Part shown: positions 1 to 64,000 of the stretch, one piece after another
Layout: each line of letters opens with the position of its first letter
Numbering within the stretch: position 1 is the stretch's first letter
NCBI GenBank assembly: GCA_963719225.1
Contig: CAVRAY010000001.1
Location: forward strand, 2,720,001-2,784,000
DNA: 64,000 bases
Source: Thermoanaerobaculia bacterium
GTDB lineage: Bacteria; Acidobacteriota; Thermoanaerobaculia; UBA5066
Direction of reading: 5' to 3'
Notes under the pieces: generated by a model
Databases searched by the model: none
Seen by the model: the letters and a program-made list of their open reading frames with translations, nothing else
Told to the model about the DNA's origin: nothing
Position numbers and translations under genes: made by a program

Positions 1-571
1 GAAGAGCTTCGGTGTTCTCGGCGAGCTGCTTTTCGCCGAACGAGACCTTTCCAACCGGCACGTGGATGATGGCGGTCTTGTCGACGCGGAACTCGATCTT
101 GCCGGCCTTGAGCTCCGTGACGGCTTTCGCGACGTCGAACGTGACGGTGCCGGCCTTCGGGTTCGGCATGAGGCCGCGCGGTCCGAGAATCTTCCCGAGA
201 CGGCCGAGCGACTTCATCATGTCCGGCGTCGCGACGAGCGCCTCGAAATCGAGCATGCCGGCCTGGATCTTCGCGACGAGGTCGTCGCCTCCCACGAGAT
301 CGGCGCCGGCCGCTTCGGCTTCCTTGATCTTTTCGCCCGAGGCGACGACCGCGACCCGGGTCGTCTTGCCGAGGCCGTGCGGCAGCACGACCGTGCCGCG
401 CACCATCTGATCCGCGTGCTTGGGATCGACTCCGAGACGCAGCGCGATCTCGACGGTTTCGTTGAACTTGGCGAACGCCGCCGACTTGACGAGGGCGACG
501 GCCTGAGGCACGTCGTAGACCTTCGTCTTGTCGACTTTCGCGGCGGCCGCGGTGAATTTCTTGCCACTCAT
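1..571 (-). CDS. rplA: 50S ribosomal protein L1 (3' end runs off the window)
   Basis: Manual translation from ATG 571: [59 protein letters not shown]...[14 protein letters not shown]; follows rplK. Not in the ORF track because it is open-ended. Confidence 0.97.
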
Positions 572-676
572 GTGTTTCTACTCCGGGGAACTAGGCGCTT
601 CGCGTCGTCCGGCGAGAAGCCCCGGGGGCATACCCGGGCACCAGGATGAGCGCGATTCCTGTTCCCTATTCAAACC

Positions 677-1102
677 TCAGCCGATGACCTCGATACCCAT
701 GGATCGCGCCGTTCCCTCCACCGACTTGACGGCGGCCGCGAGATCGACGGTGTTCAGGTCGACGAGCTTGAGCTTCGCGATCTCCTCGACCTGTTTCTTG
801 GTGACTTTTCCGACCTTCGTCTTGTTCGGCACGCCCGAGCCCTTCTCGAGCTTCGCGGCCTTCTTCAGCAGGACGGACGCCGGAGGCGTCTTCGTGATGA
901 AGGAGTACGACCGGTCCGAGTAGACCGTGACGACGACGGGGATGATGAGCCCGGCGTCCTTCGCGGTCTTCGCGTTGAAGGCCTTGCAGAAGTCCATGAT
1001 GTTGACGCCCTGCGGGCCGAGCGCCGTGCCCACGGGCGGAGCCGGCGTGGCCTTCCCCGCCTCGATCTGGAGCTTGACGTAACCGGTTACTTTCTTTGCC
1101 AT
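677..1102 (-). CDS. rplK: 50S ribosomal protein L11
   Basis: [29 protein letters not shown]...[10 protein letters not shown]. Confidence 0.99.
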
Positions 1103-1109
1103 GTCATTC

Positions 1110-1697
1110 CTACAGTTTCTGAACCTGGACGAATTCGAGCTCGACCGGCGTCGGCCGGCCGAAGATGGTGACGAGGACGCGGAGCGTGGAGCGCTCGAGG
1201 TTGATGTCCTCGACGAGCCCGGTGAATTCCTTGAAGGGGCCGTCGGTGATCTTGACCTGCTCGCCGCGCTCGTAGACGTAGCGCGGCTTCGGCTTCTCCT
1301 TCGACTCGGCCGTGTGGTGGAGGATCGAGTCGACTTCCTCCCGCGTGAGCGGGACGGGCGCCTTCGAGGAGCCGCCCACGAAGCCGGTCACCTTCGGCGT
1401 GTTACGCACGAGGTGCCAGGTCTCGTCGGACATTTCCATCTGGACGAGGACGTAGCCCGGGAAGAACTTCCGCTCGACGTTGCGCCGCTTTCCGGCCTTC
1501 ATCTCGACGACCGTCTCCTTCGGCACGCGGATCTCGCCGAAGTGCGACTCCATGCCGAGGGCCTTGATGCGGTTCGTCAGCTCGAGAACGACGCGGTCCT
1601 CGAACCCCGAATACGTGTGCACGATGAACCAGTCCATCGGTGCCGCGGCACTAGCCGGGGCGGCGGTCGTCTGGTCCTGCGGGTCGGTGGTGCTCAC
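1110..1697 (-). CDS. nusG: Transcription termination/antitermination factor NusG
   Basis: [32 protein letters not shown] motif [18 protein letters not shown]. Confidence 0.99.
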
Positions 1698-1718
1698 GGT
1701 GTATCCGTCCTTGTGTCG

Positions 1719-1931
1719 TCAGCTGCCGAAAGCCGCGAAGAGTTTGTTGACGAGAGGCGTCACCCCCGCATCCACGAGAAAAAGGAAGAGTCCGAAGATC
1801 GCAGTGGAGATGATGACGACCGTGGTCGTGCCGACGACCTCTTCGCGGCCCGGCCACGAGACCTTTCCGGATTCCTTCCTGACCTCGGAGAGAAAGCCGC
1901 GGAAGTGATGCCAGCGCTCGATCGGGTTCAT
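1719..1931 (-). CDS. secE: Preprotein translocase subunit SecE
   Basis: FLSEVRKESGKVSWPGREEV plus one TM helix; between tRNA-Trp and nusG. Confidence 0.96.
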   Translation of the reverse strand: MNPIERWHHFRGFLSEVRKESGKVSWPGREEVVGTTTVVIISTAIFGLFLFLVDAGVTPLVNKLFAAFGS

Positions 1932-2003
1932 GTCTTTTTGTTCGTCCTCGGGTTCGTGATTCGTCGTCTTCGTTCGTTCGTCGTCGTGCGGTCCGTTCGG
2001 CTT

Positions 2004-2081
2004 TGGCAGGGGTGCGGGGATTCGAACCCCGAACCTACGGTTTTGGAGACCGCCGCTCTAGCCAGTTGGAGCTACACCCCT
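2004..2081 (-). tRNA. tRNA-Trp(CCA)
   Basis: Reverse complement AGGGGTGTAGCTCC...GCGGT CTCCAAA ACCGT...GGTTCGAATCC...CACCCCTGCCA; cloverleaf with encoded CCA. Confidence 0.96.
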
Positions 2082-2104
2082 GTAAGAAGGTTGAAAGGCG
2101 CTCG

Positions 2105-2179
2105 TGGAGCGGGAGACGGGATTCGAACCCGCGACCAACAGCTTGGAAGGCTGTGACTCTACCCCTGAGTTACTCCCGC
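2105..2179 (-). tRNA. tRNA-Gly(TCC)
   Basis: GCGGGAGTAACTCAG...CAGC CTTCCAA GCTG...GGTTCGAATCCCGTCTCCCGCTCCA. Confidence 0.97.
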
Positions 2180-2197
2180 GAAAGGATCCCGTGAAGC

Positions 2198-2273
2198 TGG
2201 AGCCCACGAGCAGATTTGAACTGCTGACCCCGTCCTTACCAAGGACGTGCTCTACCAACTGAGCTACGTGGGC
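2198..2273 (-). tRNA. tRNA-Thr(GGT)
   Basis: GCCCACGTAGCTCAGTTGG...GTCC TTGGTAA GGAC...GTTCAAATC...GTGGGCTCCA. Confidence 0.97.
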
Positions 2274-2289
2274 GGAGGTTCCCTGCTGA

Positions 2290-2378
2290 TGGTGGGCAGA
2301 GAGGGATTCGAACCCCCGTAGCACGCAAGGTGCGGCAGATTTACAGTCTGCTGCCATTAACCGCTCGGCCATCTGCCC
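2290..2378 (-). tRNA. tRNA-Tyr(GTA)
   Basis: GGGCAGATGGCCGAGCGG...GCAGA CTGTAAA TCTGC, long variable arm, ends CTGCCCACCA. Confidence 0.97.
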
Positions 2379-2427
2379 GCTCCCCGTTCTTCGTCGATCC
2401 CGATCTCCGGCCCCACGGAGGCTCACC

Positions 2428-2503
2428 TGGAGCTGGCGATGGGACTCGAACCCGCAACCTGCCGATTACAAATCGGCTGCTCTACCCATTGAGCTACGCC
2501 AGC
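2428..2503 (-). tRNA. tRNA-Thr(TGT)
   Basis: GCTGGCGTAGCTCAATGG...GCCGA TTTGTAA TCGGC...GGTTCGAGTCCC...GCCAGCTCCA. Confidence 0.97.
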
Positions 2504-2602
2504 ATTCGCGTTCCCGCCGAAGAGAGCTCGACCGTGCGACCCGGACTGGTAACTGAAGCGGTGGCACGGCTTCGCGCACCTCGGCAAAGGCGCGAACTGT
2601 GG

Positions 2603-2632
2603 TTTATACCAGCCCCGTTCGAGGCGCGTCAA
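2603..2632 (-). promoter_or_regulatory. Putative sigma70 promoter of the tRNA cluster
   Basis: Minus strand TTGACG-N18-TATAAA with a TG extended -10, about 100 bp upstream of tRNA-Thr(TGT). Confidence 0.6.
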
Positions 2633-3372
2633 GCCATTTTCATGCCGGGGCTGCTCCGCGGGGAGCTCCGGCGCCTGACCCAGTCGAAAACGAGCACGCC
2701 CGCAGCGACCGAAACGTTGAGGGATCCGGCTCCGGGGCGCATCGGAATCGAAATCAGTCGATCGCATGATTCTTTCGTCAACCTCCTCAGGCCGGTTCCT
2801 TCCGAGCCCAGGCAGAGGACCACGTCACCGGAAATGTCGACGTCGTAGAGGTTTTCGCCCTCGGTTGCCGCGCCGAAGACCCAGAAGCCGGCATCCTTCG
2901 CCTGCTGGATGAAGCGGGCCGCGTTGACGACTCTGCCGATCCTGACGCGCTCCAGCGCTCCCGCCGAGGCCTTCGACACGGTTTCATTGAGACCTGCGGA
3001 GTGACGCTCCGTGAGGACGACCGCGGCGCCTGCCGCGGCAGCGCTTCTCAGGATGGCCCCCAGATTCCCCGGATCGGTCACTTCGTCGAGAAAAAGGACG
3101 CAGCGGCTCCCCTTCACCCCCGCGAGGCATTCCTCGACTGTGTCGTATTCGCGCTCGGCGACTCGCGCTGCGACTCCGTTGTGTGCGCGGCCCGCGGCAC
3201 GGTCGAGCTCTTCTTTCGCGACGAGCCGGACGGAGACGCCTTTTCCCCGCGCCAGCTCCTCGATTTCCGCGGCCCGCGCGTCCTTGCGGCCCCGCTGCAC
3301 GAGAAGCGCCTCGACCGAGCGCGGACGCCGCTCGAGCACTTCTCGCACCGGATGGAAGCCGGAGACGATCAC
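2629..3372 (-). CDS. rlmB: 23S rRNA 2'-O-methyltransferase, TrmH/SpoU family
   Basis: GTG start overlaps the ispF stop; GFHPVRE, DPGNLGAILRS, GSEGTGL, IPM..GSLNVSVAAG. Confidence 0.93.
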   Translation of the reverse strand: MIVSGFHPVREVLERRPRSVEALLVQRGRKDARAAEIEELARGKGVSVRLVAKEELDRAAGRAHNGVAARVAEREYDTVEECLAGVKGSRCVLFLDEVTDPGNLGAILRSAAAAGAAVVLTERHSAGLNETVSKASAGALERVRIGRVVNAARFIQQAKDAGFWVFGAATEGENLYDVDISGDVVLCLGSEGTGLRRLTKESCDRLISIPMRPGAGSLNVSVAAGVLVFDWVRRRSSPRSSPGMKMA

Positions 3373-3845
3373 TCGGCCGCGTTGCCGCCGACGAGGACGA
3401 CGACCGTCGCGGCCACTCCGACGCCGCGACCGAAGTCGGTCAGGCCGTTTCCCGAGGAAGCCTTGACCGAGATGCGGTCCACGGACGTGCCGAGAAGCGC
3501 CGCGATGTTCGCGCGCATCGCGTCGCGGTGCTCCGCGACGGCGGGCCGCGCCGCGAGCACCGTCACGTCCACGTTTCGGATCTCGGGATGATCCGTCAGC
3601 TCGCGCACGTGGCGCACGAGCGCCTCCCCCGCCGCGCTTTTCCATTCGGGCCGATCCGTGCCGAAGACCGAGCCGAGGTCTCCGGCGGCCGCCGCGCCGA
3701 GGAGGGCGCCCGCCAGGGCGTGGAGCACGACGTCTCCGTCCGAGTGCCCGACGGGCCCGGCGTCCGAAGGAATCGCCACGCCGCCGAGGACGCACGGCCG
3801 CCCGGCGGCGAGAGGGTGCGCGTCGAAACCGTGCCCGATCCTCAT
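3369..3845 (-). CDS. ispF: MEcPP synthase IspF
   Basis: MRIGHGFDAH, GHSDGDV..HA, DLG..F, ISVKA. Confidence 0.97.
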   Translation of the reverse strand: MRIGHGFDAHPLAAGRPCVLGGVAIPSDAGPVGHSDGDVVLHALAGALLGAAAAGDLGSVFGTDRPEWKSAAGEALVRHVRELTDHPEIRNVDVTVLAARPAVAEHRDAMRANIAALLGTSVDRISVKASSGNGLTDFGRGVGVAATVVVLVGGNAAE

Positions 3846-4525
3846 GAGGACGTCCGGGCGAGGAACGCCTCGGCCCAGGCGAGGTCTTCGGGATACGTGA
3901 TCTTGATGTTCCAGCGGGACGTGAGGACGACGGTCACGGGCCCGCCGGTTCGTTCCACGAGCTCGGCATCGTCGGTGGCGTCGGGGCCGCCCTCTTTCTC
4001 GACGGCAGGCCGGAACAGGCCCGCGCGGAAAACCTGCGGCGTCGTGGCCGCGAAGAGGTCGATCCTCGAGACGGTGCCGGCCACCGTGCCGCCGGAAATC
4101 CTCTTGACCGTCTCGACGATCGAGTAGCCCGCGATGGCCGCGCCCGTCTTCTCCGCCGCGTCCACGACCGCCGCCACCTCGACGGGATCGACGAGCGGAC
4201 GCGCGGCGTCGTGGACGAGGACGAGGTCGTCGTCGCTCTCGAACCGGGCTGCCGCGAACGCGCGCGCGACCGATTCCCGCCGTGTCACACCGCCGTCGAC
4301 GAGCACGCAGGGTATCGGGGTTTGGGCAAGAGCTTCCCGGAATGCATCCGTGTGGCCCGGCGAGACCGCGATCACCGCTTCCTTGACGCGCTTCGACGCC
4401 GCGAGGCGCTCGAGAGCGTGCAGGAGCATGGGCCGCCCCGCGAGCAGGACGAGCGCTTTCGGCCCCTCGTCGTGGAAGCGTGTTCCGAAGCCGGCCGAGG
4501 GGATGAGCGCGACGGCGAGAACCAT
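3842..4525 (-). CDS. ispD: MEP cytidylyltransferase IspD
   Basis: SAGFGTRF..PK, GG.TR.ES, VLVHDAARP, TPQVF, TDD, NIKITYPEDL. Confidence 0.97.
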   Translation of the reverse strand: MVLAVALIPSAGFGTRFHDEGPKALVLLAGRPMLLHALERLAASKRVKEAVIAVSPGHTDAFREALAQTPIPCVLVDGGVTRRESVARAFAAARFESDDDLVLVHDAARPLVDPVEVAAVVDAAEKTGAAIAGYSIVETVKRISGGTVAGTVSRIDLFAATTPQVFRAGLFRPAVEKEGGPDATDDAELVERTGGPVTVVLTSRWNIKITYPEDLAWAEAFLARTSS

Positions 4526-5088
4526 CAGCGGGCCAGCACTTCCGCTTCTTTCGTCTTCAGGACGTGCTCGACCTCGGCGACGCTCTTGTCCGTCATTTTC
4601 TGGACGTCGTCGAGAGCGCGCTTCTCGTCGTCGGCCGAGATCGACGAGGCTTTCGCCTCCTTCTTGATCGCGTCGTTTCCCTCGTGGCGATGATGGCGGA
4701 TCTCGACTCTCGCCTGCTCCGCGAAGCCGTGAGCCTTCTTGACGATCTCCTTGCGGCGCTCTTCCGTGGGCTGCGGGACGGGGATGCGCACGACCTTACC
4801 GTCCGAGGACGGGTTGAGGCCGAGGTCGCTCGTCCGGATGGCCTTTTCGATGGCCGGGCAGAGCGAGGGCTCCCAGGGAGACGCGAGCAGCAACGTCGCG
4901 TCGGGCGCCGAAAGGTTCGCCACCTGGTTCAGGGGAGTCGGCGTGCCGTAGTACTCCACGAGGATTCCCTCGAGGATCCCGACGGACGCGCGACCAGTAC
5001 GCAGGTGCTTGAGTTCCGTCTTGAGCGCGTCGAGCGTGGCGTGCATCCGGCGTTCGGTTTCCTTCTTGATCTCGGCAATCGTCGGCAT
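4525..5088 (-). CDS. frr: Ribosome recycling factor
   Basis: LRTGRAS, YYGTPTPLNQVA, SDLGLNP, PTEERRKE. Confidence 0.98.
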   Translation of the reverse strand: MPTIAEIKKETERRMHATLDALKTELKHLRTGRASVGILEGILVEYYGTPTPLNQVANLSAPDATLLLASPWEPSLCPAIEKAIRTSDLGLNPSSDGKVVRIPVPQPTEERRKEIVKKAHGFAEQARVEIRHHRHEGNDAIKKEAKASSISADDEKRALDDVQKMTDKSVAEVEHVLKTKEAEVLAR

Positions 5089-5123
5089 GGTTCCCCGGCT
5101 CCTTCACCCGGCTCGTGATGAGA

Positions 5124-5846
5124 TCAGGCCTTCACGGAGTCCACAACGCTCCCGATCGGCTCTCCGAGGACGACCCTGCGGATGTTTCCGGGAACGAGGA
5201 GGTTGAAGACGCGAATCGGCATCTTGTTGTCCCGGCAGAGGGAGATCGCCGTGGCGTCCATGACCGCCAACCGCTTCTCGAGCACGTCCTGGTAGGTGAC
5301 CCGCGGCAGGAAAACGGCCTTCGGGTCCGTCTTCGGGTCGGCAGTGTAAATGCCGTCGACGCGCGTGGCCTTCAGGATCGCCTCGGCGCGGACCTCGTTC
5401 GCGCGCAAGGCGGCGGCCGAGTCCGTCGTGAAGTACGGATTGCCCGTGCCTCCGGCGAAGATGACGCAGCGCTTCTTTTCGAGATGCCGGATCGCCCGTC
5501 GCCGGATGAACGGCTCCGCGACCGCCCGCACCTCGAAAGCCGTCATGACGCGCGTGTGGATGTCGCGTTTCTCGAGAGCGTCCTGCAGCGCGAGCGCGTT
5601 GATCACGGTCGCGAGCATCCCCATGTTGTCACCCGTGACGCGGTCGATGCCCTGCGTCGCCGCCGAGACGCCACGGATGATGTTGCCGCCCCCGATCACG
5701 ATGGCGACCTCGACGCCGAGGCGCGCGACCTCGGCGATCTCGTCGGCGAGGCGCTCGACGACGGCCGGCTCGATTCCGAAAGACTGGCTGCCGAGGAGGG
5801 CCTCCCCGGAGAGCTTCAGCAGGACCCGGCGAAAGCGGGCTTCCAC
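5124..5846 (-). CDS. pyrH: Uridylate kinase
   Basis: GTG start 5846; [29 protein letters not shown]. Confidence 0.97.
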
Positions 5847-5850
5847 GTTC

Positions 5851-6774
5851 TTACTTGGCCAGCGCGGCGACCTCGGCCGCGAAGTCTCCGCCGCCGGAAT
5901 TCTTCTCGATGCCTTCGCCCACCTTGAAGCGCACGAAGCGGACGACGGAAGCGTCCTTGCCCGCGCGCTCGGCGATGACCTGCGACACTTTCTTGCTGTC
6001 GTCCTTCGCGAAAGGCTGGTCGAGGAGCACGACCTCTCCATACCACTTTCCGATCATCCCCTCGACCATCTTGTCGGCCACGGCCTCCGGCTTGCCGGCG
6101 GCGACCGCCTTGGCGCGCGCGATCTCGCGCTCGTCGGCGAGCGCCTTGGCGGACACGCCGTCCCGATTCGCGAACTGCGGAGACAACGCGGCCACGTGCA
6201 TCGCGAGGTCTTTGGACAGATCCCCGGGCATTCCCTTCGTCTCGATGACGACGACGGTCTTGTCGCCGGGGTGCGCATAGAGCGTGAGCGCGGATTCCGG
6301 CGCGGCCATGAGGCGCGCGAAGCGTCGAAGCTGCGTGTTCTCCCCCGTCTCGGCCGTGAAGGCCTGGAGCGATTCGGCGACGGTTCCGGTCGCACACGGG
6401 AGATGCTTCGGAGCGGGGAGGGCTTTCACCCGCTCGACGTCTCCTTCGGCCGTGTCTCCGAGGCTTGCCGAATGGAAGACGAGCTCGGCGAGAACGTGGC
6501 GCGCCTTCTTGAACGCGTCCGTCCGCGCGACGAAGTCCGTCTCGCAGTTCAGCTCGACGAGAGCCGCCATGCCGGCCTCCACGTGATAGCCGACGAGGCC
6601 CTCGGCGGCCACGCGACCTGCCTTCTTCGCGGCGGCCGCGAGCCCCTTCTTGCGGAGGATCTTCTCGGCCTCCTCCATGTTGCCGTTCGACTCCTCGAGC
6701 GCGCGCTTGCAATCGAGCATTCCGGCGCCCGTTCTGTCGCGGAGCATCTTGACCATCACTGCGGAAATCGCCAT
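5851..6774 (-). CDS. tsf: Elongation factor Ts
   Basis: [36 protein letters not shown]. Confidence 0.98.
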
Positions 6775-6790
6775 GGGTACCTCTTACGTC

Positions 6791-6832
6791 AAAAGGGGCC
6801 GGCGGGAGAAGCGTGTCCTCCAGCCGGCCCCG
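6791..6832 (-). terminator. Rho-independent terminator/attenuator-like hairpin between rpsB and tsf
   Basis: Minus strand GGGGCCGGC...GCCGGCCCC followed by TTTT. Confidence 0.6.
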
Positions 6833-6850
6833 TTCTCTCTCGGATTCGGT

Positions 6851-7693
6851 TCAGACCGGGACGGGGACGACCGGGACCTCGGGTTTCGCTGGGGAGCCGG
6901 CGGCGGCGCCCGCCGCAGGCGCGGCGGCTGTCGTTGCGTCGGCCACGTGGAAGTTCGCGGGCATGGGCTCGTCGTCCGCATGATCGACCTTACCCACGAA
7001 GCGCTCTTCCTGCGCGTGCAGGCCTTCCAGAACGGCGTCGGCCATCTTGCCCGTGAAGAGCTTGATGGCGCGGATCGCGTCGTCGTTGCCGGGGATGACG
7101 TGCGAGATGCTGTCGGGATCGCAGTTCGTGTCGACGATGGCCACGACCGGGATGCTCAGCTTCCGGGCCTCCTGCACCGCGATCGCCTCCTTCTTGGGGT
7201 CGATCACGAAGAGGACGTCCGGCAGCTCCTCCATCTCCTTGATCCCGATGAGGTTCTTCGAAAGCTTCGCCTTCTCGCGGTCGAGCTGGATGCGCTCTTT
7301 CTTGGTCAGGATCGCGTCCGATCCCTCCACGAGCATCGCCTCGATCTCCTTGAGGCGGCTGATGGACTTCCGGATCGTCACGAAGTTCGTGAGGGTGCCG
7401 CCGAGCCACCGGTTGTTCACGTAGAACATGCCGCAGCGGTTCGCCTCCTCGTAGATGGCGTCCTGGGCCTGCCGCTTCGTCCCGACGAAGAGGATGTTCT
7501 TCCCCTGCGAGGCGACGTCCGTGATGAAGGCCGCGGCCTCGCGGAAGCACTTGAGGGTCTTCTGGAGATCGATGATGTAGATGCCGTTGCGCTTGCCGAA
7601 GATGTACTTCTTCATCTTCGGATTCCAGCGTTTCGTCTGGTGCCCGAAATGAACGCCCGCCTCGAGCAGCTCCTTCATCGTGATCTGACTCAT
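6851..7693 (-). CDS. rpsB: 30S ribosomal protein S2
   Basis: [37 protein letters not shown]; Ala/Pro-rich tail. Confidence 0.99.
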
Positions 7694-7703
7694 CTCTCCC
7701 CCA

Positions 7704-8096
7704 TTACCTCTTCGAGAACTGGAACCGGGCGCGAGCCCCGCGCTGTCCGTACTTCTTGCGCTCCTTCATGCGCGAGTCGCGCGTGAGGAGGCCGGCCTTC
7801 TTGAGCGCGCCGCGGAGCTCGCCGTTGAAGAGGCAGAGCGCGCGGGCGATCCCGTGGCGGATCGCGCCCGCCTGGCCCGCGCTCCCCCCGCCCTCGACGA
7901 GGGCGACGACGTCGAACTTGTCGACCGTCTCGGTGAGCTGCAGGGGCTGGCGGATGACCATCTTGAGCACGTCGTTCGGGAAGAAGTCCTCGAAGGTGCG
8001 GTCGTTGACCTGCACGGTCCCCTTGCCGGGGCGGAGGTACACGCGGGCAACGGACTCTTTCCGGCGTCCCACGGCCTGATACTGGAGGTTCGTCAC
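7704..8096 (-). CDS. rpsI: 30S ribosomal protein S9
   Basis: [38 protein letters not shown]. Confidence 0.99.
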
Positions 8097-8143
8097 GGGG
8101 TTCGTTTCTCTCTTTCCGTTCGTGCTTTCGTCGTCAATCCCGG

Positions 8144-8578
8144 TCAGACGGCGACGGCGGCCGGAGACTGGGCGGTGTGCGGATGAGCCGGGCCTGCGTA
8201 GACCTTGAGCTTCTTGAACATCTTCCGGCCGAGCTTCGTCTTCGGCAGCATGCCGCGGACGGCCGCTTCGATGACACGCTCGGGATGCGTGGCCTTCAGC
8301 TTGCCCGCTTCGATCGAGCGGAGGCCTCCCGGGAAGCCCGTGTGGTGCCGGTACATCTTCTGGTCGAGCTTCGTGCCGGTGAAGGCGACCTTCTCGGCGT
8401 TCACCACGACGACGAAGTCACCGGTGTCGAGAAAAGGCGTGTAGATGGCTTTCGTCTTGCCCGTGAGGTGGCGCGCGACGAGCGTCGCGAGACGACCGAG
8501 CACCTTGCCGTCGGCATCGACGACGATCCAGCGTCGGGAGAGGTCGGAGATTTTCGGAAGCGGCGTGCGAGTGCTCAC
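8144..8578 (-). CDS. rplM: 50S ribosomal protein L13
   Basis: [42 protein letters not shown]. Confidence 0.99.
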
Positions 8579-8742
8579 GGGAACAGCGGTCTCCGATCGG
8601 GGCGGTTGAGGGGTGCGTCACCCCGGCTGGAAAATTCCGGGGTCGGTCTCACGATGCGGACCAGGGAAGCATCGAAAGACCAGGGCCCCGACGGCACACG
8701 ATAAGCGGGCTTCCGGCGAACCATCCACCCGCAGGGCCATGA

Positions 8743-8771
8743 AAAATACGCCCCCTGCCGGTCCCTGTCAA
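8743..8771 (-). promoter_or_regulatory. Putative sigma70 promoter of the rplM operon
   Basis: Minus strand TTGACA-N17-TATTTT. Confidence 0.7.
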
Positions 8772-8808
8772 GCAAGGCCCCCGTCCTTTCTCCCTCAGAA
8801 TAGAAGAG

Positions 8809-9729
8809 ATGACGGCTTCCATTCTGGACGGGGCGCGTGTCGCACGCGCGATCCGCGCCGAGGTGGCCGACGACGTGGCGGAGCTCGCAGGGCGCGGGGT
8901 CATCCCCTGCCTCGCGGTCGTCCTCGTGGGAGAGCATCCGGCGAGCGCGGTCTACGTCGCGAGCAAAGGCGCCGCGGCGCGCGAGGCCGGGATCGCCGAA
9001 CGCACGCTGCGCTTCCCCGAGACCCTGCCGGAAGAGGTGCTCCTCCGGACGGTCGCCGAGCTCAACGCGGACGACGCGGTGGACGGGATCCTGGTCCAGC
9101 TTCCCCTTCCGAAACACATCGACACCACCCGCGTCCTCGAGGCGATCGACCCCGGGAAGGACGTCGACGGGTTCCACCCGCTGAACGCCGGACGGCTGCT
9201 GCAGGGCAAGCCCGCGATCGTCCCCTGCACGCCGGCGGGAATCCTCGAGCTGCTCGCCCGTGAAGGGATCCCGATCCAGGGGACGAGGGCCGTCGTCGTC
9301 GGCCGGAGCGACATCGTGGGAAAGCCCACGGCGCTCCTGCTTCTCCAGAGCCACGCGACCGTGACGATCGCGCATTCGAAGACCCGCGACCTGCCGGGCC
9401 TCTGCCGGGAGGCGGACCTCCTCGTCGCGGCGATCGGGCGGCCCGGCTTCGTGACGGGTGACTTCGTGAAGGAAGGCGCCGTCCTCGTGGACGTCGGGAT
9501 CAACCGGCTGACCTTGCGCGCCGACGTGGAGAGATTCTTTCCCGGCGACGCCGCGCGCCTTCTGGCTTTCGAGAAGAAGGGCTCGACGCTCGTGGGCGAT
9601 TGCGACCCGGCGACGGCTTTCCCGCGATCGTCCCGCTACACGCCTGTCCCCGGCGGCGTCGGACCGCTCACGATTTCCATGCTCCTCCGAAACACGCTCG
9701 ACCTCTGCCGGGTAAGGCGCCCGGCATGA
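8809..9729 (+). CDS. folD: Methylenetetrahydrofolate dehydrogenase/cyclohydrolase
   Basis: GILVQLPLP, KDVDGFHP, PCTP, GRSDIVGKP, TPVPGGVGP; insertion after DVGINR. Confidence 0.98.
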   Translation: MTASILDGARVARAIRAEVADDVAELAGRGVIPCLAVVLVGEHPASAVYVASKGAAAREAGIAERTLRFPETLPEEVLLRTVAELNADDAVDGILVQLPLPKHIDTTRVLEAIDPGKDVDGFHPLNAGRLLQGKPAIVPCTPAGILELLAREGIPIQGTRAVVVGRSDIVGKPTALLLLQSHATVTIAHSKTRDLPGLCREADLLVAAIGRPGFVTGDFVKEGAVLVDVGINRLTLRADVERFFPGDAARLLAFEKKGSTLVGDCDPATAFPRSSRYTPVPGGVGPLTISMLLRNTLDLCRVRRPA

Positions 9730-10340
9730 TCCTGAAAGTCGGCCTGACCGGGGGTCTCGCGTCGGGCAAGAGCACCGTGGCCGCGCGGCTTCGCGAGCAC
9801 GGAATATCCGTTCTCGACGCGGACCTCATCGTCCACGACCTTTATCGCGCGCACCGCGCGGGCGCCCTCGCGGTGGCGGATGCGTTCGGGCCCGAGTTCC
9901 TCGCGCCGGACAGCTCGGTCGACCGCCGCAAGGTCTCCGCCCACGTCTTCCACGATCCCGACGCGCTCGCGCGCCTCAACGGGCTCATTCACCCGCTCGT
10001 CCGCGACGAGCAGGCGCGCTGGTTCCAGGAGCTCGAGGCGAAGGGCGAGAAGCTCGGTGTCGTCGAGGCCTCGCTCCTCGTGGAGACCGGAGGCCGCCAG
10101 CGCTTCGACGTCCTCGTGACCGTCTCGGCTCCGACGGACGTGCGCCTCGCCCGGGCGATTCGCCGCAGCGGCGAGACGGACCCGAACGAGCTCATACGCC
10201 GCATGTCGTCGCAGTTCTCGGACGCCGTCCGCGAAGAGGTCGCGGACATCGTCCTGCGCGCGGACGGGACGAAGGAAGACCTGCTCGCGAAAGTCGACGC
10301 GCTGGCGGACAAGCTGCGCGCGCTCGCGGGGAAGAATTGA
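9726..10340 (+). CDS. coaE: Dephospho-CoA kinase
   Basis: ATG overlaps the folD stop; VGLTGGLASGKST, DAD, HPLV. Confidence 0.95.
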   Translation: MILKVGLTGGLASGKSTVAARLREHGISVLDADLIVHDLYRAHRAGALAVADAFGPEFLAPDSSVDRRKVSAHVFHDPDALARLNGLIHPLVRDEQARWFQELEAKGEKLGVVEASLLVETGGRQRFDVLVTVSAPTDVRLARAIRRSGETDPNELIRRMSSQFSDAVREEVADIVLRADGTKEDLLAKVDALADKLRALAGKN

Positions 10341-10348
10341 ACAAAGAC

Positions 10349-10368
10349 GATCTTCTTAGAATAGGAAT
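10349..10368 (+). repeat. Dispersed TTCTTNGAA motif, cluster 1
   Basis: GATCTTCTTAGAATAGGAAT at the coaE/rdgB junction; contains the rdgB TAA stop. Confidence 0.55.
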
Positions 10369-10931
10369 TCGCGCGAGGTTCTCAGGCGTTGGAACGCTCG
10401 CGCCCGGTGCGAGCCGTTGTTCTTCTCTTCTTCGCTCATCTCCGCCCAGGTCCTCGTGTCGCCCCTCGGGATGAAGAGCACGTCCCAGCCGAAGCCGTTC
10501 GTGCCGCGCGGGTGGAGTGCGATGGAGCCGCGGACGCGCCCTTCCGCGACGACGACGTCGCCGGAGTCTTGTCCGGGCCGCGCGACCGCGAGGACGGAAA
10601 CGGCCTCGGCGGACCGGTCGGTGAAGCCGTCCAGCATCTTCGCGAAGGCGTCGCAGCCCGCGGCTCCCGCCGTGATCCATTTCGTCAGTGGGCCGGGGAA
10701 GCCGCCCCAGGCATCGACCGCGAGTCCCGAGTCCTCGACGAGGACCGGGACACGGAGAGCACCCGCCGCGACGATCGCCTTGGCGCGGGCCACCTCGGCG
10801 AAGTCGAGGGACTGGATCTCGGGAATCTCGACGTCCTTCACCGCGACCTCCCGCCCCAGAAACACCGCCGCCTCGCGCGCCTTGCCCGCGTTCGAGGTCA
10901 CGAACATCAGTCCTGCGAGCGCGTCCGTCAC
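10356..10931 (-). CDS. rdgB: Non-canonical purine NTP pyrophosphatase (HAM1/RdgB)
   Basis: GTG start 10931; FVTSNAGK, EDSGL, GFPGP, GFGWD..F, EKN..SHR. Confidence 0.9.
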   Translation of the reverse strand: MTDALAGLMFVTSNAGKAREAAVFLGREVAVKDVEIPEIQSLDFAEVARAKAIVAAGALRVPVLVEDSGLAVDAWGGFPGPLTKWITAGAAGCDAFAKMLDGFTDRSAEAVSVLAVARPGQDSGDVVVAEGRVRGSIALHPRGTNGFGWDVLFIPRGDTRTWAEMSEEEKNNGSHRARAFQRLRTSREFLF

Positions 10932-12547
10932 CGCGGGCGAACCGGCGCGCCCTTCTCGTCGAGCTTCACGCGATACGCTTTCAGGCCTTTCGTGAGGCCC
11001 TTCAGGCGCTGTTCGCCGAGGGGCTCGAACACGAAGAACTCGCCCGCGAGCCGGGCCGTTTCCTCGCCGACGACGATCTCGTTCGGGCCGGCGACGTAGT
11101 CCTCGAGCCGCGCCGCCACGTTCACGGTGTTGCCGAGGACCGTGTAATCCACGCGCCGGTCGGACCCGATGTCGCCGACGACGGCGTGACCCGTATTGAC
11201 GCCCACGCGCACCGCGACTTTTCCCTCCCCGCGCCGGGCGCGCTCCGCGTTCCACGCGGTCAGGCTCTCGATGAGCCTCGCCGCCGCGGCCACCGCCCGG
11301 CGGGGATGGTCGGGCTGGCGGATCGGCGCACCGAAGAAGGCCATCACGGCGTCGCCGATGAACTTGTCGAGCGTCCCGCCCTGCTCGAAGATCGCGTCCG
11401 CCGCGAAGGTGAACACGGTCTCGAGAAAGCGCGACAGCTCTTCCGGAGCCATGCCCTCCGCGGCGGTCGAGAAGCCGACGATGTCCGCGAAGAAGACGCT
11501 CACGTCGCGCGTGCGCACTTTCTCGACGCCGGCGGGACCCTCGGAGACGATCTCCTCGACGACGCCCGGAGAGTGATAGCGCGCGAGACGCTCCCGGATG
11601 CGCTCCTCCTTCGCGACGCGGCCCTGCAGGCGCGCGCGCTCGATCGCGACCGCCGCGAAATTTCCGAGCGCGGTCAGGAGGTCGAGATCGTCCGCGGTGA
11701 AGGTGCCGGTCTTGAGGGGGGTGTCGACGTGAAGGGCGCCGATGACGTTCTCGCGGTTCCACAGCGGGACGCACATGGCGGACCGGATCTGCTGGATGCG
11801 GATCGACTGGCCGGCCTCGAAGCGATCGTCGGTCAGGGCGTCGGACGTCAGCACGGCCACGCGCTCGCGTACGACGGTCTCGACGATCGTGTGGGAGAAC
11901 GTCTCGGTCGACTCCGGTCCCGCGCGCCCTCGCTGGCGCGCGAGCGTCGCGACGAGCCGGCCCCCATCCTCGAGAAGAACGACGACGGCGCGCTCGGCCG
12001 GAAGGAAATCGAAGAGCAGGTCGACGACCTTCGAGAGGATCTGGTCGACGTCCGGCGCCTCGATGAGCGTGCGCGCCACCTGGACGAGGATCTCGAAGAT
12101 CTTTTCGCGCGCCTTTTCGGGCGGGGCCCGCCGCCCGGCGAGCGTTCCCCCGACGTCCGTGATCGCAGCGTCGAGGTTGAAGTCGCGGTTGAAATCGGCG
12201 ATCGAGCGGACGAACGTCGAGCTCGAGTCGCTGATCGACTTCGTGGCGACGCTCCTCGTCGTGGGCTGCTCGCGCACGTGAAGCGTAAAGGTGCCGACGG
12301 AGACGACGTCGTTCACCTTCAGGGGCGACTTGGCCGCGAACTCGCCGTTCACCTTGACGCCGTTCGTCGACTTCAGGTCTTCGACCGTCCAGACCCCCGC
12401 GCGTTCGGACAGGAGCGCATGCCGGCGCGACACGGAGAAGTCGTTCAGGACGATTCCGTTCTCGCTCGAGCGGCCGATGGACACGTCACCGCCGGAGAGT
12501 AGGAAACACCGGGTCTGCCCCTCGACCTCGTAGACGATCTCCAGCAT
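10928..12547 (-). CDS. FHA-GAF-class III adenylate/guanylate cyclase
   Basis: FHA (IGRS..SVSRRHA..STNG), GAF (SAMCVPL..GALHVD..FT.DDL), cyclase (FADIVGFS, DKFIGDAVM, DYTVLGNTVNVAARL). Confidence 0.92.
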   Translation of the reverse strand: MLEIVYEVEGQTRCFLLSGGDVSIGRSSENGIVLNDFSVSRRHALLSERAGVWTVEDLKSTNGVKVNGEFAAKSPLKVNDVVSVGTFTLHVREQPTTRSVATKSISDSSSTFVRSIADFNRDFNLDAAITDVGGTLAGRRAPPEKAREKIFEILVQVARTLIEAPDVDQILSKVVDLLFDFLPAERAVVVLLEDGGRLVATLARQRGRAGPESTETFSHTIVETVVRERVAVLTSDALTDDRFEAGQSIRIQQIRSAMCVPLWNRENVIGALHVDTPLKTGTFTADDLDLLTALGNFAAVAIERARLQGRVAKEERIRERLARYHSPGVVEEIVSEGPAGVEKVRTRDVSVFFADIVGFSTAAEGMAPEELSRFLETVFTFAADAIFEQGGTLDKFIGDAVMAFFGAPIRQPDHPRRAVAAAARLIESLTAWNAERARRGEGKVAVRVGVNTGHAVVGDIGSDRRVDYTVLGNTVNVAARLEDYVAGPNEIVVGEETARLAGEFFVFEPLGEQRLKGLTKGLKAYRVKLDEKGAPVRPR

Positions 12548-12601
12548 CGGCAGGACGGAGTTTATAAGGACCGGGTGAAGCCGCCGGTCCTGCCCGCCCG
12601 T

Positions 12602-13621
12602 TCAGTCGAGCGGAGGCTCGCGCTCTGGCGTTCGGGAAAAGCGCACGCGGACGACCTTCCAGACGGCCACCGGCTGGCCCGCGATCCGTGCCGGCCGGAA
12701 GGTCCATCGCCGCACGGCGTCGCCGGCCGCCTCCGTCATCCCGGCTGGCCCCGGAGAGATCACGTCGATCCGGCCCACGGTGCCGTTCGCCTCCACCACG
12801 ATGCGGAGGATGACTTCGCCGCTCAGATTCATCCGGCGCGCCGCCTCCGGGAACCGGGGATCCACGCGAGTCACGAGGACGGGTGGATCCGCTCCCTCGG
12901 GCAGCGAGGCGAGCGGGGTGCGCGAGAAAGCAGCCGCGGAAATCGGGAATGCCGGCGTCGTCGATACCGCCGGGACTCCGGGCGGCGACATCTGCGCGCC
13001 GGTTCCCCCGGGGCCATCGGAAGGTGCGAGCGGCTGGACCTCCGGCACGATGCCGCGCCCGCCGGGCCCCGACGCAAGGGCCGGGACGGCAGAGGGAAGC
13101 AGGCGTATGGATCGCGCCGGGACGAACGCGAGGATCCTCCCCGCGAGGCGGACGCCGAAGAAATCGTGGTCCGCCAGCACGACATCGACGTTCTCGCCGT
13201 CATCGAGGGTGCCCCACCGCGCCGCGCCGTAGTCGGGGGCGAGCAGGATCGGGCAGGATTCGACCGCGCGCGCCGGCTGGGGAGCGAAAGCCGCGACGGC
13301 GGCCGCTCTCTTTTCGCGCGCCGCACGGTCGGCCATCCGCTCGAAGGAATCGGCGGGAATCCAGACGTCGCGGCCCTCGGCCACGACGTGGACGTGGTCC
13401 CCGAGAGGCTCGCGCACCTTGAGCGCCGCTCCCCGCGGCAGCGTCAGCGCGGCGGCGGCCTTCGGCTCCGCCGAAACGCGTGCCGTCACCCGTTCGAGCG
13501 TCACGACGGCTCGATCGTCGGGCGGCCCGACCGGGGACAGGGCTGCCGGGCGGCTCTTCCGGCAGGCGCCGACGAGCACGAGCACACCGCAGGCGGCAGC
13601 GAGCGCGACCTTGCGCCTCAG
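12602..13621 (-). CDS. Lipoprotein with SH3b-like segments and a C-terminal TonB domain
   Basis: RRKVALAAACGVLVLVGA-C lipobox; Pro/Gly linker; TonB_C (P.FPEAARR..SGEVILRIVVEANG.V...AVRRWTFRPA...GQPV). CTG start inferred. Confidence 0.75.
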   Translation of the reverse strand: MRRKVALAAACGVLVLVGACRKSRPAALSPVGPPDDRAVVTLERVTARVSAEPKAAAALTLPRGAALKVREPLGDHVHVVAEGRDVWIPADSFERMADRAAREKRAAAVAAFAPQPARAVESCPILLAPDYGAARWGTLDDGENVDVVLADHDFFGVRLAGRILAFVPARSIRLLPSAVPALASGPGGRGIVPEVQPLAPSDGPGGTGAQMSPPGVPAVSTTPAFPISAAAFSRTPLASLPEGADPPVLVTRVDPRFPEAARRMNLSGEVILRIVVEANGTVGRIDVISPGPAGMTEAAGDAVRRWTFRPARIAGQPVAVWKVVRVRFSRTPEREPPLD

Positions 13622-14541
13622 AGGCGGCCCATCAGCGTGGCGAGAATCGCCTTCTGGACGTGGAGGCGATTCTCCGCCTCGTCGAAAATGACGGAGCGCG
13701 GCCCGTCGCAGACCTCGGCGGCCACTTCCTCGCCGCGATGCGCGGGGAGGCAATGCATGAACACCGCATCGGGATGAGCTCGGGCGAGAAGCTCGGTCGT
13801 GACGGTCCATCCTGCGAAATCGCGCGCGCGCTTTTGCTGCTCGGCTTCCTGCCCCATCGAAGCCCACACGTCGGTGTAAACGACGTGCGCCCCCTCGACC
13901 GCTTCCTCCTTCGAATGCGTCAGGAGGAGCGTCGTCCCCGCCGCGGCGGCGTCGGCCCGCGCGTTCGCGGTGACGGTCGCGTCCGGCTCGTAGCCCTTCG
14001 GCGTCGCGACGGCCACGTTCACCGAGCACTTCGGCCCTCCGTACATCAACGAGTGCGCCATGTTGTTCCCGTCGCCGACGTACGCGAGCCTGAGAGAGGC
14101 CAGCTTTCCGAACCTCTCGCTCATCGTGAAGTAATCGGCGAGGGCCTGGCAGGGGTGGAGGAGGTCCGTGAGTCCATTGACGACGGGGACCGTCGCGTGG
14201 CGGGCGAGAGACAGGACGGTTTCGTGGGCGAACGTGCGAGCCATGATGCCGTTCACGTAGCGCGAGAGGACGCGGGCCGTGTCGGCGATGGGCTCTCCCC
14301 GCCCGAGCTGGATGTCGCGCGACGAGAGGAACTGCGCGGCGCCCCCGAGCTGCGTCATCCCCGCCTCGAACGAGACGCGCGTCCGCGTGGACGACTTCTC
14401 GAAGATCATCGCGAGGATCTTTCCGCTGAGCGCCGTCCGAAACTCGGCCGGGCGCGCCTTCATCCGCGCGGCGAGGGCGAAGAGCGCCGCGACGTCGGCG
14501 GCGGTCAGGTCGTGGATCGAGACGAGGTCCTTCTCGAGCAT
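13618..14541 (-). CDS. argF: Ornithine carbamoyltransferase
   Basis: FEKSSTRTR, HPCQALAD, GDGNN, DVWASMG, HCLPAHRG. Confidence 0.96.
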   Translation of the reverse strand: MLEKDLVSIHDLTAADVAALFALAARMKARPAEFRTALSGKILAMIFEKSSTRTRVSFEAGMTQLGGAAQFLSSRDIQLGRGEPIADTARVLSRYVNGIMARTFAHETVLSLARHATVPVVNGLTDLLHPCQALADYFTMSERFGKLASLRLAYVGDGNNMAHSLMYGGPKCSVNVAVATPKGYEPDATVTANARADAAAAGTTLLLTHSKEEAVEGAHVVYTDVWASMGQEAEQQKRARDFAGWTVTTELLARAHPDAVFMHCLPAHRGEEVAAEVCDGPRSVIFDEAENRLHVQKAILATLMGRL

Positions 14542-14551
14542 GTCTTCCCTT

Positions 14552-15835
14552 TTACACCGGATCGCGCACGAGCGGCATGGTCATGCAGCGCGGCCCGCCG
14601 CGTGCCCGCGACAGCTCCGGCGCCGAGAGCAGGATCGCGTGCTTGCCGGGCTTTCTCGGGTCGAGCGTCTCTCGTCCCAGCAGGAGATCGTCGTCCGCGA
14701 CGACCGCGTATCCCTCGCGCGCGAGGGACTCGGCCGTGCGCTCGTTTCGGTCGTAGCAGAGGATGATCCCGGGCGCGAGCGCGAAGACGTTTGCCCCGTC
14801 CGTCCACTGCTCGCGCTGCTGGTCGATCGGATCGGAGCCGCCGCAGAGGATGGGAACGAGGTCGATGCCGAGGGCCTTGAGCGCCGACAGGAGGTCCTCC
14901 CTGGTCGTCCACGTGATCTCACGCGCCGTGAGGTCGGCCTCGTACACGTCGGCCTCCTCGGCGCCGCCGGAAAGGATCATCGGCCCGTAGCAGAGACACT
15001 CGCCGGCCGAGATGCGCGTGAACACCGTATCGAGGTGCATCGTCGCGCGCTGGGGAGGAATGGCCACGACGAGGATCTTCCTCACCCGCGAGCCTTCCCG
15101 CTTCAGGGCTTCGGCAAGGCGTTCGATGGTCGTCTTCTCGGTCCGCTCCGAGTAGCCGATCACGAGCACCTCGTCGGAGAGGACGAGGACGTCCCCTCCT
15201 TCGAGCGTGGGCCTCATGCGCGCCCAGGCGAGGTCGCGCCCTTCGCCCGCGGCGAACTCCTGGAACCAGAAGCGCGGCTCCGGTCCGGCGAACCGGGGAT
15301 GCCGGGCGAAGACCGCCCCGGACAGCAGCGGCTCCCGCCAGCGCGCGCGGGTCGCCATCGAACCCCTCACGACGCGGTCTCCCACGACGGTGGCGGGATC
15401 GCGCTGGAAAAACCAGTTCGGGAGCGGCGGCAGGAGGTACAGGGAGTCGAGAGAGTCGGAGATCGTGGGCTCGGCGCGCTCGACTCCTTCCACGAGGCCC
15501 GCCGCGAGCCGGCCGGCGGGAAGGTCGTTCAGCGCGAGGAGGACCGCGGGCGGCCAGGCGAGGAGCCGCCCGAGCTCCGAGAGCACTTCGTTGCGAGCGT
15601 CGGGATCGCGAAGGACTTCCTCGAGGAGCTCCTGGACGTCGATCACCTCGTCCGCCACGAAGCGGAGCACCTGGCGGAACCGCCGGTGCTCCTCGCGCGC
15701 CCGGGCTCCGAACAGGATGTCGTCGAAGAGGAGGTCCTGCATCATCGAGGGCACCATCCGGTCGATCTCGCGACCGGGCTCGTGAACGAGGACCGAGCGC
15801 AGGCGCCCGATCTCGGAGTCGACACGGAGGGTCAT
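14552..15835 (-). CDS. arcA: Arginine deiminase
   Basis: SEIGRLRSVLVHEPG, LLFDDI, PN.FFQRD, EGGD, MHLDTVF, EQWTDGAN, ELSRARGGPRCMT. Confidence 0.95.
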   Translation of the reverse strand: MTLRVDSEIGRLRSVLVHEPGREIDRMVPSMMQDLLFDDILFGARAREEHRRFRQVLRFVADEVIDVQELLEEVLRDPDARNEVLSELGRLLAWPPAVLLALNDLPAGRLAAGLVEGVERAEPTISDSLDSLYLLPPLPNWFFQRDPATVVGDRVVRGSMATRARWREPLLSGAVFARHPRFAGPEPRFWFQEFAAGEGRDLAWARMRPTLEGGDVLVLSDEVLVIGYSERTEKTTIERLAEALKREGSRVRKILVVAIPPQRATMHLDTVFTRISAGECLCYGPMILSGGAEEADVYEADLTAREITWTTREDLLSALKALGIDLVPILCGGSDPIDQQREQWTDGANVFALAPGIILCYDRNERTAESLAREGYAVVADDDLLLGRETLDPRKPGKHAILLSAPELSRARGGPRCMTMPLVRDPV

Positions 15836-15900
15836 GGCGGTCTCGAACGGCGGCTCGGGCCGCCGCCGGGATGCTAACCTGAACGCCGAAGGATCGCGCC

Positions 15901-16062
15901 GTGGAGGATGTCGAGTTCATCGTCTGTCTCAACTGCGACACGCCGTGCTACTTCTTCGAGTACGAAGAGGCGAAGGGGATCACGAGCGCGTTCTGCAACG
16001 TGTGCGGAAACGACGAAACAAAGGAGTTCCGCCTTCCCACGGACGACGAGATCGAGGAGTGA
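15901..16062 (+). CDS. Small acidic zinc-ribbon-like protein (53 aa)
   Basis: Manual translation MEDVEFIVCLNCDTPCYFFEYEEAKGITSAFCNVCGNDETKEFRLPTDDEIEE; two CxxC; AAGGA upstream; ends 5 bp before purB. Confidence 0.8.
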   Translation: MEDVEFIVCLNCDTPCYFFEYEEAKGITSAFCNVCGNDETKEFRLPTDDEIEE

Positions 16063-16067
16063 GCCAG

Positions 16068-17522
16068 GTGAGCGACTCCCCCATCGACCGGTATGAAAAC
16101 CCGCTCACGAGCCGGTATGCGTCCGCCGAGATGTCCGCCCTGTTCTCGGCGCGGTCGAAATTCACGACGTGGCGCAAGCTCTGGCTCTGGCTCGCCGAGG
16201 CGGAGCGGGAGCTCGGGCTCCCGATCCCCGAGGCCTCTCTCGACGCGCTCCGCGCCCACCTCGTCCCGACCGAAGCCGAGCTCGCCGCCGCCGACGGGTA
16301 CGAGCGCGAGACGAAGCACGACGTCATGGCGCACCTCCACGCCCTCGGCGACGTCGCTCCCGCGGCGCGCGGGGTTCTGCACCTCGGCGCGACCTCGGCT
16401 TTCGTGGGCGACAACGCCGACCTCCTCCTCCTGCGCACCGCCCTGCGTCTCCTCGCGAAGCGCACGGTGCGCGTCATGGGACGCCTGGCGCGGTTCGCGC
16501 GCACGTACCGCGACCTCCCCTGCCTCGGATTCACGCACTTCCAGGCCGCGCAGCCCACCACGGTCGGCAAGCGCGCGTGCCTCTGGCTCCAGGACCTCGC
16601 TCTCGACCACCGCGAGCTCGTCCGGCGCGCCGACGAGCTGCGCTTTCTGGGCTGCAAGGGAGCCACGGGCACGCAGGCGTCGTTCGTGGCGCTCTTCGAC
16701 GGCGACGCCGACAAGGCCGAGCGCCTGGACCGCCTCGTGGCCCAGAAGGCGGGCTTCACGGACCGCCTCCTGATCTCCGGCCAGACGTACACGCGCAAGC
16801 AGGACGCCCTCGTGCTTTCGGCGCTCGCCGGCCTCGCGGCTTCGGCCTCGAAGTTCGGCAACGACGTCCGGCTGCTTCAGCACCTCAAGGAGGTCGAAGA
16901 GCCTTTCGGCAAGAAGCAGGTCGGCTCGTCGGCGATGCCCTACAAGCGCAACCCCATGAAGAGCGAGAGGATGAACGCGCTCGCGCGCTGGCTGCTTTCG
17001 ATCTCGGACAACGGCAACTGGACGCACGCGACGCAGTGGTTCGAGCGGACTCTCGACGACTCCGCGAACCGGCGACTCGCGCTCGCCGAATCCTTCCTCT
17101 CGGCCGACTCGATCCTCCTCCTCTGGGACGCGGTGACGGACGGGCTGGTCGTCCATCCCACCGTCGTGAGGCGCCGCCTCGACGCCGAGCTGCCCTTTCT
17201 GGCCACGGAAAACATCCTCATGGCGGCGGCCAAGAAGGGCGGCGACCGGCAGGCTCTCCACGAGAGGCTGCGCGTCCTCGCGCAGGCCGCGGGCGACCGC
17301 ATGAAGGCCGAGGGCGGTGAAAACGATCTCCTGTTCCGCATCGCGGGCGATCCGGCGTTCGGCCTCACGCCGGCCGAGGTCATCGCGGCCTCCGAGCCGG
17401 CGCGGTTCATCGGGCGCGCTCCGGAGCAGGTGGACGAGTTCCTCGATGTCGAGATCGAGCCCATCCTCGCGACGGACCCCGAGGCCGCCTCCGGCGAGAC
17501 GCGCGAAGAGGTTCGCGTCTGA
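16068..17522 (+). CDS. purB: Adenylosuccinate lyase
   Basis: GTG 16068; YENPLTSRYAS.EM, HDVMAH, HLGATS, GFTHFQ.AQ, GSSAMPYKRNP, ERTLDDSANRR. Confidence 0.97.
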   Translation: MSDSPIDRYENPLTSRYASAEMSALFSARSKFTTWRKLWLWLAEAERELGLPIPEASLDALRAHLVPTEAELAAADGYERETKHDVMAHLHALGDVAPAARGVLHLGATSAFVGDNADLLLLRTALRLLAKRTVRVMGRLARFARTYRDLPCLGFTHFQAAQPTTVGKRACLWLQDLALDHRELVRRADELRFLGCKGATGTQASFVALFDGDADKAERLDRLVAQKAGFTDRLLISGQTYTRKQDALVLSALAGLAASASKFGNDVRLLQHLKEVEEPFGKKQVGSSAMPYKRNPMKSERMNALARWLLSISDNGNWTHATQWFERTLDDSANRRLALAESFLSADSILLLWDAVTDGLVVHPTVVRRRLDAELPFLATENILMAAAKKGGDRQALHERLRVLAQAAGDRMKAEGGENDLLFRIAGDPAFGLTPAEVIAASEPARFIGRAPEQVDEFLDVEIEPILATDPEAASGETREEVRV

Positions 17523-17690
17523 AGAGAAGAAAAGAAAAAACATTTTGTTTCGGAAATAGAAGAGGAAGAGGGATTTTCTTAGAAGGTGAATGAGCTGGCT
17601 GCCCGCCGCGCAATCGACGCTCAACGGCGCCGCCCGCGCCGCGCCCTATTCACTTTCAAAGAAATCTTCTCGTCTCTTTTTGTCTTGATC
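17521..17690. repeat. Dispersed motif cluster 2: purine tract, convergent motif pair, pyrimidine tract
   Basis: GATTTTCTTAGAAGGTGAAT (17572-17591) and inverted ATTCACTTTCAAAGAAATC (17648-17666). Confidence 0.8.
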
Positions 17691-18341
17691 CTCATCGCCT
17701 GCTCATCACAACCGCGGCCCGCACCGCAGACAACTTCTCTCGCCCCCCCTTCCGCAGAGCGCGGGCTCGCGTCGTGGTACGGGAAGGAATTCGACGGGCT
17801 TCCGACGGCTTCGGGCGAGACGTTCCGGCCCGAGAAGATCTCCGCCGCGCACCGCACGCTGCCGCTCGGCACGGTCGTGGACGTGACGAACGAGAAGAAC
17901 GGAAAGACCGTGCGCGTGAAGATCAACGACCGCGGCCCGTTCGTCGCCGGCCGCATCGTGGACCTTTCGAAGGCAGCCGCGCACGAGATTGCGTCCGTCG
18001 GAGACGGCGTCGTCCCCGTCACGCTTCGCGTCGTGTCGCTCGGAGACAACTTCCGCGTTCGTGCCGGCTCCGACGAGCCGCCCCCCGTGACCGCCGCGAA
18101 CACGGCGACGCGTTCCGAGCCCGGCGCATTCGCCGTGCAGGCCGGCGCGTTCGGAGACGAGGCGAATGCGGTCCGGCTGCGCAACCGACTCGCCGCGCGC
18201 TACCCGAACCCCTTCATCGAGGAATACCAGGGACTCAAGCGCGTGAAGTTCGGTCCTTACCGGACGCGTGAAGAGGCCGATGCCGCGCGGGAATCTCTCG
18301 GCGACATGGGTCTCGCCGGCGTCGTCGTGATCTACCGGTAG
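17586..18341 (+). CDS. rlpA: Septal lytic transglycosylase RlpA (lipoprotein, DPBB plus SPOR)
   Basis: LIA-C lipobox; GLASWYG..F.G..TASGE, AAHRTLP.G, INDRGPF, VQAGAF; start uncertain. Confidence 0.93.
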   Translation: MNELAARRAIDAQRRRPRRALFTFKEIFSSLFVLILIACSSQPRPAPQTTSLAPPSAERGLASWYGKEFDGLPTASGETFRPEKISAAHRTLPLGTVVDVTNEKNGKTVRVKINDRGPFVAGRIVDLSKAAAHEIASVGDGVVPVTLRVVSLGDNFRVRAGSDEPPPVTAANTATRSEPGAFAVQAGAFGDEANAVRLRNRLAARYPNPFIEEYQGLKRVKFGPYRTREEADAARESLGDMGLAGVVVIYR

Positions 18342-18347
18342 ATTCCT

Positions 18348-19469
18348 TCAGCGCCCGCGCATCGGCCGCTGGAACGCGCTCCGGACGAGACGGTCGAGAA
18401 GCTTCGGAAGCGGCAGCCCCGTGGCTTCCCACAGCTTCGGGAACATCGAGATGGGGGTGAAGCCCGGCAGGGAGTTGATCTCGTTCACGAGCAACCGGTG
18501 CGTGCCGCGCTCGAGGAAGAAGTCGACGCGCGCGAAGCCGGCGCCGCCGAGGACGTCGAACGCGCGCACCGCGAGCGCCCGCACCTCGTCGCGGAACGAT
18601 TCGGGCAGATCGCACGGGATGATCGAACGCGAAAGCGTGCCGATGTACTTGTCCTCGTAGTCGTAGAACTCGCGGCCCGGCACGATCTCACCGGGAAGGG
18701 AAGCCTCCGTCGGCCGGCCGGCCTCGCCCTCGAGGACCGAACATTCGATTTCGCGGGCATCGACGCCCTGCTCCGCCAGGACGCGCCCATCCACGAGAAA
18801 CGCCTCCTCGACCGCGGGCGCCAAGCCCGCTTCGGACTTGACCTTCGAGACGCCCACCGACGAGCCGGCGCACGAGGGCTTCACGAAAAGCGGAAACCCA
18901 AGGCGGCTCGCGCGATGCACGATCGACGCGTGGCTCTCTTCCGCCTTCCACTCGGCGCGGGAAAACGCGACGTACGGTACCTGGGGCAGGCCGGCCGCGC
19001 CGAACGCGGCCTTCATGAAGATCTTGTCCATGCCGACGGCCGAGGCCGCGACGCCGAAGCCCACGTACGGGATGCCGAGCGACTCCAGAAGCCCCTGCAG
19101 CACGCCGTCCTCGCCGAACGTCCCGTGCACGATCGGAAAGAGCACCTCGGCTCCCGCTTCGTGCCAGGCGGAGAAGAACGAATCCACGATCTCCGAAGTC
19201 CGCGCCGCCTTGCTGCCCGGCTTGACGCCGTCGAGGAGCAGCTCCTTCGAAGGGCGGGAGAGCTGACGTTCGAGCTCGGTTTTCGACGCGGAAGGCGCGT
19301 GCCACAGCGCGTCTTTCCCGACGAAGAGCGGGATCGCCTCGTACGTGTCCTTGGGGAGATTCTCGAGAAGACACGCCGCCGAGACGAACGACACGCCGTG
19401 CTCGCGCGACGGGCCGCCGAAGACGACGCCGACGCGTCGGCGCGCGCGGACGCGGGGCGCCGAGCTCAC
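18348..19469 (-). CDS. ddl: D-alanine--D-alanine ligase
   Basis: FGGPSREHGVS, HGTFGEDG.LQG, MDK, FVKP..GSSVGV, FYDYEDKY, NEINSLPGFT. Confidence 0.97.
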   Translation of the reverse strand: MSSAPRVRARRRVGVVFGGPSREHGVSFVSAACLLENLPKDTYEAIPLFVGKDALWHAPSASKTELERQLSRPSKELLLDGVKPGSKAARTSEIVDSFFSAWHEAGAEVLFPIVHGTFGEDGVLQGLLESLGIPYVGFGVAASAVGMDKIFMKAAFGAAGLPQVPYVAFSRAEWKAEESHASIVHRASRLGFPLFVKPSCAGSSVGVSKVKSEAGLAPAVEEAFLVDGRVLAEQGVDAREIECSVLEGEAGRPTEASLPGEIVPGREFYDYEDKYIGTLSRSIIPCDLPESFRDEVRALAVRAFDVLGGAGFARVDFFLERGTHRLLVNEINSLPGFTPISMFPKLWEATGLPLPKLLDRLVRSAFQRPMRGR

Positions 19470-19473
19470 GCGC

Positions 19474-21051
19474 TCACCCGAGCGTCACGAGCCGCGCCGA
19501 ATCGATGCCCTCGAGCGTCTTGACCGCTTTGACGAGATCCTGTCCGATCGCGCCGTTCGCCGCGTCGATCCGGACGACGGCGGCTGCCTGGCCGTCCTTT
19601 CCCCGTGCGAGAGCGAGGTCCGAGATGTTCACGCCGCGCGACCCCAGGAGGGTCCCGATACGCCCGACGACGCCCGGCACGTCGCGGTTTGCGATCACGA
19701 GAAGAGTCCCCTCGGGCGAGAACTCGAGTGACAGGCCGTTGACGCCCACGATCCGGCAATGCCGGTCCGAGAAGAGCGTCCCGGACGCGCTTCGGTCGCC
19801 CGCAGACACGGTGACGAGGCTCGCGTAGCCTCCCCCGTCTTCGCGCACGGAATCCGAAACCGAGATTCCGTTCAGCTTCGCGAGAGAAACGGCGTTCACG
19901 ATGTTGACGCCCTCGGCGAACGTCGAGACGACGCCCTTCACGGCGGCCACGACGCAGGCTTTCCGGATCGCCTCCGGTATTCCCGCAAGCGTCACGGTGA
20001 GCTGTCTCGGCGCCTCGGGCATCGACTGCCCCACGAATGCCCCGACCTTCTCGGCGAGGCGCATCCACGGGAGGGCCGCGTGCGGGTCGCCTCCGGAGGG
20101 AAACGGCAGGTTCACCGCTGCGACGAAGGGGGAGCCTTTCAGCGCCTCGGCGAGCATCTCGACGGTCTCCACCGCCACGCGATCCTGCGCCTCGACCGTG
20201 GAGGCCCCGAGGTGCGGCGTGCAGAGCACTTTCGGGTGCTTCACGAGCGAGAAGTCCTTCGGCGGCTCGACGGAAAAGACGTCGAGCGCCGCACCAGCGA
20301 GATGCCCGGAGTCGAGCGCGGCCGCGAGCGCGGCCTCGTCCACGAGGGCGCCGCGCGCGCAGTTCACCAGGATGGCGCCCTTCTTCATCGCCGCGAGCTG
20401 CCGGGCGCCGATGAGATGTTTCGTCTCCGAGCCGCCCGGCGCATGAAGCGAGACGACGTCGGATTTCGCGAGCAGCTCGTCCAGCGAGACGGGTGTCACG
20501 CCGAGCTCGGCGGTCCGCTCCGGCGTCACATAGGGGTCGAACGCGAGAAGCGTGACGTGCCAGGGGCGCAGCCGCGCGGCCACGCGGGCCCCGACCTGTC
20601 CGAGGCCCACGAGGCCCACGGTCTTGCCCTGCAGCTCCGTTCCGACGAACTTCGTGCGCTTCCATTCCCCGGCTTTCAGCGAGGTCTGTGCCTCGGGAAT
20701 CTTGCGCAGGAACGAGAGAAGAAGCGCGATCGCATGCTCCGCCGCGGAGACGACGTTCCCGGACGGAGCGTTGACGACGAGGACCCCGCGCTCGGTGGCC
20801 GCCTTCACGTCGACGTTGTCGAGGCCGACTCCCGCCCGTCCGACGACGCGGAGCTTCTTCCCGGCGGTCAGGAGCTCTCGGTCCACCTGGGTCGCGGAGC
20901 GCACGACGAGCGCGTCGTAGTCGCCGATCGCCGCCAGGAGCGCTCCCCGGGACAGATCGGTGCGGACGTCCGCCACGAGGCCCTCTTTCGAAAGCACCGC
21001 GAGGCCGGTCTGGGAGAGTGGCTCGGCGATGAGGACGCGCGGACCGCTCAC
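19474..21051 (-). CDS. serA: D-3-phosphoglycerate dehydrogenase with C-terminal regulatory/ACT domains
   Basis: GTG 21051; VRSAT, GRAGVGLDNVD, GLGQVG, NCARG, TPHLGASTVEAQ, N.DVPGVVG. Confidence 0.95.
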   Translation of the reverse strand: MSGPRVLIAEPLSQTGLAVLSKEGLVADVRTDLSRGALLAAIGDYDALVVRSATQVDRELLTAGKKLRVVGRAGVGLDNVDVKAATERGVLVVNAPSGNVVSAAEHAIALLLSFLRKIPEAQTSLKAGEWKRTKFVGTELQGKTVGLVGLGQVGARVAARLRPWHVTLLAFDPYVTPERTAELGVTPVSLDELLAKSDVVSLHAPGGSETKHLIGARQLAAMKKGAILVNCARGALVDEAALAAALDSGHLAGAALDVFSVEPPKDFSLVKHPKVLCTPHLGASTVEAQDRVAVETVEMLAEALKGSPFVAAVNLPFPSGGDPHAALPWMRLAEKVGAFVGQSMPEAPRQLTVTLAGIPEAIRKACVVAAVKGVVSTFAEGVNIVNAVSLAKLNGISVSDSVREDGGGYASLVTVSAGDRSASGTLFSDRHCRIVGVNGLSLEFSPEGTLLVIANRDVPGVVGRIGTLLGSRGVNISDLALARGKDGQAAAVVRIDAANGAIGQDLVKAVKTLEGIDSARLVTLG

Positions 21052-22175
21052 GCGGGCTGCCCGGCCCTCGGCCGCATCGAGGCCATGGCCTCCTCGTGAG
21101 CCTTCAGGTAGGCCTCGACGGAGGCAACGTCCACGTCGCCCATGTGGCCGATGCGCACGTTCGTGGGCTTCAGCTTTCCGTAACCGGAGCCCGTCGTCCA
21201 TTTCATGCCCTTGAGGGCCTTGTTCAGCTCTTCCGCGTTCACGCCCTCCGGCGGGATGAGGGACGTGACGGTGGGCGAATGCGCGCCCGCCTCGGCGAAC
21301 ACGCGGAAGCCGTTCTTCGCCGCCCAGTCCTCCACGGCCTTTCGCATCGCGCCGTGCCGCGCCCAGCGGTTCTCGATTCCCTCGGCGAGGATGTGGTCCA
21401 GCTGGATGTCGAGAGCGTAGAGGAGCGGCAGACACGGCGTCGTCGGCGTCTGTTTCTTGGCCGCGAAGGCCTCGATGTCGACGAGGTCGAGGTACAGGCC
21501 GCGGAATTTCTTCTTCTTCGCGGCGGCCATCGCGCGCTCGGAGACGGCGAAGAGTGCGAGTCCCGGCGGCAGCGCGAGGGCTTTCTGCGAACCCGTGAGA
21601 ACGACGTCGAGACCCCACTCGTCCGTCTCCACGCGCGTTCCTGCGACCGACGTCACGGCGTCGGCGAAGACGAGCGCGTCGGAATTCTCGCGAACCACCT
21701 TCGCGATCGCCCCGAGGTCCGAGAGCACGCCCGTGGACGTCTCGCTGTGCACGACGGTCACCGCGGCGTACTTCTTTTCCGCGAGCTTTTTCTTCACGGC
21801 GTCGGGCTTGACGGCCTCGCCCCACTCGAACTTGAGGACGTCCGTCTCCAGCCCAAGACGCGACGCCATCTCTCCCCACTTTCCGGAGAAAGCTCCGTTG
21901 GACAGACAGAGAACGGGACCCTCGACGCAGGAGACGAGCGCGGCTTCCCAGACGCCGGTCGCCGAGGACGCGAGCGTGTGGGCCGTGCGCGCGGTCCGGA
22001 AGACCTTGGGAAGCTTCTCGAGGATTCGTCCGTAGAGGTCCATGAAAGCCTGCGAGCGGTGGGAGAGCATGGGACCGGTCAGCGCCTGCAACACCTGGGG
22101 CCTCACCCACACGGGACCCGGGTTGAAGAAGCGCACCTGGCCGGGAGAGCCGGAGGTCGAATCGAAGTTCGTCAT
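21048..22175 (-). CDS. Class V PLP aminotransferase (probable phosphoserine aminotransferase)
   Basis: FNPGP, HRS..F, HSETSTG, DAVTS, GSQKALALPPG, RIGHMG; coupled to serA. Confidence 0.88.
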   Translation of the reverse strand: MTNFDSTSGSPGQVRFFNPGPVWVRPQVLQALTGPMLSHRSQAFMDLYGRILEKLPKVFRTARTAHTLASSATGVWEAALVSCVEGPVLCLSNGAFSGKWGEMASRLGLETDVLKFEWGEAVKPDAVKKKLAEKKYAAVTVVHSETSTGVLSDLGAIAKVVRENSDALVFADAVTSVAGTRVETDEWGLDVVLTGSQKALALPPGLALFAVSERAMAAAKKKKFRGLYLDLVDIEAFAAKKQTPTTPCLPLLYALDIQLDHILAEGIENRWARHGAMRKAVEDWAAKNGFRVFAEAGAHSPTVTSLIPPEGVNAEELNKALKGMKWTTGSGYGKLKPTNVRIGHMGDVDVASVEAYLKAHEEAMASMRPRAGQPA

Positions 22176-22186
22176 GGCGCTGGATT

Positions 22187-22846
22187 CTACGAGGCCACGA
22201 GGAGAGGCAGAAGCTCTTCGAGATTTTCGACGATGGCGTCAGGAGAACACGCTTCGAGCTCTTTTCGTGTCGCGCTGCCGCTCGGAAGTGCGATGATGGA
22301 AAGTTCGGCCGCCCGGGCCGTGGCGACGTCGATCGGCATGTCGCCCACGAAGATCGTGTCGCGCGCGGGAACCAGGAGCGTGGCCAGCGCCATGAAGACC
22401 ATGTGCGGGGCGGGCTTCGGCGGGAAGCCGTCGTCGGGCCCGGCGACGAAGGCGAACCGGCCCGCGAGGCCGAGCCACTCCAGGAGCGGCCGCGTGAAGC
22501 GGGCCGGCTTGTTGGACGCGATGGCGAGGCGGATGCCACTCTCGAAGAGCCGCCGTGTGACGAGCTCGGCGCCCGGCAGGAGCCGCGTGGACTCGACCCC
22601 GACTCTCTCGTAGCGCTCGCGAAAGAGCCGCACGCCTTCGGCGACGTTCTCCTGCCCGACGGCCTTGGCGACGAGCACCTCGAGGCCGTGGCCGACCATC
22701 CGGCGCGTCTCGTCCCTCGTGATGGGAGGGCGTCCGAAGGCTTCGAGGACCACGCCGAGCGACTCGTGGATCGGCGCGTACGCGTCGACGAGCGTGCCGT
22801 CGAGGTCGAAGATGACGGCTCGCGGGTGGGGCGGGAGAGACGCCAC
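22187..22846 (-). CDS. HAD-superfamily phosphatase (Gph-like)
   Basis: FDLDGTLVD, SNK, KP.P, VGD...D. Confidence 0.9.
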   Translation of the reverse strand: MASLPPHPRAVIFDLDGTLVDAYAPIHESLGVVLEAFGRPPITRDETRRMVGHGLEVLVAKAVGQENVAEGVRLFRERYERVGVESTRLLPGAELVTRRLFESGIRLAIASNKPARFTRPLLEWLGLAGRFAFVAGPDDGFPPKPAPHMVFMALATLLVPARDTIFVGDMPIDVATARAAELSIIALPSGSATRKELEACSPDAIVENLEELLPLLVAS

Positions 22847-23800
22847 TCAGTCCACGACGAGCACGATCTTGCCCACGTTCTCGTTCGCTGCCATGCGGCG
22901 GTGAGCGTCGGCGGCTGCCGAGAGCGGGAAGCTCCGGTCCACGACCGGGACGAGAGAGCCGTCCGCGAAGCCGGGCAGGACGTCTCTCACGAACGAGGCC
23001 GTCAGGTCGATCTTCTCCGCGAGCGGACGGCTCCGGAGCGTCGATCCGATGATCCGCAGCCGCTTGACGAGCACGATGCGCAGATCGATCTCGGCCGAAG
23101 GCCCGGCCATGCTCGCGATGAGGACGATCCGTCCGCCGCGCCGGAGCGCCTTGAGGTTCGGAGCAAAGAGAGGCCCCCCCACCGGATCGAGCACGAGGTC
23201 GATCGACTCCTTGCCGAACGTCTGCTCGATGCGGCTCAGGAACTCCTCGCGGGAGGTGTCGACCGCGAGATCCGCCCCGAGAGCGACGAGAGCATCGCAT
23301 TTCTTCGCGCTGCGCGCCGTCGCGACGACGGAGGCTCCAGCCCGCTTTGCGAGCCGGATCGCGGCCGTCCCGACGCCCGAGCCCGCCGCATGGACGAGAA
23401 CGCGCTGTCCCTCCCTCAGCCCGCCTTCGTGGAACAGGTTCAGATATGCGGTGAACCACGCCTCGGGAATCGCCGCCGCGTCCGAAAACGAGAGCGAGCG
23501 CGGGATCGGTATGAGCATGGCCCGCGGCACGGCCACCCTTTCGGCGTAGCCGCCCCCGGAGAGCAGGAAGAAGACCCTCTCCCCCGTCCCCTCCACCTCT
23601 CCCGCAGCCTCGAGTCCCAGGATCTCCGAGGCGCCGGGAGGAGGAGGGTACTTGCCCTGCGATTGCAGCAGGTCGGCGCGGTTCACCGCCGTGGCTCGCA
23701 CGCGCACGACGACCTCGCCGGGCCCCGGCACCGGATCCGGCACCTCGCCCCACACGAGAGCTTCGGGTCCGCCGGGCTTGGGGACGAGGATGGCTTTCAT
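22847..23800 (-). CDS. NAD(P)H-quinone oxidoreductase, PIG3/zeta-crystallin family
   Basis: VNRADL.Q.QG.YPPPPGAS..LGLE, VHAAGSGVG, GSTLRSR, GKIVL. Confidence 0.93.
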   Translation of the reverse strand: MKAILVPKPGGPEALVWGEVPDPVPGPGEVVVRVRATAVNRADLLQSQGKYPPPPGASEILGLEAAGEVEGTGERVFFLLSGGGYAERVAVPRAMLIPIPRSLSFSDAAAIPEAWFTAYLNLFHEGGLREGQRVLVHAAGSGVGTAAIRLAKRAGASVVATARSAKKCDALVALGADLAVDTSREEFLSRIEQTFGKESIDLVLDPVGGPLFAPNLKALRRGGRIVLIASMAGPSAEIDLRIVLVKRLRIIGSTLRSRPLAEKIDLTASFVRDVLPGFADGSLVPVVDRSFPLSAAADAHRRMAANENVGKIVLVVD

Positions 23801-23815
23801 GCAACCTTGATTGTC

Positions 23816-24425
23816 ATAGAAAGAAGAGAAGACCGGGGGTTTCTTAGAAAGAAAAGAGAATTGAAGATTTTCTTAGAAAGGAAAGAAGACCAGGAACCTC
23901 TGAGAATGAAAATCGGGGGATCGGAGCGGGGTGCCCAGTGGCGCGGTCCGTCACGACTGCGACGACGTCCGGATCGTTCTCGCAGAGCGGCTCCCGGCCC
24001 GTCGCCGCGCGGCACACCTCGATTTTCGGGTAGAGCTCGCTCCGGTATCCCTCGACGACCACGACGTCACACGAGCCAAGCCCATATTCCCCTTCTAAGA
24101 AAACGGACAGAGCCGGCCGCAGGTTGGCTCCAGCCGCGCCCGTGCTCGGGTCCGAAGCAGAAATCTCCGGTGGCCTCCGGTGCACCGCGCTTCGCCGCCC
24201 CGCGACGAGGATCGCGGGCTCGGCGCCCGCCGCCTTGTGGCGCTGCGAGTCCTTGCCTTCGACGTCGGTCTCGTATTCGTGGTCCGTGTGCTTGAGCGAG
24301 CCGACCCTCAAGCCGTCCTTCACGAGCGCCTCGATGAGCTTCACGGCGACGGTCGTCTTGCCCGATTCGTGGGCGCCGGTGACGAGGAGGACCACCGGGG
24401 ATGAAGATCTCTTGGAAGGGTAAAG
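23816..24425. repeat. Dispersed motif cluster 3
   Basis: TTCTTAGAA at 23841 and 23870 within purine tracts; inverted CCCATATTCCCCTTCTAAGAAAA 24081-24103; GATCTCTTGGAAGGGTAAAG 24406-24425. Confidence 0.8.
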
Positions 24426-25607
24426 GAGGCCGCGTTCGCGCGAGGAAGCGAAACGTGCGATGTCGGCCGGAAAACTCTCGATCCAGGAGTCCAGGCTCGC
24501 GCCTTCATCCACGAGCTGCCGGTATTTCGCGGTGCCGGTCAGGAGGTCGATCGCGGGGACGTCGTCGCGGTACTCGTACGCTTCCGTCCGCCAGCGAAAC
24601 CGGTCCGGGTCCAGGTCGTGAAGGGCTTTCAGCAAGCGCAGGTACGTCTCGTACGGTCGGAACGCGCCGCGGTCCGTCACGTGGACCTGCACGCCGCCGC
24701 AGGTTTTTCCCGCGTGCTTCTGGAACGTTGGCTTGAAGACGTGCGGCCGAAAGACGGCGCCGTGGAGTCCGAGGGCGTTCGCCGCGTCGGCCGCTTCCTC
24801 CGCGTCGAGCCACGGCGCGCCGACGAGCTCGAAGGGCCGCGTCGTGCCGCGCCCCTCCGAGAGATTCGCCCCCTCGACGAGGCAACCGCCGGGATAGACG
24901 AGGGCGGTCTCTCGCGTCGGCATGTTCGGGGACGGGAGGACCCAGGCGGGCGTCTCGGCGACTTCGCGGCGCGAGGGCGCGCGGCCGCCCTTGCGCATCG
25001 GCACGACGGTGAGGTCGCAGCCGAGGCGATACTCGGTGTTCAAGAAGCGCGCGATCTCGCCGGGCGTCATCCCGTGGCGGACCGGCACCGGATACAGGCC
25101 GACGAAGGACAGCAGCCTCTCCTCGGGCAGGTTGCCCTCGAGGATCTCGCCGCCGAGCGGATTCGGCCGGTCGAGAACGACGACGGGAATTCCGCGCGCG
25201 GCGCAGGCCTTCATCATCAGCGCCGTCGTCCACACGAACGTGTAGTAACGGCTGCCCACGTCGGGAAGGTCGGAAACCACGGCGTCGAGATCGCGCAGGT
25301 GCTCCGGCTTCGGAGAGAGCTCTTCGAACGTCGAGCCGTAGAGGGAAACGATCGGCACGCTGCAGGACGCGCAGCCCGCCACCGCTTCCATGTCCTGCGC
25401 CGCACCCCAGAACCCGTGCTCGGGCCCGAAGAGGACGCGCACGTCGTACCCCGCGTCGCGAAGCGCGCGCTCGGCCGGGACGAATGCCGACGTCACCGAG
25501 GCCGCGTTCGCGAGAAGGCCGATCCTCTTGCCGCGAAGAACCTCGCTTGCGCTCTCGCCTTCCGTTAACAGCATGTCGAGACCGGTCTTCACGCGCGAAG
25601 GTTTCAC
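23844..25607 (-). CDS. Fusion of NamZ/DUF1343 exo-beta-N-acetylmuramidase-like domain and MobB P-loop domain
   Basis: N-terminal: LFGPEHG, SLYG, D.PDVGSRYYTF, LDRPNPLGG, RHGMT.GE, PSPNMP, SEGRGTT.PFE. C-terminal: GAHESGKTT, G.RVGSLKH.DH..DVEGKDS.RH..AGA, VVEGY...PKIEV. Confidence 0.88.
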   Translation of the reverse strand: MKPSRVKTGLDMLLTEGESASEVLRGKRIGLLANAASVTSAFVPAERALRDAGYDVRVLFGPEHGFWGAAQDMEAVAGCASCSVPIVSLYGSTFEELSPKPEHLRDLDAVVSDLPDVGSRYYTFVWTTALMMKACAARGIPVVVLDRPNPLGGEILEGNLPEERLLSFVGLYPVPVRHGMTPGEIARFLNTEYRLGCDLTVVPMRKGGRAPSRREVAETPAWVLPSPNMPTRETALVYPGGCLVEGANLSEGRGTTRPFELVGAPWLDAEEAADAANALGLHGAVFRPHVFKPTFQKHAGKTCGGVQVHVTDRGAFRPYETYLRLLKALHDLDPDRFRWRTEAYEYRDDVPAIDLLTGTAKYRQLVDEGASLDSWIESFPADIARFASSRERGLLYPSKRSSSPVVLLVTGAHESGKTTVAVKLIEALVKDGLRVGSLKHTDHEYETDVEGKDSQRHKAAGAEPAILVAGRRSAVHRRPPEISASDPSTGAAGANLRPALSVFLEGEYGLGSCDVVVVEGYRSELYPKIEVCRAATGREPLCENDPDVVAVVTDRATGHPAPIPRFSFSEVPGLLSFLRKSSILFSF

Positions 25608-25638
25608 GCGATCGAGTCTAACCGCCGCGGGCGCCTTG

Positions 25639-25669
25639 AAAAGGAAACGGCGGGCCGGGTGGCCCGCCG
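25639..25669 (-). terminator. Rho-independent terminator after the collagen-like gene
   Basis: Minus strand CGGCGGGCC-ACCC-GGCCCGCCG followed by TTTCCTTTT. Confidence 0.7.
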
Positions 25670-25693
25670 CTCCGTTCGAAGGATAGAGAGAGA

Positions 25694-27363
25694 TCAGGGA
25701 ACAGCGTACTTGAGGGAGATGCCGATCGAGTTCACCGCGAAGTTCGGATTCTTGTTGAAGAGGATCGAGAGCGTGTCACCGTCCAAGAACGTTATGGTGG
25801 ACGAGAGCTCGCTGCACACGCGGCCCGTGCCGCTTATCGTGCAGGTGAGCCCGGTGCTCACGCCGTTCTTCCGAATCGTCACCGTCGCGGTTTTGCCCAA
25901 CCCGGGGGCCGGACTGATCGCAAAACGGAGAGCGGTCGCGGTGCCGGCCGGCATCGGAAGCTGAACGTCCGTCTCGGCCGACGCGGCCGACGCGCCCCAC
26001 GGACCGAAGAAAGTACTGTCGGTCACGTTGTTGACGACCGTCACGCCGATCACGGCGCCGCCGCCGGTCGCACCGGTTGCGCCCGTCGGTCCCTGAGGCC
26101 CAGTCGCCCCGGTCAAACCGATCGGACCTTGCGGTCCCGTCGCGCCTGTCGCACCCGTTGCGCCGGTGGCACCGGTCGAGCCAGTGGGCCCGCCATTGCC
26201 GATCGGACCCTGCGGTCCCGTCGCGCCCGTGGCGCCCGTCGCCCCGGCCGGACCGACGACCGAGACGCCCGAACCCGGCCACCCGCCGGAGGCCTTCGGG
26301 CCGTAGAAGGAATTCGTCGACGTGTCGACGTAGAAGTCTCCGTCCACACCCACTCCGGCGCCGGGAGCTCCAATGCCGTTCAGGAGGGTTTTTCCGTCCT
26401 GACCGTTGGTTCCGTTCGAGCCGGCGGGACCCTGGGAACCGGTCGCACCCGTGGCACCGGTCGCGCCGGTGTTACCGATCGGACCCTGCGGTCCTGTCGC
26501 ACCCGTGGCACCTGTCAGGCCGATCGGACCCTGCGGTCCTGTCGCGCCCGCCGATCCGGCAGGGCCAGTCGGCCCGGCCGGTCCCGTGGCACCGACCGGA
26601 CCCTGAGGACCGGCAGGGCCGTTGGTCCCTGCTGGGCCGGCCGGACCCGCCGGAACGGACGTCGCGATCGTGAGCGAACCTGCCCCGGCCGTGACCGTCA
26701 CGTTTGCGCCCGCATTGAGAGTGAGCGCGCCCGTGAGTGTGTTGACCGACGTCACCACGCTCGGTCCGTAGTAGCCGTTCACGTCCACGACGATGTCCGC
26801 CCCGCTCACGCCGAACGCGATCGAAATCGCGCCGCCCGCGCCCAGCGGCACGACCGCGGCGTTCGCGATCGTCTGTCCCCCGACGAAGTTCAGCGTCGAC
26901 ACCAAGGGAGTGCAGCACCCGAGGGCCACGCCAACAGGTGGCCCGGTCCGAGCGTGTTCGTCGCCGTGAGGTTGGAGGAGACGGCTACGGCACCCGAGGG
27001 AATGCCGCACTGCCCCGTGATGGGGATATCGCGCACGACGGCGGCAATGACGGAAGGCGGGCCGAATGCACCCGTGAATCCGTTGCCCCGCGTATCGGCT
27101 ACGCGACAAGGCGTGATTGCGACGAACGGGGCGGGCGCCGATTGCGACGGGAGCGCGCTGACGTCGAGCGCGTGTCGCGTGCTCTTCGAGTCGGCGGCGG
27201 ACGTCGAGTCGGAAGCCGCCGTCGCCTGCCAGTAGGGCGGAGCGGACCAGTTTTCGATCTGGTCCGATTCAGCGCGAACTGGAGTTGCCATAGCGCACGT
27301 TGCAAGGATCGCCTAGCCTCGGGGAATCGAGGCAAAAGAAATGTCGCTTTTGCGACGCTGCAA
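25694..27363 (-). pseudogene. Secreted collagen-like surface protein, disrupted by an in-frame TAG and a 1-bp frameshift
   Basis: TTG 27363 gives MQRRKSDISFASIPRG*AILATCAMATPVRA. The [13 protein letters not shown]...[13 protein letters not shown] domain continues as [17 protein letters not shown] only in another frame from ~26906. Two Gly-X-Y blocks follow. Confidence 0.75.
26063..26653 (-). repeat. Gly-X-Y collagen repeat region (GPQGPIG/GATGATG units)
   Basis: Two G-X-Y tracts separated by [10 protein letters not shown]...[16 protein letters not shown]; CCGATCGGACC(C/T)TGCGGTCC occurs four times. Confidence 0.92.
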
Positions 27364-27481
27364 TCGCGATTCCGCCGATCCTTCAAGGCGCCGTGACACA
27401 CTGCGGCGAGACGTTGATGTGTCATCCGTTTTCCGCACCCGCTCTGCGCACAGGAATCGGGCGGCCTCGCGGCGGGCGCCT

Positions 27482-28375
27482 TCAGGCCGAGAGGGTCTTC
27501 GTCTCCGCTCCGCGGTAATAGAGAGCGAGAATGGCGTCTCGACTTTCGCCGCGTTTCGCACGCGCGATCGCACCGGCCTGGCACATTCCGGCGCCATGGC
27601 CCGTGCCGCGTCCCGACAAGAGATATGCCGGCCGCGATTCCTCGAGAGCGAAAGCCGTCGAGCGCACGGAGTCCCAGCCCCAGAGCTCCGACGCGGCCTT
27701 GCGAAACTCGAATCCGCGTACGACACGAGAGGCTCCGCCCGGCGCCGCGAAACGCACCATCGAGACGCGCCCGCTCGCATCGTGGCCGTACACCTCCAGA
27801 AACCGCGCGTCACCGAAGCCGAGTGAGGACGAAAGAGTCGAAAGGGCGGGGCGCGGAATCGTGTAGGACCAGGCCGCGCCCGGCGCTCCCACGCAGGCGT
27901 CGTCCTCGACGGACTCGAGGTCGGGGATCTCCTCGTCGTCCCACACGTCCCTCGGGCGCGCCGTCCGGCCGCCGCAAACGGCATGAAAAGGCGCGGCGAT
28001 GACGCGGCCCTTCTGAGTCAGGACGACACCTGCCGTGGCGGCCGCCGCCCGCCGCGAATCTTCCGTGGCCGCAGAGAGCCCCTGAAAGACCTGGCAATGC
28101 GTGCCGTCGCACAGATCCGCGCCGTTTTCGAGATGGCGCTCTTCGCGCGCGAGCGCGTACGACCGCGCCGCGACGGCCTGGGCTTCGAGCGCCGCCGGGG
28201 GCGCGCGGCCGATCTCCCTCGGCACTACGGCCGCCACGTATTCCTCGAGATCGACTTCCTCGACGGCGCCCGTCTTCACGCGAAGAATCTTCCGCGTCCG
28301 TGGGGCGGCCGAAGCCGCGGCCCGAAACGTCGCGCCGAGCGCGAGGAGAGAGGCGAGCAGGAACCGCCTGGTCAC
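27482..28375 (-). CDS. SpoIID/LytB-domain lytic transglycosylase-like protein
   Basis: GTG 28375 with signal peptide; LEEYVAAVVPRE, ALEAQAVAARSYA, LCD.THCQVF, GRG.GHG.GMCQ.GA, IL..YY.G. Confidence 0.9.
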   Translation of the reverse strand: MTRRFLLASLLALGATFRAAASAAPRTRKILRVKTGAVEEVDLEEYVAAVVPREIGRAPPAALEAQAVAARSYALAREERHLENGADLCDGTHCQVFQGLSAATEDSRRAAAATAGVVLTQKGRVIAAPFHAVCGGRTARPRDVWDDEEIPDLESVEDDACVGAPGAAWSYTIPRPALSTLSSSLGFGDARFLEVYGHDASGRVSMVRFAAPGGASRVVRGFEFRKAASELWGWDSVRSTAFALEESRPAYLLSGRGTGHGAGMCQAGAIARAKRGESRDAILALYYRGAETKTLSA

Positions 28376-28409
28376 GGGGGTGAATTGTAGAGGTCGGAAC
28401 GGCTGAGGG

Positions 28410-28910
28410 TCAGCCGGAGCTCGGATGGGCGTCTCCCGCTTCGCCTCGAAGCGTGGCGATCGCATGCGGAAGCACGGAGGCCACGGCCTCGAGACACTCC
28501 ACGGCGCCGCGTGGAGAGCCCGGGAGGTTCACGATGAGCGTGCGCCCGCACACGGCCGCGACCTGCCGCGACAGGATCGCCGTGGGGACGGCCCTCCGAC
28601 TCGCATCCCGCATCGCCTCCGCGAGGCCGGGAACGTCGTAATCGAGGATGTCCCGCGTCGCCTGGGGCGTCACGTCGCGCGGAGAGAGGCCCGTGCCGCC
28701 CGTCGTGAGCACGAGTTCGGCGGCGCCGGTGTCGGCGAGTCGCTTGAGGTTCCACGCGATGTCCTCGCGCTCGTCGGGCAGGATCGTCCGCTCCACGACG
28801 ACGGCGCCGGGCAGCAGACGCAGCACTCCCTCGGCTACGGCGGGCCCGCTCTTGTCGGCGCGCTCGCCGTGGTACGACCGATCCGAGATCGTCAGGATCG
28901 CGACGCGCAC
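28410..28910 (-). CDS. mogA: Molybdopterin adenylyltransferase MogA/MoaB
   Basis: ILTISDR...DKSGP, LPDE, TTGGTGLSPRDVTP, LSR, NLPGSP. Confidence 0.9.
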   Translation of the reverse strand: MRVAILTISDRSYHGERADKSGPAVAEGVLRLLPGAVVVERTILPDEREDIAWNLKRLADTGAAELVLTTGGTGLSPRDVTPQATRDILDYDVPGLAEAMRDASRRAVPTAILSRQVAAVCGRTLIVNLPGSPRGAVECLEAVASVLPHAIATLRGEAGDAHPSSG

Positions 28911-28917
28911 GGCGCCA

Positions 28918-29931
28918 TCAGCCGCCGATCTCGCTCATGTTGCGGGCATGAAGGGGCAGCGTCGCCTTGTTCATCCCGACGAACATGGGGTGCCGCTCTT
29001 CCTTGATCGTGGCCGCGCGGATCACGAGCGCGCGCAGCTCTTCGTCGCTCGCTCCCGCGCGCATCGGCTTCAGGAGGTCCACGTCCGCGTGTCCGAAGAG
29101 ACAGCCCTTGAGGAAGCCGTCCTGCGTGAGGCGCATGCGGTTGCAGGTGTCGCAGAACCTGTCCGAGACCGGCGTGATGAAACCGATCGAGCCCGTATGC
29201 GCGCCGGCGGGCGACGTGACCGAATACTCGTCTGCGGGTCCGGCCACGAGCGTCTTCGAGATCGGCGTGAGGACGTAGCCGGCGGCGGCGAGGCGGTCCC
29301 ACACCTCCTCCCACCCCACCCAGTCGGATTCCTTCCAGTCGTTGTCGCCGAACGGCATGAACTCGATGAAGCGCACGCCGAGCTTCTTGTCCTTCGTCAT
29401 CGCCGCGAGCGGAAGGATCTGATCGTCGTTCAGGCCGCGGATGACGACCGCGTTGATCTTGATGGAGTCGAACGGGAGCGAAAGGGCGAGGGCGATCGAA
29501 TCGACGACCGGCTTGAAGTGGTCGCGCCGCGTCATTTTTCGGAAATGCTCGGCTTCGGCCGCGTCCAGAGAGACGTTCACCTTCGTGAGGCCCGCCGCGA
29601 GAAGGTCGTGCGCCATCCTCGGAAAGAGGACGCCGTTCGTCGACATCGCGATCCCGCCCGGAAATCCGATTTCGGCCAGGTCGCGCACGATGTCCACGAG
29701 ATCGGGACGCGTCGTGGGCTCCCCGCCCGTGATGCGGATCTTCTCGACGCCGAAATCCGCGAGGAGGCGCGCCGTACGGCGGATCTCGTCGCGCGAGAGG
29801 AGGTGCGGCAGCGGCCGGAACTTCTGGTCCTCCGGCATGCAGTAGATGCAGCGAAGGTTGCACCGGTCGGTGACGGAGATGCGAACGTAGGTGATGCGGC
29901 GTCCGTGCCCGTCGATGAGCGCCCGCTCCAT
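28918..29931 (-). CDS. moaA: GTP 3',8-cyclase MoaA (radical SAM)
   Basis: RISVTDRCNLRCIYCMP, FIEFMP, FCDTCNRMRLT.DG..KGCL, C-terminal MS.IGG. Confidence 0.97.
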   Translation of the reverse strand: MERALIDGHGRRITYVRISVTDRCNLRCIYCMPEDQKFRPLPHLLSRDEIRRTARLLADFGVEKIRITGGEPTTRPDLVDIVRDLAEIGFPGGIAMSTNGVLFPRMAHDLLAAGLTKVNVSLDAAEAEHFRKMTRRDHFKPVVDSIALALSLPFDSIKINAVVIRGLNDDQILPLAAMTKDKKLGVRFIEFMPFGDNDWKESDWVGWEEVWDRLAAAGYVLTPISKTLVAGPADEYSVTSPAGAHTGSIGFITPVSDRFCDTCNRMRLTQDGFLKGCLFGHADVDLLKPMRAGASDEELRALVIRAATIKEERHPMFVGMNKATLPLHARNMSEIGG

Positions 29932-29957
29932 GCCGCCTCCCTGAGATCGAGTCTAGC

Positions 29958-30485
29958 TCAGCCGGTCTCTCCCCGCCGCCACCTTCCGCTCTTGCCGCCC
30001 GTTTTCTCGAGGAGGGCGATTTCGCGGATCTCGATGCCCTTGTCCGCCGCCTTGCACATGTCGTACAGCGCGAGCGCCGCGGCGGAGGCCGCGACGAGCG
30101 CTTCCATCTCGTATCCGGTCTTTCCGGTTCCCCTGACCTCGGTCGTGATCTCGACCGCCCACGCCCGACGGCGGGGCTCCAGGCGCACGGCGACCGAGTC
30201 GAACGCGAGCGGATGGCAGAGCGGGATCCACTCGGCCGTGCGCTTGGCCGCCTGGATCCCCGCGAGGCGCGCGACGGCGAGAGCGTCGCCCTTCCGGTTC
30301 ATGGCGGAATCGAGCGAGAGGAAGGCGGTGCTTCCGAGGGACACGAGGGCGCGGGCGCGAGCCGTGCGAACGGTCAGCCGCTTGGACGAGACGTCCACCA
30401 TGCGGGCGCGCCCCTCAGCGTCGAGGTGACTGAGCGGCCGTGCCAGACGGTCCGTCCGCCGGGACTTCGCTTTGGAGCGCTTCAT
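29958..30485 (-). CDS. moaC: Cyclic pyranopterin monophosphate synthase MoaC
   Basis: LSHLD..G.ARMVDVS.K, KGD, AAKRT...IPLCHPL, TGYEMEAL, LYDMCKA, KTGGKSG; the annotated start overlaps the mobA end. Confidence 0.96.
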   Translation of the reverse strand: MKRSKAKSRRTDRLARPLSHLDAEGRARMVDVSSKRLTVRTARARALVSLGSTAFLSLDSAMNRKGDALAVARLAGIQAAKRTAEWIPLCHPLAFDSVAVRLEPRRRAWAVEITTEVRGTGKTGYEMEALVAASAAALALYDMCKAADKGIEIREIALLEKTGGKSGRWRRGETG

Positions 30486-31047
30486 ATTCCTCCGGGGTGT
30501 TGACGTTGAAGAAACCGGACGGAGAGCCGCCCGCCATCGCAGCCGTGACTTCCTCCGGAATGAGGACCGCGTGAAACGAAAGGAGCGCGGCGACGAGGGA
30601 GTAATCGCCGGCCTCGAGACGTGCGCGGAGCGGCGCGAGCGCGGAGCGCCTCCAGACGGCGCACAGCGGCTGCGGCCGCCCGCCCGAAACCGGCACCACG
30701 GCGGGAGCGTGAATCGCCTCGGCGACGTCGAGCAGAGCCGCGAGAAAGGACTCCGGACAGCGCGGCACGTCCGCCGCGAGGACGAGGTTCGTCTCCTCCG
30801 GCGAGAACGCCAGCGCCGTCGCGACGCCGAACGCCGCGGCGACTTCGGGTGCCTCGTCGGTCACGTAGGGAAAGCGCGAGTCGGCGAAGGCTTCGGGGTC
30901 CTTCCCGACGAGTGCGACGCGCCCGCAGACGACTGCCAGCTTCTCCGCCTGATGGAGAGCCATCGGAACCCCCCGGTAAGGCAGGCGCGTCTTGTCGCGG
31001 CCCATCCGCGCCGAGCGACCGCCCACGAGGACAAACCCGTATGGCAT
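30415..31047 (-). CDS. mobA: Molybdenum cofactor guanylyltransferase MobA
   Basis: GFVLVGGRSARMGRDK, A.DVP, QPLCAVW, FNVNTPEEY. Confidence 0.9.
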   Translation of the reverse strand: MPYGFVLVGGRSARMGRDKTRLPYRGVPMALHQAEKLAVVCGRVALVGKDPEAFADSRFPYVTDEAPEVAAAFGVATALAFSPEETNLVLAADVPRCPESFLAALLDVAEAIHAPAVVPVSGGRPQPLCAVWRRSALAPLRARLEAGDYSLVAALLSFHAVLIPEEVTAAMAGGSPSGFFNVNTPEEYEALQSEVPADGPSGTAAQSPRR

Positions 31048-31056
31048 CGTGGCGGG

Positions 31057-31806
31057 ATGCTACCGCCTTCGCCGGGGCCCGCTCGCATCGCGGTCATCGT
31101 TCCGCTGGCGGCCGGCGAAGCAGCGCCACCGGAGATTTTCTTCGAAAGGGTGCTGGGAGCGGAGAAACCCGTTTCACTCGTCGTGGCGGCGGATTCGGAG
31201 ATTTCTTCGAATGTCCGTGAGGCCTTCGCGCGGGCGGGCGCCCGTGTTCACATCTCTACGGCTCCACGCGGACAGCGCCTGCGCGAGGCCGCTCTCTTCA
31301 CCTTCAAAGATTCTTCTCCCTCGTCCTCGTCTTCCTCCTCCTCTTCACCAGAAACTTCTGTCTTCCTCTTTCTCCACGCCGACACACTTCTGCCTCAGCG
31401 CTGGGAGAAGGCCGTCCGCGACGCGATCGCTTCGGGCGCCGTCGGCGGCGCGTTCCGGCTGTCCTTCTCCGGCGGCGGAGCGCGCATGAGGTGGGTCGCG
31501 TTCTGGGCGAACGCCCGCAGCGCGTTCACACGCGTGCCGTACGGCGACCAGGCTCCCTTCGTACGGAATGACGTCTACGAGAGGCTCGGCGGCCATCCGC
31601 CCTGGCCGCTTCTCGACGACTGGGATTTCGCGAGGAGGCTCAGGAACGAGGGTCGGATAATGATCCTCGAGAACGCGGTCGAAACTTCGCCCCGGCGCTA
31701 TCTCGAGCGTGGCGTCGCCCGCACGATCTGGAAGAACTGGAAGACGCTTTGGCGTTTCCGGAGGGGCGCGACGCCGGAAGAGCTCGCGCGGGAGTACCGG
31801 AGGTAG
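31057..31806 (+). CDS. GT2-family glycosyltransferase (TIGR04283-like), with a poly-Ser insertion
   Basis: FLFLHADT.L, GGAF.L.F, PYGDQ..F, GG.P..PLLDD, TSPRRY; start uncertain. Confidence 0.82.
   Translation: MLPPSPGPARIAVIVPLAAGEAAPPEIFFERVLGAEKPVSLVVAADSEISSNVREAFARAGARVHISTAPRGQRLREAALFTFKDSSPSSSSSSSSSPETSVFLFLHADTLLPQRWEKAVRDAIASGAVGGAFRLSFSGGGARMRWVAFWANARSAFTRVPYGDQAPFVRNDVYERLGGHPPWPLLDDWDFARRLRNEGRIMILENAVETSPRRYLERGVARTIWKNWKTLWRFRRGATPEELAREYRR
31134..31375. repeat. Dispersed motif cluster 4
   Basis: GATTTTCTTCGAAAGGGTG 31134; GATTTCTTCGAATG 31200; inverted TTCACCTTCAAAGATTC 31297-31313, then a pyrimidine tract. Confidence 0.75.
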
Positions 31807-31808
31807 TC

Positions 31809-33512
31809 TCACTTCTTCGTCGCCGCAGGCCCCTTCTGCCGTGAGAGCTCAGCGTCGAAGCCGGGAAGGATGGCCCGGAAGAACGCGTTCTCGATGAGGC
31901 GGACGATGATCTCGAGCGTGCTCGCGTGCGCGGTGTCGACGGGCCCCACGACGCGCGCCTTCGTGGCGACTTCGTTCCGCTGGCGGTTCTCGAGCAGCTT
32001 CGCTACTCCCCCGACGAGCTTCTCGTACAGCTTCTTGAAGAGGCTCTTCTCGGCGTCCTGCCGGGCGTCGTAGACCTTCATCTCGCGGAACAGCGGCTTC
32101 ACGTAGCCGTCGACCGCTCCGTTCTTCACCTTGAGCTCGCAGAAGAACGAAAACGCGCCGGCCGTGACGTCGAACTTGCCGTACGCCCGGAGGAGATCGT
32201 TCATGAGCCGCATGTCGGTTTCGTGGATGGAGACCGCGATGTCGAAGTCGGGGCCTTTCGCGTCCGGTCGGAACGTCGCCTTCGCCTCCGCGGGTCCGTT
32301 CCCCAGAAAACGCCCGGAGGCGCGAACGATCGCGGGGCCGGTACGAAGGCCGTTCGAGAGATTCGTGGCCGTGACCGACGCGGCGGACACGAAGACGCGA
32401 TAGGCCGGATCCCTCGCCTTGTTCACGAATCCGAGCTCGCTGTCGGCGATGACGAGCCGATCCACGCGGAGATCCGTGTGTGGCGCGGCGGCGGCTTTCT
32501 TGGCCGCCTGCTTCACGGCCTCGACTTGAGCCTTCTCCTTCGGCGCCGTGCCGGCCGTGTGGAGGTAGTCGATCGTGACTTTCCGGAGGCCGAGCTCGCG
32601 CACGTGGACGACCTGGATGTTCGAGGCGGACTCGAGCTCGCCGGACGTCGACACGATCCCGCCCTTCACGACGAGGTTGGACCGGGCCACCAACGGCCGG
32701 AACGGCCCGAGGGGAACGTCGACCAGGTCGAACAAGACGTGGAAACCGGGATAGGGCTCCGCGAGGAAGTCCGCGTGCCCCTCGATCGATCCCCGGCCGC
32801 TCCCGAGGATCACGCCCGTCGCCTCGACCGGCGAAGGATAGACGTGCGCCTTCGAATGGATGTTGCGGATGTTCGTGGCGCGGATCTTGAGGCGCGTGAC
32901 GCGCAGCGGCTCCGATTTTTCGTCGTCGATGTACGTGAGATCGCCGTCGTTCACCCGGAGGAGATTGATCTTCAGCGGGTAGATCGACTCGAGCGCCTGC
33001 TGCCATCCCCGTTGATTCACGGGAACGGCGTCCGCGACCTCCTTCAGCAGCTGCGGTCGATTCACGTGGAGCTCCGGCCGGTCGAAGAGAAAATCGGCGA
33101 CGAGGTGGAGCGTCAGGAGCTCCTTCCAATGCACGCTCGCCTTCAGGTGCGGCAGGGCCATCACCGGCGGATCGGGGTTCGCCAGCTGGGCCACCGAGAC
33201 GTTCCGCAGGGTGACCGAGAGGCCGAAGAGGTTGAGGTGGGCATGGCCGACCGAAGCCTTGTACCCCTTCAGCTTCTGGTTCATGTTCGATTCGATCGTG
33301 CGCCGGAGCGGCTCGTCTCCGAAGAACGTGGCGACGAAGAAGATCGCGAGGAGGACGCCGACCACTCCGAGGGGCCACCGCCAGCGCCGCCAGCGGGACG
33401 GCGCCGTCTGTCGATGGATCCGAGGCTCGGAGCGCTTCGGTTCGTCCCGTTCGACCCGCTCGTCCCGCTCGTCCGGTTCCTCGCCTTCGTGGCGTCGGAC
33501 AACTCTGCTCAC
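31809..33512 (-). CDS. DUF748/AsmA-like envelope protein
   Basis: N-terminal TM anchor, beta-rich body, C-terminal GYVKP.F..KVYD...KLYEKLVGGVAKLLEN...NAFFRAILPGF. Confidence 0.8.
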   Translation of the reverse strand: MSRVVRRHEGEEPDERDERVERDEPKRSEPRIHRQTAPSRWRRWRWPLGVVGVLLAIFFVATFFGDEPLRRTIESNMNQKLKGYKASVGHAHLNLFGLSVTLRNVSVAQLANPDPPVMALPHLKASVHWKELLTLHLVADFLFDRPELHVNRPQLLKEVADAVPVNQRGWQQALESIYPLKINLLRVNDGDLTYIDDEKSEPLRVTRLKIRATNIRNIHSKAHVYPSPVEATGVILGSGRGSIEGHADFLAEPYPGFHVLFDLVDVPLGPFRPLVARSNLVVKGGIVSTSGELESASNIQVVHVRELGLRKVTIDYLHTAGTAPKEKAQVEAVKQAAKKAAAAPHTDLRVDRLVIADSELGFVNKARDPAYRVFVSAASVTATNLSNGLRTGPAIVRASGRFLGNGPAEAKATFRPDAKGPDFDIAVSIHETDMRLMNDLLRAYGKFDVTAGAFSFFCELKVKNGAVDGYVKPLFREMKVYDARQDAEKSLFKKLYEKLVGGVAKLLENRQRNEVATKARVVGPVDTAHASTLEIIVRLIENAFFRAILPGFDAELSRQKGPAATKK

Positions 33513-33523
33513 CCAAGGCGGGG

Positions 33524-33539
33524 AGCAAGTGGAATGCCA
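33524..33539 (-). promoter_or_regulatory. Sigma54 (-24/-12) promoter of the DUF748 gene
   Basis: Minus strand TGGCATTCCACTTGCT (GG-N10-GC). Confidence 0.65.
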
Positions 33540-33584
33540 CAGGTCCCGGAAGAAAATTCCAGCCGGTGTGCGGACGAGAACCCT

Positions 33585-34787
33585 CTAGACGAGCTTGAGG
33601 ATGTGCCCCATTTTGGCCTTCTTCGTCGTCAGGTAGTCGCGCGTGCCGTCCGTGGGAGGAATTTCAAGCGGGACGCGCTCGACGATCTCGAGGCCGTAGC
33701 CGTCGATGGCGACGTACTTCGACGGGTTGTTCGTGAGGAGGCGGATCTTGCGCACGCCGAGGTCCCGCAGGATCTGGCAGCCGATGCCGTAGTCGCGGAC
33801 GTCGGGCGCGAAGCCGAGCTTCTCGTTCGCGGCCACGGTGTCGAGGCCCTGCTCCTGCAGCTCGTAGGCCCGCAGCTTGTTCACGAGACCGATGCCCCGG
33901 CCCTCCTGGAGGAGATAGAGGAGGACGCCCTTGCCTTCCCGCGCGATCAGCTCCATCGCGCGCTCGAGCTGCGTCCCGCAGTCGCAGCGCTCCGAGTGGA
34001 AAACGTCGCCGGTGAGGCAGGAGGAATGGACGCGGACGAGGACCGGCTCGTCCTCGCTCCACTCTCCCGCCACGAGCGCGACGTGCTCCTCGTGCGTGAC
34101 GTCGGACCGGTAGGCGACGACGCGGAACAGGCCGCGGCGCGTCGGCAGCGTGGGCGAGGCCAGGCGCTGCACGAGGCGTTCGGTGCGCATCCGGTGGCGG
34201 ATGATGTCGGCCACGGACACGATCGGGATGCCGTGCTTCTCGGAGACGAGGAGAAGGTCCGGGACGCGGGCCATCGTCCCGTCCTCGTTCATGATCTCGC
34301 AGATGACGGCGGCGGGCGCGAGGCCGGCGATGCGCGCGAGGTCGACGGACGCCTCCGTCTGACCCGCCCGCTTCAGGACGCCGCCCTTCCGCGCTCTCAG
34401 CGGGAACGTGTGGCCGGGCCTCAGCAGGTCGTGGGGCTTCGTCTTCGGGTCGATGAGCGTCTTCACCGTCACCGCGCGGTCGGCCGCCGAGATGCCCGTC
34501 GTCGTCTTGCCGCGCGCCTCGACGGACACGGTGAAGGCCGTCCCGTAGTTGGACGTGTTCTGTTCGACCATCGGGTGCAGGTCCAGCTCGTCGCAGCGCT
34601 CTTCCGTCAAGGAGACGCAGACGAGGCCGCGGCCTTCGCGCGCCATGAAATTGATCGCGGCCGGCGTGACGTGCTCGGCCGCGAGGCACAGGTCGCCCTC
34701 GTTCTCGCGGTCCTCATCGTCGACGATGATCACGAAGCGGCCCTGCTTGTAGGCAGCCGCTGCCTGGGTGACGGAAACGAATCCCAC
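33585..34787 (-). CDS. ribBA: Bifunctional DHBP synthase / GTP cyclohydrolase II
   Basis: [54 protein letters not shown]. Confidence 0.97.
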
Positions 34788-34835
34788 TTTTTTCGTCCTT
34801 TCGGAATCCCAACGCGCCGCCGCGGGCGCCGCGCG

Positions 34836-36209
34836 TCAATTGTATCGGGAGGCGCCCGACCCGCCGGCCGGCGAGCCTCCGTCGAGGCGGTATCCCTTGA
34901 AGGGATGGTTCGCCAGGACGGACCTCTTCCCGATCTCCTTGACGAGAGTCTTCAGAAAGCCCTCGAACTGATGGGCGGCGGGCAGGAAGGACCTCGGCGG
35001 CCGCTCGCGGGAGAAACCGGCGAGGAAACGCTCGAACAGCGACCAGTCCTTGAACATGAGGTGACGCATGCCGCTCCGGCGGAAGGATTCGAGCTCGGCC
35101 ACGAGAGTCTTGAGCGACTTCTTGTCCGGCGCCTTCACGAAGTCGTGGGTCGCCTTCACGAGCTGGGAGATCTCGTCCCTCAGGACGAGGCTCTGGTCGA
35201 GCCGCGTCCGGTACTCGGGGAAGAGCGTCCGCTCGTCGAGCCCGGACGAGAAGGTCTCGGCCAGCGCGATGACGCTCTGCTGGTAGAGGTCGCGCACCAG
35301 GGCGGCCGCGTCCTCGAGGCGCGTGAGGACGAGGGCCGGATCCTTCATGAGCACGACGTCGACGAGCTCGACGTCCATGACCTTCTTCACCTCCGCCTCG
35401 AATGCGGTGACGATGCGTCGAAGCCCTGCGGCCTGGGGCGACGCTTCCGGGAAGCGTGGCGCGAGACGCTTCGAGATGAACGACGAGATCGACTCGCTCT
35501 CACCCTTGAGGAGGCTGAAGACGAGAAGAGCACGGGTGCGCGTCAGGGGCGACCCGGCCGCGGTGCGCGCGCGGTCCGCGTAGCGCAGGCCCTTGAAGAG
35601 CGCCACGAAGAGAGCTGCGAGCGCGCCCCGGTGCGAGGGTTCGGGCAGGCTCTCGAGCACCCGGCCGAGCGACTGCTTCGACTCCTTGTCGAGGACCGGC
35701 CTCAGGTTCTCGCGGAAGAGAACGCCGAGATTGGGATCGTGCCGGAGCGTGCCGACCACGATCCGGCCGAGCGACAGGTACGTCTGGAGCGCGACGAACG
35801 GCGCCCGCGAGAGCTCGTCGAGGATCTTCGCGAAGTCCTCGAGCTTCTCGACGACGAGCGCGAGCTCCGTCTCGGCGTTCCCGCGGCGGCGCGCGGCCAT
35901 CTCGCCGCTGCCCGTCCGCTGGACCTGGCTGTCGAGGTACACGAGGAACGACGCGAGGTCTTCCTTCCCTTCCCCGAGGAGCTGCGTCGTCAGCATCGCC
36001 ATGTGGGCCACGCCGGCGCGTACGGCTCCCACTTCCTCGACGTAGTTCTTGAGCGACGCGTGCGAACGCTCGAACGCCGAGAGCGGCAGGCAGTCGATCT
36101 GGAAGAACCGCTCGAGGCCCCTCAGCCACATCTCCATCTCGAACAGGTAGTCGTACTTGACGCGGTTCGAAAAGAGCGCCGAAGTCTCGAGAACCGTGAA
36201 GCGGGGCAT
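34836..36209 (-). CDS. Hypothetical protein, likely alpha-helical (457 aa)
   Basis: Long ORF with host-like codon usage and TAGAAT just upstream; no recognised family. Confidence 0.8.
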   Translation of the reverse strand: MPRFTVLETSALFSNRVKYDYLFEMEMWLRGLERFFQIDCLPLSAFERSHASLKNYVEEVGAVRAGVAHMAMLTTQLLGEGKEDLASFLVYLDSQVQRTGSGEMAARRRGNAETELALVVEKLEDFAKILDELSRAPFVALQTYLSLGRIVVGTLRHDPNLGVLFRENLRPVLDKESKQSLGRVLESLPEPSHRGALAALFVALFKGLRYADRARTAAGSPLTRTRALLVFSLLKGESESISSFISKRLAPRFPEASPQAAGLRRIVTAFEAEVKKVMDVELVDVVLMKDPALVLTRLEDAAALVRDLYQQSVIALAETFSSGLDERTLFPEYRTRLDQSLVLRDEISQLVKATHDFVKAPDKKSLKTLVAELESFRRSGMRHLMFKDWSLFERFLAGFSRERPPRSFLPAAHQFEGFLKTLVKEIGKRSVLANHPFKGYRLDGGSPAGGSGASRYN

Positions 36210-36242
36210 GGACCATTCTAAGCCCGCCCTGATTCATCTGCA

Positions 36243-36278
36243 TGAGAGTCTCGCGCCGCCTGGCGCGCGAGACTCTCA
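36243..36278. repeat. Perfect 14-bp inverted repeat in a divergent intergenic region
   Basis: TGAGAGTCTCGCGC-N8-GCGCGAGACTCTCA. Confidence 0.7.
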
Positions 36279-36281
36279 ACC

Positions 36282-36674
36282 GTGCGCGAGGCGACGCAGC
36301 CGCTTCCCGATCATTACCTGACGAGCCCGCGGCTCCGGCGCGAACGCCGGACGCTCGAGGCGATGCTTCGTATCTACTGCGGCGCGCACGACCACCAGAC
36401 GCCGGAGAACCGTCTTTGCGGCGGCTGTGCCGATCTGAGGGACTACGCGGCCGCACGGCTGAGGCACTGCCCCTACGGCGACGAGAAGCCCACGTGCGCG
36501 AGCTGTCCCATTCATTGCTACCGTCCCGACCGCCGCGAGCGCGTGAAGGAGGTCATGCGATTCTCGGGGCCGCGCATGCTCCTCTTCCATCCCGTCCTCG
36601 CGGTCCGGCACCTCCGCGACGAGCGGCGGCGGGCTCCCGCCCGTCCCGCGGCCGCGAGGCTTCAGAAGGGATAG
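36282..36674 (+). CDS. YgbA-like (nitrous oxide-stimulated promoter family) Cys-rich protein
   Basis: RE..T..AM..IYC..H...LC..C..L..YA..RL..CP.G..KPTC..CPIHCY....VMRFSGPRML..HP..A..HL. Confidence 0.88.
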   Translation: MREATQPLPDHYLTSPRLRRERRTLEAMLRIYCGAHDHQTPENRLCGGCADLRDYAAARLRHCPYGDEKPTCASCPIHCYRPDRRERVKEVMRFSGPRMLLFHPVLAVRHLRDERRRAPARPAAARLQKG

Positions 36675-39466
36675 CCGACGGCGAACGCGAAGGCGCCGGC
36701 GTCCTCGCCCGGCTTGCGGTCGAGCTTCAGGCCGTACTCGAGGCGGATCGGACCGACCGGCGTCTGGTAGTGGAGGCCGAAGCCCGCACCGGAGCGGAGC
36801 TGTCCCAGACTGACGGTGCCCGGGTCGGCCCAGACGTTGCCGACGTCGAAAAAGAGCGCCGCCTCGAAGCCGCTGGCGACCGGAATGCGCCATTCGGCGT
36901 TCGCGATGAGCTCGACCGTCCCGCCGACGCCCACGCCGTCGGCATTCAGGGTTTCGCCCGGGATGCCGAGGTTGTCGCGCGGAAACGCGCGGTGGGTCGA
37001 CGACCCGCCCGCGAACAGACGCTCGGGAACGGGCACGATGAGATTCGGAGAGCAGGTCCCGGCCTCCTGCAGCTCCGGCGGGCACGCCTGACGGTTCCAG
37101 ATGATCCCGCCGCGCACCGAGAAGACGAACCGGGTCGTGCCGTAAGGCCGATAGAGGGCCGCCTGGAGGAGCGACTTGACGAAATCCGCGTCGGCGGTGA
37201 GGAAAGGGAAGGCGTACTTGACGTCCGCGGCCAGGAACGTTCCCGAACGCGGGTTCAGGGGGTCGTCCCGCCGGTCCCAGGTGACCCCGCCGGCGATCGA
37301 GCTGATGCGGCTCGGCTGGTTCGCGCGCTGGTCTGCGCCGAGCCCCGGGTCGGAGCTCGGATCCACGAGCTCGTACTGGTAGCGCAGGCCCGTCCGCAGC
37401 GAGGTCGACGGGTGGTACTCCACTTGAAGGAAGGCGCCCGTACGCTTCACGAGAATGTCCGAGAAGAAGTCGTTCGTGCGGTATGCGGCCACCGAGACGG
37501 GGACGAGGCCGCCGAAGAGCGAGCGGTCCCGCGCAGACAGGATGATCCGCGGGTCGCGATTCGAGAGTCGCCCTTCACCGCTGACCTCGAGCGCGCGTCC
37601 GAAGAGATTGTTGTAGGACACGCCGAGGGAAAGTCGCGCGGAGAGGTCGCTGCCGGCCGCCCGGGGCTGGTATTCGGCGCCGATGCCGTACGTGAGGCTC
37701 CACGGACGCGCTTCGGAGACGGTGACGAGCACGGCGCGGGACAGGGTCTCCGGGTCGGTCGAAAACGTGGAGACCTCGATCTTCTGGAAAATGCCGAGAC
37801 GCGCGAGATTCTGCTGCGTTTGGAGAAGCTTCGTGAGAGAGAACGGTGAGCCTTCCTTGTTCGCGAGGCGGTCCTCCACGATGAAAGGCTGGGTCCTCCG
37901 ATTTCCGCGCAGGATGGTCTTGCCGAAGGTCACGGGGGTGCCTTCGGTCACCTTGTACGTCACTTCCGCCCGCTCTCCCTCCGGCGGAACCGGATCCGGA
38001 AAGCGCACGGAGGACTCCACCTTCGCGTCCACGTAGCCCTGATCGACGTAGAGGGACTGAAGCAGCGCCGCGTCGTCGCTGACCGAAGATTCCGAGTACG
38101 GGAGGCCCGCCTGGACGACGAGACGCGGGAGGAGCGTCTTCTCCGGCATCGTCTTGATGCCCGTCACCGTCCGCGTCGCGACGTACGTCCTGAGCCCCTC
38201 CTCGACCTTGAACGTCACGTCGAGCGTGTCCCGCGAGGCCCCCTCGATGGCGGCGGGAGGCGACACCCTCGCGTATCGGAATCCGTTGGCACGATAGAGC
38301 GCCTCGAGGGCGTCCCGGTCCGCCGCCGCGTCTCCCTCCACGTATCGTCCCGCCTCGAGAAAACCGCGCGGGCGCATCTGGATCGCGCCGAAGACCTCCT
38401 TTCGCGACAGGCTCGTCACCCCCGTCACCTTCACGGAGGCGATCGTCCATCGCTCTCCTTTCTCGATCGTGAACACCACGAGCTCCTCGTCCGCCGTGGT
38501 CTCGAACGTGACGTCCACCTTCGCGCGTGCGTAGCCGCTTTCCTGGTACGTGCGCTTGAGGCCGTCTTTCAGGAGCTGGAGAGAGTCCTCATCCGAGGGC
38601 TCGCCGCGTGTCCACGGCGAGTCGGGATGCGCGCGCACGACCTTTTCGCTCTCGCCCGTGACCTTCAGGACGACGCGCGGGCCGACGAAGAGAGCGTAAT
38701 GCGGAATCACGACCGCTGAGGCGGCGTCGTACGACTCGTCGTCGAGGCGCACCTCCGCGCGCGAATACCCGGCCTTCCGGTAGGCCGCCGCATAGCGTTC
38801 CGCGTCCTCTCGCGCCGCGGCCCCGCGGTAGAACCTCCCCTTTTTCGATTTCGCCTTCGCGAGCAGAGTCGCCTCGTCGAGGGGCGCGATCGGCGCCGAG
38901 AAGCGCGGCGCTCCCGCGAGCGCGCGCGGCCCCCTTTCCACCTCGAACCGGACGACCACCGAGGTCTCGTCGGCGCCGGCTTCTACGACCGTCGCGATCT
39001 TCGGGCCGAAGTACCCCTCCTCGCGCAGGACGCGCCGGATCTCGGCTTCGTATCGGGGCTTGAGATCGCTCTGCCACGGATTCCCGGGCCCGAGACCGAT
39101 GGCGTCGAGGACACGGCCGGACGCGGGCACCCCCGACGAGAGCGTGAGCCGCTCGATCCGCGGCGCCGCTGAAAAAACGACGACCACGACGGAGCCGGCG
39201 GGCGAGGGCGACGCCTCGACGGCGAGGTCGGAAAAGAGGCGCGTCGCGAAGAGGTTGCGAAGGCTCGTCCGGACGGCCTCGCCCGTCAGGGTACGGCCCG
39301 GTGCGAGCTCGGTCAGGGCCGCGAGCCGCTCCTCGTCGACCGGGGCATCTCCGCGAAAGGACAGGGAGGCGATACCCGTTCCGTAGAACGTCGTCTCGGC
39401 GGCCCCGCGCGCCGCGACGAAAAGGAGCGTTCCGAGGCCGAGAAGAACGGCGCGGAACGATCTCAT
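36662..39466 (-). CDS. Omp85-family outer membrane protein (BamA/TamA-like) with multiple POTRA domains
   Basis: ATG 39466 with signal peptide; POTRA repeats; NLFG, DRRDD.LNP.SG, ERLFAGGS..RAF, TPVGPIRL, C-terminal YPF. Confidence 0.92.
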   Translation of the reverse strand: MRSFRAVLLGLGTLLFVAARGAAETTFYGTGIASLSFRGDAPVDEERLAALTELAPGRTLTGEAVRTSLRNLFATRLFSDLAVEASPSPAGSVVVVVFSAAPRIERLTLSSGVPASGRVLDAIGLGPGNPWQSDLKPRYEAEIRRVLREEGYFGPKIATVVEAGADETSVVVRFEVERGPRALAGAPRFSAPIAPLDEATLLAKAKSKKGRFYRGAAAREDAERYAAAYRKAGYSRAEVRLDDESYDAASAVVIPHYALFVGPRVVLKVTGESEKVVRAHPDSPWTRGEPSDEDSLQLLKDGLKRTYQESGYARAKVDVTFETTADEELVVFTIEKGERWTIASVKVTGVTSLSRKEVFGAIQMRPRGFLEAGRYVEGDAAADRDALEALYRANGFRYARVSPPAAIEGASRDTLDVTFKVEEGLRTYVATRTVTGIKTMPEKTLLPRLVVQAGLPYSESSVSDDAALLQSLYVDQGYVDAKVESSVRFPDPVPPEGERAEVTYKVTEGTPVTFGKTILRGNRRTQPFIVEDRLANKEGSPFSLTKLLQTQQNLARLGIFQKIEVSTFSTDPETLSRAVLVTVSEARPWSLTYGIGAEYQPRAAGSDLSARLSLGVSYNNLFGRALEVSGEGRLSNRDPRIILSARDRSLFGGLVPVSVAAYRTNDFFSDILVKRTGAFLQVEYHPSTSLRTGLRYQYELVDPSSDPGLGADQRANQPSRISSIAGGVTWDRRDDPLNPRSGTFLAADVKYAFPFLTADADFVKSLLQAALYRPYGTTRFVFSVRGGIIWNRQACPPELQEAGTCSPNLIVPVPERLFAGGSSTHRAFPRDNLGIPGETLNADGVGVGGTVELIANAEWRIPVASGFEAALFFDVGNVWADPGTVSLGQLRSGAGFGLHYQTPVGPIRLEYGLKLDRKPGEDAGAFAFAVGYPF

Positions 39467-42400
39467 CGCAGGCGCTGCCGGATGCGCAGCTCGAGCGAAT
39501 AGATTCCATTCTCGTCGAGCCGGGCCTGAATGGCTGCCGCGGGAGTGAGCTGGTAGTCGAGGGTGATGATCTGCTGCTGATTGCTCGACAGCACGAAGGA
39601 GACGGTCGCGTTGAAGTCCTTCCCGAGGCTCTTTCCGACGGTGACGCGCGGCGCGTCGAAGGACGTGCCCGTGATCGTGGGGTCGATCTGGAACCGGTCC
39701 AGCCGGAAAAACTCCTTCGTCCGGCTCGTGACGGCGGACGTCGCGAGGCTCGCGAGGAGCTCGCGTGCCGCCTTCGACACGGAATCGTCGGACGAGATCG
39801 GAGACCCTCCGACGGGCGCCCCCGCGACGGCGTTCTGCGGAATGTCGCCCGAGGTCATGAGCGAAACGATCTGCGCCTCGGAGAGCTGCGGGTCGGAGGA
39901 GAACCGGGGCACGAGGCGCGAAGGAGTTCCCGTGAGGCCGAACGACACCTGGTAACGGCTCACCGTTCCCCGCGCCTCGAGCTCGAAGAAGGGCTCGATG
40001 CGCAGCGGGTTCGAGAAGAGGACCTTGGCCGACAGGATTTCGTAGCGCTGGCCCTGCAGCGTGAGCCGGCCGCCCTCCTCGCCGGTGACTTCGCCGAACA
40101 GGAGCGGATGGCCCCACGTTCCGCGCACGAAGAGCTCGCCCGAGAGCTTCAGGCGTGCCACGTTGTTGCGCACCTCGATCGAGGAGGCCGGCGCAACCAG
40201 CCGGACGTCGAGCGTGACCGCGTCGAACGCAGTCGGGTTTCCGGCCGTCACGGCGGCGCGCTTGCGGGCGAGAAGCGACGCGATGTCCAGGGAAAAGTCG
40301 CGGCTGTAGATGGCCCGGTCGAGGGAGAGGTCGCCGCGCACGGTTCGAAGGGCCGTGTCGCCCAGGAGCACGAGATCTCCGGAGAACGTGGCCCGGAACC
40401 CGTCGAACGGCGACGCGCGCACGTGGCCGACGTGCGCGCTCAACCGGAAGGACGTGGGTTTGAGGCCGGACAGCGAGATGAAGCCTCCGAGATCCACCGT
40501 CCCGCCGTTGTATCGAACCGAGAAGTCCCCGACCGTGACGCGATCCTCCGAGAACAGGAGCGTTCCCGTCATCGACTCGAATGCCGTCCCGGCCGAAGAC
40601 GTGAGGTCCACGCCGTCGAGCGAGAGCCGGCCGAGGAGCACGGGCTTGGCGGCCGTCCCGGACACCCTGAGGTCCACGGTCGCGCGCCCGGCGGCGTTCA
40701 TTCCCTCGAGCGCCGGCTTGAGGAGCGCAGCGTCGAACGACCCGACCGCGGCCACGTCGACGGCGTGAGGCGCGCTCAGCCCCACACTGCCCGAGATCGT
40801 GAGCGCCGTCGGCGGCGCGGGCGGCAGGTCTTCGCGCGGCAGCTCGACGAGCGCGAGCTTTTCGAGAGAGACCTTTCCGTTTTCCGCCTTGAGAACTGCC
40901 GGTGCGCGGAGCTCGAGCGTCCTCCCGTAGGCCGTGACACGCGCGGCGGACACCGTGCCCGCGCCCCGCAGGGCATCCACGTCCTTCCCGGCCGAGAGCG
41001 ACACCTCGGCGGAGAGCCGCCCGTCCAGGCGGGCCTCCTCCGGCAAGCCGAAGAGGGACGCGAACGGCGCGAGCGAAGACACCTCGATGCGGCCGCGCCA
41101 TCGATCTCTCGTCGCGTCGGGTTCGAGCGTGGCTTCGGCCGCATCGGGGGCGCGCGCCAGGAACGTGTAGACGCCGCGGACGGCCTTGACCTGGACCTCG
41201 AGCTGCGTGCCGATTCGCTCGAGCGGGCTCCCGCTCCATGCCGCGTCGGCGACGAGTGCCGCCACCGATAAGTTCGGCTCGTCGAGGGTCCCCGATCCCT
41301 TCACCTGCCCCGTGAGAGTCCCGGTCAGAGGCAATCCCTCGGCCGCGTCCAGCCGGGCGATGGGAATGGAGCGGAGGTCGAGATCGAGCTCGTACGCCCG
41401 GTCGGCGTATCGAAAGAAGCCGCCGAGGCGCGCGGTTCCGTCCGCCAGCCGCGCCGTCGCGTTCTCGACGGCGATCCGGTCCTTCTCGAAAGCCAGGACG
41501 CCTTCGAGCGCGTCGATCTTCTGTCCCCACAGGCTCGCCTGGGTCAGGACGAGCGGAATCCGCCCCGACAGGGCCGGGGTCACGCCGTTCAGCGGAAGGC
41601 GTCCCGTACCTGCGCCGGTGATCGGCAGGTCGATGTCGAGGAACTTCAGCACGCGCTCGATCGGCCAGGCGGAAAACTCCGCCACGAGTCCGTCCAGGCG
41701 ATAGGCGCCCATGAGGGCCCCGCCCCAGCCGATCTTCCCGGTGAGGGAGAGAGAGGCGTTCCCGTCCGTCGCGGTGAAAGGCGAGAAGGTCGCCACGTTC
41801 CGGTCCACGAGGAACGCCGCCGACGCCGTGCCGAAGGGAACGTTCCGGAGCACGAAGCCCGTGGCGTCGAGGCGCCCTTCGATGCGCGGATCCGAGAAGC
41901 TGCGGGAGAGGCGAGCGGCGATCCGGCCCGTTCCCCCGAGCCCGAGGGGCGGCGTCAACGGTTCGTTCTGGATGGCGGGATAGAAGTTATCCGCGAGGCG
42001 CTCGACCTCGGCGAGGTCGTCGGAAGCGATCTCGAGCTGGAGATCCGGCTCCCAGGTTCCGAGGCGAATCCCGCCGTCGACCCGGATCCTGGCGCCTCCC
42101 GCCGTCGCGAAGTTGACGCCGTCGAAGAGGAGATGCCCGTCGCGGACCTCGAGGGGACCGCCTCCGGAGACCGGAAGCGCGAAACGGCCCTCGACTGCCG
42201 AAGGGCGTCCCGGCTCGGGCGTCAGGGTCATGCGTCCGATCCCGTCGGCATGCTCGATTCCGCCGCGTCCGAAAGTGAGAGTCGTGTCGAGATCGACGCG
42301 TCCCTCGAGCCCGGTTCCCCGGAGCCCGAGGTCCCCGAAGAACTGTTCGAAGTCCAGGCCGTGGCCGCGCAGCGCGATGCGGACCGGGAGGGGCGGGTTC

Positions 42401-43446
42401 TTGATCCGCTCGAGCTGGACGAGCGCCTCGAGCGTTCCTCCCGCGTAGCTCGCGCGCGTCACGTTCACGAGGAGGCCCTTCGGGTCCACGCGAAGGAGGC
42501 CCTCCCCGGTCATCGGAAACGGTCCGAACGCGGCGGCGACGAGGTCGAACGCGCCGTTGATGCGGAAGCCGCCCGGCTCGCCGAAGCGCATGGTGCCGCG
42601 CAGCGCAACGCCGCCGGTGACGGGAAGGCCGAGCCCGAAGACCTTCGACAGCGCCTCGCCGGTCGTCTCGGCGCGCGCGGCGAGCGCGAGAACGGGCTTC
42701 CTCAGATCATCGACGCCCCCCGAGGCCTCGAGCTTGAGCTTGTCGCCGCGCAGCCTCAGCCCCGTCAGGTGCACGCGCCCGGGCGCGAGAATCACTTCCG
42801 CGCCGATCGCGAACTCGAGCGTCTCGTTCTCCTCCAGCCGGAATCGTCCCTTGCGGCACGCGAGCGCGAGATGGGTCACCGTACGGCTGCGGCCGGCTCT
42901 GGCCGTGACCGCGGCGTTCTGGAGCACCGCGTCGATCTCGGAGTCCCATTCCCGGAAGCGGAGCGTCGCGCGCTGGATGACCGCCTCGCGGAGGCGGACG
43001 TCGACGCCGCCGTCGCCTCCTCCCGCGAAGGCATCGAGAATCGACTGCAGGTTCGTGGTGCCGTCCGGGAACACCTCGACGACCACGCGCGGTGAGACGA
43101 CGCGAAGCTTCGGGATGTCGACGCGGCTCTTCGTGATCGTCGGCAGGCCGCGCAGCTCGATCTCGGAGGCCGAGAAGGCCGGGCCCGCGAGGCCCCGCCG
43201 GTCGTTCGCCACCGAGACGTCGCGCACGAGAAACGCGAAGGGGACGAGCGCGAGGTCGAAGCTCCCGATCGTGACGGCCCGGCCGATCTTCGCCGTCAGA
43301 AGCGTTTCGGTCCGGCGGCGCAGCAGCTCCTGGAAACGCGAGGAGCGAAAAACCGCGTACAGGACCAGCGCCGTGAAGACGAGAAGAAGCGTGAAGAGAC
43401 GGACGAGCCGGACTTGCGTGAGGGAGAGGTGCGGAAGGCGGCGCAT
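39463..43446 (-). CDS. tamB: Translocation/assembly module TamB-like protein
   Basis: N-terminal TM anchor, 1327-aa beta-rich body, C-terminal F.SDP.LS...IVSL...TVGK; coupled to the Omp85 gene. Confidence 0.85.
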   Translation of the reverse strand: MRRLPHLSLTQVRLVRLFTLLLVFTALVLYAVFRSSRFQELLRRRTETLLTAKIGRAVTIGSFDLALVPFAFLVRDVSVANDRRGLAGPAFSASEIELRGLPTITKSRVDIPKLRVVSPRVVVEVFPDGTTNLQSILDAFAGGGDGGVDVRLREAVIQRATLRFREWDSEIDAVLQNAAVTARAGRSRTVTHLALACRKGRFRLEENETLEFAIGAEVILAPGRVHLTGLRLRGDKLKLEASGGVDDLRKPVLALAARAETTGEALSKVFGLGLPVTGGVALRGTMRFGEPGGFRINGAFDLVAAAFGPFPMTGEGLLRVDPKGLLVNVTRASYAGGTLEALVQLERIKNPPLPVRIALRGHGLDFEQFFGDLGLRGTGLEGRVDLDTTLTFGRGGIEHADGIGRMTLTPEPGRPSAVEGRFALPVSGGGPLEVRDGHLLFDGVNFATAGGARIRVDGGIRLGTWEPDLQLEIASDDLAEVERLADNFYPAIQNEPLTPPLGLGGTGRIAARLSRSFSDPRIEGRLDATGFVLRNVPFGTASAAFLVDRNVATFSPFTATDGNASLSLTGKIGWGGALMGAYRLDGLVAEFSAWPIERVLKFLDIDLPITGAGTGRLPLNGVTPALSGRIPLVLTQASLWGQKIDALEGVLAFEKDRIAVENATARLADGTARLGGFFRYADRAYELDLDLRSIPIARLDAAEGLPLTGTLTGQVKGSGTLDEPNLSVAALVADAAWSGSPLERIGTQLEVQVKAVRGVYTFLARAPDAAEATLEPDATRDRWRGRIEVSSLAPFASLFGLPEEARLDGRLSAEVSLSAGKDVDALRGAGTVSAARVTAYGRTLELRAPAVLKAENGKVSLEKLALVELPREDLPPAPPTALTISGSVGLSAPHAVDVAAVGSFDAALLKPALEGMNAAGRATVDLRVSGTAAKPVLLGRLSLDGVDLTSSAGTAFESMTGTLLFSEDRVTVGDFSVRYNGGTVDLGGFISLSGLKPTSFRLSAHVGHVRASPFDGFRATFSGDLVLLGDTALRTVRGDLSLDRAIYSRDFSLDIASLLARKRAAVTAGNPTAFDAVTLDVRLVAPASSIEVRNNVARLKLSGELFVRGTWGHPLLFGEVTGEEGGRLTLQGQRYEILSAKVLFSNPLRIEPFFELEARGTVSRYQVSFGLTGTPSRLVPRFSSDPQLSEAQIVSLMTSGDIPQNAVAGAPVGGSPISSDDSVSKAARELLASLATSAVTSRTKEFFRLDRFQIDPTITGTSFDAPRVTVGKSLGKDFNATVSFVLSSNQQQIITLDYQLTPAAAIQARLDENGIYSLELRIRQRLR

Positions 43447-43453
43447 CTCCTCG

Positions 43454-44353
43454 TTACCGAGCCGCGTTCTCCCGCTCGCCGCCGAACGAGAGCTTCCGCG
43501 CGAGGACGTCGAAGAAAGACGCTTCCGAGGCCCGCACGAGAGACACCGAGCCGGAGGACCGGGCGATCGAGATCCGCGTCGTCGAGCCCACGGGGAATCC
43601 CTCCTGGCCGTCGAGCGTCAGGAAGACGTCGGTGGGGTCGTTCTCCACGGAGAGGTCGAGGCGGACGGAATCCGGAAGGACAAAGGGACGCAGGGTCAGT
43701 GTGTGGGGGCAGATGGGCGTGAGAACGAGCGCCGGCAACGTCGGCTCGAGGATGGGGCCGCCCGCCGAGAGGTTGTAGGCCGTGGAGCCCGTCGGCGTCG
43801 ACACGATGAGGCCGTCTCCCCGGTACCGCGAGACCATGCGCCCGTCGACGTCGACGCGGATCGTCGCGATGCGCGCGAGCGCCGACTTCGAGAGCACGGC
43901 GTCGTTCACGACGTGATAACGGCGCGGCGCGCGCGTTCGATCCGACACGCGGACCGACAGGAGGCGCCGTCTCTCGAGGTGCGCCGTTCCCGCGAGCGCT
44001 CTCTCGAGCACGTCCTTCGATTCGTCCGGCCTGCAGGTCGTCAGGAAGCCGAGCGTGCCGATGTCGATCCCCAGGACCGGGACGCCGGGCGCGGGATGCC
44101 GCGCCACCGAGAGGAGCGTCCCGTCCCCTCCCAGCGTCACGACGAGATCCACGAGACGCGCGATCTGCGCGCGGGGCGCCCCGCCCGAAACGCCGCGGGC
44201 CCGCGAGGACTCGACGTCGTGGATCACCGTGATCCCGCGGCGCGAGAGCTGGCGCTCGAGCTTGCGCGAAAGAGAGATCGCCGCCGCGCTGCTGTAGCGC
44301 GTCACGAGACCCACGCGCCGCACGCGACGGCCCGGCCGAAGCCCGGATTTCAC
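43454..44353 (-). CDS. nadK: NAD kinase
   Basis: LGGDGTLL, G.LGFL, ND, GDGLIVSTPTGSTAYNLSAGGP, PICPH. Confidence 0.96.
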   Translation of the reverse strand: MKSGLRPGRRVRRVGLVTRYSSAAAISLSRKLERQLSRRGITVIHDVESSRARGVSGGAPRAQIARLVDLVVTLGGDGTLLSVARHPAPGVPVLGIDIGTLGFLTTCRPDESKDVLERALAGTAHLERRRLLSVRVSDRTRAPRRYHVVNDAVLSKSALARIATIRVDVDGRMVSRYRGDGLIVSTPTGSTAYNLSAGGPILEPTLPALVLTPICPHTLTLRPFVLPDSVRLDLSVENDPTDVFLTLDGQEGFPVGSTTRISIARSSGSVSLVRASEASFFDVLARKLSFGGERENAAR

Positions 44354-45099
44354 CCCGGAAGTGTAGCGGGATTCCTCCGGAACACGGCGAGGAGCTCCAC
44401 GTTTCCTTCCGCCCCGGTGATCGGGGATTCGACTGCTCCGCGGCTGGTGAGAGAGAGCCGCGCGGCGGCCGCCACGACGCGCGCCAGGGCGCGCTCGCGC
44501 ACGGCTTCATCGCGCACGATGCCGCCCCGGCCGACCTCTCGGCGCGTCGCCTCGAACTGCGGCTTGACCAGGACGAGGACGTCGGCCTCGTCCGCGAGAA
44601 GCGGCACCGCCGCGGGCAGAACGAGCGTGAGCGAGATGAACGACAGGTCGGCCACGAGAAGCGAGGGAGCCTCCGGCACCTCGGCCCGGCTCAGGAACCG
44701 CGCGTTCACTTTCTCCCGCAGGACGACGCGCGGGTCGTTCCGAAGGCGGGCGTGGAGCTGGCCGTAGCCCACGTCGACGGCATAAACCCGCGAGGCGCCG
44801 CGTGCAAGGAGGACGTCCGTGAACCCTCCGGTCGACGCGCCCAGGTCGAGACAGATCCGCCCTTTCGGGTCGATCTCGAAACGAGTCAGGCCGAAGTCCA
44901 GCTTCACTCCCCCTCGCGAGACCCAGGGATGCTCGGGCTCCCCGACCGTGATTTCGGCGTCCAGGGTCACGGGCGTTCCGGGCTTGACCCGCTCGTGGCC
45001 GGCGACCGAAACCCGGCCCGCGAGGATCAGCGCCTCGGCCCGGGTCCGCGATTCCGCGAGACCGCGTTCCACGAGCGCGACGTCGAGACGTTTTCTCAG
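44350..45099 (-). CDS. tlyA: TlyA rRNA 2'-O-methyltransferase
   Basis: RKRLDVALVERGL..SR, WVSRGG.KL, LDLGASTGGFTD, AVDVGYGQL, DLSFISL, LVKPQFE, GNVE; CTG start inferred. Confidence 0.95.
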   Translation of the reverse strand: MRKRLDVALVERGLAESRTRAEALILAGRVSVAGHERVKPGTPVTLDAEITVGEPEHPWVSRGGVKLDFGLTRFEIDPKGRICLDLGASTGGFTDVLLARGASRVYAVDVGYGQLHARLRNDPRVVLREKVNARFLSRAEVPEAPSLLVADLSFISLTLVLPAAVPLLADEADVLVLVKPQFEATRREVGRGGIVRDEAVRERALARVVAAAARLSLTSRGAVESPITGAEGNVELLAVFRRNPATLPG

Positions 45100-45468
45100 A
45101 GGGTCACGACGACCTTGAGGACGTCGCCCCCCTGCCGCGCCAGCGCGAAGGCCTCGGCCGCTCGCGCGAGAGGCACGCGGTTCGTCACGACGTCCCGGGC
45201 GCGGACGGCCCCGCGCTCGAGGAGTGTCAGGGCCTCCCGGAAATCCCGCGCGCCGCAAGAGTAGGAAAAGAGCATCGAAAGGTCGCGCAGGTAAGGCAGG
45301 TGCGGCTCGATCGTCCAGGTCTTGCCGGGCTGAATGGGTGAATAGAAGACGACCCGAGCCGCGGGGCCTGCCGCGGCGAGCGCCGCGGCCACGGCGGACT
45401 CCGCAGTCGGCAACACAAAGATGACGTCCGCGCCCGCGCGATCTCCTCTCTTCACCTTCTCAGAAAGG
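45090..45468. repeat. Dispersed motif cluster 5 (weaker)
   Basis: GTTTTCTCAGAGGGT 45090; inverted TTCACCTTCTCAGAAAGG 45451-45468 after a pyrimidine tract. Confidence 0.55.
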
Positions 45469-46112
45469 TCCTCTTCGGGCGCCAGCACCTGGTCGAAGCC
45501 GAGTCGAAAGGCATGGGCTCGCCGCGCGGGATCGGGATCGCAGCCGACGAGCGTCCCGGCGCCCGCCGACTTCGCGACGAGACCGAGCAGGATGCCGTTC
45601 GCCCCGAGGCCGATCACCGCGACGGAATCCCCCTCCGCGATCCGCGCCCGGCGCACCGCCTTCACCGCGCACGCGAGCGGCTCGACGAGGGCGCCGTCCT
45701 CGAACGAGAGGGCGTCCGGAAGGCGCAGCGTGTCCGTCGCGACCGCGGCGGCCTCGACGCGCACGTACTCCGCGAGCCCGCCTGGGTGGAGGCGCGTCTT
45801 CTTCCACTCTGGGCACATGACGTCCTCTCCGGCCCGGCAGAAGCGGCACGCGCCGCAGGCCGCGTGGTGGTGAACGACGACGCGGTCGCCGGGCCTGACG
45901 GCGTCGACGCCGGGTCCGGTCGCGGCGACGACGCCCGCCGGCTCGTGACCAAGGACGACCGGCGCCTTCGACGCGACGTACCACCCCGTCGTGTCGCTCC
46001 CGCAGATTCCGACGGCCTTCATGGCGACGGTGATTTCGCCCGGGCCCGGGACCGGCTTCTCCATCTCCACGACGGCGATGTCCTCCAGCGACCGGACGAG
46101 GACAGCCCTCAC
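45096..46112 (-). CDS. Zinc-dependent alcohol/polyol dehydrogenase (MDR)
   Basis: GTG 46112; GICGSD, GHE.AG, CGACRFC......MC, EPLAC, GLGANG. Confidence 0.9.
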   Translation of the reverse strand: MRAVLVRSLEDIAVVEMEKPVPGPGEITVAMKAVGICGSDTTGWYVASKAPVVLGHEPAGVVAATGPGVDAVRPGDRVVVHHHAACGACRFCRAGEDVMCPEWKKTRLHPGGLAEYVRVEAAAVATDTLRLPDALSFEDGALVEPLACAVKAVRRARIAEGDSVAVIGLGANGILLGLVAKSAGAGTLVGCDPDPARRAHAFRLGFDQVLAPEEDLSEKVKRGDRAGADVIFVLPTAESAVAAALAAAGPAARVVFYSPIQPGKTWTIEPHLPYLRDLSMLFSYSCGARDFREALTLLERGAVRARDVVTNRVPLARAAEAFALARQGGDVLKVVVTL

Positions 46113-47221
46113 GGGATCAGGGCGACCTTCATCGCGGCTCTCCTCTCGACGAGGTCGAATGCCTCGCGCCACTCGGCGAGCCCCCGCCTCTCTTCGACGA
46201 GCGAGCCCACGGGGATCGCGCCTTCGCAGAGGAGGGCGAGGGCCGTGTCGACGTCGCGCGGCGTGTAGTGGAAAGCGCCTGTGATCGACACCTCGCGATA
46301 GTGCACCGCGTACGCGTCCACGCTCACGCGCGCCCCCTCCTGCATCCCGGCGAAGAGCACCACCGTGCCTCCATTCTCCGCGAGCGGGGGGAGCGCCGAG
46401 ATCACCTCGGGATCGCCGGTCGTGTCGAGGATCAATGAAAATCTTGCTCCCGAGCCGCGCGTGCCTTCGATGCGCAACGGCATCGGAGGATTTTCTTTGA
46501 AGGTGAATATGGGTGGCGGAGTGCCGGCGCCCGGGTCGCGCGACGAGCCCGCGATGCGCGCCACCTCCGCATTCATCCTTTCGAAGAAAGCGAGTCTCTC
46601 CGGTTTCCTTCCGGCGACGACGACCCGGCGCCCCGCGCCGCTGGTCCTCTCTCTTCCTTCTCCTCTTTCTTTCCCCCTCAAAAGAAAAAACATCATCGCG
46701 GCGATCGGGCCGGTCCCCACGACGAGAACGTCCCCGCCGTCTGCGGCGTTGGTTCTGCTCAGCGCGTGGACGACACTGGCCAGAGGATCCAGCAGCGCGG
46801 CCGCCTCGTCGGAGAGGTCCGGCGGGATTCTCCTGAGGCCGCTCGTCACGATGCGCTCCGGGACGAGCAGAAAATCCGCGAAGGCGCCGAAGAGAGGCCT
46901 CTCGAATGCGGTCGCGCAGAGATTCTCCCGGCCCCCGCGGCAGTCGTCGCAGCTCCCGCAGGGACCCGACACGGCCGAGGTGACGCGCTCGCCGGGCGAA
47001 AAGGGCGTTCCCGGGCCCGTCTCCTCGACGACGCCCGCGAACTCGTGCCCGAGGGTGAGCGGAAACGGAAACTTCGGATGCCCGCGCTTCGCGAGCTTGA
47101 AGTCGGTCGCGCACGTGAGCGCGACGCGAATGCGCACGAGGGCCTCGCCCGCCGCCGGACGGGGCGTCGCGACCTCGCGGAGCGCGAGCCGCTCCGGCCC
47201 CTCCGAGACGAGAGCCCGCAT
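46109..47221 (-). CDS. Zinc-dependent alcohol/polyol dehydrogenase (MDR) with low-complexity insertions
   Basis: ATG 47221; TCATDFK, GHEFAG, CGSCDDC..GRENLC, GTGPI. Confidence 0.88.
   Translation of the reverse strand: MRALVSEGPERLALREVATPRPAAGEALVRIRVALTCATDFKLAKRGHPKFPFPLTLGHEFAGVVEETGPGTPFSPGERVTSAVSGPCGSCDDCRGGRENLCATAFERPLFGAFADFLLVPERIVTSGLRRIPPDLSDEAAALLDPLASVVHALSRTNAADGGDVLVVGTGPIAAMMFFLLRGKERGEGRERTSGAGRRVVVAGRKPERLAFFERMNAEVARIAGSSRDPGAGTPPPIFTFKENPPMPLRIEGTRGSGARFSLILDTTGDPEVISALPPLAENGGTVVLFAGMQEGARVSVDAYAVHYREVSITGAFHYTPRDVDTALALLCEGAIPVGSLVEERRGLAEWREAFDLVERRAAMKVALIP
46489..46693. repeat. Dispersed motif cluster 6
   Basis: GATTTTCTTTGAAGGTGAATATGGG 46489-46513; inverted ATTCATCCTTTCGAAGAAAG 46571-46590; pyrimidine tract, then TTCCCCCTCAAAAGAAAAAACAT 46671-46693. 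Confidence 0.8.
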
Positions 47222-47295
47222 GGGCCAGAGCCTAGCAGGACGACTGATGCACCCGTGGCCTTGACGGCCCGAATCCGGCCCCTCACGCTCGGCCC

Positions 47296-48201
47296 GTGGC
47301 ACTCCGCCCCACTTTCTATGCAGGTGTTTCGATCGCCGCCGCGATCCTCACCGTCGGACTGAAGCTCTTCGCCTGGAAAGTCACGGGCTCCGTCGGTCTT
47401 CTCTCCGACGCCGCCGAGTCGGGCGTGAACCTCCTCGCGGCTCTCGTGGCGCTCTGGGCGCTCTGGCGCGCGGGCAAGCCGGCCGACGCGACCTACTCCT
47501 TCGGACAGACGAAGGCGGAGTACCTCTCGAGCGGCTTCGAGGGGCTGATGATCATCGCGGCGGCCGTCGCGATCGCGGTCGCTGCGGTCGAGCGCCTCAG
47601 GCACCTCCAGCCGATCGAGAACGTGGGGCTCGGGCTCGGGATCACGGTCGTCGCGTCCGCGATCAACGGGAGCACGGCCGTCCTTCTCCTGCGCGCGGGA
47701 AAGAGCCTGCGCTCCATCACGCTGAGGGCCGACGCCCACCACCTCTTCACGGACGTGTGGACCTCTCTCGGAGTCATCGTCGGCGTCTGCCTCGTGAAGG
47801 TGGCGGGCCTCCTCCTTCTCGATCCCCTCGTCGCGCTCCTCGTGGCCGCGAACATCGTCTGGACGGGCGTCCGGCTCCTCAAGGAGACCGAGCACGGCCT
47901 CCTCGACCGCGCGATCGGGGAGGACGAGCAGGCGGCGATCGCGGGGCTCCTCGAGCGCTTTCACGCGCGGGGCGTCGTCATCCACGGCCTGCGGACCCGC
48001 GCCGCCGGGCACCGCCGATTCGTCCAGATGCACGTCCTCGTGCCCGGCTCGTGGTCGGTCACGCAGGGCCACGATCTCTGCGAGGAGATCGAGCGCGGCG
48101 TCACCTCGGCGCTTCCCGGCAGCACGGTGACGACGCATCTCGAACCGCTCGAGGACCCGGCCTCGTGGGACGACCGCGGCCTCGACCGGCGGCTCAGCTA
48201 G
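47296..48201 (+). CDS. Cation diffusion facilitator transporter (FieF-like)
   Basis: TGSVGLLSDA.ES, KPAD..YSFG..KAEY, ADAHH..TD, LRTR.AG...F...H..VP, HLEP. Confidence 0.93.
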   Translation: MALRPTFYAGVSIAAAILTVGLKLFAWKVTGSVGLLSDAAESGVNLLAALVALWALWRAGKPADATYSFGQTKAEYLSSGFEGLMIIAAAVAIAVAAVERLRHLQPIENVGLGLGITVVASAINGSTAVLLLRAGKSLRSITLRADAHHLFTDVWTSLGVIVGVCLVKVAGLLLLDPLVALLVAANIVWTGVRLLKETEHGLLDRAIGEDEQAAIAGLLERFHARGVVIHGLRTRAAGHRRFVQMHVLVPGSWSVTQGHDLCEEIERGVTSALPGSTVTTHLEPLEDPASWDDRGLDRRLS

Positions 48202-48233
48202 GAGCCCGCCTGGGTGATCAGCGGGCTCCTAGC
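48197..48233. terminator. 13-bp-stem hairpin between convergent genes (terminator or REP/IS-like remnant)
   Basis: GCTAGGAGCCCGC-N11-GCGGGCTCCTAGC. Confidence 0.55.
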
Positions 48234-48244
48234 CGTGGGCACGT

Positions 48245-49150
48245 TCAGCGCGGAAGCGAGAGCGAGACGGTATTGTTCTGGTTACTGATGACGTACGCGA
48301 GTGGGTAGAGCCGTGTCGTTGACACGATCGTGGCGCGAGCAGCGGCAGCCTTCAGCGCTGCATTCCGCGCGCGAACATTGGCAAAGGACGTCGAGAAGAT
48401 GTCGTTGATCTGAGAGACCGTGCGCGCGGGCACCGTCACGTGGACGATGAGCGGAGACGCGCCGTCGGCGGAATACACGGATATCGTGACGTCCGCCGCG
48501 ACCGCGTCCGGGTTGATTAGCGAGAGGTTTACGCGCCGCTTCGAGTCCGTGTGGAGCCAGGGGAGGAGGATCGGCGCATCCGCGGGGAAGAAGTTCGAGC
48601 CGTTGTCGATGACGGGCCCTGCTCCTTGGTCGCAGCCGTCTGTATTGATTTCCGTCCCGTCCGGGTAAAAGATACCACCAACGTCATAGTCCCATCCGCC
48701 CGTCCATTCCGAGCAGCGAGCTCTGTCGCCCACCCCCCCATACTCTCCGCGTGGAATGCCCGTCAAAACCGCAGTTTGCACTGACAAGCCGTCCTCGACA
48801 TCCGCCACCGCGGCGCCGAAGGCACTGCGTGAGTCGCGTGTGTTGTCGTGAGCATGGACGCCGGCGTAGATGGCCCATCCGGAGATCGATTGCGTAGCCC
48901 CCGGCGGAATCGAGTACGAAGTCGCAGTCCACCCTGCGGTCCCGACCCAGTCGACGATCCGTAGTGTCTTCGGCGCCGACGAGAAGTTCGTCACACGCAC
49001 CTCGCTCGCCCAGACCGAGCCATTCGCTCCTTCCACGTGCGCGGCGAGTGCGGGCAGCAGTATTTCGGCTCCTTGACCACCTGTCGCCAGGCAGCCCAAC
49101 AGCGCCCCTAGGATTCGACAGACCACGCGAAGGAGCCGATTAGTACGCAT
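48245..49150 (-). CDS. Secreted hypothetical protein
   Basis: Signal peptide; LLPALAAHVEGANGSVWASEVRVTN; R.NL.LINP; overlaps the S8 protease stop; lower GC. Confidence 0.78.
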   Translation of the reverse strand: MRTNRLLRVVCRILGALLGCLATGGQGAEILLPALAAHVEGANGSVWASEVRVTNFSSAPKTLRIVDWVGTAGWTATSYSIPPGATQSISGWAIYAGVHAHDNTRDSRSAFGAAVADVEDGLSVQTAVLTGIPRGEYGGVGDRARCSEWTGGWDYDVGGIFYPDGTEINTDGCDQGAGPVIDNGSNFFPADAPILLPWLHTDSKRRVNLSLINPDAVAADVTISVYSADGASPLIVHVTVPARTVSQINDIFSTSFANVRARNAALKAAAARATIVSTTRLYPLAYVISNQNNTVSLSLPR

Positions 49151-51605
49151 TGTAGACGAACAGCGCCCAATCCTGGTTGGGATTACCGCTGTCCAACCCC
49201 GGCACCGCGACCTGATTCACGGAGCTGGCGACCATTTGAATTGTGAACGCACCCGAGAAGCTGTTCGGTGCGATGAGAGCGCGCTTGACGTTGTTATAGA
49301 AGTCGGGGAGCCAGCATGAGGAGCTTCGGTACGAGTATGGGGTGCCGTATTGACCATCGCAATAGACGGCGCCGCCCTGAAAAAGATACATGTCGATCTC
49401 GTTGACGGACGTGAAGCTTTGTCCCGCATTTGCAGCAGCGTCGGTGAAAACAAGCACCGCTATAACGGGTTTCGTTGGATCAGCAACAGTGAAGGAGAAG
49501 TTCTGGTAGGCGCCGGCTTGGGTGAATCGAAGGGACACGGAGTCCTTATAGACTTTTGGTGTGCCGTCCTGGAGAAGTTTCGCAAGGTCCAACCGACCCC
49601 AACCTTGCACTGTGGACGGTTCCCACCCCACTGTTGAATTCAATACATAGTTGTATCCGCCCTGCATGGACGAGGCCGTTCCGATAAGCGCCGCCTTGAT
49701 CATCGCTGGCGATGGCGTTCCGCCGATCTTCGCCTTGGCGAGGACCGCGGCACCCGTAACGAGAGCCGTCGAGAAGCTGGTGCCGTGACCTGCCCCATAG
49801 GGCCCGCCCTGCGACGGAAGCGCGGCCTGATAGGGCGTCAGCCCGGTGCTGGTCGCGCAGTCGCTGGCGCTCTGGTTCGGAGCGGTGGCGTCGGATGTGC
49901 GCGCTGACGTCACGCTTCGGCCTGGCGCCATGATGTCAGGCTTGAACCGGTTGAGGTCGTAAGCGAGGCCCATCCTGCTATTGGACGGGATGTCCGAGAT
50001 TACAATCCCGGTGTTGCACGCGCCCGGTAAGCCACTTCTAGGCAAGCCCGTCGCGCCCACGGTAATGACGTTCTTTGCGGTGCCTGGGCCGTGGACACTG
50101 TAGTCGCTCGTGGTCCCGTTGCCCGCCGAGACTGCAATCGTAAGTGCGTTCAGGTAGCTTGAGAAATTCCCGGACGCGTCCCGCACGAGGCGGTCCATCT
50201 CCCTGGACGTGAGCGAATAGGTCGTGTCATACAAAAAGTTCCAGCTGTTGTTCTGGAAGTGGGCACCATACGTGATGGTCCGTTGCCCGATCGAATCGAG
50301 GATACCGGGAATCGATTCCCCTGGGGGCGTCGATCCGCTGTTCGTCAGAATACGGGAGACCCCGAACTTCACGCCCGGCGCGACTCCCATGCCCCAGTAG
50401 TACCCGCTCGAGTCCGCTCCCCCAGTTCCGCCCGTCTGCGTCGAATCCCCCGCGATGAGTCCAGCTATGAAGGTGCCATGATAAAAGCTGTCATTCGTCG
50501 TCGTGAGGCCGTTATAGGCGCAGGCGTATGCCAGACGATTCCTGAGCGTTCGGTTAGGATCATTAGGATCATCAAAATTGAGATCCTGATGCCCACCCGG
50601 AATGGAAGCTCCCGTCAGGCAGCCACTCTGGTCGCCTAAGGAATTCTGGAGACCAGAGTCCACGATATCCACGATCTCGTTCGAAAAGGAGAGGCCCAGG
50701 TTCGTGAGCCAAGACTTGTACTGACCGGGGCTCGTCGCGTCCCACGTGGAATGATGTCCGACGCCTACCTGGCTCGCTCGCTCGTCCGAAGCTTGAGCCT
50801 GATAGATCGGTTCGATCCAGCGCGTGGTGGAAAGCGAAGCGAGCTTCTTCCAGTCGGCGGGGGCCGCAGAGAGAGCGATGAGCATCTCATCCATTTCCTT
50901 AGGGTACATCTTGAGCTCAGGGTCGGTGGACTGGAGTGCGGCAATCGTGCTCTTGAGATCCTGAGCGGAGTCGAGCAAGACCGAGACTGGCTGCCGAGCC
51001 GTGCCCGCAAGGACGGTCGCGTCTCGAAGAGCCGGCGCGAGCTTGAAGAATGGTTGCAGCACCCCCGCGAAGCGAACCTCGGGGCCAAGCGCGCCGCGGA
51101 GCTTCTCGATGCCGGCTGGCGCCGCGACGATATAGCTGTTCCGATAGACGTATTGGATGACTCGCACACCTGCGCCCTTGAGTGCGTTCAGCCATTCGGG
51201 CCGTGCGGGGCTATGGAACTGAAGGGCGTAGAGGCCCGTCGAACCGCTGTAATCGGTCAAAGCAAGATCGCTGGGGAGAGACTGAAGGACCTTGCCGGGA
51301 TCACGGGTGTCAAGGACGACGCCGCCGAGGTCGAGCACGAAGGCGTCCGGGTCGATGGACGCAGTCAAACCTGTTTCGGAATTGATCGACGCCAGATTCA
51401 CACTATCAGGAGCGGACGCGATCAGGAAGGGTCCATAGTCCTCGAGCACCCGGACGCTACGCGCCGAAAGCGCGTTGAACTGGCTTGAGGTCAAATTCGA
51501 GTACGTCGTGGCCGGCGGTTTTCGGATGTGGAGAATCTGTTCGCCGGCGGCAGATTGTGTGAGTCCAAGAATAGCTATGAAAAAGGCAAACGTGGATCTA
51601 TTCAT
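49140..51605 (-). CDS. Secreted subtilisin-family (S8) serine protease
   Basis: GGAGG RBS and ATG 51605, signal MNRSTFAFFIAILGLTQSAAG; triad VDSG / HGT.IAG / GTSFS; AKNVITVGA, KPDIMAPG, QGWGR. Confidence 0.92.
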   Translation of the reverse strand: MNRSTFAFFIAILGLTQSAAGEQILHIRKPPATTYSNLTSSQFNALSARSVRVLEDYGPFLIASAPDSVNLASINSETGLTASIDPDAFVLDLGGVVLDTRDPGKVLQSLPSDLALTDYSGSTGLYALQFHSPARPEWLNALKGAGVRVIQYVYRNSYIVAAPAGIEKLRGALGPEVRFAGVLQPFFKLAPALRDATVLAGTARQPVSVLLDSAQDLKSTIAALQSTDPELKMYPKEMDEMLIALSAAPADWKKLASLSTTRWIEPIYQAQASDERASQVGVGHHSTWDATSPGQYKSWLTNLGLSFSNEIVDIVDSGLQNSLGDQSGCLTGASIPGGHQDLNFDDPNDPNRTLRNRLAYACAYNGLTTTNDSFYHGTFIAGLIAGDSTQTGGTGGADSSGYYWGMGVAPGVKFGVSRILTNSGSTPPGESIPGILDSIGQRTITYGAHFQNNSWNFLYDTTYSLTSREMDRLVRDASGNFSSYLNALTIAVSAGNGTTSDYSVHGPGTAKNVITVGATGLPRSGLPGACNTGIVISDIPSNSRMGLAYDLNRFKPDIMAPGRSVTSARTSDATAPNQSASDCATSTGLTPYQAALPSQGGPYGAGHGTSFSTALVTGAAVLAKAKIGGTPSPAMIKAALIGTASSMQGGYNYVLNSTVGWEPSTVQGWGRLDLAKLLQDGTPKVYKDSVSLRFTQAGAYQNFSFTVADPTKPVIAVLVFTDAAANAGQSFTSVNEIDMYLFQGGAVYCDGQYGTPYSYRSSSCWLPDFYNNVKRALIAPNSFSGAFTIQMVASSVNQVAVPGLDSGNPNQDWALFVYNAY

Positions 51606-51843
51606 AAGAACCTCCAGGGTTTCACCGGTCCAACGCAGGTCACTAAGATGAAAAAGGTTACGAACATAAAACACATCAGCTCGGATGCCTGAAGCTGCTC
51701 GGCAGCTTGTGCATCCCTTCACGAGTGACGTCGAGCCTGCGTTTCCTTCGTGATGCACCGGTACTACCCCGAAAGGGGTATGCCTCGAGCCAAAACGCCG
51801 CCTGCGATGCGGAGGCCCCCGTAGGTCCACAGCGCGACGACGG

Positions 51844-51903
51844 CTACTACTGTCGGAAAATTACGAACTCAACTCACTATTACTGTCGGAGAATTGCGAA
51901 CTC
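51844..51903 (+). repeat. Imperfect 27-bp direct repeat (33-bp period) at the island edge
   Basis: CTACTACTGTCGGAAAATTACGAACTC / CTATTACTGTCGGAGAATTGCGAACTC, 24 of 27 identical. Confidence 0.8.
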
Positions 51904-51990
51904 CAGGCTGGCGACTCGAGGCTTCAGCTTAAGCCTCCCCCAGCCAGCCCATCCGCTCAAGACTCGACAAGCCGGAGATCAGGTCGAAGG

Positions 51991-53916
51991 CTACGCCGAC
52001 CGCGTCGCGATCGGCACGACCTCGCCTTTCGCGCCGAAATGCCCGCGGAACGAGGCGAGGAGACCCTCCTCGTCCAGACCGAGCTCCTGGCGCTGCTCCG
52101 CCTGGGTCGCGTGCGCGACGAATCTGTCGGGAATGCCGAGCCTCTTCACGTCTGCCACGACGCCGATCTCCTCGAGGGCCTCGACCACGGCCGAGCCGAA
52201 CCCGCCCGCGAGCTGGTTCTCCTCGACCGTCAGGACCTTCGTCCTGCTCTTCACGAATTGCGCGAGGAGCTCGAGGTCGAGAGGCTTCACCCACCGGGCG
52301 TTCACGACGGTGAGCGAGGGCCCGCCTTTTTCCGCGAGGCGCTCGGCGGCCTTCCACGCGGGCACGACGGGATCGCCGATCGCGAAGACGACGCCGTCCT
52401 TTCCGACGCGCAGGACCTCGCCTTTTCCCACGGGGAGGATCCTGAGCTCGGGATCCATCGCGACGCCGTAGCCCGCCCCGCGGGGATATCGAATCGCCGT
52501 CGGATGAGACGAGGCGAGCGCCGTCGCGAGGAGATGCCGCAACTCGTTCTCGTCCTTCGGCGCGCAGACCTGCACGTTCGGGAAGACGCGTAGGTACGTC
52601 AGATCGAAGACGCCGTGGTGCGTCGGACCGTCCGCGCCGACGACTCCGGCCCGGTCGAGCGCGAAAACCACCGGCAGGTCCATGAGGCAGACGTCGTGCA
52701 TGATCTGGTCGTAGGCGCGCTGAAGGAACGTGGAGTAGATCGCGCACACGGGCCGGAAACCCTGCGTCGCGAGGCCCGCCGCGAAGAGCACGGCGTGCTG
52801 CTCGCAGATTCCCACGTCGAAGGCGCGGACGGGAAACCTCTTCGCGAAGCGGTCGATGCCCGTGCCCTCCGCCATCGCCGCCGTGACGCCGACGACGCGC
52901 GGGTCCTTTTCGGCGAGTTCCGAGAGAGCGTCCGCGAAGACGGCGGTATAGCTCGGCGACGCGGCCTTCTTCGAGATCTCGCCCGTGTCGACCTGAAACG
53001 GCGCCGGGCCATGCCAGTAGACCGGGTCCTTCTCGGCGAGCTGGTAGCCCTTGCCCTTCACGGTGCGCACGTGGAGGAGGACGGGCCCTTCGATCTGCTT
53101 CGTCTCCTTTAGCGTGCGCACCAGGACCGGAAGGTTGTGGCCGTCGATCGGGCCCACGTACCGGAAGCCCAGCTCCTCGAAGAGCGTGCCGGGCACGAGG
53201 GCCTTCTTGAAGCCGTCCTCCAGTGCCTCCGCGAGACCCGCGAGCTTCTGGCCGGCCGGGAGCTTCTTCAGGATGTGCGCGACGTCCTCGCGCACGCGCT
53301 GGTAGATCTGCCCGCGCGCGATCCGGAGGAGGTAGCCCGACATGGCGCCGACGTTCGGCGAGATCGACATGTCGTTGTCGTTCAGGATCACGAGGAGCCG
53401 GCTCTTGAGATAACCGGCCTGGTTGAGGCCCTCCATCGCGACGCCGCCGGTGAGGCCGCCGTCGCCCACGATCGCGACGACTTCCCTTTTCTCGCCGCGG
53501 AGGTCCCGCGCGATCGCCATCCCGAGAGCCGCCGAGATCGCCGTCGACGCGTGCGCGGCGCCGAACACGTCGTACTCGGATTCGGAGCGGTTCGTGAAGC
53601 CCGAGAGGCCGCCGGCCTGGCGGATCGTCTTGAGGCGGTCGCGCCGGCCCGTGAGCACCTTGTGCGGATACGTCTGGTGGCCGACGTCCCACACGAGGAG
53701 GTCGTTCGGCGTGTCGAAGACGTAGTGGAGCGCGACCGTCAGCTCGACCGCGCCGAGGCCGGACGCGAAGTGTCCGCCCGTCTTGGCGACGGTGTCGATG
53801 ACGAACGTGCGGAGCTCCTCCGCGAGCTGCGGCAGCTGGTCGGGCGTCAGCATGCGCAGGTCGCGCGGCCAAGTGACCTTGTCGAGGAGAGGGGTCGGAC
53901 GATGAAAGGGGCTCAT
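51991..53916 (-). CDS. dxs: 1-deoxy-D-xylulose-5-phosphate synthase
   Basis: GGH.ASGLG.VEL, WDVGHQ.YPHK, GDGGLTGG, NDN.MSI, GICEQHA, GADGPTHHG, IRYPRG. Confidence 0.98.
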   Translation of the reverse strand: MSPFHRPTPLLDKVTWPRDLRMLTPDQLPQLAEELRTFVIDTVAKTGGHFASGLGAVELTVALHYVFDTPNDLLVWDVGHQTYPHKVLTGRRDRLKTIRQAGGLSGFTNRSESEYDVFGAAHASTAISAALGMAIARDLRGEKREVVAIVGDGGLTGGVAMEGLNQAGYLKSRLLVILNDNDMSISPNVGAMSGYLLRIARGQIYQRVREDVAHILKKLPAGQKLAGLAEALEDGFKKALVPGTLFEELGFRYVGPIDGHNLPVLVRTLKETKQIEGPVLLHVRTVKGKGYQLAEKDPVYWHGPAPFQVDTGEISKKAASPSYTAVFADALSELAEKDPRVVGVTAAMAEGTGIDRFAKRFPVRAFDVGICEQHAVLFAAGLATQGFRPVCAIYSTFLQRAYDQIMHDVCLMDLPVVFALDRAGVVGADGPTHHGVFDLTYLRVFPNVQVCAPKDENELRHLLATALASSHPTAIRYPRGAGYGVAMDPELRILPVGKGEVLRVGKDGVVFAIGDPVVPAWKAAERLAEKGGPSLTVVNARWVKPLDLELLAQFVKSRTKVLTVEENQLAGGFGSAVVEALEEIGVVADVKRLGIPDRFVAHATQAEQRQELGLDEEGLLASFRGHFGAKGEVVPIATRSA

Positions 53917-53950
53917 GCGTGGCACTCCAGGTCGGATATTCTGCCATTGC

Positions 53951-55426
53951 GTGCACGATTCCCTTGTCTCCGCGTTCGAATCTGCGCGCGGGCATCGGAC
54001 GTCGCGGATCCGAAGAGTGGCCTGGCTCGTTCTCGCCATCACGATTGTCCTCAAGACCGCTCTCCTCGTCACGCTGGAGCGGCGGCACCCCGAAGCTTTC
54101 CGGTGGGTCGACAGCGAGACCTATCTCGAGCCCGCCCGCGCGCTCGCGCGCTTCGGGACATACGCCGCTGGCCCGGACCGGCTCGCGACACCGGAGGTTG
54201 TCCGGACACCGGGATACCCGTTGATCGCGGCGATGCTCTTCCGAGTGTTCGCAGAGAAGGTCATCCTGCTTTCGCTCTTCGGTCTTGCCGTCTCGACGGG
54301 TTCCATCGTCGTCATCCTGACGCGATTTCAAGCCGCTCTCGGCGACCGCGCCTCGGCTCTCGCGGCAATCCTCCTCGCGCTGGACCCCGGCTCGTTCTGC
54401 AGGTCGCTCGAGGTCTTGTCCGAGACGACCTTCGCTTTCCTTCTCGTCGTGGGACTCTCATTCGTCGCGAAGCCGGATCGTCGAGCAGGTCTCTCCGTGG
54501 CGGCGGCGGGAAGTGCGGGCCTGTGCTTTTCGCTCGCGACGCTCGTCCGGCCGATCCTCGCGTGGTTTCTTCCGATCGCCGTGCTGCTCTTTTTCTGGAC
54601 CGAACGCCCCCGAAGACGGCAGTGGCCGGTCGTCGCGACGTTCGCCTTCCTCGCGCTCGCCCCGCCATTCCTCTGGATGGTGCGTAACGCGCGCCTGGGC
54701 GGTCGGCTCGTCCTCGCGCCCGTCGTGGGCCACCAGCTCCTGCATCGCCGGGCCGCGGCCGTGCTCGCCCTGACCGAGAAGCGGCGTCTCTCAGCCGTCC
54801 AGGAAGAGCTCGGGATGCGCGAGGCTTTTTTTCGCTTTCGCGGCCCATCCGCCGAGCGCGAGCTCTTTGGCGCGGCCGGCTACCGGGCGACTCATCCCCG
54901 GACGAGAGACCTTTCGATCTGGGAGCTCGACCGCCTCTGGTCCGCCCAGGCCACGGACATCTTTCGCCGACATCCGCTCGCCACGTCGTGGGTGATGGCG
55001 CGGAGCTCGCTGCTGGTCGTCGCGATCCCGCCTTCGCTTCTCCTGTCGGACCGGTACGGCCTCGTCGACCCTTCAGATGCGCTCGGCAGCGCGTGGGAAG
55101 ATCAGGATTGGCTCGCCGTCCTTCGCATCGGAATTCGCGAGGAGCCCGCGCTCGCTCTCGTCTCTCTGTTCCTGTTTCTCGCCCTTGTGCTCCAGGCCCT
55201 CCTCGCGGGCCGCGGGGCATTCCTGCTGGCGGGGCGGAGGACGCTCTTCGGCCTCCTTTGCGTCACGGCCTGCGGCTACCTGATTCTCGCGTCGGCCAGC
55301 ACCGATGCGTCCGACGACCGCTATCGGGTCGCCGTCGCACCGCTCCTGGCCGCTCTCTGCGCGGTCGGTGTGTCCAGGCGAGAGGTGCAGGATATCCCCC
55401 CACACTCGCGCCAGATGAGCGGATGA
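53951..55426 (+). CDS. GT-C fold membrane glycosyltransferase-like protein (ArnT/PMT-like)
   Basis: DSETY...A..L...RTPGYP, LSET, ATLVRP, multiple TM helices, RYR; start uncertain because ATG 53915 collides with the dxs start. Confidence 0.75.
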   Translation: MHDSLVSAFESARGHRTSRIRRVAWLVLAITIVLKTALLVTLERRHPEAFRWVDSETYLEPARALARFGTYAAGPDRLATPEVVRTPGYPLIAAMLFRVFAEKVILLSLFGLAVSTGSIVVILTRFQAALGDRASALAAILLALDPGSFCRSLEVLSETTFAFLLVVGLSFVAKPDRRAGLSVAAAGSAGLCFSLATLVRPILAWFLPIAVLLFFWTERPRRRQWPVVATFAFLALAPPFLWMVRNARLGGRLVLAPVVGHQLLHRRAAAVLALTEKRRLSAVQEELGMREAFFRFRGPSAERELFGAAGYRATHPRTRDLSIWELDRLWSAQATDIFRRHPLATSWVMARSSLLVVAIPPSLLLSDRYGLVDPSDALGSAWEDQDWLAVLRIGIREEPALALVSLFLFLALVLQALLAGRGAFLLAGRRTLFGLLCVTACGYLILASASTDASDDRYRVAVAPLLAALCAVGVSRREVQDIPPHSRQMSG

Positions 55427-55427
55427 G

Positions 55428-56858
55428 ATGAAGAGCCTTGAACCGAGATCCCGCCCCTCTTCCAGAAAACGTGCCGCGGCCTTGCAGGTCCTGATCCTCG
55501 GAATCTTCGCCGCTCTCGTCTTCCTTCTCGCGTTCCGCCACGAGCCCTGGCGTGATGAAGCCGATTCCTGGCTGCTGGTGCGGGACGCTGGGCCGCTGGA
55601 GATCCTCCACCGGCTTGCTTACAAGGGCACGCCCGGACTCTGGTACGTGATTCTCTTTCCCTTCGCGAAATTCGGCCTTCCCGTCGAGGCGATGCAAGCT
55701 GTTCACGCCGCCCTCGCCGTTGCCGCGGCCGGCCTGCTGCTGTTTCGCGCGCCGTTCCCGCTCCTTCTTCGCGCCTCGTTCCTCTTCGGATACTACCTAT
55801 CGTACGAGTACGCCGTCGTCGCGCGCAGCTACGTGCTCGATGCCCTTCTGCTATTCACGCTCGCGTCTCTCCGGGATCCAGCAAAACGACCTGTCGCCTT
55901 CGGCGCCGCCCTTGTACTCCTCGCGAACGCTAACGTGCATGGGTTCCTTCTTGCTGGAGTTCTCGTCGTCGTCCTTTTCGACCGCCTGCCGCTTCCAACC
56001 CGCGCCATTGCCGCCGCCGGCCTCCTGGCCGCGCTCTGGCAGCTCTGGCCGCCCGCAGACGGACAGTTCACGCGAGCGGTGATCGGCTTCCGCGGGCGCC
56101 TCGCGCTCGACGCCCTCTCGCGCGCCTTCTTCCCGCTCGACGTGGAGCCCGTACGCGTCGCGGCCGCGGCGCTCCTGTGCGCGTTCGCGGCCTATTTCCT
56201 CGCTCGTCGCCCGAGAGCGCTCCTCCTTCTCGCGGGGGGATGGCTTGCGCTTCTCGCTCTCTTCACGGTTGTCCGCGGCGGTTCGGCCCGGTACGACGGC
56301 CTCCTGTGGATATGGTTGATCTTCGTCGCGTGGATCACCGATGGCACGCCGTCGCCGCTCGACGAACGGAGTCGTCGGTTCTTCCACGCGGCGCTCGGCG
56401 TGGCGGCCATCGTGTCGTTCGTCGCCGCCGCGCGGATCTGGATCCTCGAATGGAATCTTCCGTTCTCTGAGGCGCGCGAGATGGCGCGCGAGCTGACCCG
56501 TCGAGGTCTCGAGTCGACGCCCATCGCCGCGCACCCTGCCCCGCTCGCTGAAGCCGTGCTGGCGAATCTTCCCGCACGGAGATTCTGGTACCCGGGAATC
56601 GGAGAAGAGGGGTCGTTCATGAAATGGGATGTGGCATACCTAAGGGGACTCGACTTGACGACTGCGGAAGCTCTCGCCCGGGTCAGGCGACGTAACCCTT
56701 ACGGCACCCCCCCGCTCTTCCTGGCCAGCGAGCCTCTCGAGGAGCCGGGCCAAGAGGGCTACCGTCTGGCTTATGCGACCGAAGGTCGAGCTTTCGCGAA
56801 GCCGGATGAGAGGTACTACCTGTACGTTCCCGTCGACGGCTCACCTCGAAGCCCCTAG
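55428..56858 (+). CDS. GT-C-like polytopic membrane protein
   Basis: HEPWRDEA..WL..RD, P.LWY, YEY.VVARSY, many TM helices. Confidence 0.72.
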   Translation: MKSLEPRSRPSSRKRAAALQVLILGIFAALVFLLAFRHEPWRDEADSWLLVRDAGPLEILHRLAYKGTPGLWYVILFPFAKFGLPVEAMQAVHAALAVAAAGLLLFRAPFPLLLRASFLFGYYLSYEYAVVARSYVLDALLLFTLASLRDPAKRPVAFGAALVLLANANVHGFLLAGVLVVVLFDRLPLPTRAIAAAGLLAALWQLWPPADGQFTRAVIGFRGRLALDALSRAFFPLDVEPVRVAAAALLCAFAAYFLARRPRALLLLAGGWLALLALFTVVRGGSARYDGLLWIWLIFVAWITDGTPSPLDERSRRFFHAALGVAAIVSFVAAARIWILEWNLPFSEAREMARELTRRGLESTPIAAHPAPLAEAVLANLPARRFWYPGIGEEGSFMKWDVAYLRGLDLTTAEALARVRRRNPYGTPPLFLASEPLEEPGQEGYRLAYATEGRAFAKPDERYYLYVPVDGSPRSP

Positions 56859-56951
56859 TTCCTCAGCACCGTCACCTTTCCGGTCTCGGCCGAGGGCGCT
56901 AGACACGCGGGAAACCGGTCGTTCCGCATACCGCGGAGTTAAGGTGGTGGT

Positions 56952-58598
56952 GTGCCAAAGGACGAGAGGTTTTTGAGGAGCCTCCATGGCCTCACTGACC
57001 GATCACCGATCGCAGCGAGGGCATTCCTCTTCTTTGCGATCGCTTTGAGCGCCTGGCGCTTCTACCGCATTCGTAACTATCTAGAGTTCCCCGACGAATC
57101 GGTCGAAATGACGACTGGCTGGCTTGTGAGCGAAGGCGAGACGCTCTACTCGAGCGTCTTCTCACACCACATGCCGCTCGTGACCTTGGCCTGCCAGCTC
57201 GTTTCGGTCGTTTCCCCCTCCGCCCATCCCGCGCACTTTCGGGCTGCACCCTGGGCAGCCTACGTCCTTCTCACGCTGGCCATCGCCTTCGGCCCGACCG
57301 GGCGGCGGAGCAATCTGGGCGGGCCGCTAGCAGCGGGGATCTTCCTTGTCGTCGTCTCGGCCGTGGCGCCTCTCATCTGGGGTCACATGGTCCTTAACGA
57401 CGTCTTCTGGGGGATCTCGTTCGCGACGTTCTTCGTCCTGTTCCCGATGGCACTGCTATTCGGCGACGATCCCAGCCCACGAGACGTTGCTCTTGCCGGC
57501 GCCGCCGCCGCTCTGGCCCTCGTGGGATCCCCACTGGCAATATTCCCTCTGCTCTTTTCCCTGGCGCTCGCAGTACTCACGACCCCGCCTGCGCGAGGCC
57601 TTTCAGAACTCGCGGCCTTTCTCGCCGGCATGGGAAGCGTTGCGGCATGCATGGCGGGTTGGCTTCTCCGATTCGGGAGCTTGACCGGCTTCGTCGAGGA
57701 AGTGTTCCGGTTCAACACGCGCATTTACGCTCGATTCGTCGCGGCTGAGAGCGGCTCGACCTCGCTCGTTCTTGAGAGCCTGCGGTCTTGGATGCTCTAC
57801 CTCGTTCACGCCGTACCAGACGCGATCCACAGTGAAACCGGCCCGCGCACCTGGCCGTCCTGGATCAGGATTTCGACGCCGATTGCGAGCACCTCACTCG
57901 ACGCACAGCTTCTCGCACCCACGATCATAGTGACGGTAATCGTGATCATCCTGGTGTTTCGTCGCGCGCACCTTGCAAGAGATCTGGCCCGAGCCGCGGC
58001 ACTCTCATCGCTAATCGTGCTGACGGTGCTTTCCCTCAGGATGCGCGGCGCCGGTTTTCGAGCCATTCCGCTGCATCTCACGATCGCGGCAGTCGGCGTC
58101 TTGCTGCCCGTGGCTCCGCGCTTGCGCTCAACCCGACTTATTGCCGTAGTCCTCGCGCTCGCGTTCGCACCAGCATTCGTGAAGGTGTCCCATCACAACT
58201 CTCTGCGCTTTCACGATGACGACAGGACAGCGGCGGAGGGCGCATGGACTAACGTCGCAAGGTACATTGCCCGGCACACGAGTCCGGACGAGCGGATCGC
58301 CGCGTTTCCCATGGGCGCGATCGTCTACATCGAGGCACGGCGGCGACCCGCGACAGATGCCCTCTTCTTTCTCCCCTGGCAGGCCGCCTGGGAGAACGAG
58401 AACCCGACCCGCCCGAACACGTGCACGCAACTGTATTCGCGCTCTCCGCGCTTCGTCGCGCTGCAGGAAATGGCGATCTGGAATGCCTATCCGTGGAAAG
58501 AATACGCGGGTTGCATCGATCGCTTCCTGAAAGCCAACTACGAACGGGTCGACGAGCCCGATCTCAAAGGGTTGCTTCTCAGGCGAAGGACGCCTTGA
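56952..58598 (+). CDS. GT-C-like polytopic membrane protein
   Basis: DE...GWL..EG..LY..VF.HH.PL loop, many TM helices, soluble C-terminal tail; start uncertain. Confidence 0.72.
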   Translation: MPKDERFLRSLHGLTDRSPIAARAFLFFAIALSAWRFYRIRNYLEFPDESVEMTTGWLVSEGETLYSSVFSHHMPLVTLACQLVSVVSPSAHPAHFRAAPWAAYVLLTLAIAFGPTGRRSNLGGPLAAGIFLVVVSAVAPLIWGHMVLNDVFWGISFATFFVLFPMALLFGDDPSPRDVALAGAAAALALVGSPLAIFPLLFSLALAVLTTPPARGLSELAAFLAGMGSVAACMAGWLLRFGSLTGFVEEVFRFNTRIYARFVAAESGSTSLVLESLRSWMLYLVHAVPDAIHSETGPRTWPSWIRISTPIASTSLDAQLLAPTIIVTVIVIILVFRRAHLARDLARAAALSSLIVLTVLSLRMRGAGFRAIPLHLTIAAVGVLLPVAPRLRSTRLIAVVLALAFAPAFVKVSHHNSLRFHDDDRTAAEGAWTNVARYIARHTSPDERIAAFPMGAIVYIEARRRPATDALFFLPWQAAWENENPTRPNTCTQLYSRSPRFVALQEMAIWNAYPWKEYAGCIDRFLKANYERVDEPDLKGLLLRRRTP

Positions 58599-58838
58599 CC
58601 TCGAATGGTAGTGCGGCCATTTCCTTTCTCACGCGTTTTGTCGAACGCTAATAGGACGTAAGAGCTGCACGTAACCCACGTCCCAATGGATCACGCTTCT
58701 CCCAAACGCCGTGGCTTTGTCATCTACCGAAGGGTTTCCCGAATCACTTGCACTCCTCGTCCGGAGGTAAACCACCGGTGTCTACATCTAGCGCCGCATC
58801 GGGTGAGCGTCGGTCACCCCGGAGCCTCATGGACACGC

Positions 58839-59984
58839 TCAGCGTGGGCCGCGCGGTCCGCCGGGCGCGTCCACGTACGCCGCGAGGGTCTTGGCGAAGA
58901 GCTCCGAGCCCTCGGAAGAGAAGTGAACGGGATCCAGGAAGTGCGCGTCGGTGAAGGCCCCCTCGCGAAACGGATCCAGGAACATGGCAAGCCCTTCGTC
59001 CCCGAGCTTCTTCGCGACGGCGTTGTAGCGGGCGAGACCCGCGAGATACCCCTTCGCCGTGAGTCCGGGTGTCCAGCCCTCCAGCCAGGCGAGATCCGTC
59101 TTCTCGAACCCGGCGCGCACGAGCGCGACCTGGGCCACGAGCAGCGTCCGCGCCCCGCGCGCGCTCGCGACGGCGATCGTGGAGCGCAGGTTGCGCTCGT
59201 AGACGGCGACGGCCTCGGCGGGGATGTCGTCGCGCCTCGGCCCGCCTTTCCATTCGTACGAGGGCGCATAGCCTTCGGCGGCCGGCATCGGGCCTTGTGA
59301 CTTCAGCCGGCCCCGCAACCACTCCACGAAGACGAGCCGGGAGACGAGACGCACGGGCACGGGGGCCACACCCGTCACCCGCGGAAGGAGCTCCGCATGC
59401 CCGACGGAGTAGTCGGCCGCGAACGGAACGTGTCCCGCAGGCTGAAGGTCGTTCACGCCCGAGTACACGACGACGAGGTCCGGCTGAAGATCGAGATCGC
59501 GAATCTCCAGCGACACGAGGCTCTCGAGGCTCGTCCAGCCGGAGAATCCCGCGTTCACGACGTCGGCGCGGGGACGGAGGAGCGTTCCGAGCCGCGCGGG
59601 CCAGGTCGCCGCGTCGTCCGGCGCGAGCAGGTCGAACGTCGTCGAGCCGCCCTCGCACACGACGCGATATGTGCCCACGGGCTTCGGCACCGGGACGTCG
59701 CGCACGTTCGTGACGCGCTGGCCGCGTGCGTTGAAATGCACGACGTGGCCCGCCGCTTCGAGAACGGCGTTCGGTCGGCCCACCACGATGAGCTGGGGAT
59801 GCGGCCGGTACGCCTTGCCGATCTTCTCCACGAACTTCGTGTACGCCTCGACCTGCGTCTCGGGCCAGGAGCCGGTCTTGACGCGAAGCGCGGCCCGGCA
59901 TCCCCCCTCGAGCACCACAAACAGCACCGCCGCGATCGCGAGCGGGACGAGGAGATTCGACGCGAGCGCGCGGAGCGGCTTCAC
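58839..59984 (-). CDS. Membrane-anchored SGNH/GDSL hydrolase
   Basis: GTG 59984; GGSTTF (block I), NAG..G, G.NDL, DPVHF. Confidence 0.85.
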   Translation of the reverse strand: MKPLRALASNLLVPLAIAAVLFVVLEGGCRAALRVKTGSWPETQVEAYTKFVEKIGKAYRPHPQLIVVGRPNAVLEAAGHVVHFNARGQRVTNVRDVPVPKPVGTYRVVCEGGSTTFDLLAPDDAATWPARLGTLLRPRADVVNAGFSGWTSLESLVSLEIRDLDLQPDLVVVYSGVNDLQPAGHVPFAADYSVGHAELLPRVTGVAPVPVRLVSRLVFVEWLRGRLKSQGPMPAAEGYAPSYEWKGGPRRDDIPAEAVAVYERNLRSTIAVASARGARTLLVAQVALVRAGFEKTDLAWLEGWTPGLTAKGYLAGLARYNAVAKKLGDEGLAMFLDPFREGAFTDAHFLDPVHFSSEGSELFAKTLAAYVDAPGGPRGPR

Positions 59985-60862
59985 GCGGCCTTCCTCGCGA
60001 CGACGCGGATCGCCAGAACCGAGAGCTCCTCGACGGGCAGCTTTCGGAACCGTGCCACGAACCGCTCGGGGCGAACGACGGAGGCGTCGAGGACGATGAC
60101 AGGCTCCATACTCTCGACCGCGAGACCCGCGCCTTCGAAGAGACCTTTCCACTCCGAGCTTCGCAGCCGGTTGCAGAAGACCTCGCCCGAAAACCCGCCG
60201 TCGAGGATCGTCCGGAGCGAGACCTCTCCATAGCGGGTCGCCCGACGCTCCCACACTTCGTCCTCGAGCTCGAGGAATTGGAGTGGATCTTCGGAGCCGT
60301 GATGCTTCAGGTCGATCTCGTGGACGGCCAGGCCGCCGGGCACGAGGACGCGAGCGATCTCGATCACCGTGCCCTCGGGGTTCGGGACGTGCTCGAGCGC
60401 CGCGACCGAGTAGACGAGATCGAAACTCCCGGAGGAAAACGGCAGCTCTTCCGACGACACGGCACTCCGGTAATCCACCGACGAAAGGAGGGTGGCGGCA
60501 GATGGAAACGACGACACCGACGGAAAGTCGACGCGCCCCGGCTGGGGCTCGGCGAAGGGCCGCCACCACGCAAAGCCCTCCACGGCGAGAAGGTAATCGC
60601 GGAGCGCTTCGTAGAACCCGTCCGACAGCGGCGGAAGCGGCGCCACGTCGACTCCCGCCGCGCGCGCACCCGAGGCCGCGAAGGCGAAGAGAGCTCCGAG
60701 GTTCGCGCCGGGGCCGATCTCGAGAACGGAACGCGGAAACGGGAGGCCATGGCGGCGCGCGAGGGCGTCCGTCTCGGCGAAGACGCGATGCGCGTAGAAA
60801 AGCGAGTCGTTTGCTTCCGCCCGCTCACGGACCGCCCGGACGAGCTCGGCGTCGAGCGTCAC
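59981..60862 (-). CDS. Class I SAM-dependent methyltransferase
   Basis: GTG 60862; VLEIGPG, LPF..GSFDLVYS.AALEHV, RVL.PGG...H.IDL. Confidence 0.85.
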   Translation of the reverse strand: MTLDAELVRAVRERAEANDSLFYAHRVFAETDALARRHGLPFPRSVLEIGPGANLGALFAFAASGARAAGVDVAPLPPLSDGFYEALRDYLLAVEGFAWWRPFAEPQPGRVDFPSVSSFPSAATLLSSVDYRSAVSSEELPFSSGSFDLVYSVAALEHVPNPEGTVIEIARVLVPGGLAVHEIDLKHHGSEDPLQFLELEDEVWERRATRYGEVSLRTILDGGFSGEVFCNRLRSSEWKGLFEGAGLAVESMEPVIVLDASVVRPERFVARFRKLPVEELSVLAIRVVARKAA

Positions 60863-61455
60863 GCCTTCGCCGCGAGGTGGCGCGAGCCCGGCGCGGCGAT
60901 CGGCTCGCCCCGCGCGCAGAGCGGGCAGGACGCGGGCTCCCACGCGGGAACCTCGAGCGCGAGGAGCGCGCGGAACGGAACGCCGTCGACGCCGGACGTC
61001 TTCTCGGACGCGGCCCTCCGGTCGACGATCGCCCCGCACACGACCGGCTCGGCGCCGGAGCCGCGAAGCACGGCGAGGACCTCGCGCGTGGACTTCCCCG
61101 TCGTCACGACGTCCTCGACGACCGCCACACGCTCGCCGGCCTCGAGGGCGAACCCGCGCCGGAGCGCGAAGACTCCCTCCACGCGCTCCGTGAAGATCGC
61201 GCGAACCGAGAGGCCGCGGCCCGTCTCGTGGCCGATGATCACGCCTCCCATGGCGGGCGAGACGACGACGGACGGGTGGAACGGGGCGAGCAGCGACGCG
61301 AGCCCAGCGCCGAGCGCGCCCGCGCGGTCGGGCCATTGGAGCACTTTCGCGCACTGCAGATACGCCTCGGAGTGGAGCCCGGACGAGAGCTTGAAGTGGC
61401 CGTGGAGGAGCGCCCCGGCTTCCGAGAAATGGCGGCGAACCTCGTCCTCGGTCAC
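60859..61455 (-). CDS. pyrE: Orotate phosphoribosyltransferase
   Basis: GHF.LSSG.HS..Y.QC, PAMGG, VVEDVVTTG.S, IVDR. Confidence 0.96.
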   Translation of the reverse strand: MTEDEVRRHFSEAGALLHGHFKLSSGLHSEAYLQCAKVLQWPDRAGALGAGLASLLAPFHPSVVVSPAMGGVIIGHETGRGLSVRAIFTERVEGVFALRRGFALEAGERVAVVEDVVTTGKSTREVLAVLRGSGAEPVVCGAIVDRRAASEKTSGVDGVPFRALLALEVPAWEPASCPLCARGEPIAAPGSRHLAAKA

Positions 61456-62897
61456 GGCGACTCCCGGCCTTCCGAGGGCTCGCGGTCCCGGCGCAGGCCG
61501 TACCGGTCGATCTTCTTGTAGAGGTTCGAGCGTGGCGTGTCGATGGCCTCAGCCGTGCGCGTCACGTTCCCGGCGTTTTCCGCGAGCTTCGCGACGAGAA
61601 AGAGCTTCTCCGTCTCGTCCTGAAACTCCTGGAGCGTGGGGATCGAAAGGATCTTCTCCCACGTACCGGCGCTCGCGGCGGCCGCGGCCGCGTCGACCAC
61701 GCGCCCGCCCCGCACGACGACCGCGGGCGGCGCGTCCTCCACCCGCGGATAACTTCCCGAATCCACGTTCTGAGCGTCGAGGACGTCGGCGTCCGACATG
61801 ATCATGAGGCGCTCCACGTGGTTCTTCAGCTCGCGCACGTTCCCGGGCCAGGGGCGCGCCGCGAGCGCCTCGAGGGCGGTGTCGGTGAACCGCTTCGGCC
61901 GGTAGTTGTTCGTGCGGGCGAAGAGCTCCGCGAAGTGGTTGACGAGGACGGGGACGTCCTCGGGACGGTCGGCGAGCGTGGGCGTCCTCAGGACGAGGAC
62001 GTTGAGGCGGTAATAGAGATCCTCGCGGAACTTTCCATGCGCGATGAGCACCGTGAGGTCGCGGTTCGTCGCGGCGACGACGCGCACCTTGACCTTCACG
62101 ACGCGCGGGCTGCCCACGGGCTCGACTTCGCCCTCCTGCAGGACGCGGAGCACCTTCGCCTGCGCGGAGGCGGACATGTCTCCCACCTCGTCGAGAAAGA
62201 TCGTGCCGCCGTCCGCTTCCACGAACTTGCCCGTCTGCTTGCGGTCCGCGCCCGTGAACGAGCCGCGCTCGTGGCCGAAGAGCTCCGATTCGATGAGACT
62301 GTCCGGGATGGCGGCGCAGTTCACCTGGACGAACGGACCCGCCTTCACGAGCGAGCCCTCGTGGATGGCCCGCGCGACGAGCTCCTTGCCCGTCCCGCTC
62401 GGCCCCACGATGAGGACCGTCGCGGGCGTCGGCGCGGCCTTCGCGACGTCGGCGAGCAGGCGGCGGATCGCCTCGCTGTTCCCGACGATGCGCGTGATGC
62501 CGAGGCGCGACTTCAGCTCGAGGTTCTCGCGCACGAGGCGCGTCGAATCGAGGACGCGCCGGAGCGCGTTCAGGACGTGCTCGGACGAGAGGGGCTTCTC
62601 GAGGAAGTCCTCGGCCCCGGCGTGCACGGCGTCCATCGCCGTCTTCACGTCGCCGTGGCCCGAGATGACGATCACGGGCGTCGCGATCCCGCGCGCGCGC
62701 AGCTTCGCGAGCGTCTCGAGCCCGTCCTGGCCGGGCATCTTGATGTCGAGGAGCACGGCGTCGTGATCCGGCGCCTCGGAGACCGCGCTCGCTCCCGAGG
62801 CGACCGCGGTGACCTCGTATCCCTCTTCCGAGAGCAGCGTCCGGAGCGATTCGCGGATGTCGGGTTCGTCGTCGCAGACGAGGATGCGTCGCGCCAT
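61452..62897 (-). CDS. Sigma54-dependent response regulator (NtrC/NtrX-like: REC-AAA+-HTH)
   Basis: DDE, LLDIKMP, GPSGTGKE, ESELFGHERGSFTGA, FLDEVGD, FREDLYYRL, WPGNVREL, Fis-type HTH. Confidence 0.95.
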   Translation of the reverse strand: MARRILVCDDEPDIRESLRTLLSEEGYEVTAVASGASAVSEAPDHDAVLLDIKMPGQDGLETLAKLRARGIATPVIVISGHGDVKTAMDAVHAGAEDFLEKPLSSEHVLNALRRVLDSTRLVRENLELKSRLGITRIVGNSEAIRRLLADVAKAAPTPATVLIVGPSGTGKELVARAIHEGSLVKAGPFVQVNCAAIPDSLIESELFGHERGSFTGADRKQTGKFVEADGGTIFLDEVGDMSASAQAKVLRVLQEGEVEPVGSPRVVKVKVRVVAATNRDLTVLIAHGKFREDLYYRLNVLVLRTPTLADRPEDVPVLVNHFAELFARTNNYRPKRFTDTALEALAARPWPGNVRELKNHVERLMIMSDADVLDAQNVDSGSYPRVEDAPPAVVVRGGRVVDAAAAAASAGTWEKILSIPTLQEFQDETEKLFLVAKLAENAGNVTRTAEAIDTPRSNLYKKIDRYGLRRDREPSEGRESP

Positions 62898-62907
62898 CCC
62901 GGCGATC

Positions 62908-63585
62908 CTAGCAGCCCGATGTAAGGGCGCGCCGCGCGTCGGCGAGGGCCGCGGCGGTTTCGGCCATTCCCCGCTCGAGGTTCTCCTGGGAGCGAAGAGA
63001 AAGAGATTCTTCGAATGCAGAAATGGCGGCTCGGAGGTGCGCCTCTCGCCTGTCGGGCTCTGCCTCGGCCAGCTTTCGGAGGAGATTTCCCAGGGCGTGA
63101 AGCGTCACCCCTCGCGCGACGCGGCGCGAGGCGTCGCGAACCGTGAGGGACTGCTCGTAACAGGAAAGCGACTCCCTGAGGTCGTCCTCCGAGCGCGCGA
63201 GATTCTGGAGGGCGTTGCCGCGGTTGTGAAAAAGGCGTGCCCACGCCTCCAGGTCTTCGCTTCCGTAACCGGCGTCGAGAGATTCTTCGAAGAGAAGGAG
63301 GGAGGAGGAGAGGTTTTCGGCCGGCCCACGCGAGCCGAAGAACACCGCGAGGTTGTGCAGGAACCTCGCCTCTTCCCCCTTCGAAGAAAAAACCACCGTT
63401 CCCCTCATGTCCCACAGGTCGCTCGCGAGGGTCGTCGCCAAGGCACAAGATTCCGTCGTCCCCTCGTCCCTCAGGTGCTCCTGGAGCACGTACCAGTCGC
63501 TCAACGCGGCACGGGCGTCCTCCGCGAACCGCCGGCGGAAGAAGGCGACGAGGTCGCGGGTCGGAGGGAGATCGATGCCCGTCAG
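62908..63585 (-). CDS. Hypothetical TPR-like helical protein
   Basis: Repeated A..LHNL / HNRGNAL / TLHALG.L helices; frame open to CTG 63585 overlapping the cysK stop (ORF track starts at TTG 63504). Confidence 0.68.
   Translation of the reverse strand: MTGIDLPPTRDLVAFFRRRFAEDARAALSDWYVLQEHLRDEGTTESCALATTLASDLWDMRGTVVFSSKGEEARFLHNLAVFFGSRGPAENLSSSLLLFEESLDAGYGSEDLEAWARLFHNRGNALQNLARSEDDLRESLSCYEQSLTVRDASRRVARGVTLHALGNLLRKLAEAEPDRREAHLRAAISAFEESLSLRSQENLERGMAETAAALADARRALTSGC
62994..63393. repeat. Dispersed motif cluster 7
   Basis: GAGATTCTTCGAATG 63003; GAGATTCTTCGAAGAGAAGG 63279 plus purine tract; inverted TTCCCCCTTCGAAGAAAAAAC 63373-63393. Confidence 0.72.
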
Positions 63586-64000
63586 GCCGGAAGCTCGTCG
63601 CTTCCTTCGGTGATCCCCTCGAAGAGGATCGTCGAGAGGTAGCGCTCACCCGTGTCGGGCAGCATCGCGAGGAGGACGGAGCCCTTCGGCGCCTTCTCGG
63701 CCACCTTGCGTGCCGCGGCGAACGTGCCACCCGAGGAGATCCCGCAGAAGATGCCTTCCTTGAAGGCGAGCTCGCGTGCCGCGTCCCGCGCCTCGACGTC
63801 GGTCACGAGGACGACCTCGTCGTAGACGTTGCGGTTGAAGACGGCCGGGACGAAATCCGGGAGCCAGCCCTGGATCTTGTGAGGCGCCCATTCGCCCTTC
63901 GAGACGAGGGGCGCGCCGGCCGGCTCCGTATAGATGATCTTGACCTCGGGGCGGGCCAGCTTCAGCACCTCGCCCGCGCCCGTGATCGTGCCCCCGGTGC
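63582..64000 (-). CDS. cysK: Cysteine synthase (5' end outside the window)
   Basis: GTGGTITG, EP, HKIQG, EGI.CGISSG, PDTGERYLST. Confidence 0.92.
   Translation of the reverse strand, partial: TGGTITGAGEVLKLARPEVKIIYTEPAGAPLVSKGEWAPHKIQGWLPDFVPAVFNRNVYDEVVLVTDVEARDAARELAFKEGIFCGISSGGTFAAARKVAEKAPKGSVLLAMLPDTGERYLSTILFEGITEGSDELPA

Follow-up and report, generated by a model that had tools for sequence, protein, structure and literature searches.

Here, we report that the genome of a Thermoanaerobaculia bacterium (G000) carries about 850 copies of an oriented motif of ~20 bp which, where two copies cluster, nearly always face each other at a preferred spacing. The motif is genuine and present genome-wide, and it is likely to be the site of a putative chromosome-organising protein. 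To our knowledge, only a few chromosome-wide sequence codes have been recognized in bacteria (parS, matS, NBS, KOPS, Chi, uptake sequences and HIP1), and we know of none that acts through facing pairs having both a minimal spacing and an optimum of 76 bp. No published description of the motif was found in the literature searched.

Motif sequence and sites in the window

The G000 assembly is 6% contaminated, and its contig C2 is chimeric. Allowing up to three mismatches, the genome holds 314 matches to the motif against 11 in a control consisting of one order-5 Markov copy of contig C1; a position weight matrix (PWM) trained on the same genome gives 817 matches at a score of at least 15 on C1 against 47 in the control. 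Coding sequences contain 534 sites scoring at least 18, compared with 59–78 after within-gene synonymous shuffling of codons (four shuffles), and 168 convergent pairs compared with 2–3 in the same shuffles. A chance origin is thus excluded, and the motif of the preliminary description stands against a codon-shuffled background. An assembly artefact, the other doubt raised there, is very unlikely because pairs are present in 29 of the 29 genus genomes searched, which were assembled separately.

The core, TTC-TTN-GAAGG, is embedded in a purine-rich tract of ~45 bp. Positions C-2, G+2 and A+3 are 99% invariant and position +1 is free, which is the pattern expected for readout by a protein. The flanks around TTC-N3-GAA are unequal and the site is asymmetric; the logo is the same in the sister-genus genome G174. 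Most sites (559 of 774, 72%) lie in called genes, where they show no strand preference (284 sense, 275 antisense) and use all frames; the preference among intergenic sites is not strong (9.7 per 10 kb in tandem, 8.7 in convergent and 5.9 in divergent regions). Poorly conserved genes are favoured and accessory islands are free of the motif. Sites have overwritten protein sequences, including kinase and dehydrogenase domains.

The window, by which we mean the whole 64-kb stretch of DNA that was analysed, contains 16 sites at a PWM score of at least 15. Their clusters lie where the preliminary description had placed them, with none near 38 or 53–55 kb, and the sequence identities that it quoted between copies (21/23, 18/21 and an exact 14-mer at 17530 and 46680) all reproduce. 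At the gathering score, Rfam finds only five tRNAs in the window and no family over the motif. The sites are as follows.

10350..10370, + strand: lone site (PWM 22.6) overlapping the 3' terminus of a Ham1-family gene
17573..17593, + strand: left-hand member of a convergent pair (PWM 34.1), after a purine tract in the stretch that separates purB from an RlpA/SPOR gene
17646..17666, - strand: right site of the same purB–rlpA pair (PWM 31.6), 79 bp centre to centre
23810..23915, + strand: run of forward sites at the 3' end of a NamZ–MobB ORF
23838-23858 and 23867-23887, + strand: strong sites in that run, with weak ones at 23810 and 23895
24084..24104, - strand: right site (PWM 32.0) inside the MobB domain, 223 bp from the 23874 site
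24406..24426, + strand: unpaired forward site (PWM 23.1)
31135..31220, + strand: two forward sites, at 31135-31155 and at 31200-31220, in DNA with no called gene
31294..31314, - strand: right site (PWM 19.5), 100 bp from the 31207 site
45090-45110, + strand: forward match to the left of the 45448 site, weak only (PWM 9.1)
45448..45468, - strand: site in a zinc dehydrogenase gene (PWM 20.1)
46490..46510, + strand: site (PWM 31.6) in an in-frame insertion of the zinc dehydrogenase, absent from out-of-family orthologues
46571..46591, - strand: partner of the 46490 site (PWM 22.3), 87 bp away, overwriting a dehydrogenase helix (FFERMN)
46669-46689: weak third site near the dehydrogenase pair
63004..63024, + strand: outer forward site (PWM 20.8) in a hypothetical ORF
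63280..63300, + strand: left site of a pair (PWM 22.0)
63371..63391, - strand: right site of the 63280 pair (PWM 28.8), 97 bp

Geometry of the pairs

The convergent arrangement noticed in the window holds genome-wide: 202 of 218 two-site clusters are facing and only three are divergent, while 146 single sites have a weak convergent partner in 35 cases and a divergent one in two. The four centre-to-centre distances first noted (79, 87, 97 and 100 bp) were reproduced. Genome-wide, the spacing has a floor at ~68 bp and a mode at 76 bp across 94 de-duplicated, independent locus clusters, about 44 of which fall at 74–78 bp within a 70–100 bp window; ten low-GC loci among the 238 pattern matches had been discarded beforehand as probable chance. 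A long, unphased tail reaches 300 bp. The spacers are GC-rich and mutually unrelated, except for 15 kinase paralogues and a few groups of two to four members among 271.

A further sharp peak at 93 bp consists mainly of paralogous Ser/Thr kinases (15 of 17 members), which were excluded ahead of the test for a helical period. No significant period of 10–11 bp was found in the spacing under eight settings (p 0.18–0.47); with the kinases left in, the best period was 8.2 (p = 0.03). As a rigid loop should give a period of 10–11 bp, this counts against such a loop, and the long unphased tail favours sliding or flexible capture instead. The cluster spacing of 6–7 kb suggested by the window did not survive at genome scale: 349 gaps have a mean of 6.6 kb, a median of 3.8 kb and an SD of 7.9 kb, so the clusters are clumped rather than periodic.

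Distribution along the chromosome and among relatives

Site density in G000 declines away from dif (Spearman -0.77 across 42 blocks of 100 kb), and the terminus half carries 24.4 sites per 100 kb against 10.0 in the origin half, an enrichment of about 2.4-fold over a zone of about 2.2 Mb. The gradient persists in all five codon-score quintiles and all four conservation strata, and dif itself is flanked by two pairs. It is one of enrichment rather than confinement; the origin side is not empty, with sites 5 kb from dnaA. Site-free gaps of 40–107 kb exist, and the longest of those in the dense domain are accessory islands. KOPS, Chi and Ter are oriented, purine-rich chromosome signals; here replichore polarity is absent (344 sites towards dif, 365 away), the sites taking their orientation from one another rather than from dif. 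The matS site of Escherichia coli, read by MatP, is a 13-bp sequence repeated 23 times in 800 kb, as given in PMC3330122; it shares with the present motif a repeated site tied to the terminus region, for which protein readout is putative here. Nevertheless, matS is palindromic and confined to Ter, whereas the motif comprises ~850 asymmetric sites that face each other in pairs, with an optimal spacing of 76 bp, and its 2.4-fold enrichment extends over about 2.2 Mb (24 against 10 per 100 kb), with sites present up to the origin.

In four relatives the terminus trend is either weaker or uneven; these genomes are not independent, and their bin edges were set after inspection of the data. G231 has 84 matches in 1.64 Mb around dif against 50 in 2.03 Mb, and G174 has 32 in 1.35 Mb near dif against 32 in about 3.05 Mb, with a patchy gradient (low 130–400 kb from dif, and one bin inflated by kinase paralogues). 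The gradient is weak in G013 (23 matches in the 1.38-Mb dif contig against 32 in about 3 Mb) and mixed in G019, where parS is only 0.74 Mb from dif.

The motif is restricted to two genera. Matches number 87–305 per genome in the genus, 48 in G174 and six in G082; the sister genus has fewer pairs, and the sampled members of the rest of the class do not exceed background. Sites are retained between orthologues, as comparison of relatives suggested by the preliminary description shows: 12 of 15 aligned sites are kept within 3 bp at a DNA identity of 78%, and in the genus both dehydrogenase sites score at least 13 in 17 of 25 loci. Of 13 syntenic loci in the genus, 7 have a 79–82 bp pair between purB and rlpA, as against none of 16 other family loci; the pair is collapsed or missing in the other 6 of 13, so pairs are dispensable at single loci. 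One pair in a Ser/Thr kinase subfamily arose by substitution, the stretch from the VAIK-like to the HPNI motif being free of indels. A de novo search for paired motifs, covering 200 kb of each of the genomes G166 and G033 by a weak method that failed to recover the pairs known from G082 and G174, found no alternative paired motif in G166 and unrelated heptamer/octamer hairpins in G033. Viral contigs gave two exact pair matches and 34 single 18-mer matches, the latter all in loci of at most 46% GC; these look like chance, and one record that was followed up held no repeats.

Candidate readers and competing explanations

The preliminary description had proposed paired sites for a nucleoid-organising or sequence-recognising protein. 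This reading accords with the convergent orientation of the sites, with their minimum spacing and terminus bias, and with the conservation seen both position by position and between orthologues; no such protein was found. In the search, some 125 basic, codon-biased proteins of G000 were inspected by eye, as were about 360 listed proteins common to G000 and 1.8 Mb of the 4.4-Mb G174 genome; 19 proteins were scanned against Pfam and four were profiled. Among the proteins inspected (up to 420 aa, and from about 40% of G174), none tracked the motif. Nor did any of the five candidates profiled, namely the second ParB (ParB2) and four proteins without a Pfam match: each is present in genomes that have no motif or absent from genomes rich in it.

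Folding of the two arms into single-strand hairpins, as RNA terminators or cruciforms, is extremely unlikely and is largely refuted. Three of the four window pairs fold at z of about -3 against shuffles, but this signal is the shared consensus only: true pairs fold no better than chimeric pairs (z 0.03 ± 0.09, n = 136) and beat them, as RNA or DNA, in 68–70 of 136 cases or fewer. The two arms of a pair resemble each other no more than shuffled partners do (p = 0.10), the spacers are unstructured (z -0.08), and the short spacings that are best for folding are avoided. REP, BIME and REPIN elements, which go with RAYT transposases, likewise form inverted doublets, with spacers of the order of 70–110 bp. 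Relics of such elements or of MITEs spread by a transposase, as in the decayed miniature inverted-repeat elements that the preliminary description offered as its alternative, are scarcely credible here. Some pairs do lie within insertions (the dehydrogenase insert, and the purB–rlpA spacer, about 60–150 bp longer where the pair exists), but the spacers lack the family homology and matching terminal repeats of a MITE, 72% of sites are genic, and the kinase pair formed without an indel. Furthermore, the Y1 transposase/RAYT family (PF01797) was found in none of four genus genomes including G000 (97–99% complete), whereas all 14 other genomes were positive. With unrelated spacers, arms that do not co-vary and no RAYT found, the MITE, REP and hairpin readings fail. 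Nor does histone-positioned chromatin apply: the histone fold PF00808, the single family searched, occurs in none of five genomes, and no periodic WW signal was seen by eye. HIP1 of cyanobacteria is a hyper-abundant, lineage-specific motif of unknown function according to PMC5861425; it is an 8-bp palindrome, whereas the present site is oriented, spans ~20–45 bp and occurs in spaced pairs.

A DNA uptake signal of a new kind is unlikely. In this reading, DNA with two facing sites about 76 bp apart would be the preferred substrate of a competence receptor, which might for example thread a bent-back loop, and biased uptake with recombination would spread the pairs. Uptake sequences of Pasteurellaceae (USS) and Neisseriaceae (DUS), as characterized in PMC2817400, have hundreds of copies in poorly conserved coding positions and are scarce in recently acquired genes; the ~850 copies, 72% genic location, preference for poorly conserved genes and empty accessory islands resemble them. 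ComEC is present, density varies widely among related lineages, and drive would account for the keeping of each single pair. Nevertheless, ComEC is also present in motif-free G166 and G033, and drive does not readily explain why the terminus half should be enriched 2.4-fold. The uptake signals known so far work as single sites, their inverted pairs being mostly terminators in the account of 10.1101/2025.10.24.684340, whereas the motif pairs are 68–300 bp apart and terminus-biased, with no co-variation and no folding advantage over chimeras. It is doubtful that the reader is ParB2, loading as a CTP clamp at facing parS-like half-sites while its ParA segregates the terminus half. At 29 of 30 loci from across the class its genes, parA2–parB2, adjoin a dif-like site, and in G000 the motif is terminus-biased, with pairs flanking dif; ParB2 retains the ParB_N and HTH domains and is without the RxxG code that PMC7383237 links to parS recognition. 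The motif shares the TTTC...GAA half-site look of parS and NBS, the sites of ParB and Noc (PMC7383237), but these are 16-bp palindromes (TTTC-N4-GAAA), whereas its core (TTC-N3-GAA) is one base shorter in spacing, with unequal flanks, and is paired; the canonical parS is separate, single and near dnaA. ParB2 is moreover class-wide, motif-free genomes included, and G166 has no site scoring at least 12 in the 197 kb around it. At Caulobacter positions 173/179/184/201 the genus has R/A/R/R and motif-bearing g11 R/A/R/K; among the motif-free groups, g13 and g14 have R/T/R/K and f2 mostly has R/A/(D or E)/R. Position 201, assigned from a gapped alignment, thus does not track the motif cleanly. A Chi-like self mark, by which an end-processing or surveillance enzyme would spare or process pair-bearing DNA, is very unlikely: it agrees with the coincidence of the longest gaps with accessory islands and with the chance-like viral pair matches, but the motif, unlike Chi, has no replication polarity, the gaps of 40–107 kb and the origin depletion fit poorly, and no enzyme was found for it.

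On balance, and with modest confidence, we favour binding of the motif as double-stranded DNA by a putative lineage-specific protein that clamps or bridges each pair and so organises or marks the terminus half. A two-fold symmetric reader would hold both sites of a facing pair; a short hairpin or plectoneme tip might be closed around the GC-rich spacer, or the reader might load at one site and slide to the other. Organisation or marking of the terminus half would be its cellular job. More tentatively, the pairs could form a recent architecture code, in which about 400 facing pairs would each be clamped by a dimer into a ~76-bp hairpin, or would act as a convergent boundary for a sliding or loop-extruding machine, as a bacterial analogue of convergent CTCF sites. 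Such a code would distinguish the terminus half from the half around the origin, where SMC is loaded, and the pressure behind it would be able to rewrite kinase and dehydrogenase domains, with three stages of spread preserved (sparse in G082, intermediate in G174, dense in the genus). The preference for poorly conserved genes and the absence from islands are also predicted by uptake-sequence drive, which counts against the reading favoured here.

An evolutionary series of the motif is visible, conserved proteins have been overwritten by it, and the pair is usable as a precise bait. If architectural, the pairs would be a new way of differentiating the terminus half of a chromosome; if they serve uptake, they would be a new geometry of self-recognition. 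Either outcome would bear on why single copies of abundant motifs persist.

Reality and distribution of the motif

The sequence matches and distances quoted in the preliminary description proved exact on re-checking, and 16 sites in the window reach a position weight matrix (PWM) score of ≥15. The oriented signal it describes, with a TTC-N3-GAA core, exceeds chance genome-wide: 314 matches with ≤3 mismatches were found, versus 11 in a copy of contig C1 generated by an order-5 Markov model. The iterated PWM identified 898 sites in the whole genome; as C1 contributes 817 against 47 in its control, about 850 of the 898 are real. Within-gene synonymous shuffling reduced 534 coding sites to 59–78 and 168 coding pairs of facing sites to 2–3. 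The suggested 6–7 kb rhythm is not real: 349 inter-cluster gaps have a mean of 6.6 kb and an SD of 7.9 kb.

The motif is lineage-restricted as well as real. Scanning all species genomes for the pair pattern returned at least 117 loci, and 79 of the 80 listed are titled Acidobacteriota or Thermoanaerobaculia. Allowing one mismatch, a 16-mer had 90–305 matches in 24/24 genomes of the genus and 0–2 in 16 genomes of other families. Among 300 genomes of the class, only the genus (16/16, with 87–294 matches) and G174 from sister genus g11 (48 matches) were clearly over background; G082 had six and the remainder nine or fewer, the highest of these counts coming from low-GC genomes with equal control counts. 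Exact pairs occur in 29/29 genus genomes, and G082 and G174 carry the identical motif, facing pairs included, at lower density. No site scoring ≥12 was found across 197 kb of G166 (genus g13). The unpublished G025 and G196 are background rows only, without bearing on any claim. Intergenic convergent heptamer/octamer repeat arrays with long hairpins, unrelated to the motif, were seen in G033 (family f2; L218–L227).

Contig C2 of the source genome contains an inverted duplicate (600–800 kb versus 7–223 kb, ~77% identical, two tmRNAs included), which is a second species co-assembled in C2. Of 15 sites that align between the two species (78% identity), 12 have stayed within 3 bp; a further 11 lie in unaligned DNA. 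Among 13 syntenic genus loci, seven carry the purB–rlpA pair, two have it in collapsed form and four have it reduced or lack it; none of 16 other family loci has it. In the collapsed cases (G012, L467; G014, L469) spacer loss has left the two cores nearly fused.

Anatomy of the sites and their relation to genes

The site reads (purines)-R-W-T-T-T-C-T-T-N-G-A-A-G-G-K-R-A-A-(purines), with C-2, G+2 and A+3 99% invariant and a purine bias spanning about -26 to +20. The forward-left, inverted-right arrangement noted initially is genome-wide: 202 of 218 two-site clusters are convergent and three divergent, and among 146 apparent singles a weak partner is facing in 35 versus divergent in two. Pair spacing has a floor near 68 bp and a tail to 300, without a significant 10–11 bp period; the mode is 76, and 74–78 takes in ~44 of 94 de-duplicated groups, clustered from 228 high-GC loci in other genomes and metagenomes. 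Outer tandem sites prefer distances of 21–45 and 81–92 bp. Spacers are mutually unrelated, unstructured and GC-rich (72 versus 67%); the two arms show no co-variation (p = 0.10), and chimeric pairs fold at least as well as real ones.

By dicodon-based gene calls made for this analysis, genes contain 559 of 774 sites (284 sense, 275 antisense), and the other 215 are intergenic, 2.6 times the intergenic share. Site density declines as protein conservation rises, and the largest central site-free gaps are accessory islands. The window dehydrogenase has one site written over a helix and another inside an in-frame insertion that out-of-family orthologues lack; both occur in 17 of 25 genus loci, two having an extra ~84 bp unit. 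In a kinase subfamily both sites arose by substitution, with catalytic-domain motif spacing unchanged, and are followed by a run of serines that the flanking tract encodes. The source genome has 56 kinases counted by motif; nine Ser/Thr kinase paralogues stand in tandem at C1:2293328–2319827, all with a 93 bp pair and most with a poly-serine run. A single ORF with NamZ (exo-N-acetylmuramidase) and MobB domains (window:23844–25607) may represent either a fusion or a pair of genes that overlap.

Bias towards the terminus

A dif-like site, marking the terminus, coincides with the GC-skew peak at C1:2,037,575, and dnaA, gidA and parS lie at C2:326–334 kb, although origin-side geometry is approximate because C2 is chimeric. 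Up to 1.1 Mb from dif there are 24.4 sites per 100 kb, versus 10.0 farther out (density against dif distance, rho -0.77, 42 blocks), a difference that persists in conservation strata and codon-score quintiles; the sites have no polarity relative to dif. Dif-side and remaining densities per Mb, in bins chosen after the data were seen and in genomes that are kin, were 51 versus 25 in G231, 17 versus ~11 in G013, and 24 versus 10.5, but patchy, in G174. C2 of G019 was mixed (21 matches at 0–0.7 Mb, 13 at 0.7–1.75 Mb, parS included, and 16 at 1.75–2.42 Mb). There, dif at 108 kb is separated from parS at 846 kb by just 0.74 Mb, reflecting a large rearrangement or misjoin.

Candidate readers and the proposed role of the pairs

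A second parA–parB pair adjoins dif (C1:2037575–2039524, L153). ParB matches turned up in all 44 class genomes searched, and all but one of these genomes match this paralogue strongly over its full length; in 29 of 30 class loci (L158–L187) a dif-like site lies within ~1 kb of the pair. This second ParAB, whose ParB is without the RxxG parS code and for which the literature searched held no description, may be an undescribed terminus-segregation system. As reader of the motif it is improbable: its residues at the four ParB specificity positions given in PMC7383237 do not cleanly follow the motif. Four conserved unannotated proteins were rejected on presence profile. An order-wide protein without a Pfam match (C1:1875377–1876159), its match split in the source genome and G016, has a motif site within its gene in the source genome. 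No RAYT was found in four genus genomes and no PF00808 histone in five genomes; no Y1/IS200-type transposases were found in the source genome, G016, G012 and G001, against 1–10 in each of 14 relatives searched. The proteins examined (up to 420 aa; ~40% of G174 covered) yielded no reader.

The site is oriented and position-specifically conserved, and it works in facing pairs that respect a minimum spacing, independently of strand and RNA structure; its retention comes at the expense of proteins, and it is commoner in the terminus half. The pair is probably read as double-stranded DNA by a protein. A two-fold symmetric protein or complex would engage both sites, the DNA folding back between them so that they align for a dimer, for which 76 bp would be the favoured geometry; the unphased spacing tail suggests sliding or flexible capture. 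Uptake drive, the main rival account of the sites, seems improbable; ComEC is present in all five genomes tested. The motif failed one or more of the membership tests run for every named family compared, with parS/NBS (PMC7383237), uptake sequences (PMC2817400; 10.1101/2025.10.24.684340), matS/MatP (PMC3330122) and HIP1 (PMC5861425) as comparison sources. No description was found in the literature searched (mainly open-access), where motif-string matches were unrelated. As far as that search reaches, the motif is of a categorically new kind, its mechanism being a proposal, and chromosome organisation has a somewhat better than even chance of being the job of the pairs.

Follow-up and report, generated by a model that had tools for sequence, protein, structure and literature searches.

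REP, BIME and REPIN sequences are present as hundreds of short lineage-specific repeats per genome, typically two inverted copies around a short spacer; the REPs are themselves palindromic, are found outside genes and are associated with RAYT, and the spacers of REPINs are conserved. The genomes in which the uptake sequences considered below were counted are of about 2 Mb. Rickettsia palindromic elements (RPE) are dispersed palindromic repeats found in frame within unrelated metabolic genes, where the added peptides are compatible with the fold according to the extracts of PMC10969869. The uptake sequences of the Pasteurellaceae (USS) and of Neisseria (DUS) raise the frequency of the peptides they encode and sit at poorly conserved residues, with 765–1,892 copies per genome and 34.5–65% of them in ORFs, as given in the extracts of PMC2817400.

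The initial annotation of a 64,000-nt stretch of acidobacterial DNA (referred to as the window, meaning the whole of the stretch) had drawn attention to one peptide, FTFK[ED], produced by the same DNA motif in RlpA, a glycosyltransferase and a Zn-dehydrogenase, and this is borne out by three matches to TTCAC[CT]TTCAAAGA in the window where 0.00 are expected. The matches to TTCACYTTCAAAGA lie at 17649–17662 (+), 31297–31310 (+) and 46494–46507 (-), and 100 shuffles of this search gave a mean of 0.00.

A DNA word and its translations

The parent motif genome-wide is TTCACCTTCTAAGAAA followed by a pyrimidine tract, with 235 copies at up to two mismatches, 41 of which are exact, and the CAAAGA form, with 18 copies, is a minor variant. 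The 12-mer CCTTCTAAGAAA is found at 128 sites and is the top 12-mer of the genome once G+C-rich words and homopolymer runs are set aside. Each copy, or arm, is about 16–25 bp long with the consensus (CCCTC)TTCACCTTCTAAGAAA(TC) and then a G-poor pyrimidine tract, sequence conservation across the family ending at about -9 to +17, and is asymmetric, being quasi-palindromic only at the core CTTC[T/G]AAG. The arms are found both between and within genes and use any open frame. In intragenic arms the T of TAA (base 10) gives way to another base wherever a stop would result, so that FTF-stop is turned into FTFK, FTFE or FTFQ, and the CAAAGA form is the stop-free version of the main motif.

The RlpA ORF (17586–18341) reads ...RRALFTFKEIFSSLFVLILIAC with FTFKE as the translation of the motif, and the protein is identified by a DPBB lytic transglycosylase domain (DPBB_1, PF03330, 9.8e-25) together with a SPOR domain (PF05036, 2e-16), and by a score of 127 bits against TIGR00413 (cut-off 82). 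In the purB–rlpA module a purine tract at 17548–17574 (+), assigned from the sequence and the flank profile of the motif family, lies outside the left arm at 17575–17590 (-), an exact copy of TTCACCTTCTAAGAAA that reads TTTCTTAGAAGGTGAA on the + strand. This is followed by a 58-nt spacer at 17591–17648 (+), whose predicted product is the Arg-rich N-terminal part of RlpA, the right arm at 17649–17664 (+), which is the variant TTCACTTTCAAAGAAA and gives the FTFKE, and a pyrimidine tract at 17665–17690 (+) which is translated as the first residues of the lipoprotein signal peptide (IFSSLFVL). The GTG which the initial annotation had placed within the motif does lie in the exact left arm and is a plausible candidate for the rlpA start, and the reading frame that leads from it into the signal peptide reads as open in all eight translated loci of the ten which are paired. 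Seventeen rlpA loci from the genus were informative, with ten carrying the pair, two a zero-spacer palindrome (TTTCTTAGAAGGTCCTTCAAGAAA, in two congeners), two the forward arm only and three none, and the motif was found in 0/7 outgroup loci.

The second ORF (30472–31806) reads ...EAALFTFKDSSPSSSSSSSSSPETSVFLFLHAD, in which the arm variant TTCACCTTCAAAGATT at 31297–31312 (+) is translated as FTFKD, and the residues past the motif match TIGR04283 (E 1e-44); as the score of 152.8 bits is under the curated cut-off of 182 and the match is limited to profile positions 73–221, we treat this glycosyltransferase as a relative and not as a certified member of the family. The true gene start is most likely near 31057 and not at 30472. 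The pyrimidine tract at 31310–31351 (+), which was flagged as a repeat, gives poly-Ser, with model pLDDT values of <50 at residues 85–97. Orthologues with FTF[KE][DE]S and a Ser tract account for 5/17 genus sequences, while seven others have FTFEE or FTFKE about 25 residues further upstream, and either segment is found in 0/5 outgroups. The motif has entered the same glycosyltransferase twice, at two different sites and in different lineages of the genus.

The Zn-dehydrogenase ORF at 46109–47302 (-), with ADH_N and ADH_zinc_N domains, reads ...PPPIFTFKENPPMPLRIE and has the arm variant TTCACCTTCAAAGAAA at 46492–46507 (-), which gives FTFKE (residues 239–243). A degenerate partner arm (TTTTTTCTTTTGAGGGGGAA) together with its purine tract at 46646–46690 (-) is read as FFLLRGKERGEGRE (pLDDT <50 at residues 185–196), a MMFFLLRGKERGEGRE tract is found at 46667–46696 (-), and a second degenerate purine-strand arm (TTTCTTCGAAAGGATGAA) at 46572–46589 (-) gives AFFERMN where outgroups have RLAERWG; a further variant, TTCACCTTCTCAGAAA, is antisense within the neighbouring Zn-dehydrogenase gene at 45451–45466 (+). 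The FTF[KE]E insert is retained with variable flanks in 14/18 Zn-dehydrogenases from the genus, is duplicated in two of these, and is found in 0/5 outgroups, and a segment like FFLLRGKE is present in 18/18 where outgroups have IALARARG.

Arms also provide the ends of two genes. The NamZ–MobB fusion at 23844–25607 (-), with NamZ_N, NamZ_C and MobB domains, ends in ...LLSFLRKSSILFSF and a stop, and this C-terminal tail and TAA are formed by two tandem degenerate arms at 23840–23884 (-), with the TAA falling within the copy at 23840–23855; the arm TTCCCCTTCTAAGAAA at 24087–24102 (+), antisense in the same gene, is the outward-facing partner of the copy at 23869. The TAA stop of rdgB (Ham1 family, 10356–10931 (-), outside the range given in the initial annotation) is supplied by the degenerate arm TTCCTATTCTAAGAAG at 10352–10367 (-). 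Both stops had been attributed to the motif at the outset, and the poly-Ser, MMFFLLRGKERGEGRE and NamZ–MobB tracts are also as then described. What had been missed was the origin of FTFK[ED] as no more than the frame-0 translation of a stop-removing variant, the outward-facing inverted pair and the limitation to a genus and its sister genus.

Translations of the motif are over-represented in a crude proteome of the source genome, with 11 FTF[KEQR]E peptides (1.4 expected), 20 SPSKK (0.34 expected), eight HLLR[KN] (1.3 expected) and, from the antisense strand, 36 FLEGE (1.9 expected), and this enrichment in every open frame indicates that the constraint acts on the DNA and not on the peptide. 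We therefore find it hardly conceivable that FTFK[ED] is a functional peptide under protein-level selection: the retention of FTF[KE]E in most Zn-dehydrogenase orthologues and the presence of FTF-type peptides in several signal-peptide N-regions would fit this, but it is contradicted by the enrichment of the same DNA in four other frames and in non-coding DNA, and, in the glycosyltransferase, by the occurrence of the same DNA word in another frame, as SSPSEEI. The inserts lie in or beside low-confidence loops (pLDDT <50) of otherwise confident AlphaFold models (mean pLDDT 84 and 88.5), and frames, orthologues and structure agree with the earlier suggestion that a DNA-level constraint is reshaping proteins at permissive loops and termini. 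Protein-level conservation of the segments in orthologues from motif-free genomes had been named in advance as a refutation, and none of the outgroup loci of the three genes (0/5, 0/5 and 0/7) showed it. FTFK[ED] peptides very probably arise where one arm of a dispersed, lineage-specific DNA element is translated in frame.

Distribution in the chromosome and among relatives

The two strands are used about equally by the 235 copies, which have a density of about one per 20 kb. Using our own crude gene caller, by which most copies scored as lying in ORFs show clear coding signal on just one of their two sides, 147/235 (63%) were placed in ORFs (69 sense and 78 antisense) and 88/235 were intergenic, compared with about 10% of the genome; the intergenic copies fall into orientation classes of 34, 33, 11 and 10 relative to genes, with no orientation preference. 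The half of the chromosome centred on the terminus has a four-fold higher density than the other, and fewer copies are found on the replication-origin contig and at the ends of the main contig. Spacing is Poisson-like (CV 1.09 compared with 0.99 ± 0.08), and there is therefore no hint of an architectural role.

The 14-mer is present in 18/18 congeners and in 0/12 genomes from two other families of the order, and the 12-mer core in 28/28 congeners, 7/8 genomes of the sister genus and 0/26 genomes from eight other genera of the family, so among these genomes the motif is limited to a single genus together with its sister genus. Four more arms, two in what we take to be lysA, one intergenic and one in a presumed ispE, are kept at orthologous places in the alignable relatives, four or five of the five searched. 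We note that these arms are partly degenerate in some of them. Within the genus arms are maintained at orthologous positions, others have been gained, lost or duplicated, and several arose by substitution with no change in length.

A DNA-uptake or recombination-drive sequence of the DUS/USS kind, accumulating wherever genes tolerate copies, might be expected to show such a range and the use of both strands, as well as fewer copies on the replication-origin contig and main-contig ends, and both the proportion in ORFs (63% compared with 34.5–65%) and the origin by substitution at poorly conserved residues with peptide enrichment in several frames have their parallel in the extracts of PMC2817400. 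We nevertheless consider this improbable, as about one copy per 20 kb is set against 765–1,892 per genome in the same extracts (PMC2817400), the purine and pyrimidine flanking tracts and the terminus-half bias are unexpected, and the strict pair rule described below, with spacers of 35–300 bp, has no counterpart in uptake models.

Outward-facing inverted pairs

More than half of the arms are arranged as a purine tract, TTTCTTAGAAGGTGAA, an unrelated spacer of 35–300 bp (most are 50–120 bp), TTCACCTTCTAAGAAA and a pyrimidine tract. A reverse-complement partner within 320 nt and with no more than four mismatches was found for 128/235 copies on the TTCACC side and for 4/235 on the AAA side, and the same search returned tandem partners for 10/235 on each of the two sides. 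Pairs closer than 400 nt comprise 22 (-,+), 0 (+,-), 4 (+,+) and 2 (-,-), and the sites listed from other genomes include 11 (-,+) and 0 (+,-) close pairs; the same pair architecture is seen in the sister genus.

Such pairs could act as RNA, with a Shine–Dalgarno-like purine arm and a pyrimidine arm like the 16S 3' end forming a hairpin for translation control or for bidirectional transcript ends. The 16S 3' end of the source genome is GGATCACCTCCTTTCTAAGGG, and the motif corresponds to TCACCT + TCTAAG with 4 nt missing; several modules span start codons (rlpA, and what we take to be etfA and a MacB-like permease), and with the (-,+) order the stem is followed on each strand by a U/C-rich tract. 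We regard this as highly unlikely, since partner arms do not covary (1548 complementary positions compared with 1558 ± 16 with the arms of other modules, 2000 permutations), the outer tracts have no specific complementarity (7.63 compared with 7.38 of 24 positions, p = 0.14), and the arms have no orientation preference with respect to genes. Furthermore, the GTG of the arm opens a good ORF in no more than 9/235 cases, loops of 35–300 nt are unlike those of intrinsic terminators, and an Rfam scan of the window returned tRNAs only.

Non-autonomous mobile elements (MITE- or foldback-like), inserting as units and leaving peptides as in-frame survivors in the manner of the Rickettsia palindromic elements, would be another explanation. 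A whole intergenic module of about 110–160 bp is present in the source genome and G017 and absent at the same place in G016, G012 and G013, and FTFEE units are tandemly duplicated in three orthologues (L011, L180 and L184), which suggests mobility more than site selection; the intergenic and terminus-half enrichment and the zero-spacer palindrome at rlpA also fit. Against this, an all-against-all BLAST of 100 spacers found no shared interior, with matches only among paralogues of what we take to be a Ser/Thr kinase family, and spacer G+C (68.2%) is that of the genome. In a search for target-site duplications, direct repeats shared by the ends of a spacer and its outer flanks were at most as long as in shuffled controls (6.03 compared with 5.94 and similar), and the lack of (+,-) pairs under 400 nt and of any preferred distance up to 20 kb indicates that there is no full-length element with such ends. 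The Zn-dehydrogenase spacer is native Rossmann-fold sequence which can be aligned with outgroups, several arms arose by substitution as noted above, and a search for the RAYT/Y1 transposase family (PF01797) gave no match in the source genome and matches in 2/18 congeners, but in 6/6 genomes of a motif-free sister family. We consider mobile units of this kind unlikely.

An invertase acting globally to flip the spacers, and so switch genes on or off, might use inverted repeats of one consensus around short and often intragenic segments, and a simulated flip introduced a stop in 18/23 intragenic modules tested, a possible off switch. However, either inverted arrangement should serve an invertase and one alone exists, most spacers are short (50–120 bp), 10/10 species with the pair share one orientation of the rlpA spacer, and the serine recombinase family has no match in the source genome and matches in only 11/28 congeners. 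The joints listed from four metagenome runs include none that changes strand, though these are contigs of related strains, which drop rare forms. We consider invertons extremely unlikely.

The reading we prefer, tentatively, is that the arms may form a paired site for a protein reader. Each arm would be kept to the family consensus separately and not matched to its partner, and this independence fits a protein or guide reader better than base pairing between arms. Selection or drive on the DNA would keep or spread the element, and no part of a protein would accept it other than loops, linkers, tails and the N-regions of signal peptides. It should be noted that the terminus-half bias would also fit tolerated selfish DNA, and that density is low. 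Alternatively, the arms could be written by an undescribed templated process, either by addition of purine tract and arm to both 3' break ends or by guide-directed patch conversion; this would account for the outward pairs, master-copied arms, slippery length-variable tracts and native or new spacers, though we think it improbable too. Taken as a whole, our best explanation, in which translations of a dispersed element are combined with paired sites likely to be recognized by a sequence-specific DNA-binding factor acting in trans, stands an even chance of being right.

Significance and comparison with known systems

In this uncultured acidobacterial genus a DNA-level signal overrides protein sequence in conserved enzymes, including the Zn-dehydrogenase, the glycosyltransferase, RlpA, NamZ–MobB and the putative LysA, IspE and Ser/Thr kinases, and a 16-bp word has been gained repeatedly, twice at separate places of one gene. 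The pair rule (128 compared with 4) is unusually strict, and of the usual drivers none was found, with no RAYT or serine recombinase in the source genome and neither a shared interior nor target duplications. For annotation in this lineage, the motif and its tracts are a source of inserts (poly-Ser and Glu/Arg/Gly-rich), of spurious ORF extensions and of new stops and starts. Either a reader protein or templated writing, if true, would be a new mode of genome–proteome co-evolution, and templated writing would also add to the selfish systems a new class that edits genomes and rewrites coding sequence.

The motif is a new form of dispersed gene-invading repeat. It resembles RPE, as described in the extracts of PMC10969869, in lying in frame inside unrelated genes and adding segments tolerated by the fold, but RPE are about 150 bp, conserved throughout and provide one conserved peptide, whereas here only the arms of 16–25 bp are conserved, the interior is unrelated and often native to the host, at least five frames are in use and substitution is a further origin of arms. 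Many short lineage-specific repeats in inverted pairs are likewise reminiscent of REP and REPIN, from which the arms differ in being asymmetric, in lying in ORFs in 147/235 cases, in having unrelated spacers and in a source genome with no RAYT match, and the copies are unlike MITEs in having no shared interior or target-site duplications. Intragenic invertons and invertible promoters also have inverted repeats with a shared consensus flanking short, sometimes intragenic segments; here there is no serine invertase match in the source genome, one arrangement only and no flipped rlpA spacer in 10 species. Finally, the motif is like USS and DUS in being short, lineage-specific, found on both strands and common in coding DNA (PMC2817400, in the extracts). 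Uptake sequences would be expected at a high, fairly even density of about one per kb on both strands, whereas this motif is roughly 20-fold less dense, has a four-fold bias to the terminus half, and follows an outward pair rule at 35–300 bp with purine and pyrimidine flanking tracts.

The shared peptide and the motif behind it

The pattern TTCACYTTCAAAGA was matched three times in the window, against a mean of 0.00 in 100 shuffles: at 17649 (+) in RlpA, at 31297 (+) in a TIGR04283-related glycosyltransferase and at 46494 (-) in a Zn-dependent dehydrogenase. Translation and family scans confirmed these hosts, and with them the proposal of the initial annotation that the same peptide, FTFK[ED], is present in three unrelated proteins. 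RlpA has DPBB and SPOR domains (the motif region is translated as ...RRALFTFKEIFSSLFVLILIAC) and the dehydrogenase has ADH_N and ADH_zinc_N domains (...PPPIFTFKENPP), while the glycosyltransferase (...EAALFTFKDSSPSSSSSSSSSPETSVFLFLHAD) reads as a relative of TIGR04283, which it matched with an E-value of 1e-44 and 152.8 bits, below the 182-bit cut-off and at profile positions 73–221 only, downstream of the motif. The glycosyltransferase lies in a 444-codon ORF at 30472, in which the real gene most probably starts near 31057; the upstream part (30472–31056) matched no family and gave no coding signal in our crude caller, and is probably an over-extended ORF of the kind common in high-G+C DNA. 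Stop and start codons expected to come from the motif were also found where predicted. The NamZ-MobB C-terminus is ...LLSFLRKSSILFSF, with the TAA stop inside a degenerate motif copy, the rdgB stop (10356–10931, -, outside the range covered by the initial annotation) is a TAA within TTCCTATTCTAAGAAG, and the candidate rlpA GTG lies within an exact reverse-complement copy at 17575–17590.

In the 4.75-Mb, 68% G+C, two-contig assembly (the window is C1:2720001–2784000), the most abundant 12-mer, once G+C-rich words and homopolymer runs are set aside, is CCTTCTAAGAAA, with 128 sites. The longer TTCACCTTCTAAGAAA has 41 exact copies, or 235 at ≤2 mismatches, and the CAAAGA form is a minor variant with 18 copies. 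The most variable position is base 10, the T of TAA, where T is followed in frequency by G, C and A; translated in frame 0, a T here gives F-T-F-stop, and A, G or C gives FTFK, FTFE or FTFQ, respectively. Conservation ends beyond about -9 to +17, and the 25–30 nt past the AAA end are G-poor and C/T-rich. Using a crude codon-usage caller, which predicted 3908 genes and a coding fraction of 89.7%, we placed 88 of the 235 copies between genes and 147 in ORFs, in whichever frame was open; as only 38 of these 147 have a clear coding signal on both sides, many of the 'in-ORF' copies must lie at the margins of genes or in over-extended ORFs.

The peptides derive from this DNA element. In the crude-caller proteome FTFK[ED] was observed three times (expected 0.48), and every other reading of the motif was enriched as well: FTF[KEQR]E 11 times (1.4), SPSKK 20 times (0.34), HLLR[KN] eight times (1.3) and the antisense FLEGE 36 times (1.9), which bears out the suggestion of a constraint at the DNA level. 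It should be noted that the RlpA and glycosyltransferase copies are absent from the three FTFK[ED] hits because the caller truncated both genes.

Readings of the motif as a conventional signal fared poorly. In no more than 9 of the 235 copies does the motif's GTG open a good ORF, which does not fit a general translation start; copies between genes favour none of the tandem, divergent and convergent contexts (34, 33, 11 and 10), which speaks against a promoter or terminator; and Rfam found only tRNAs in the window, where five tRNA genes are clustered at 2007–2503 (-). We also observed that the motif can be written as TCACCT + TCTAAG, a stretch of the 16S rRNA 3' end (GGATCACCTCCTTTCTAAGGG, C1:905491 region) minus 4 nt, a likeness which we regard as only a lead. 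Separately, the genome is rich in simple tracts, with poly-A/T 12-mers counted 163 times despite the 68% G+C content, a run of 69 T at C1:57607, and, per Mb, 164 uninterrupted purine or pyrimidine stretches of ≥15 nt versus 52, about three-fold above a first-order Markov expectation.

Orthologue histories and predicted structures

Alignment with orthologues showed that the motif segments are missing from outgroups lacking the DNA motif (5/5 for the glycosyltransferase, 5/5 for the Zn-dehydrogenase and 7/7 for rlpA). One outgroup row in each alignment is from an unpublished genome (G019), with which the other outgroups agree; no conclusion depends on that row. Among 17 genus and five outgroup glycosyltransferase sequences (two split-hit loci were left out), FTF[KE][DE]S with a Ser tract is found in this genome and its four closest relatives, in one of which the unit is duplicated, and FTFEE or FTFKE is found ~25 residues upstream in seven other congeners, with just one extra codon; the five outgroups have neither site. 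In several of the remaining congeners the DNA word lies in another glycosyltransferase frame, e.g., TCTTCACCTTCAGAAGAAATC read as SSPSEEI.

The Zn-dehydrogenase alignment (18 genus and five outgroup sequences, with three loci left out) has the outgroup IALARARG replaced without change of length by an FFLLRGKE-like segment in 18/18 genus sequences, after which comes a purine-tract insert of 5–12 residues. A second insert of ~30–35 residues carrying FTF[KE]E is present in 14 of the 18, duplicated in two, reduced to a PLFS remnant in one and absent in three, and is found in none of the five outgroups.

At rlpA, 17 informative genus loci (two more at contig edges were left out as uninformative) comprise ten with a pair of arms, as we call single motif copies, two with a zero-spacer palindrome, two with the forward arm only and three with none. 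We compared starts over 17522–17590 of the window and loci L143, L149, L152, L156 and L160–L166: in at least four outgroup loci a GTG or TTG start is read as overlapping the purB stop, and four congeners that lack the left arm offer just one readable in-frame start, a CTG overlapping the TGA, which may be non-canonical or coupled.

The element persists at orthologous sites and is also gained, lost and duplicated. In a further comparison of five arms, with up to five relatives each, two arms in a gene read as lysA, one in a gene read as ispE and one between genes were retained in the alignable relatives (4 or 5 of 5), with base 10 variable and some copies partly degenerate, and one whole intergenic module, as we call an inverted pair of arms around a spacer, was seen only in this genome and one relative (G017) among those compared. 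Selection or drive acting on the DNA would hold such arms in place. A mobile unit, inserting as a whole, is an unlikely source; the module confined to two genomes and the duplicated units are what it would leave, and set against these are the dissimilar spacers, the arms that arose without change of length and the lack of target-like direct repeats flanking the modules. We found no match to the RAYT family in this genome (2/18 congeners have one) nor to the serine recombinase family (11/28 congeners).

AlphaFold2 models built from the orthologue alignments place the segments in permissive regions, in or beside stretches with pLDDT <50, as had been proposed. In the glycosyltransferase (mean pLDDT 88.5) FTFKD (81–85) directly follows helix 71–81 and the poly-Ser tract (85–97) is below 50, and in the Zn-dehydrogenase (mean 84.1) FTFKE (239–243) forms a short strand between two stretches below 50 (227–232 and 244–257), the third being the purine-tract insert (185–196). 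The element is carried in weakly constrained protein segments.

Paired arms in the chromosome

The arms form outward-facing pairs. Those closer than 400 nt comprise 22 (-,+), no (+,-), four (+,+) and two (-,-), and a reverse-complement partner (≤4 mismatches) within 320 nt was found on the TTCACC side of 128/235 copies and on the AAA side of 4/235, with tandem partners for 10/235 on each side. At distances above 400 nt the orientations occur equally often, and no (+,-) distance up to 20 kb is preferred. The 106 modules consist of a purine tract, TTTCTTAGAAGGTGAA, a spacer, TTCACCTTCTAAGAAA and a pyrimidine tract, with a median spacer of 82 nt (the majority 50–120 nt) and genome-like spacer G+C (68.2%). 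In 34 of the 106 both flanks are coding in the same strand and frame, and the remainder are split about evenly between gene starts and gene ends. Within the window, rlpA has one module at its 5' end (17575/17649, 58-nt spacer), and degenerate modules are found in the Zn-dehydrogenase (46646–46690, FFLLRGKE plus purine tract, with 46492–46507, FTFKE) and NamZ-MobB (23869/24087). Related-strain contigs were all that the four metagenome runs compared yielded; in those of two runs, 17524–17741 and 23888–24036 give way to different sequence of 104 and 150 letters, and as both segments hold or adjoin arms, they are hypervariable spots. All matching sequencing runs were contigs, with shares ≤0.19, and no RNA run was among the matches listed.

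The inverted arrangement might suggest an RNA hairpin between the two arms, which we consider very improbable: partner arms are no more complementary than arms of different modules (1548 versus 1558 ± 16), and neither are the outer tracts specifically complementary (7.63 versus 7.38 of 24, p = 0.14). Inverted arms could also bound invertons, with the spacer flipping between them, and to this we give hardly any credence. Flipping mostly interrupts genes: when intragenic modules were flipped the ORF stayed open in 5/23, versus 58% of 612 controls. The spacers are not palindromic and resemble one another only among kinase paralogues, and a micro-gene within the module was rejected, with a GTG-to-TAA ORF in only 5/106 and spacer length modulo 3 uniform. 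As the arms track the consensus rather than their partner and occur in one inverted arrangement only, a putative trans-acting reader with fixed geometry (protein or guide) would be the most economical explanation.

Along the chromosome there are 10–24 copies per 200 kb at C1 0.8–3.2 Mb, 1–8 in the rest of C1 and 0–5 on C2, which carries dnaA. We place the terminus near C1:2.0 Mb, where the sign of the GC skew switches, and the terminus half is enriched ~4-fold. Strand bias by replichore is absent, which argues against a replication-oriented signal, and spacing is Poisson-like rather than regular. The densest clusters contain ordinary housekeeping genes and no 'home' gene. A tandem array of paralogous ~900-codon genes read as Ser/Thr kinases (C1:2293328–2319741, and elsewhere) carries in each gene a purine-strand arm as FFEGE or FLEGE, taken to be in the loop that joins strand beta-3 to helix alpha-C; a kinase gene of this kind (PF00069, C1:1632893–1635250) is absent from the syntenic position in the relatives examined.

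A 1525-bp repeat (99% identity; C1:2198824–2200348, 2200813–2202334, 2206287–2207811 and 1111421–1112942, with a partial copy at 2209322–2210162; ~4.5 copies in total), with a transposase that by eye reads as IS110-family, has a long non-coding 3' end and the motif-like word TTCTCCTTCTAAGAAA 58 nt from one end. It was rejected as a source, its insertion sites being unrelated to the motif. A right flank conserved in three copies (CGCTCGCCGCTGA..GATATCGTTAGAC) suggests a specific repeated target.

Taxonomic range and comparison with known systems

The element is lineage-specific. A 14-mer was found in 18/18 other genomes of the genus (16–100 copies each) and in 0/12 from two other families of the order, and the 12-mer in 28/28 other genomes of the genus (21–210 copies each), 7/8 of the sister genus (1–16 copies each) and 0/26 from eight other genera of the family. 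The module architecture is the same in the sister genus, where arms (L197–L211, G039) are often followed by ATCTCC, 3–6 nt and GGTCTCC, a conserved extra word not seen in this genome. We found no evidence of dialects, as a small (100-kb) sample of a sister-genus genome has no other over-represented A+T-rich 10-mer. Viral contigs had single chance-like matches only, and none had several. An uptake-type drive, favouring DNA that carries the word, has a low probability; the restriction of the motif to one genus and its sister genus is in keeping with it, and the strict outward pairing at short range is to be weighed against it.

In the literature searched, the motif strings appear only in two unrelated papers, and none of the Thermoanaerobaculia papers retrieved concerns, to judge by title and abstract, a repeat of this kind. 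REP/REPIN elements are among the closest known systems. Others are the Rickettsia palindromic elements (PMC10969869) and DNA uptake sequences (PMC2817400). The paired element described here lacks features that define each of the three, and we have therefore not filed it under any of them.
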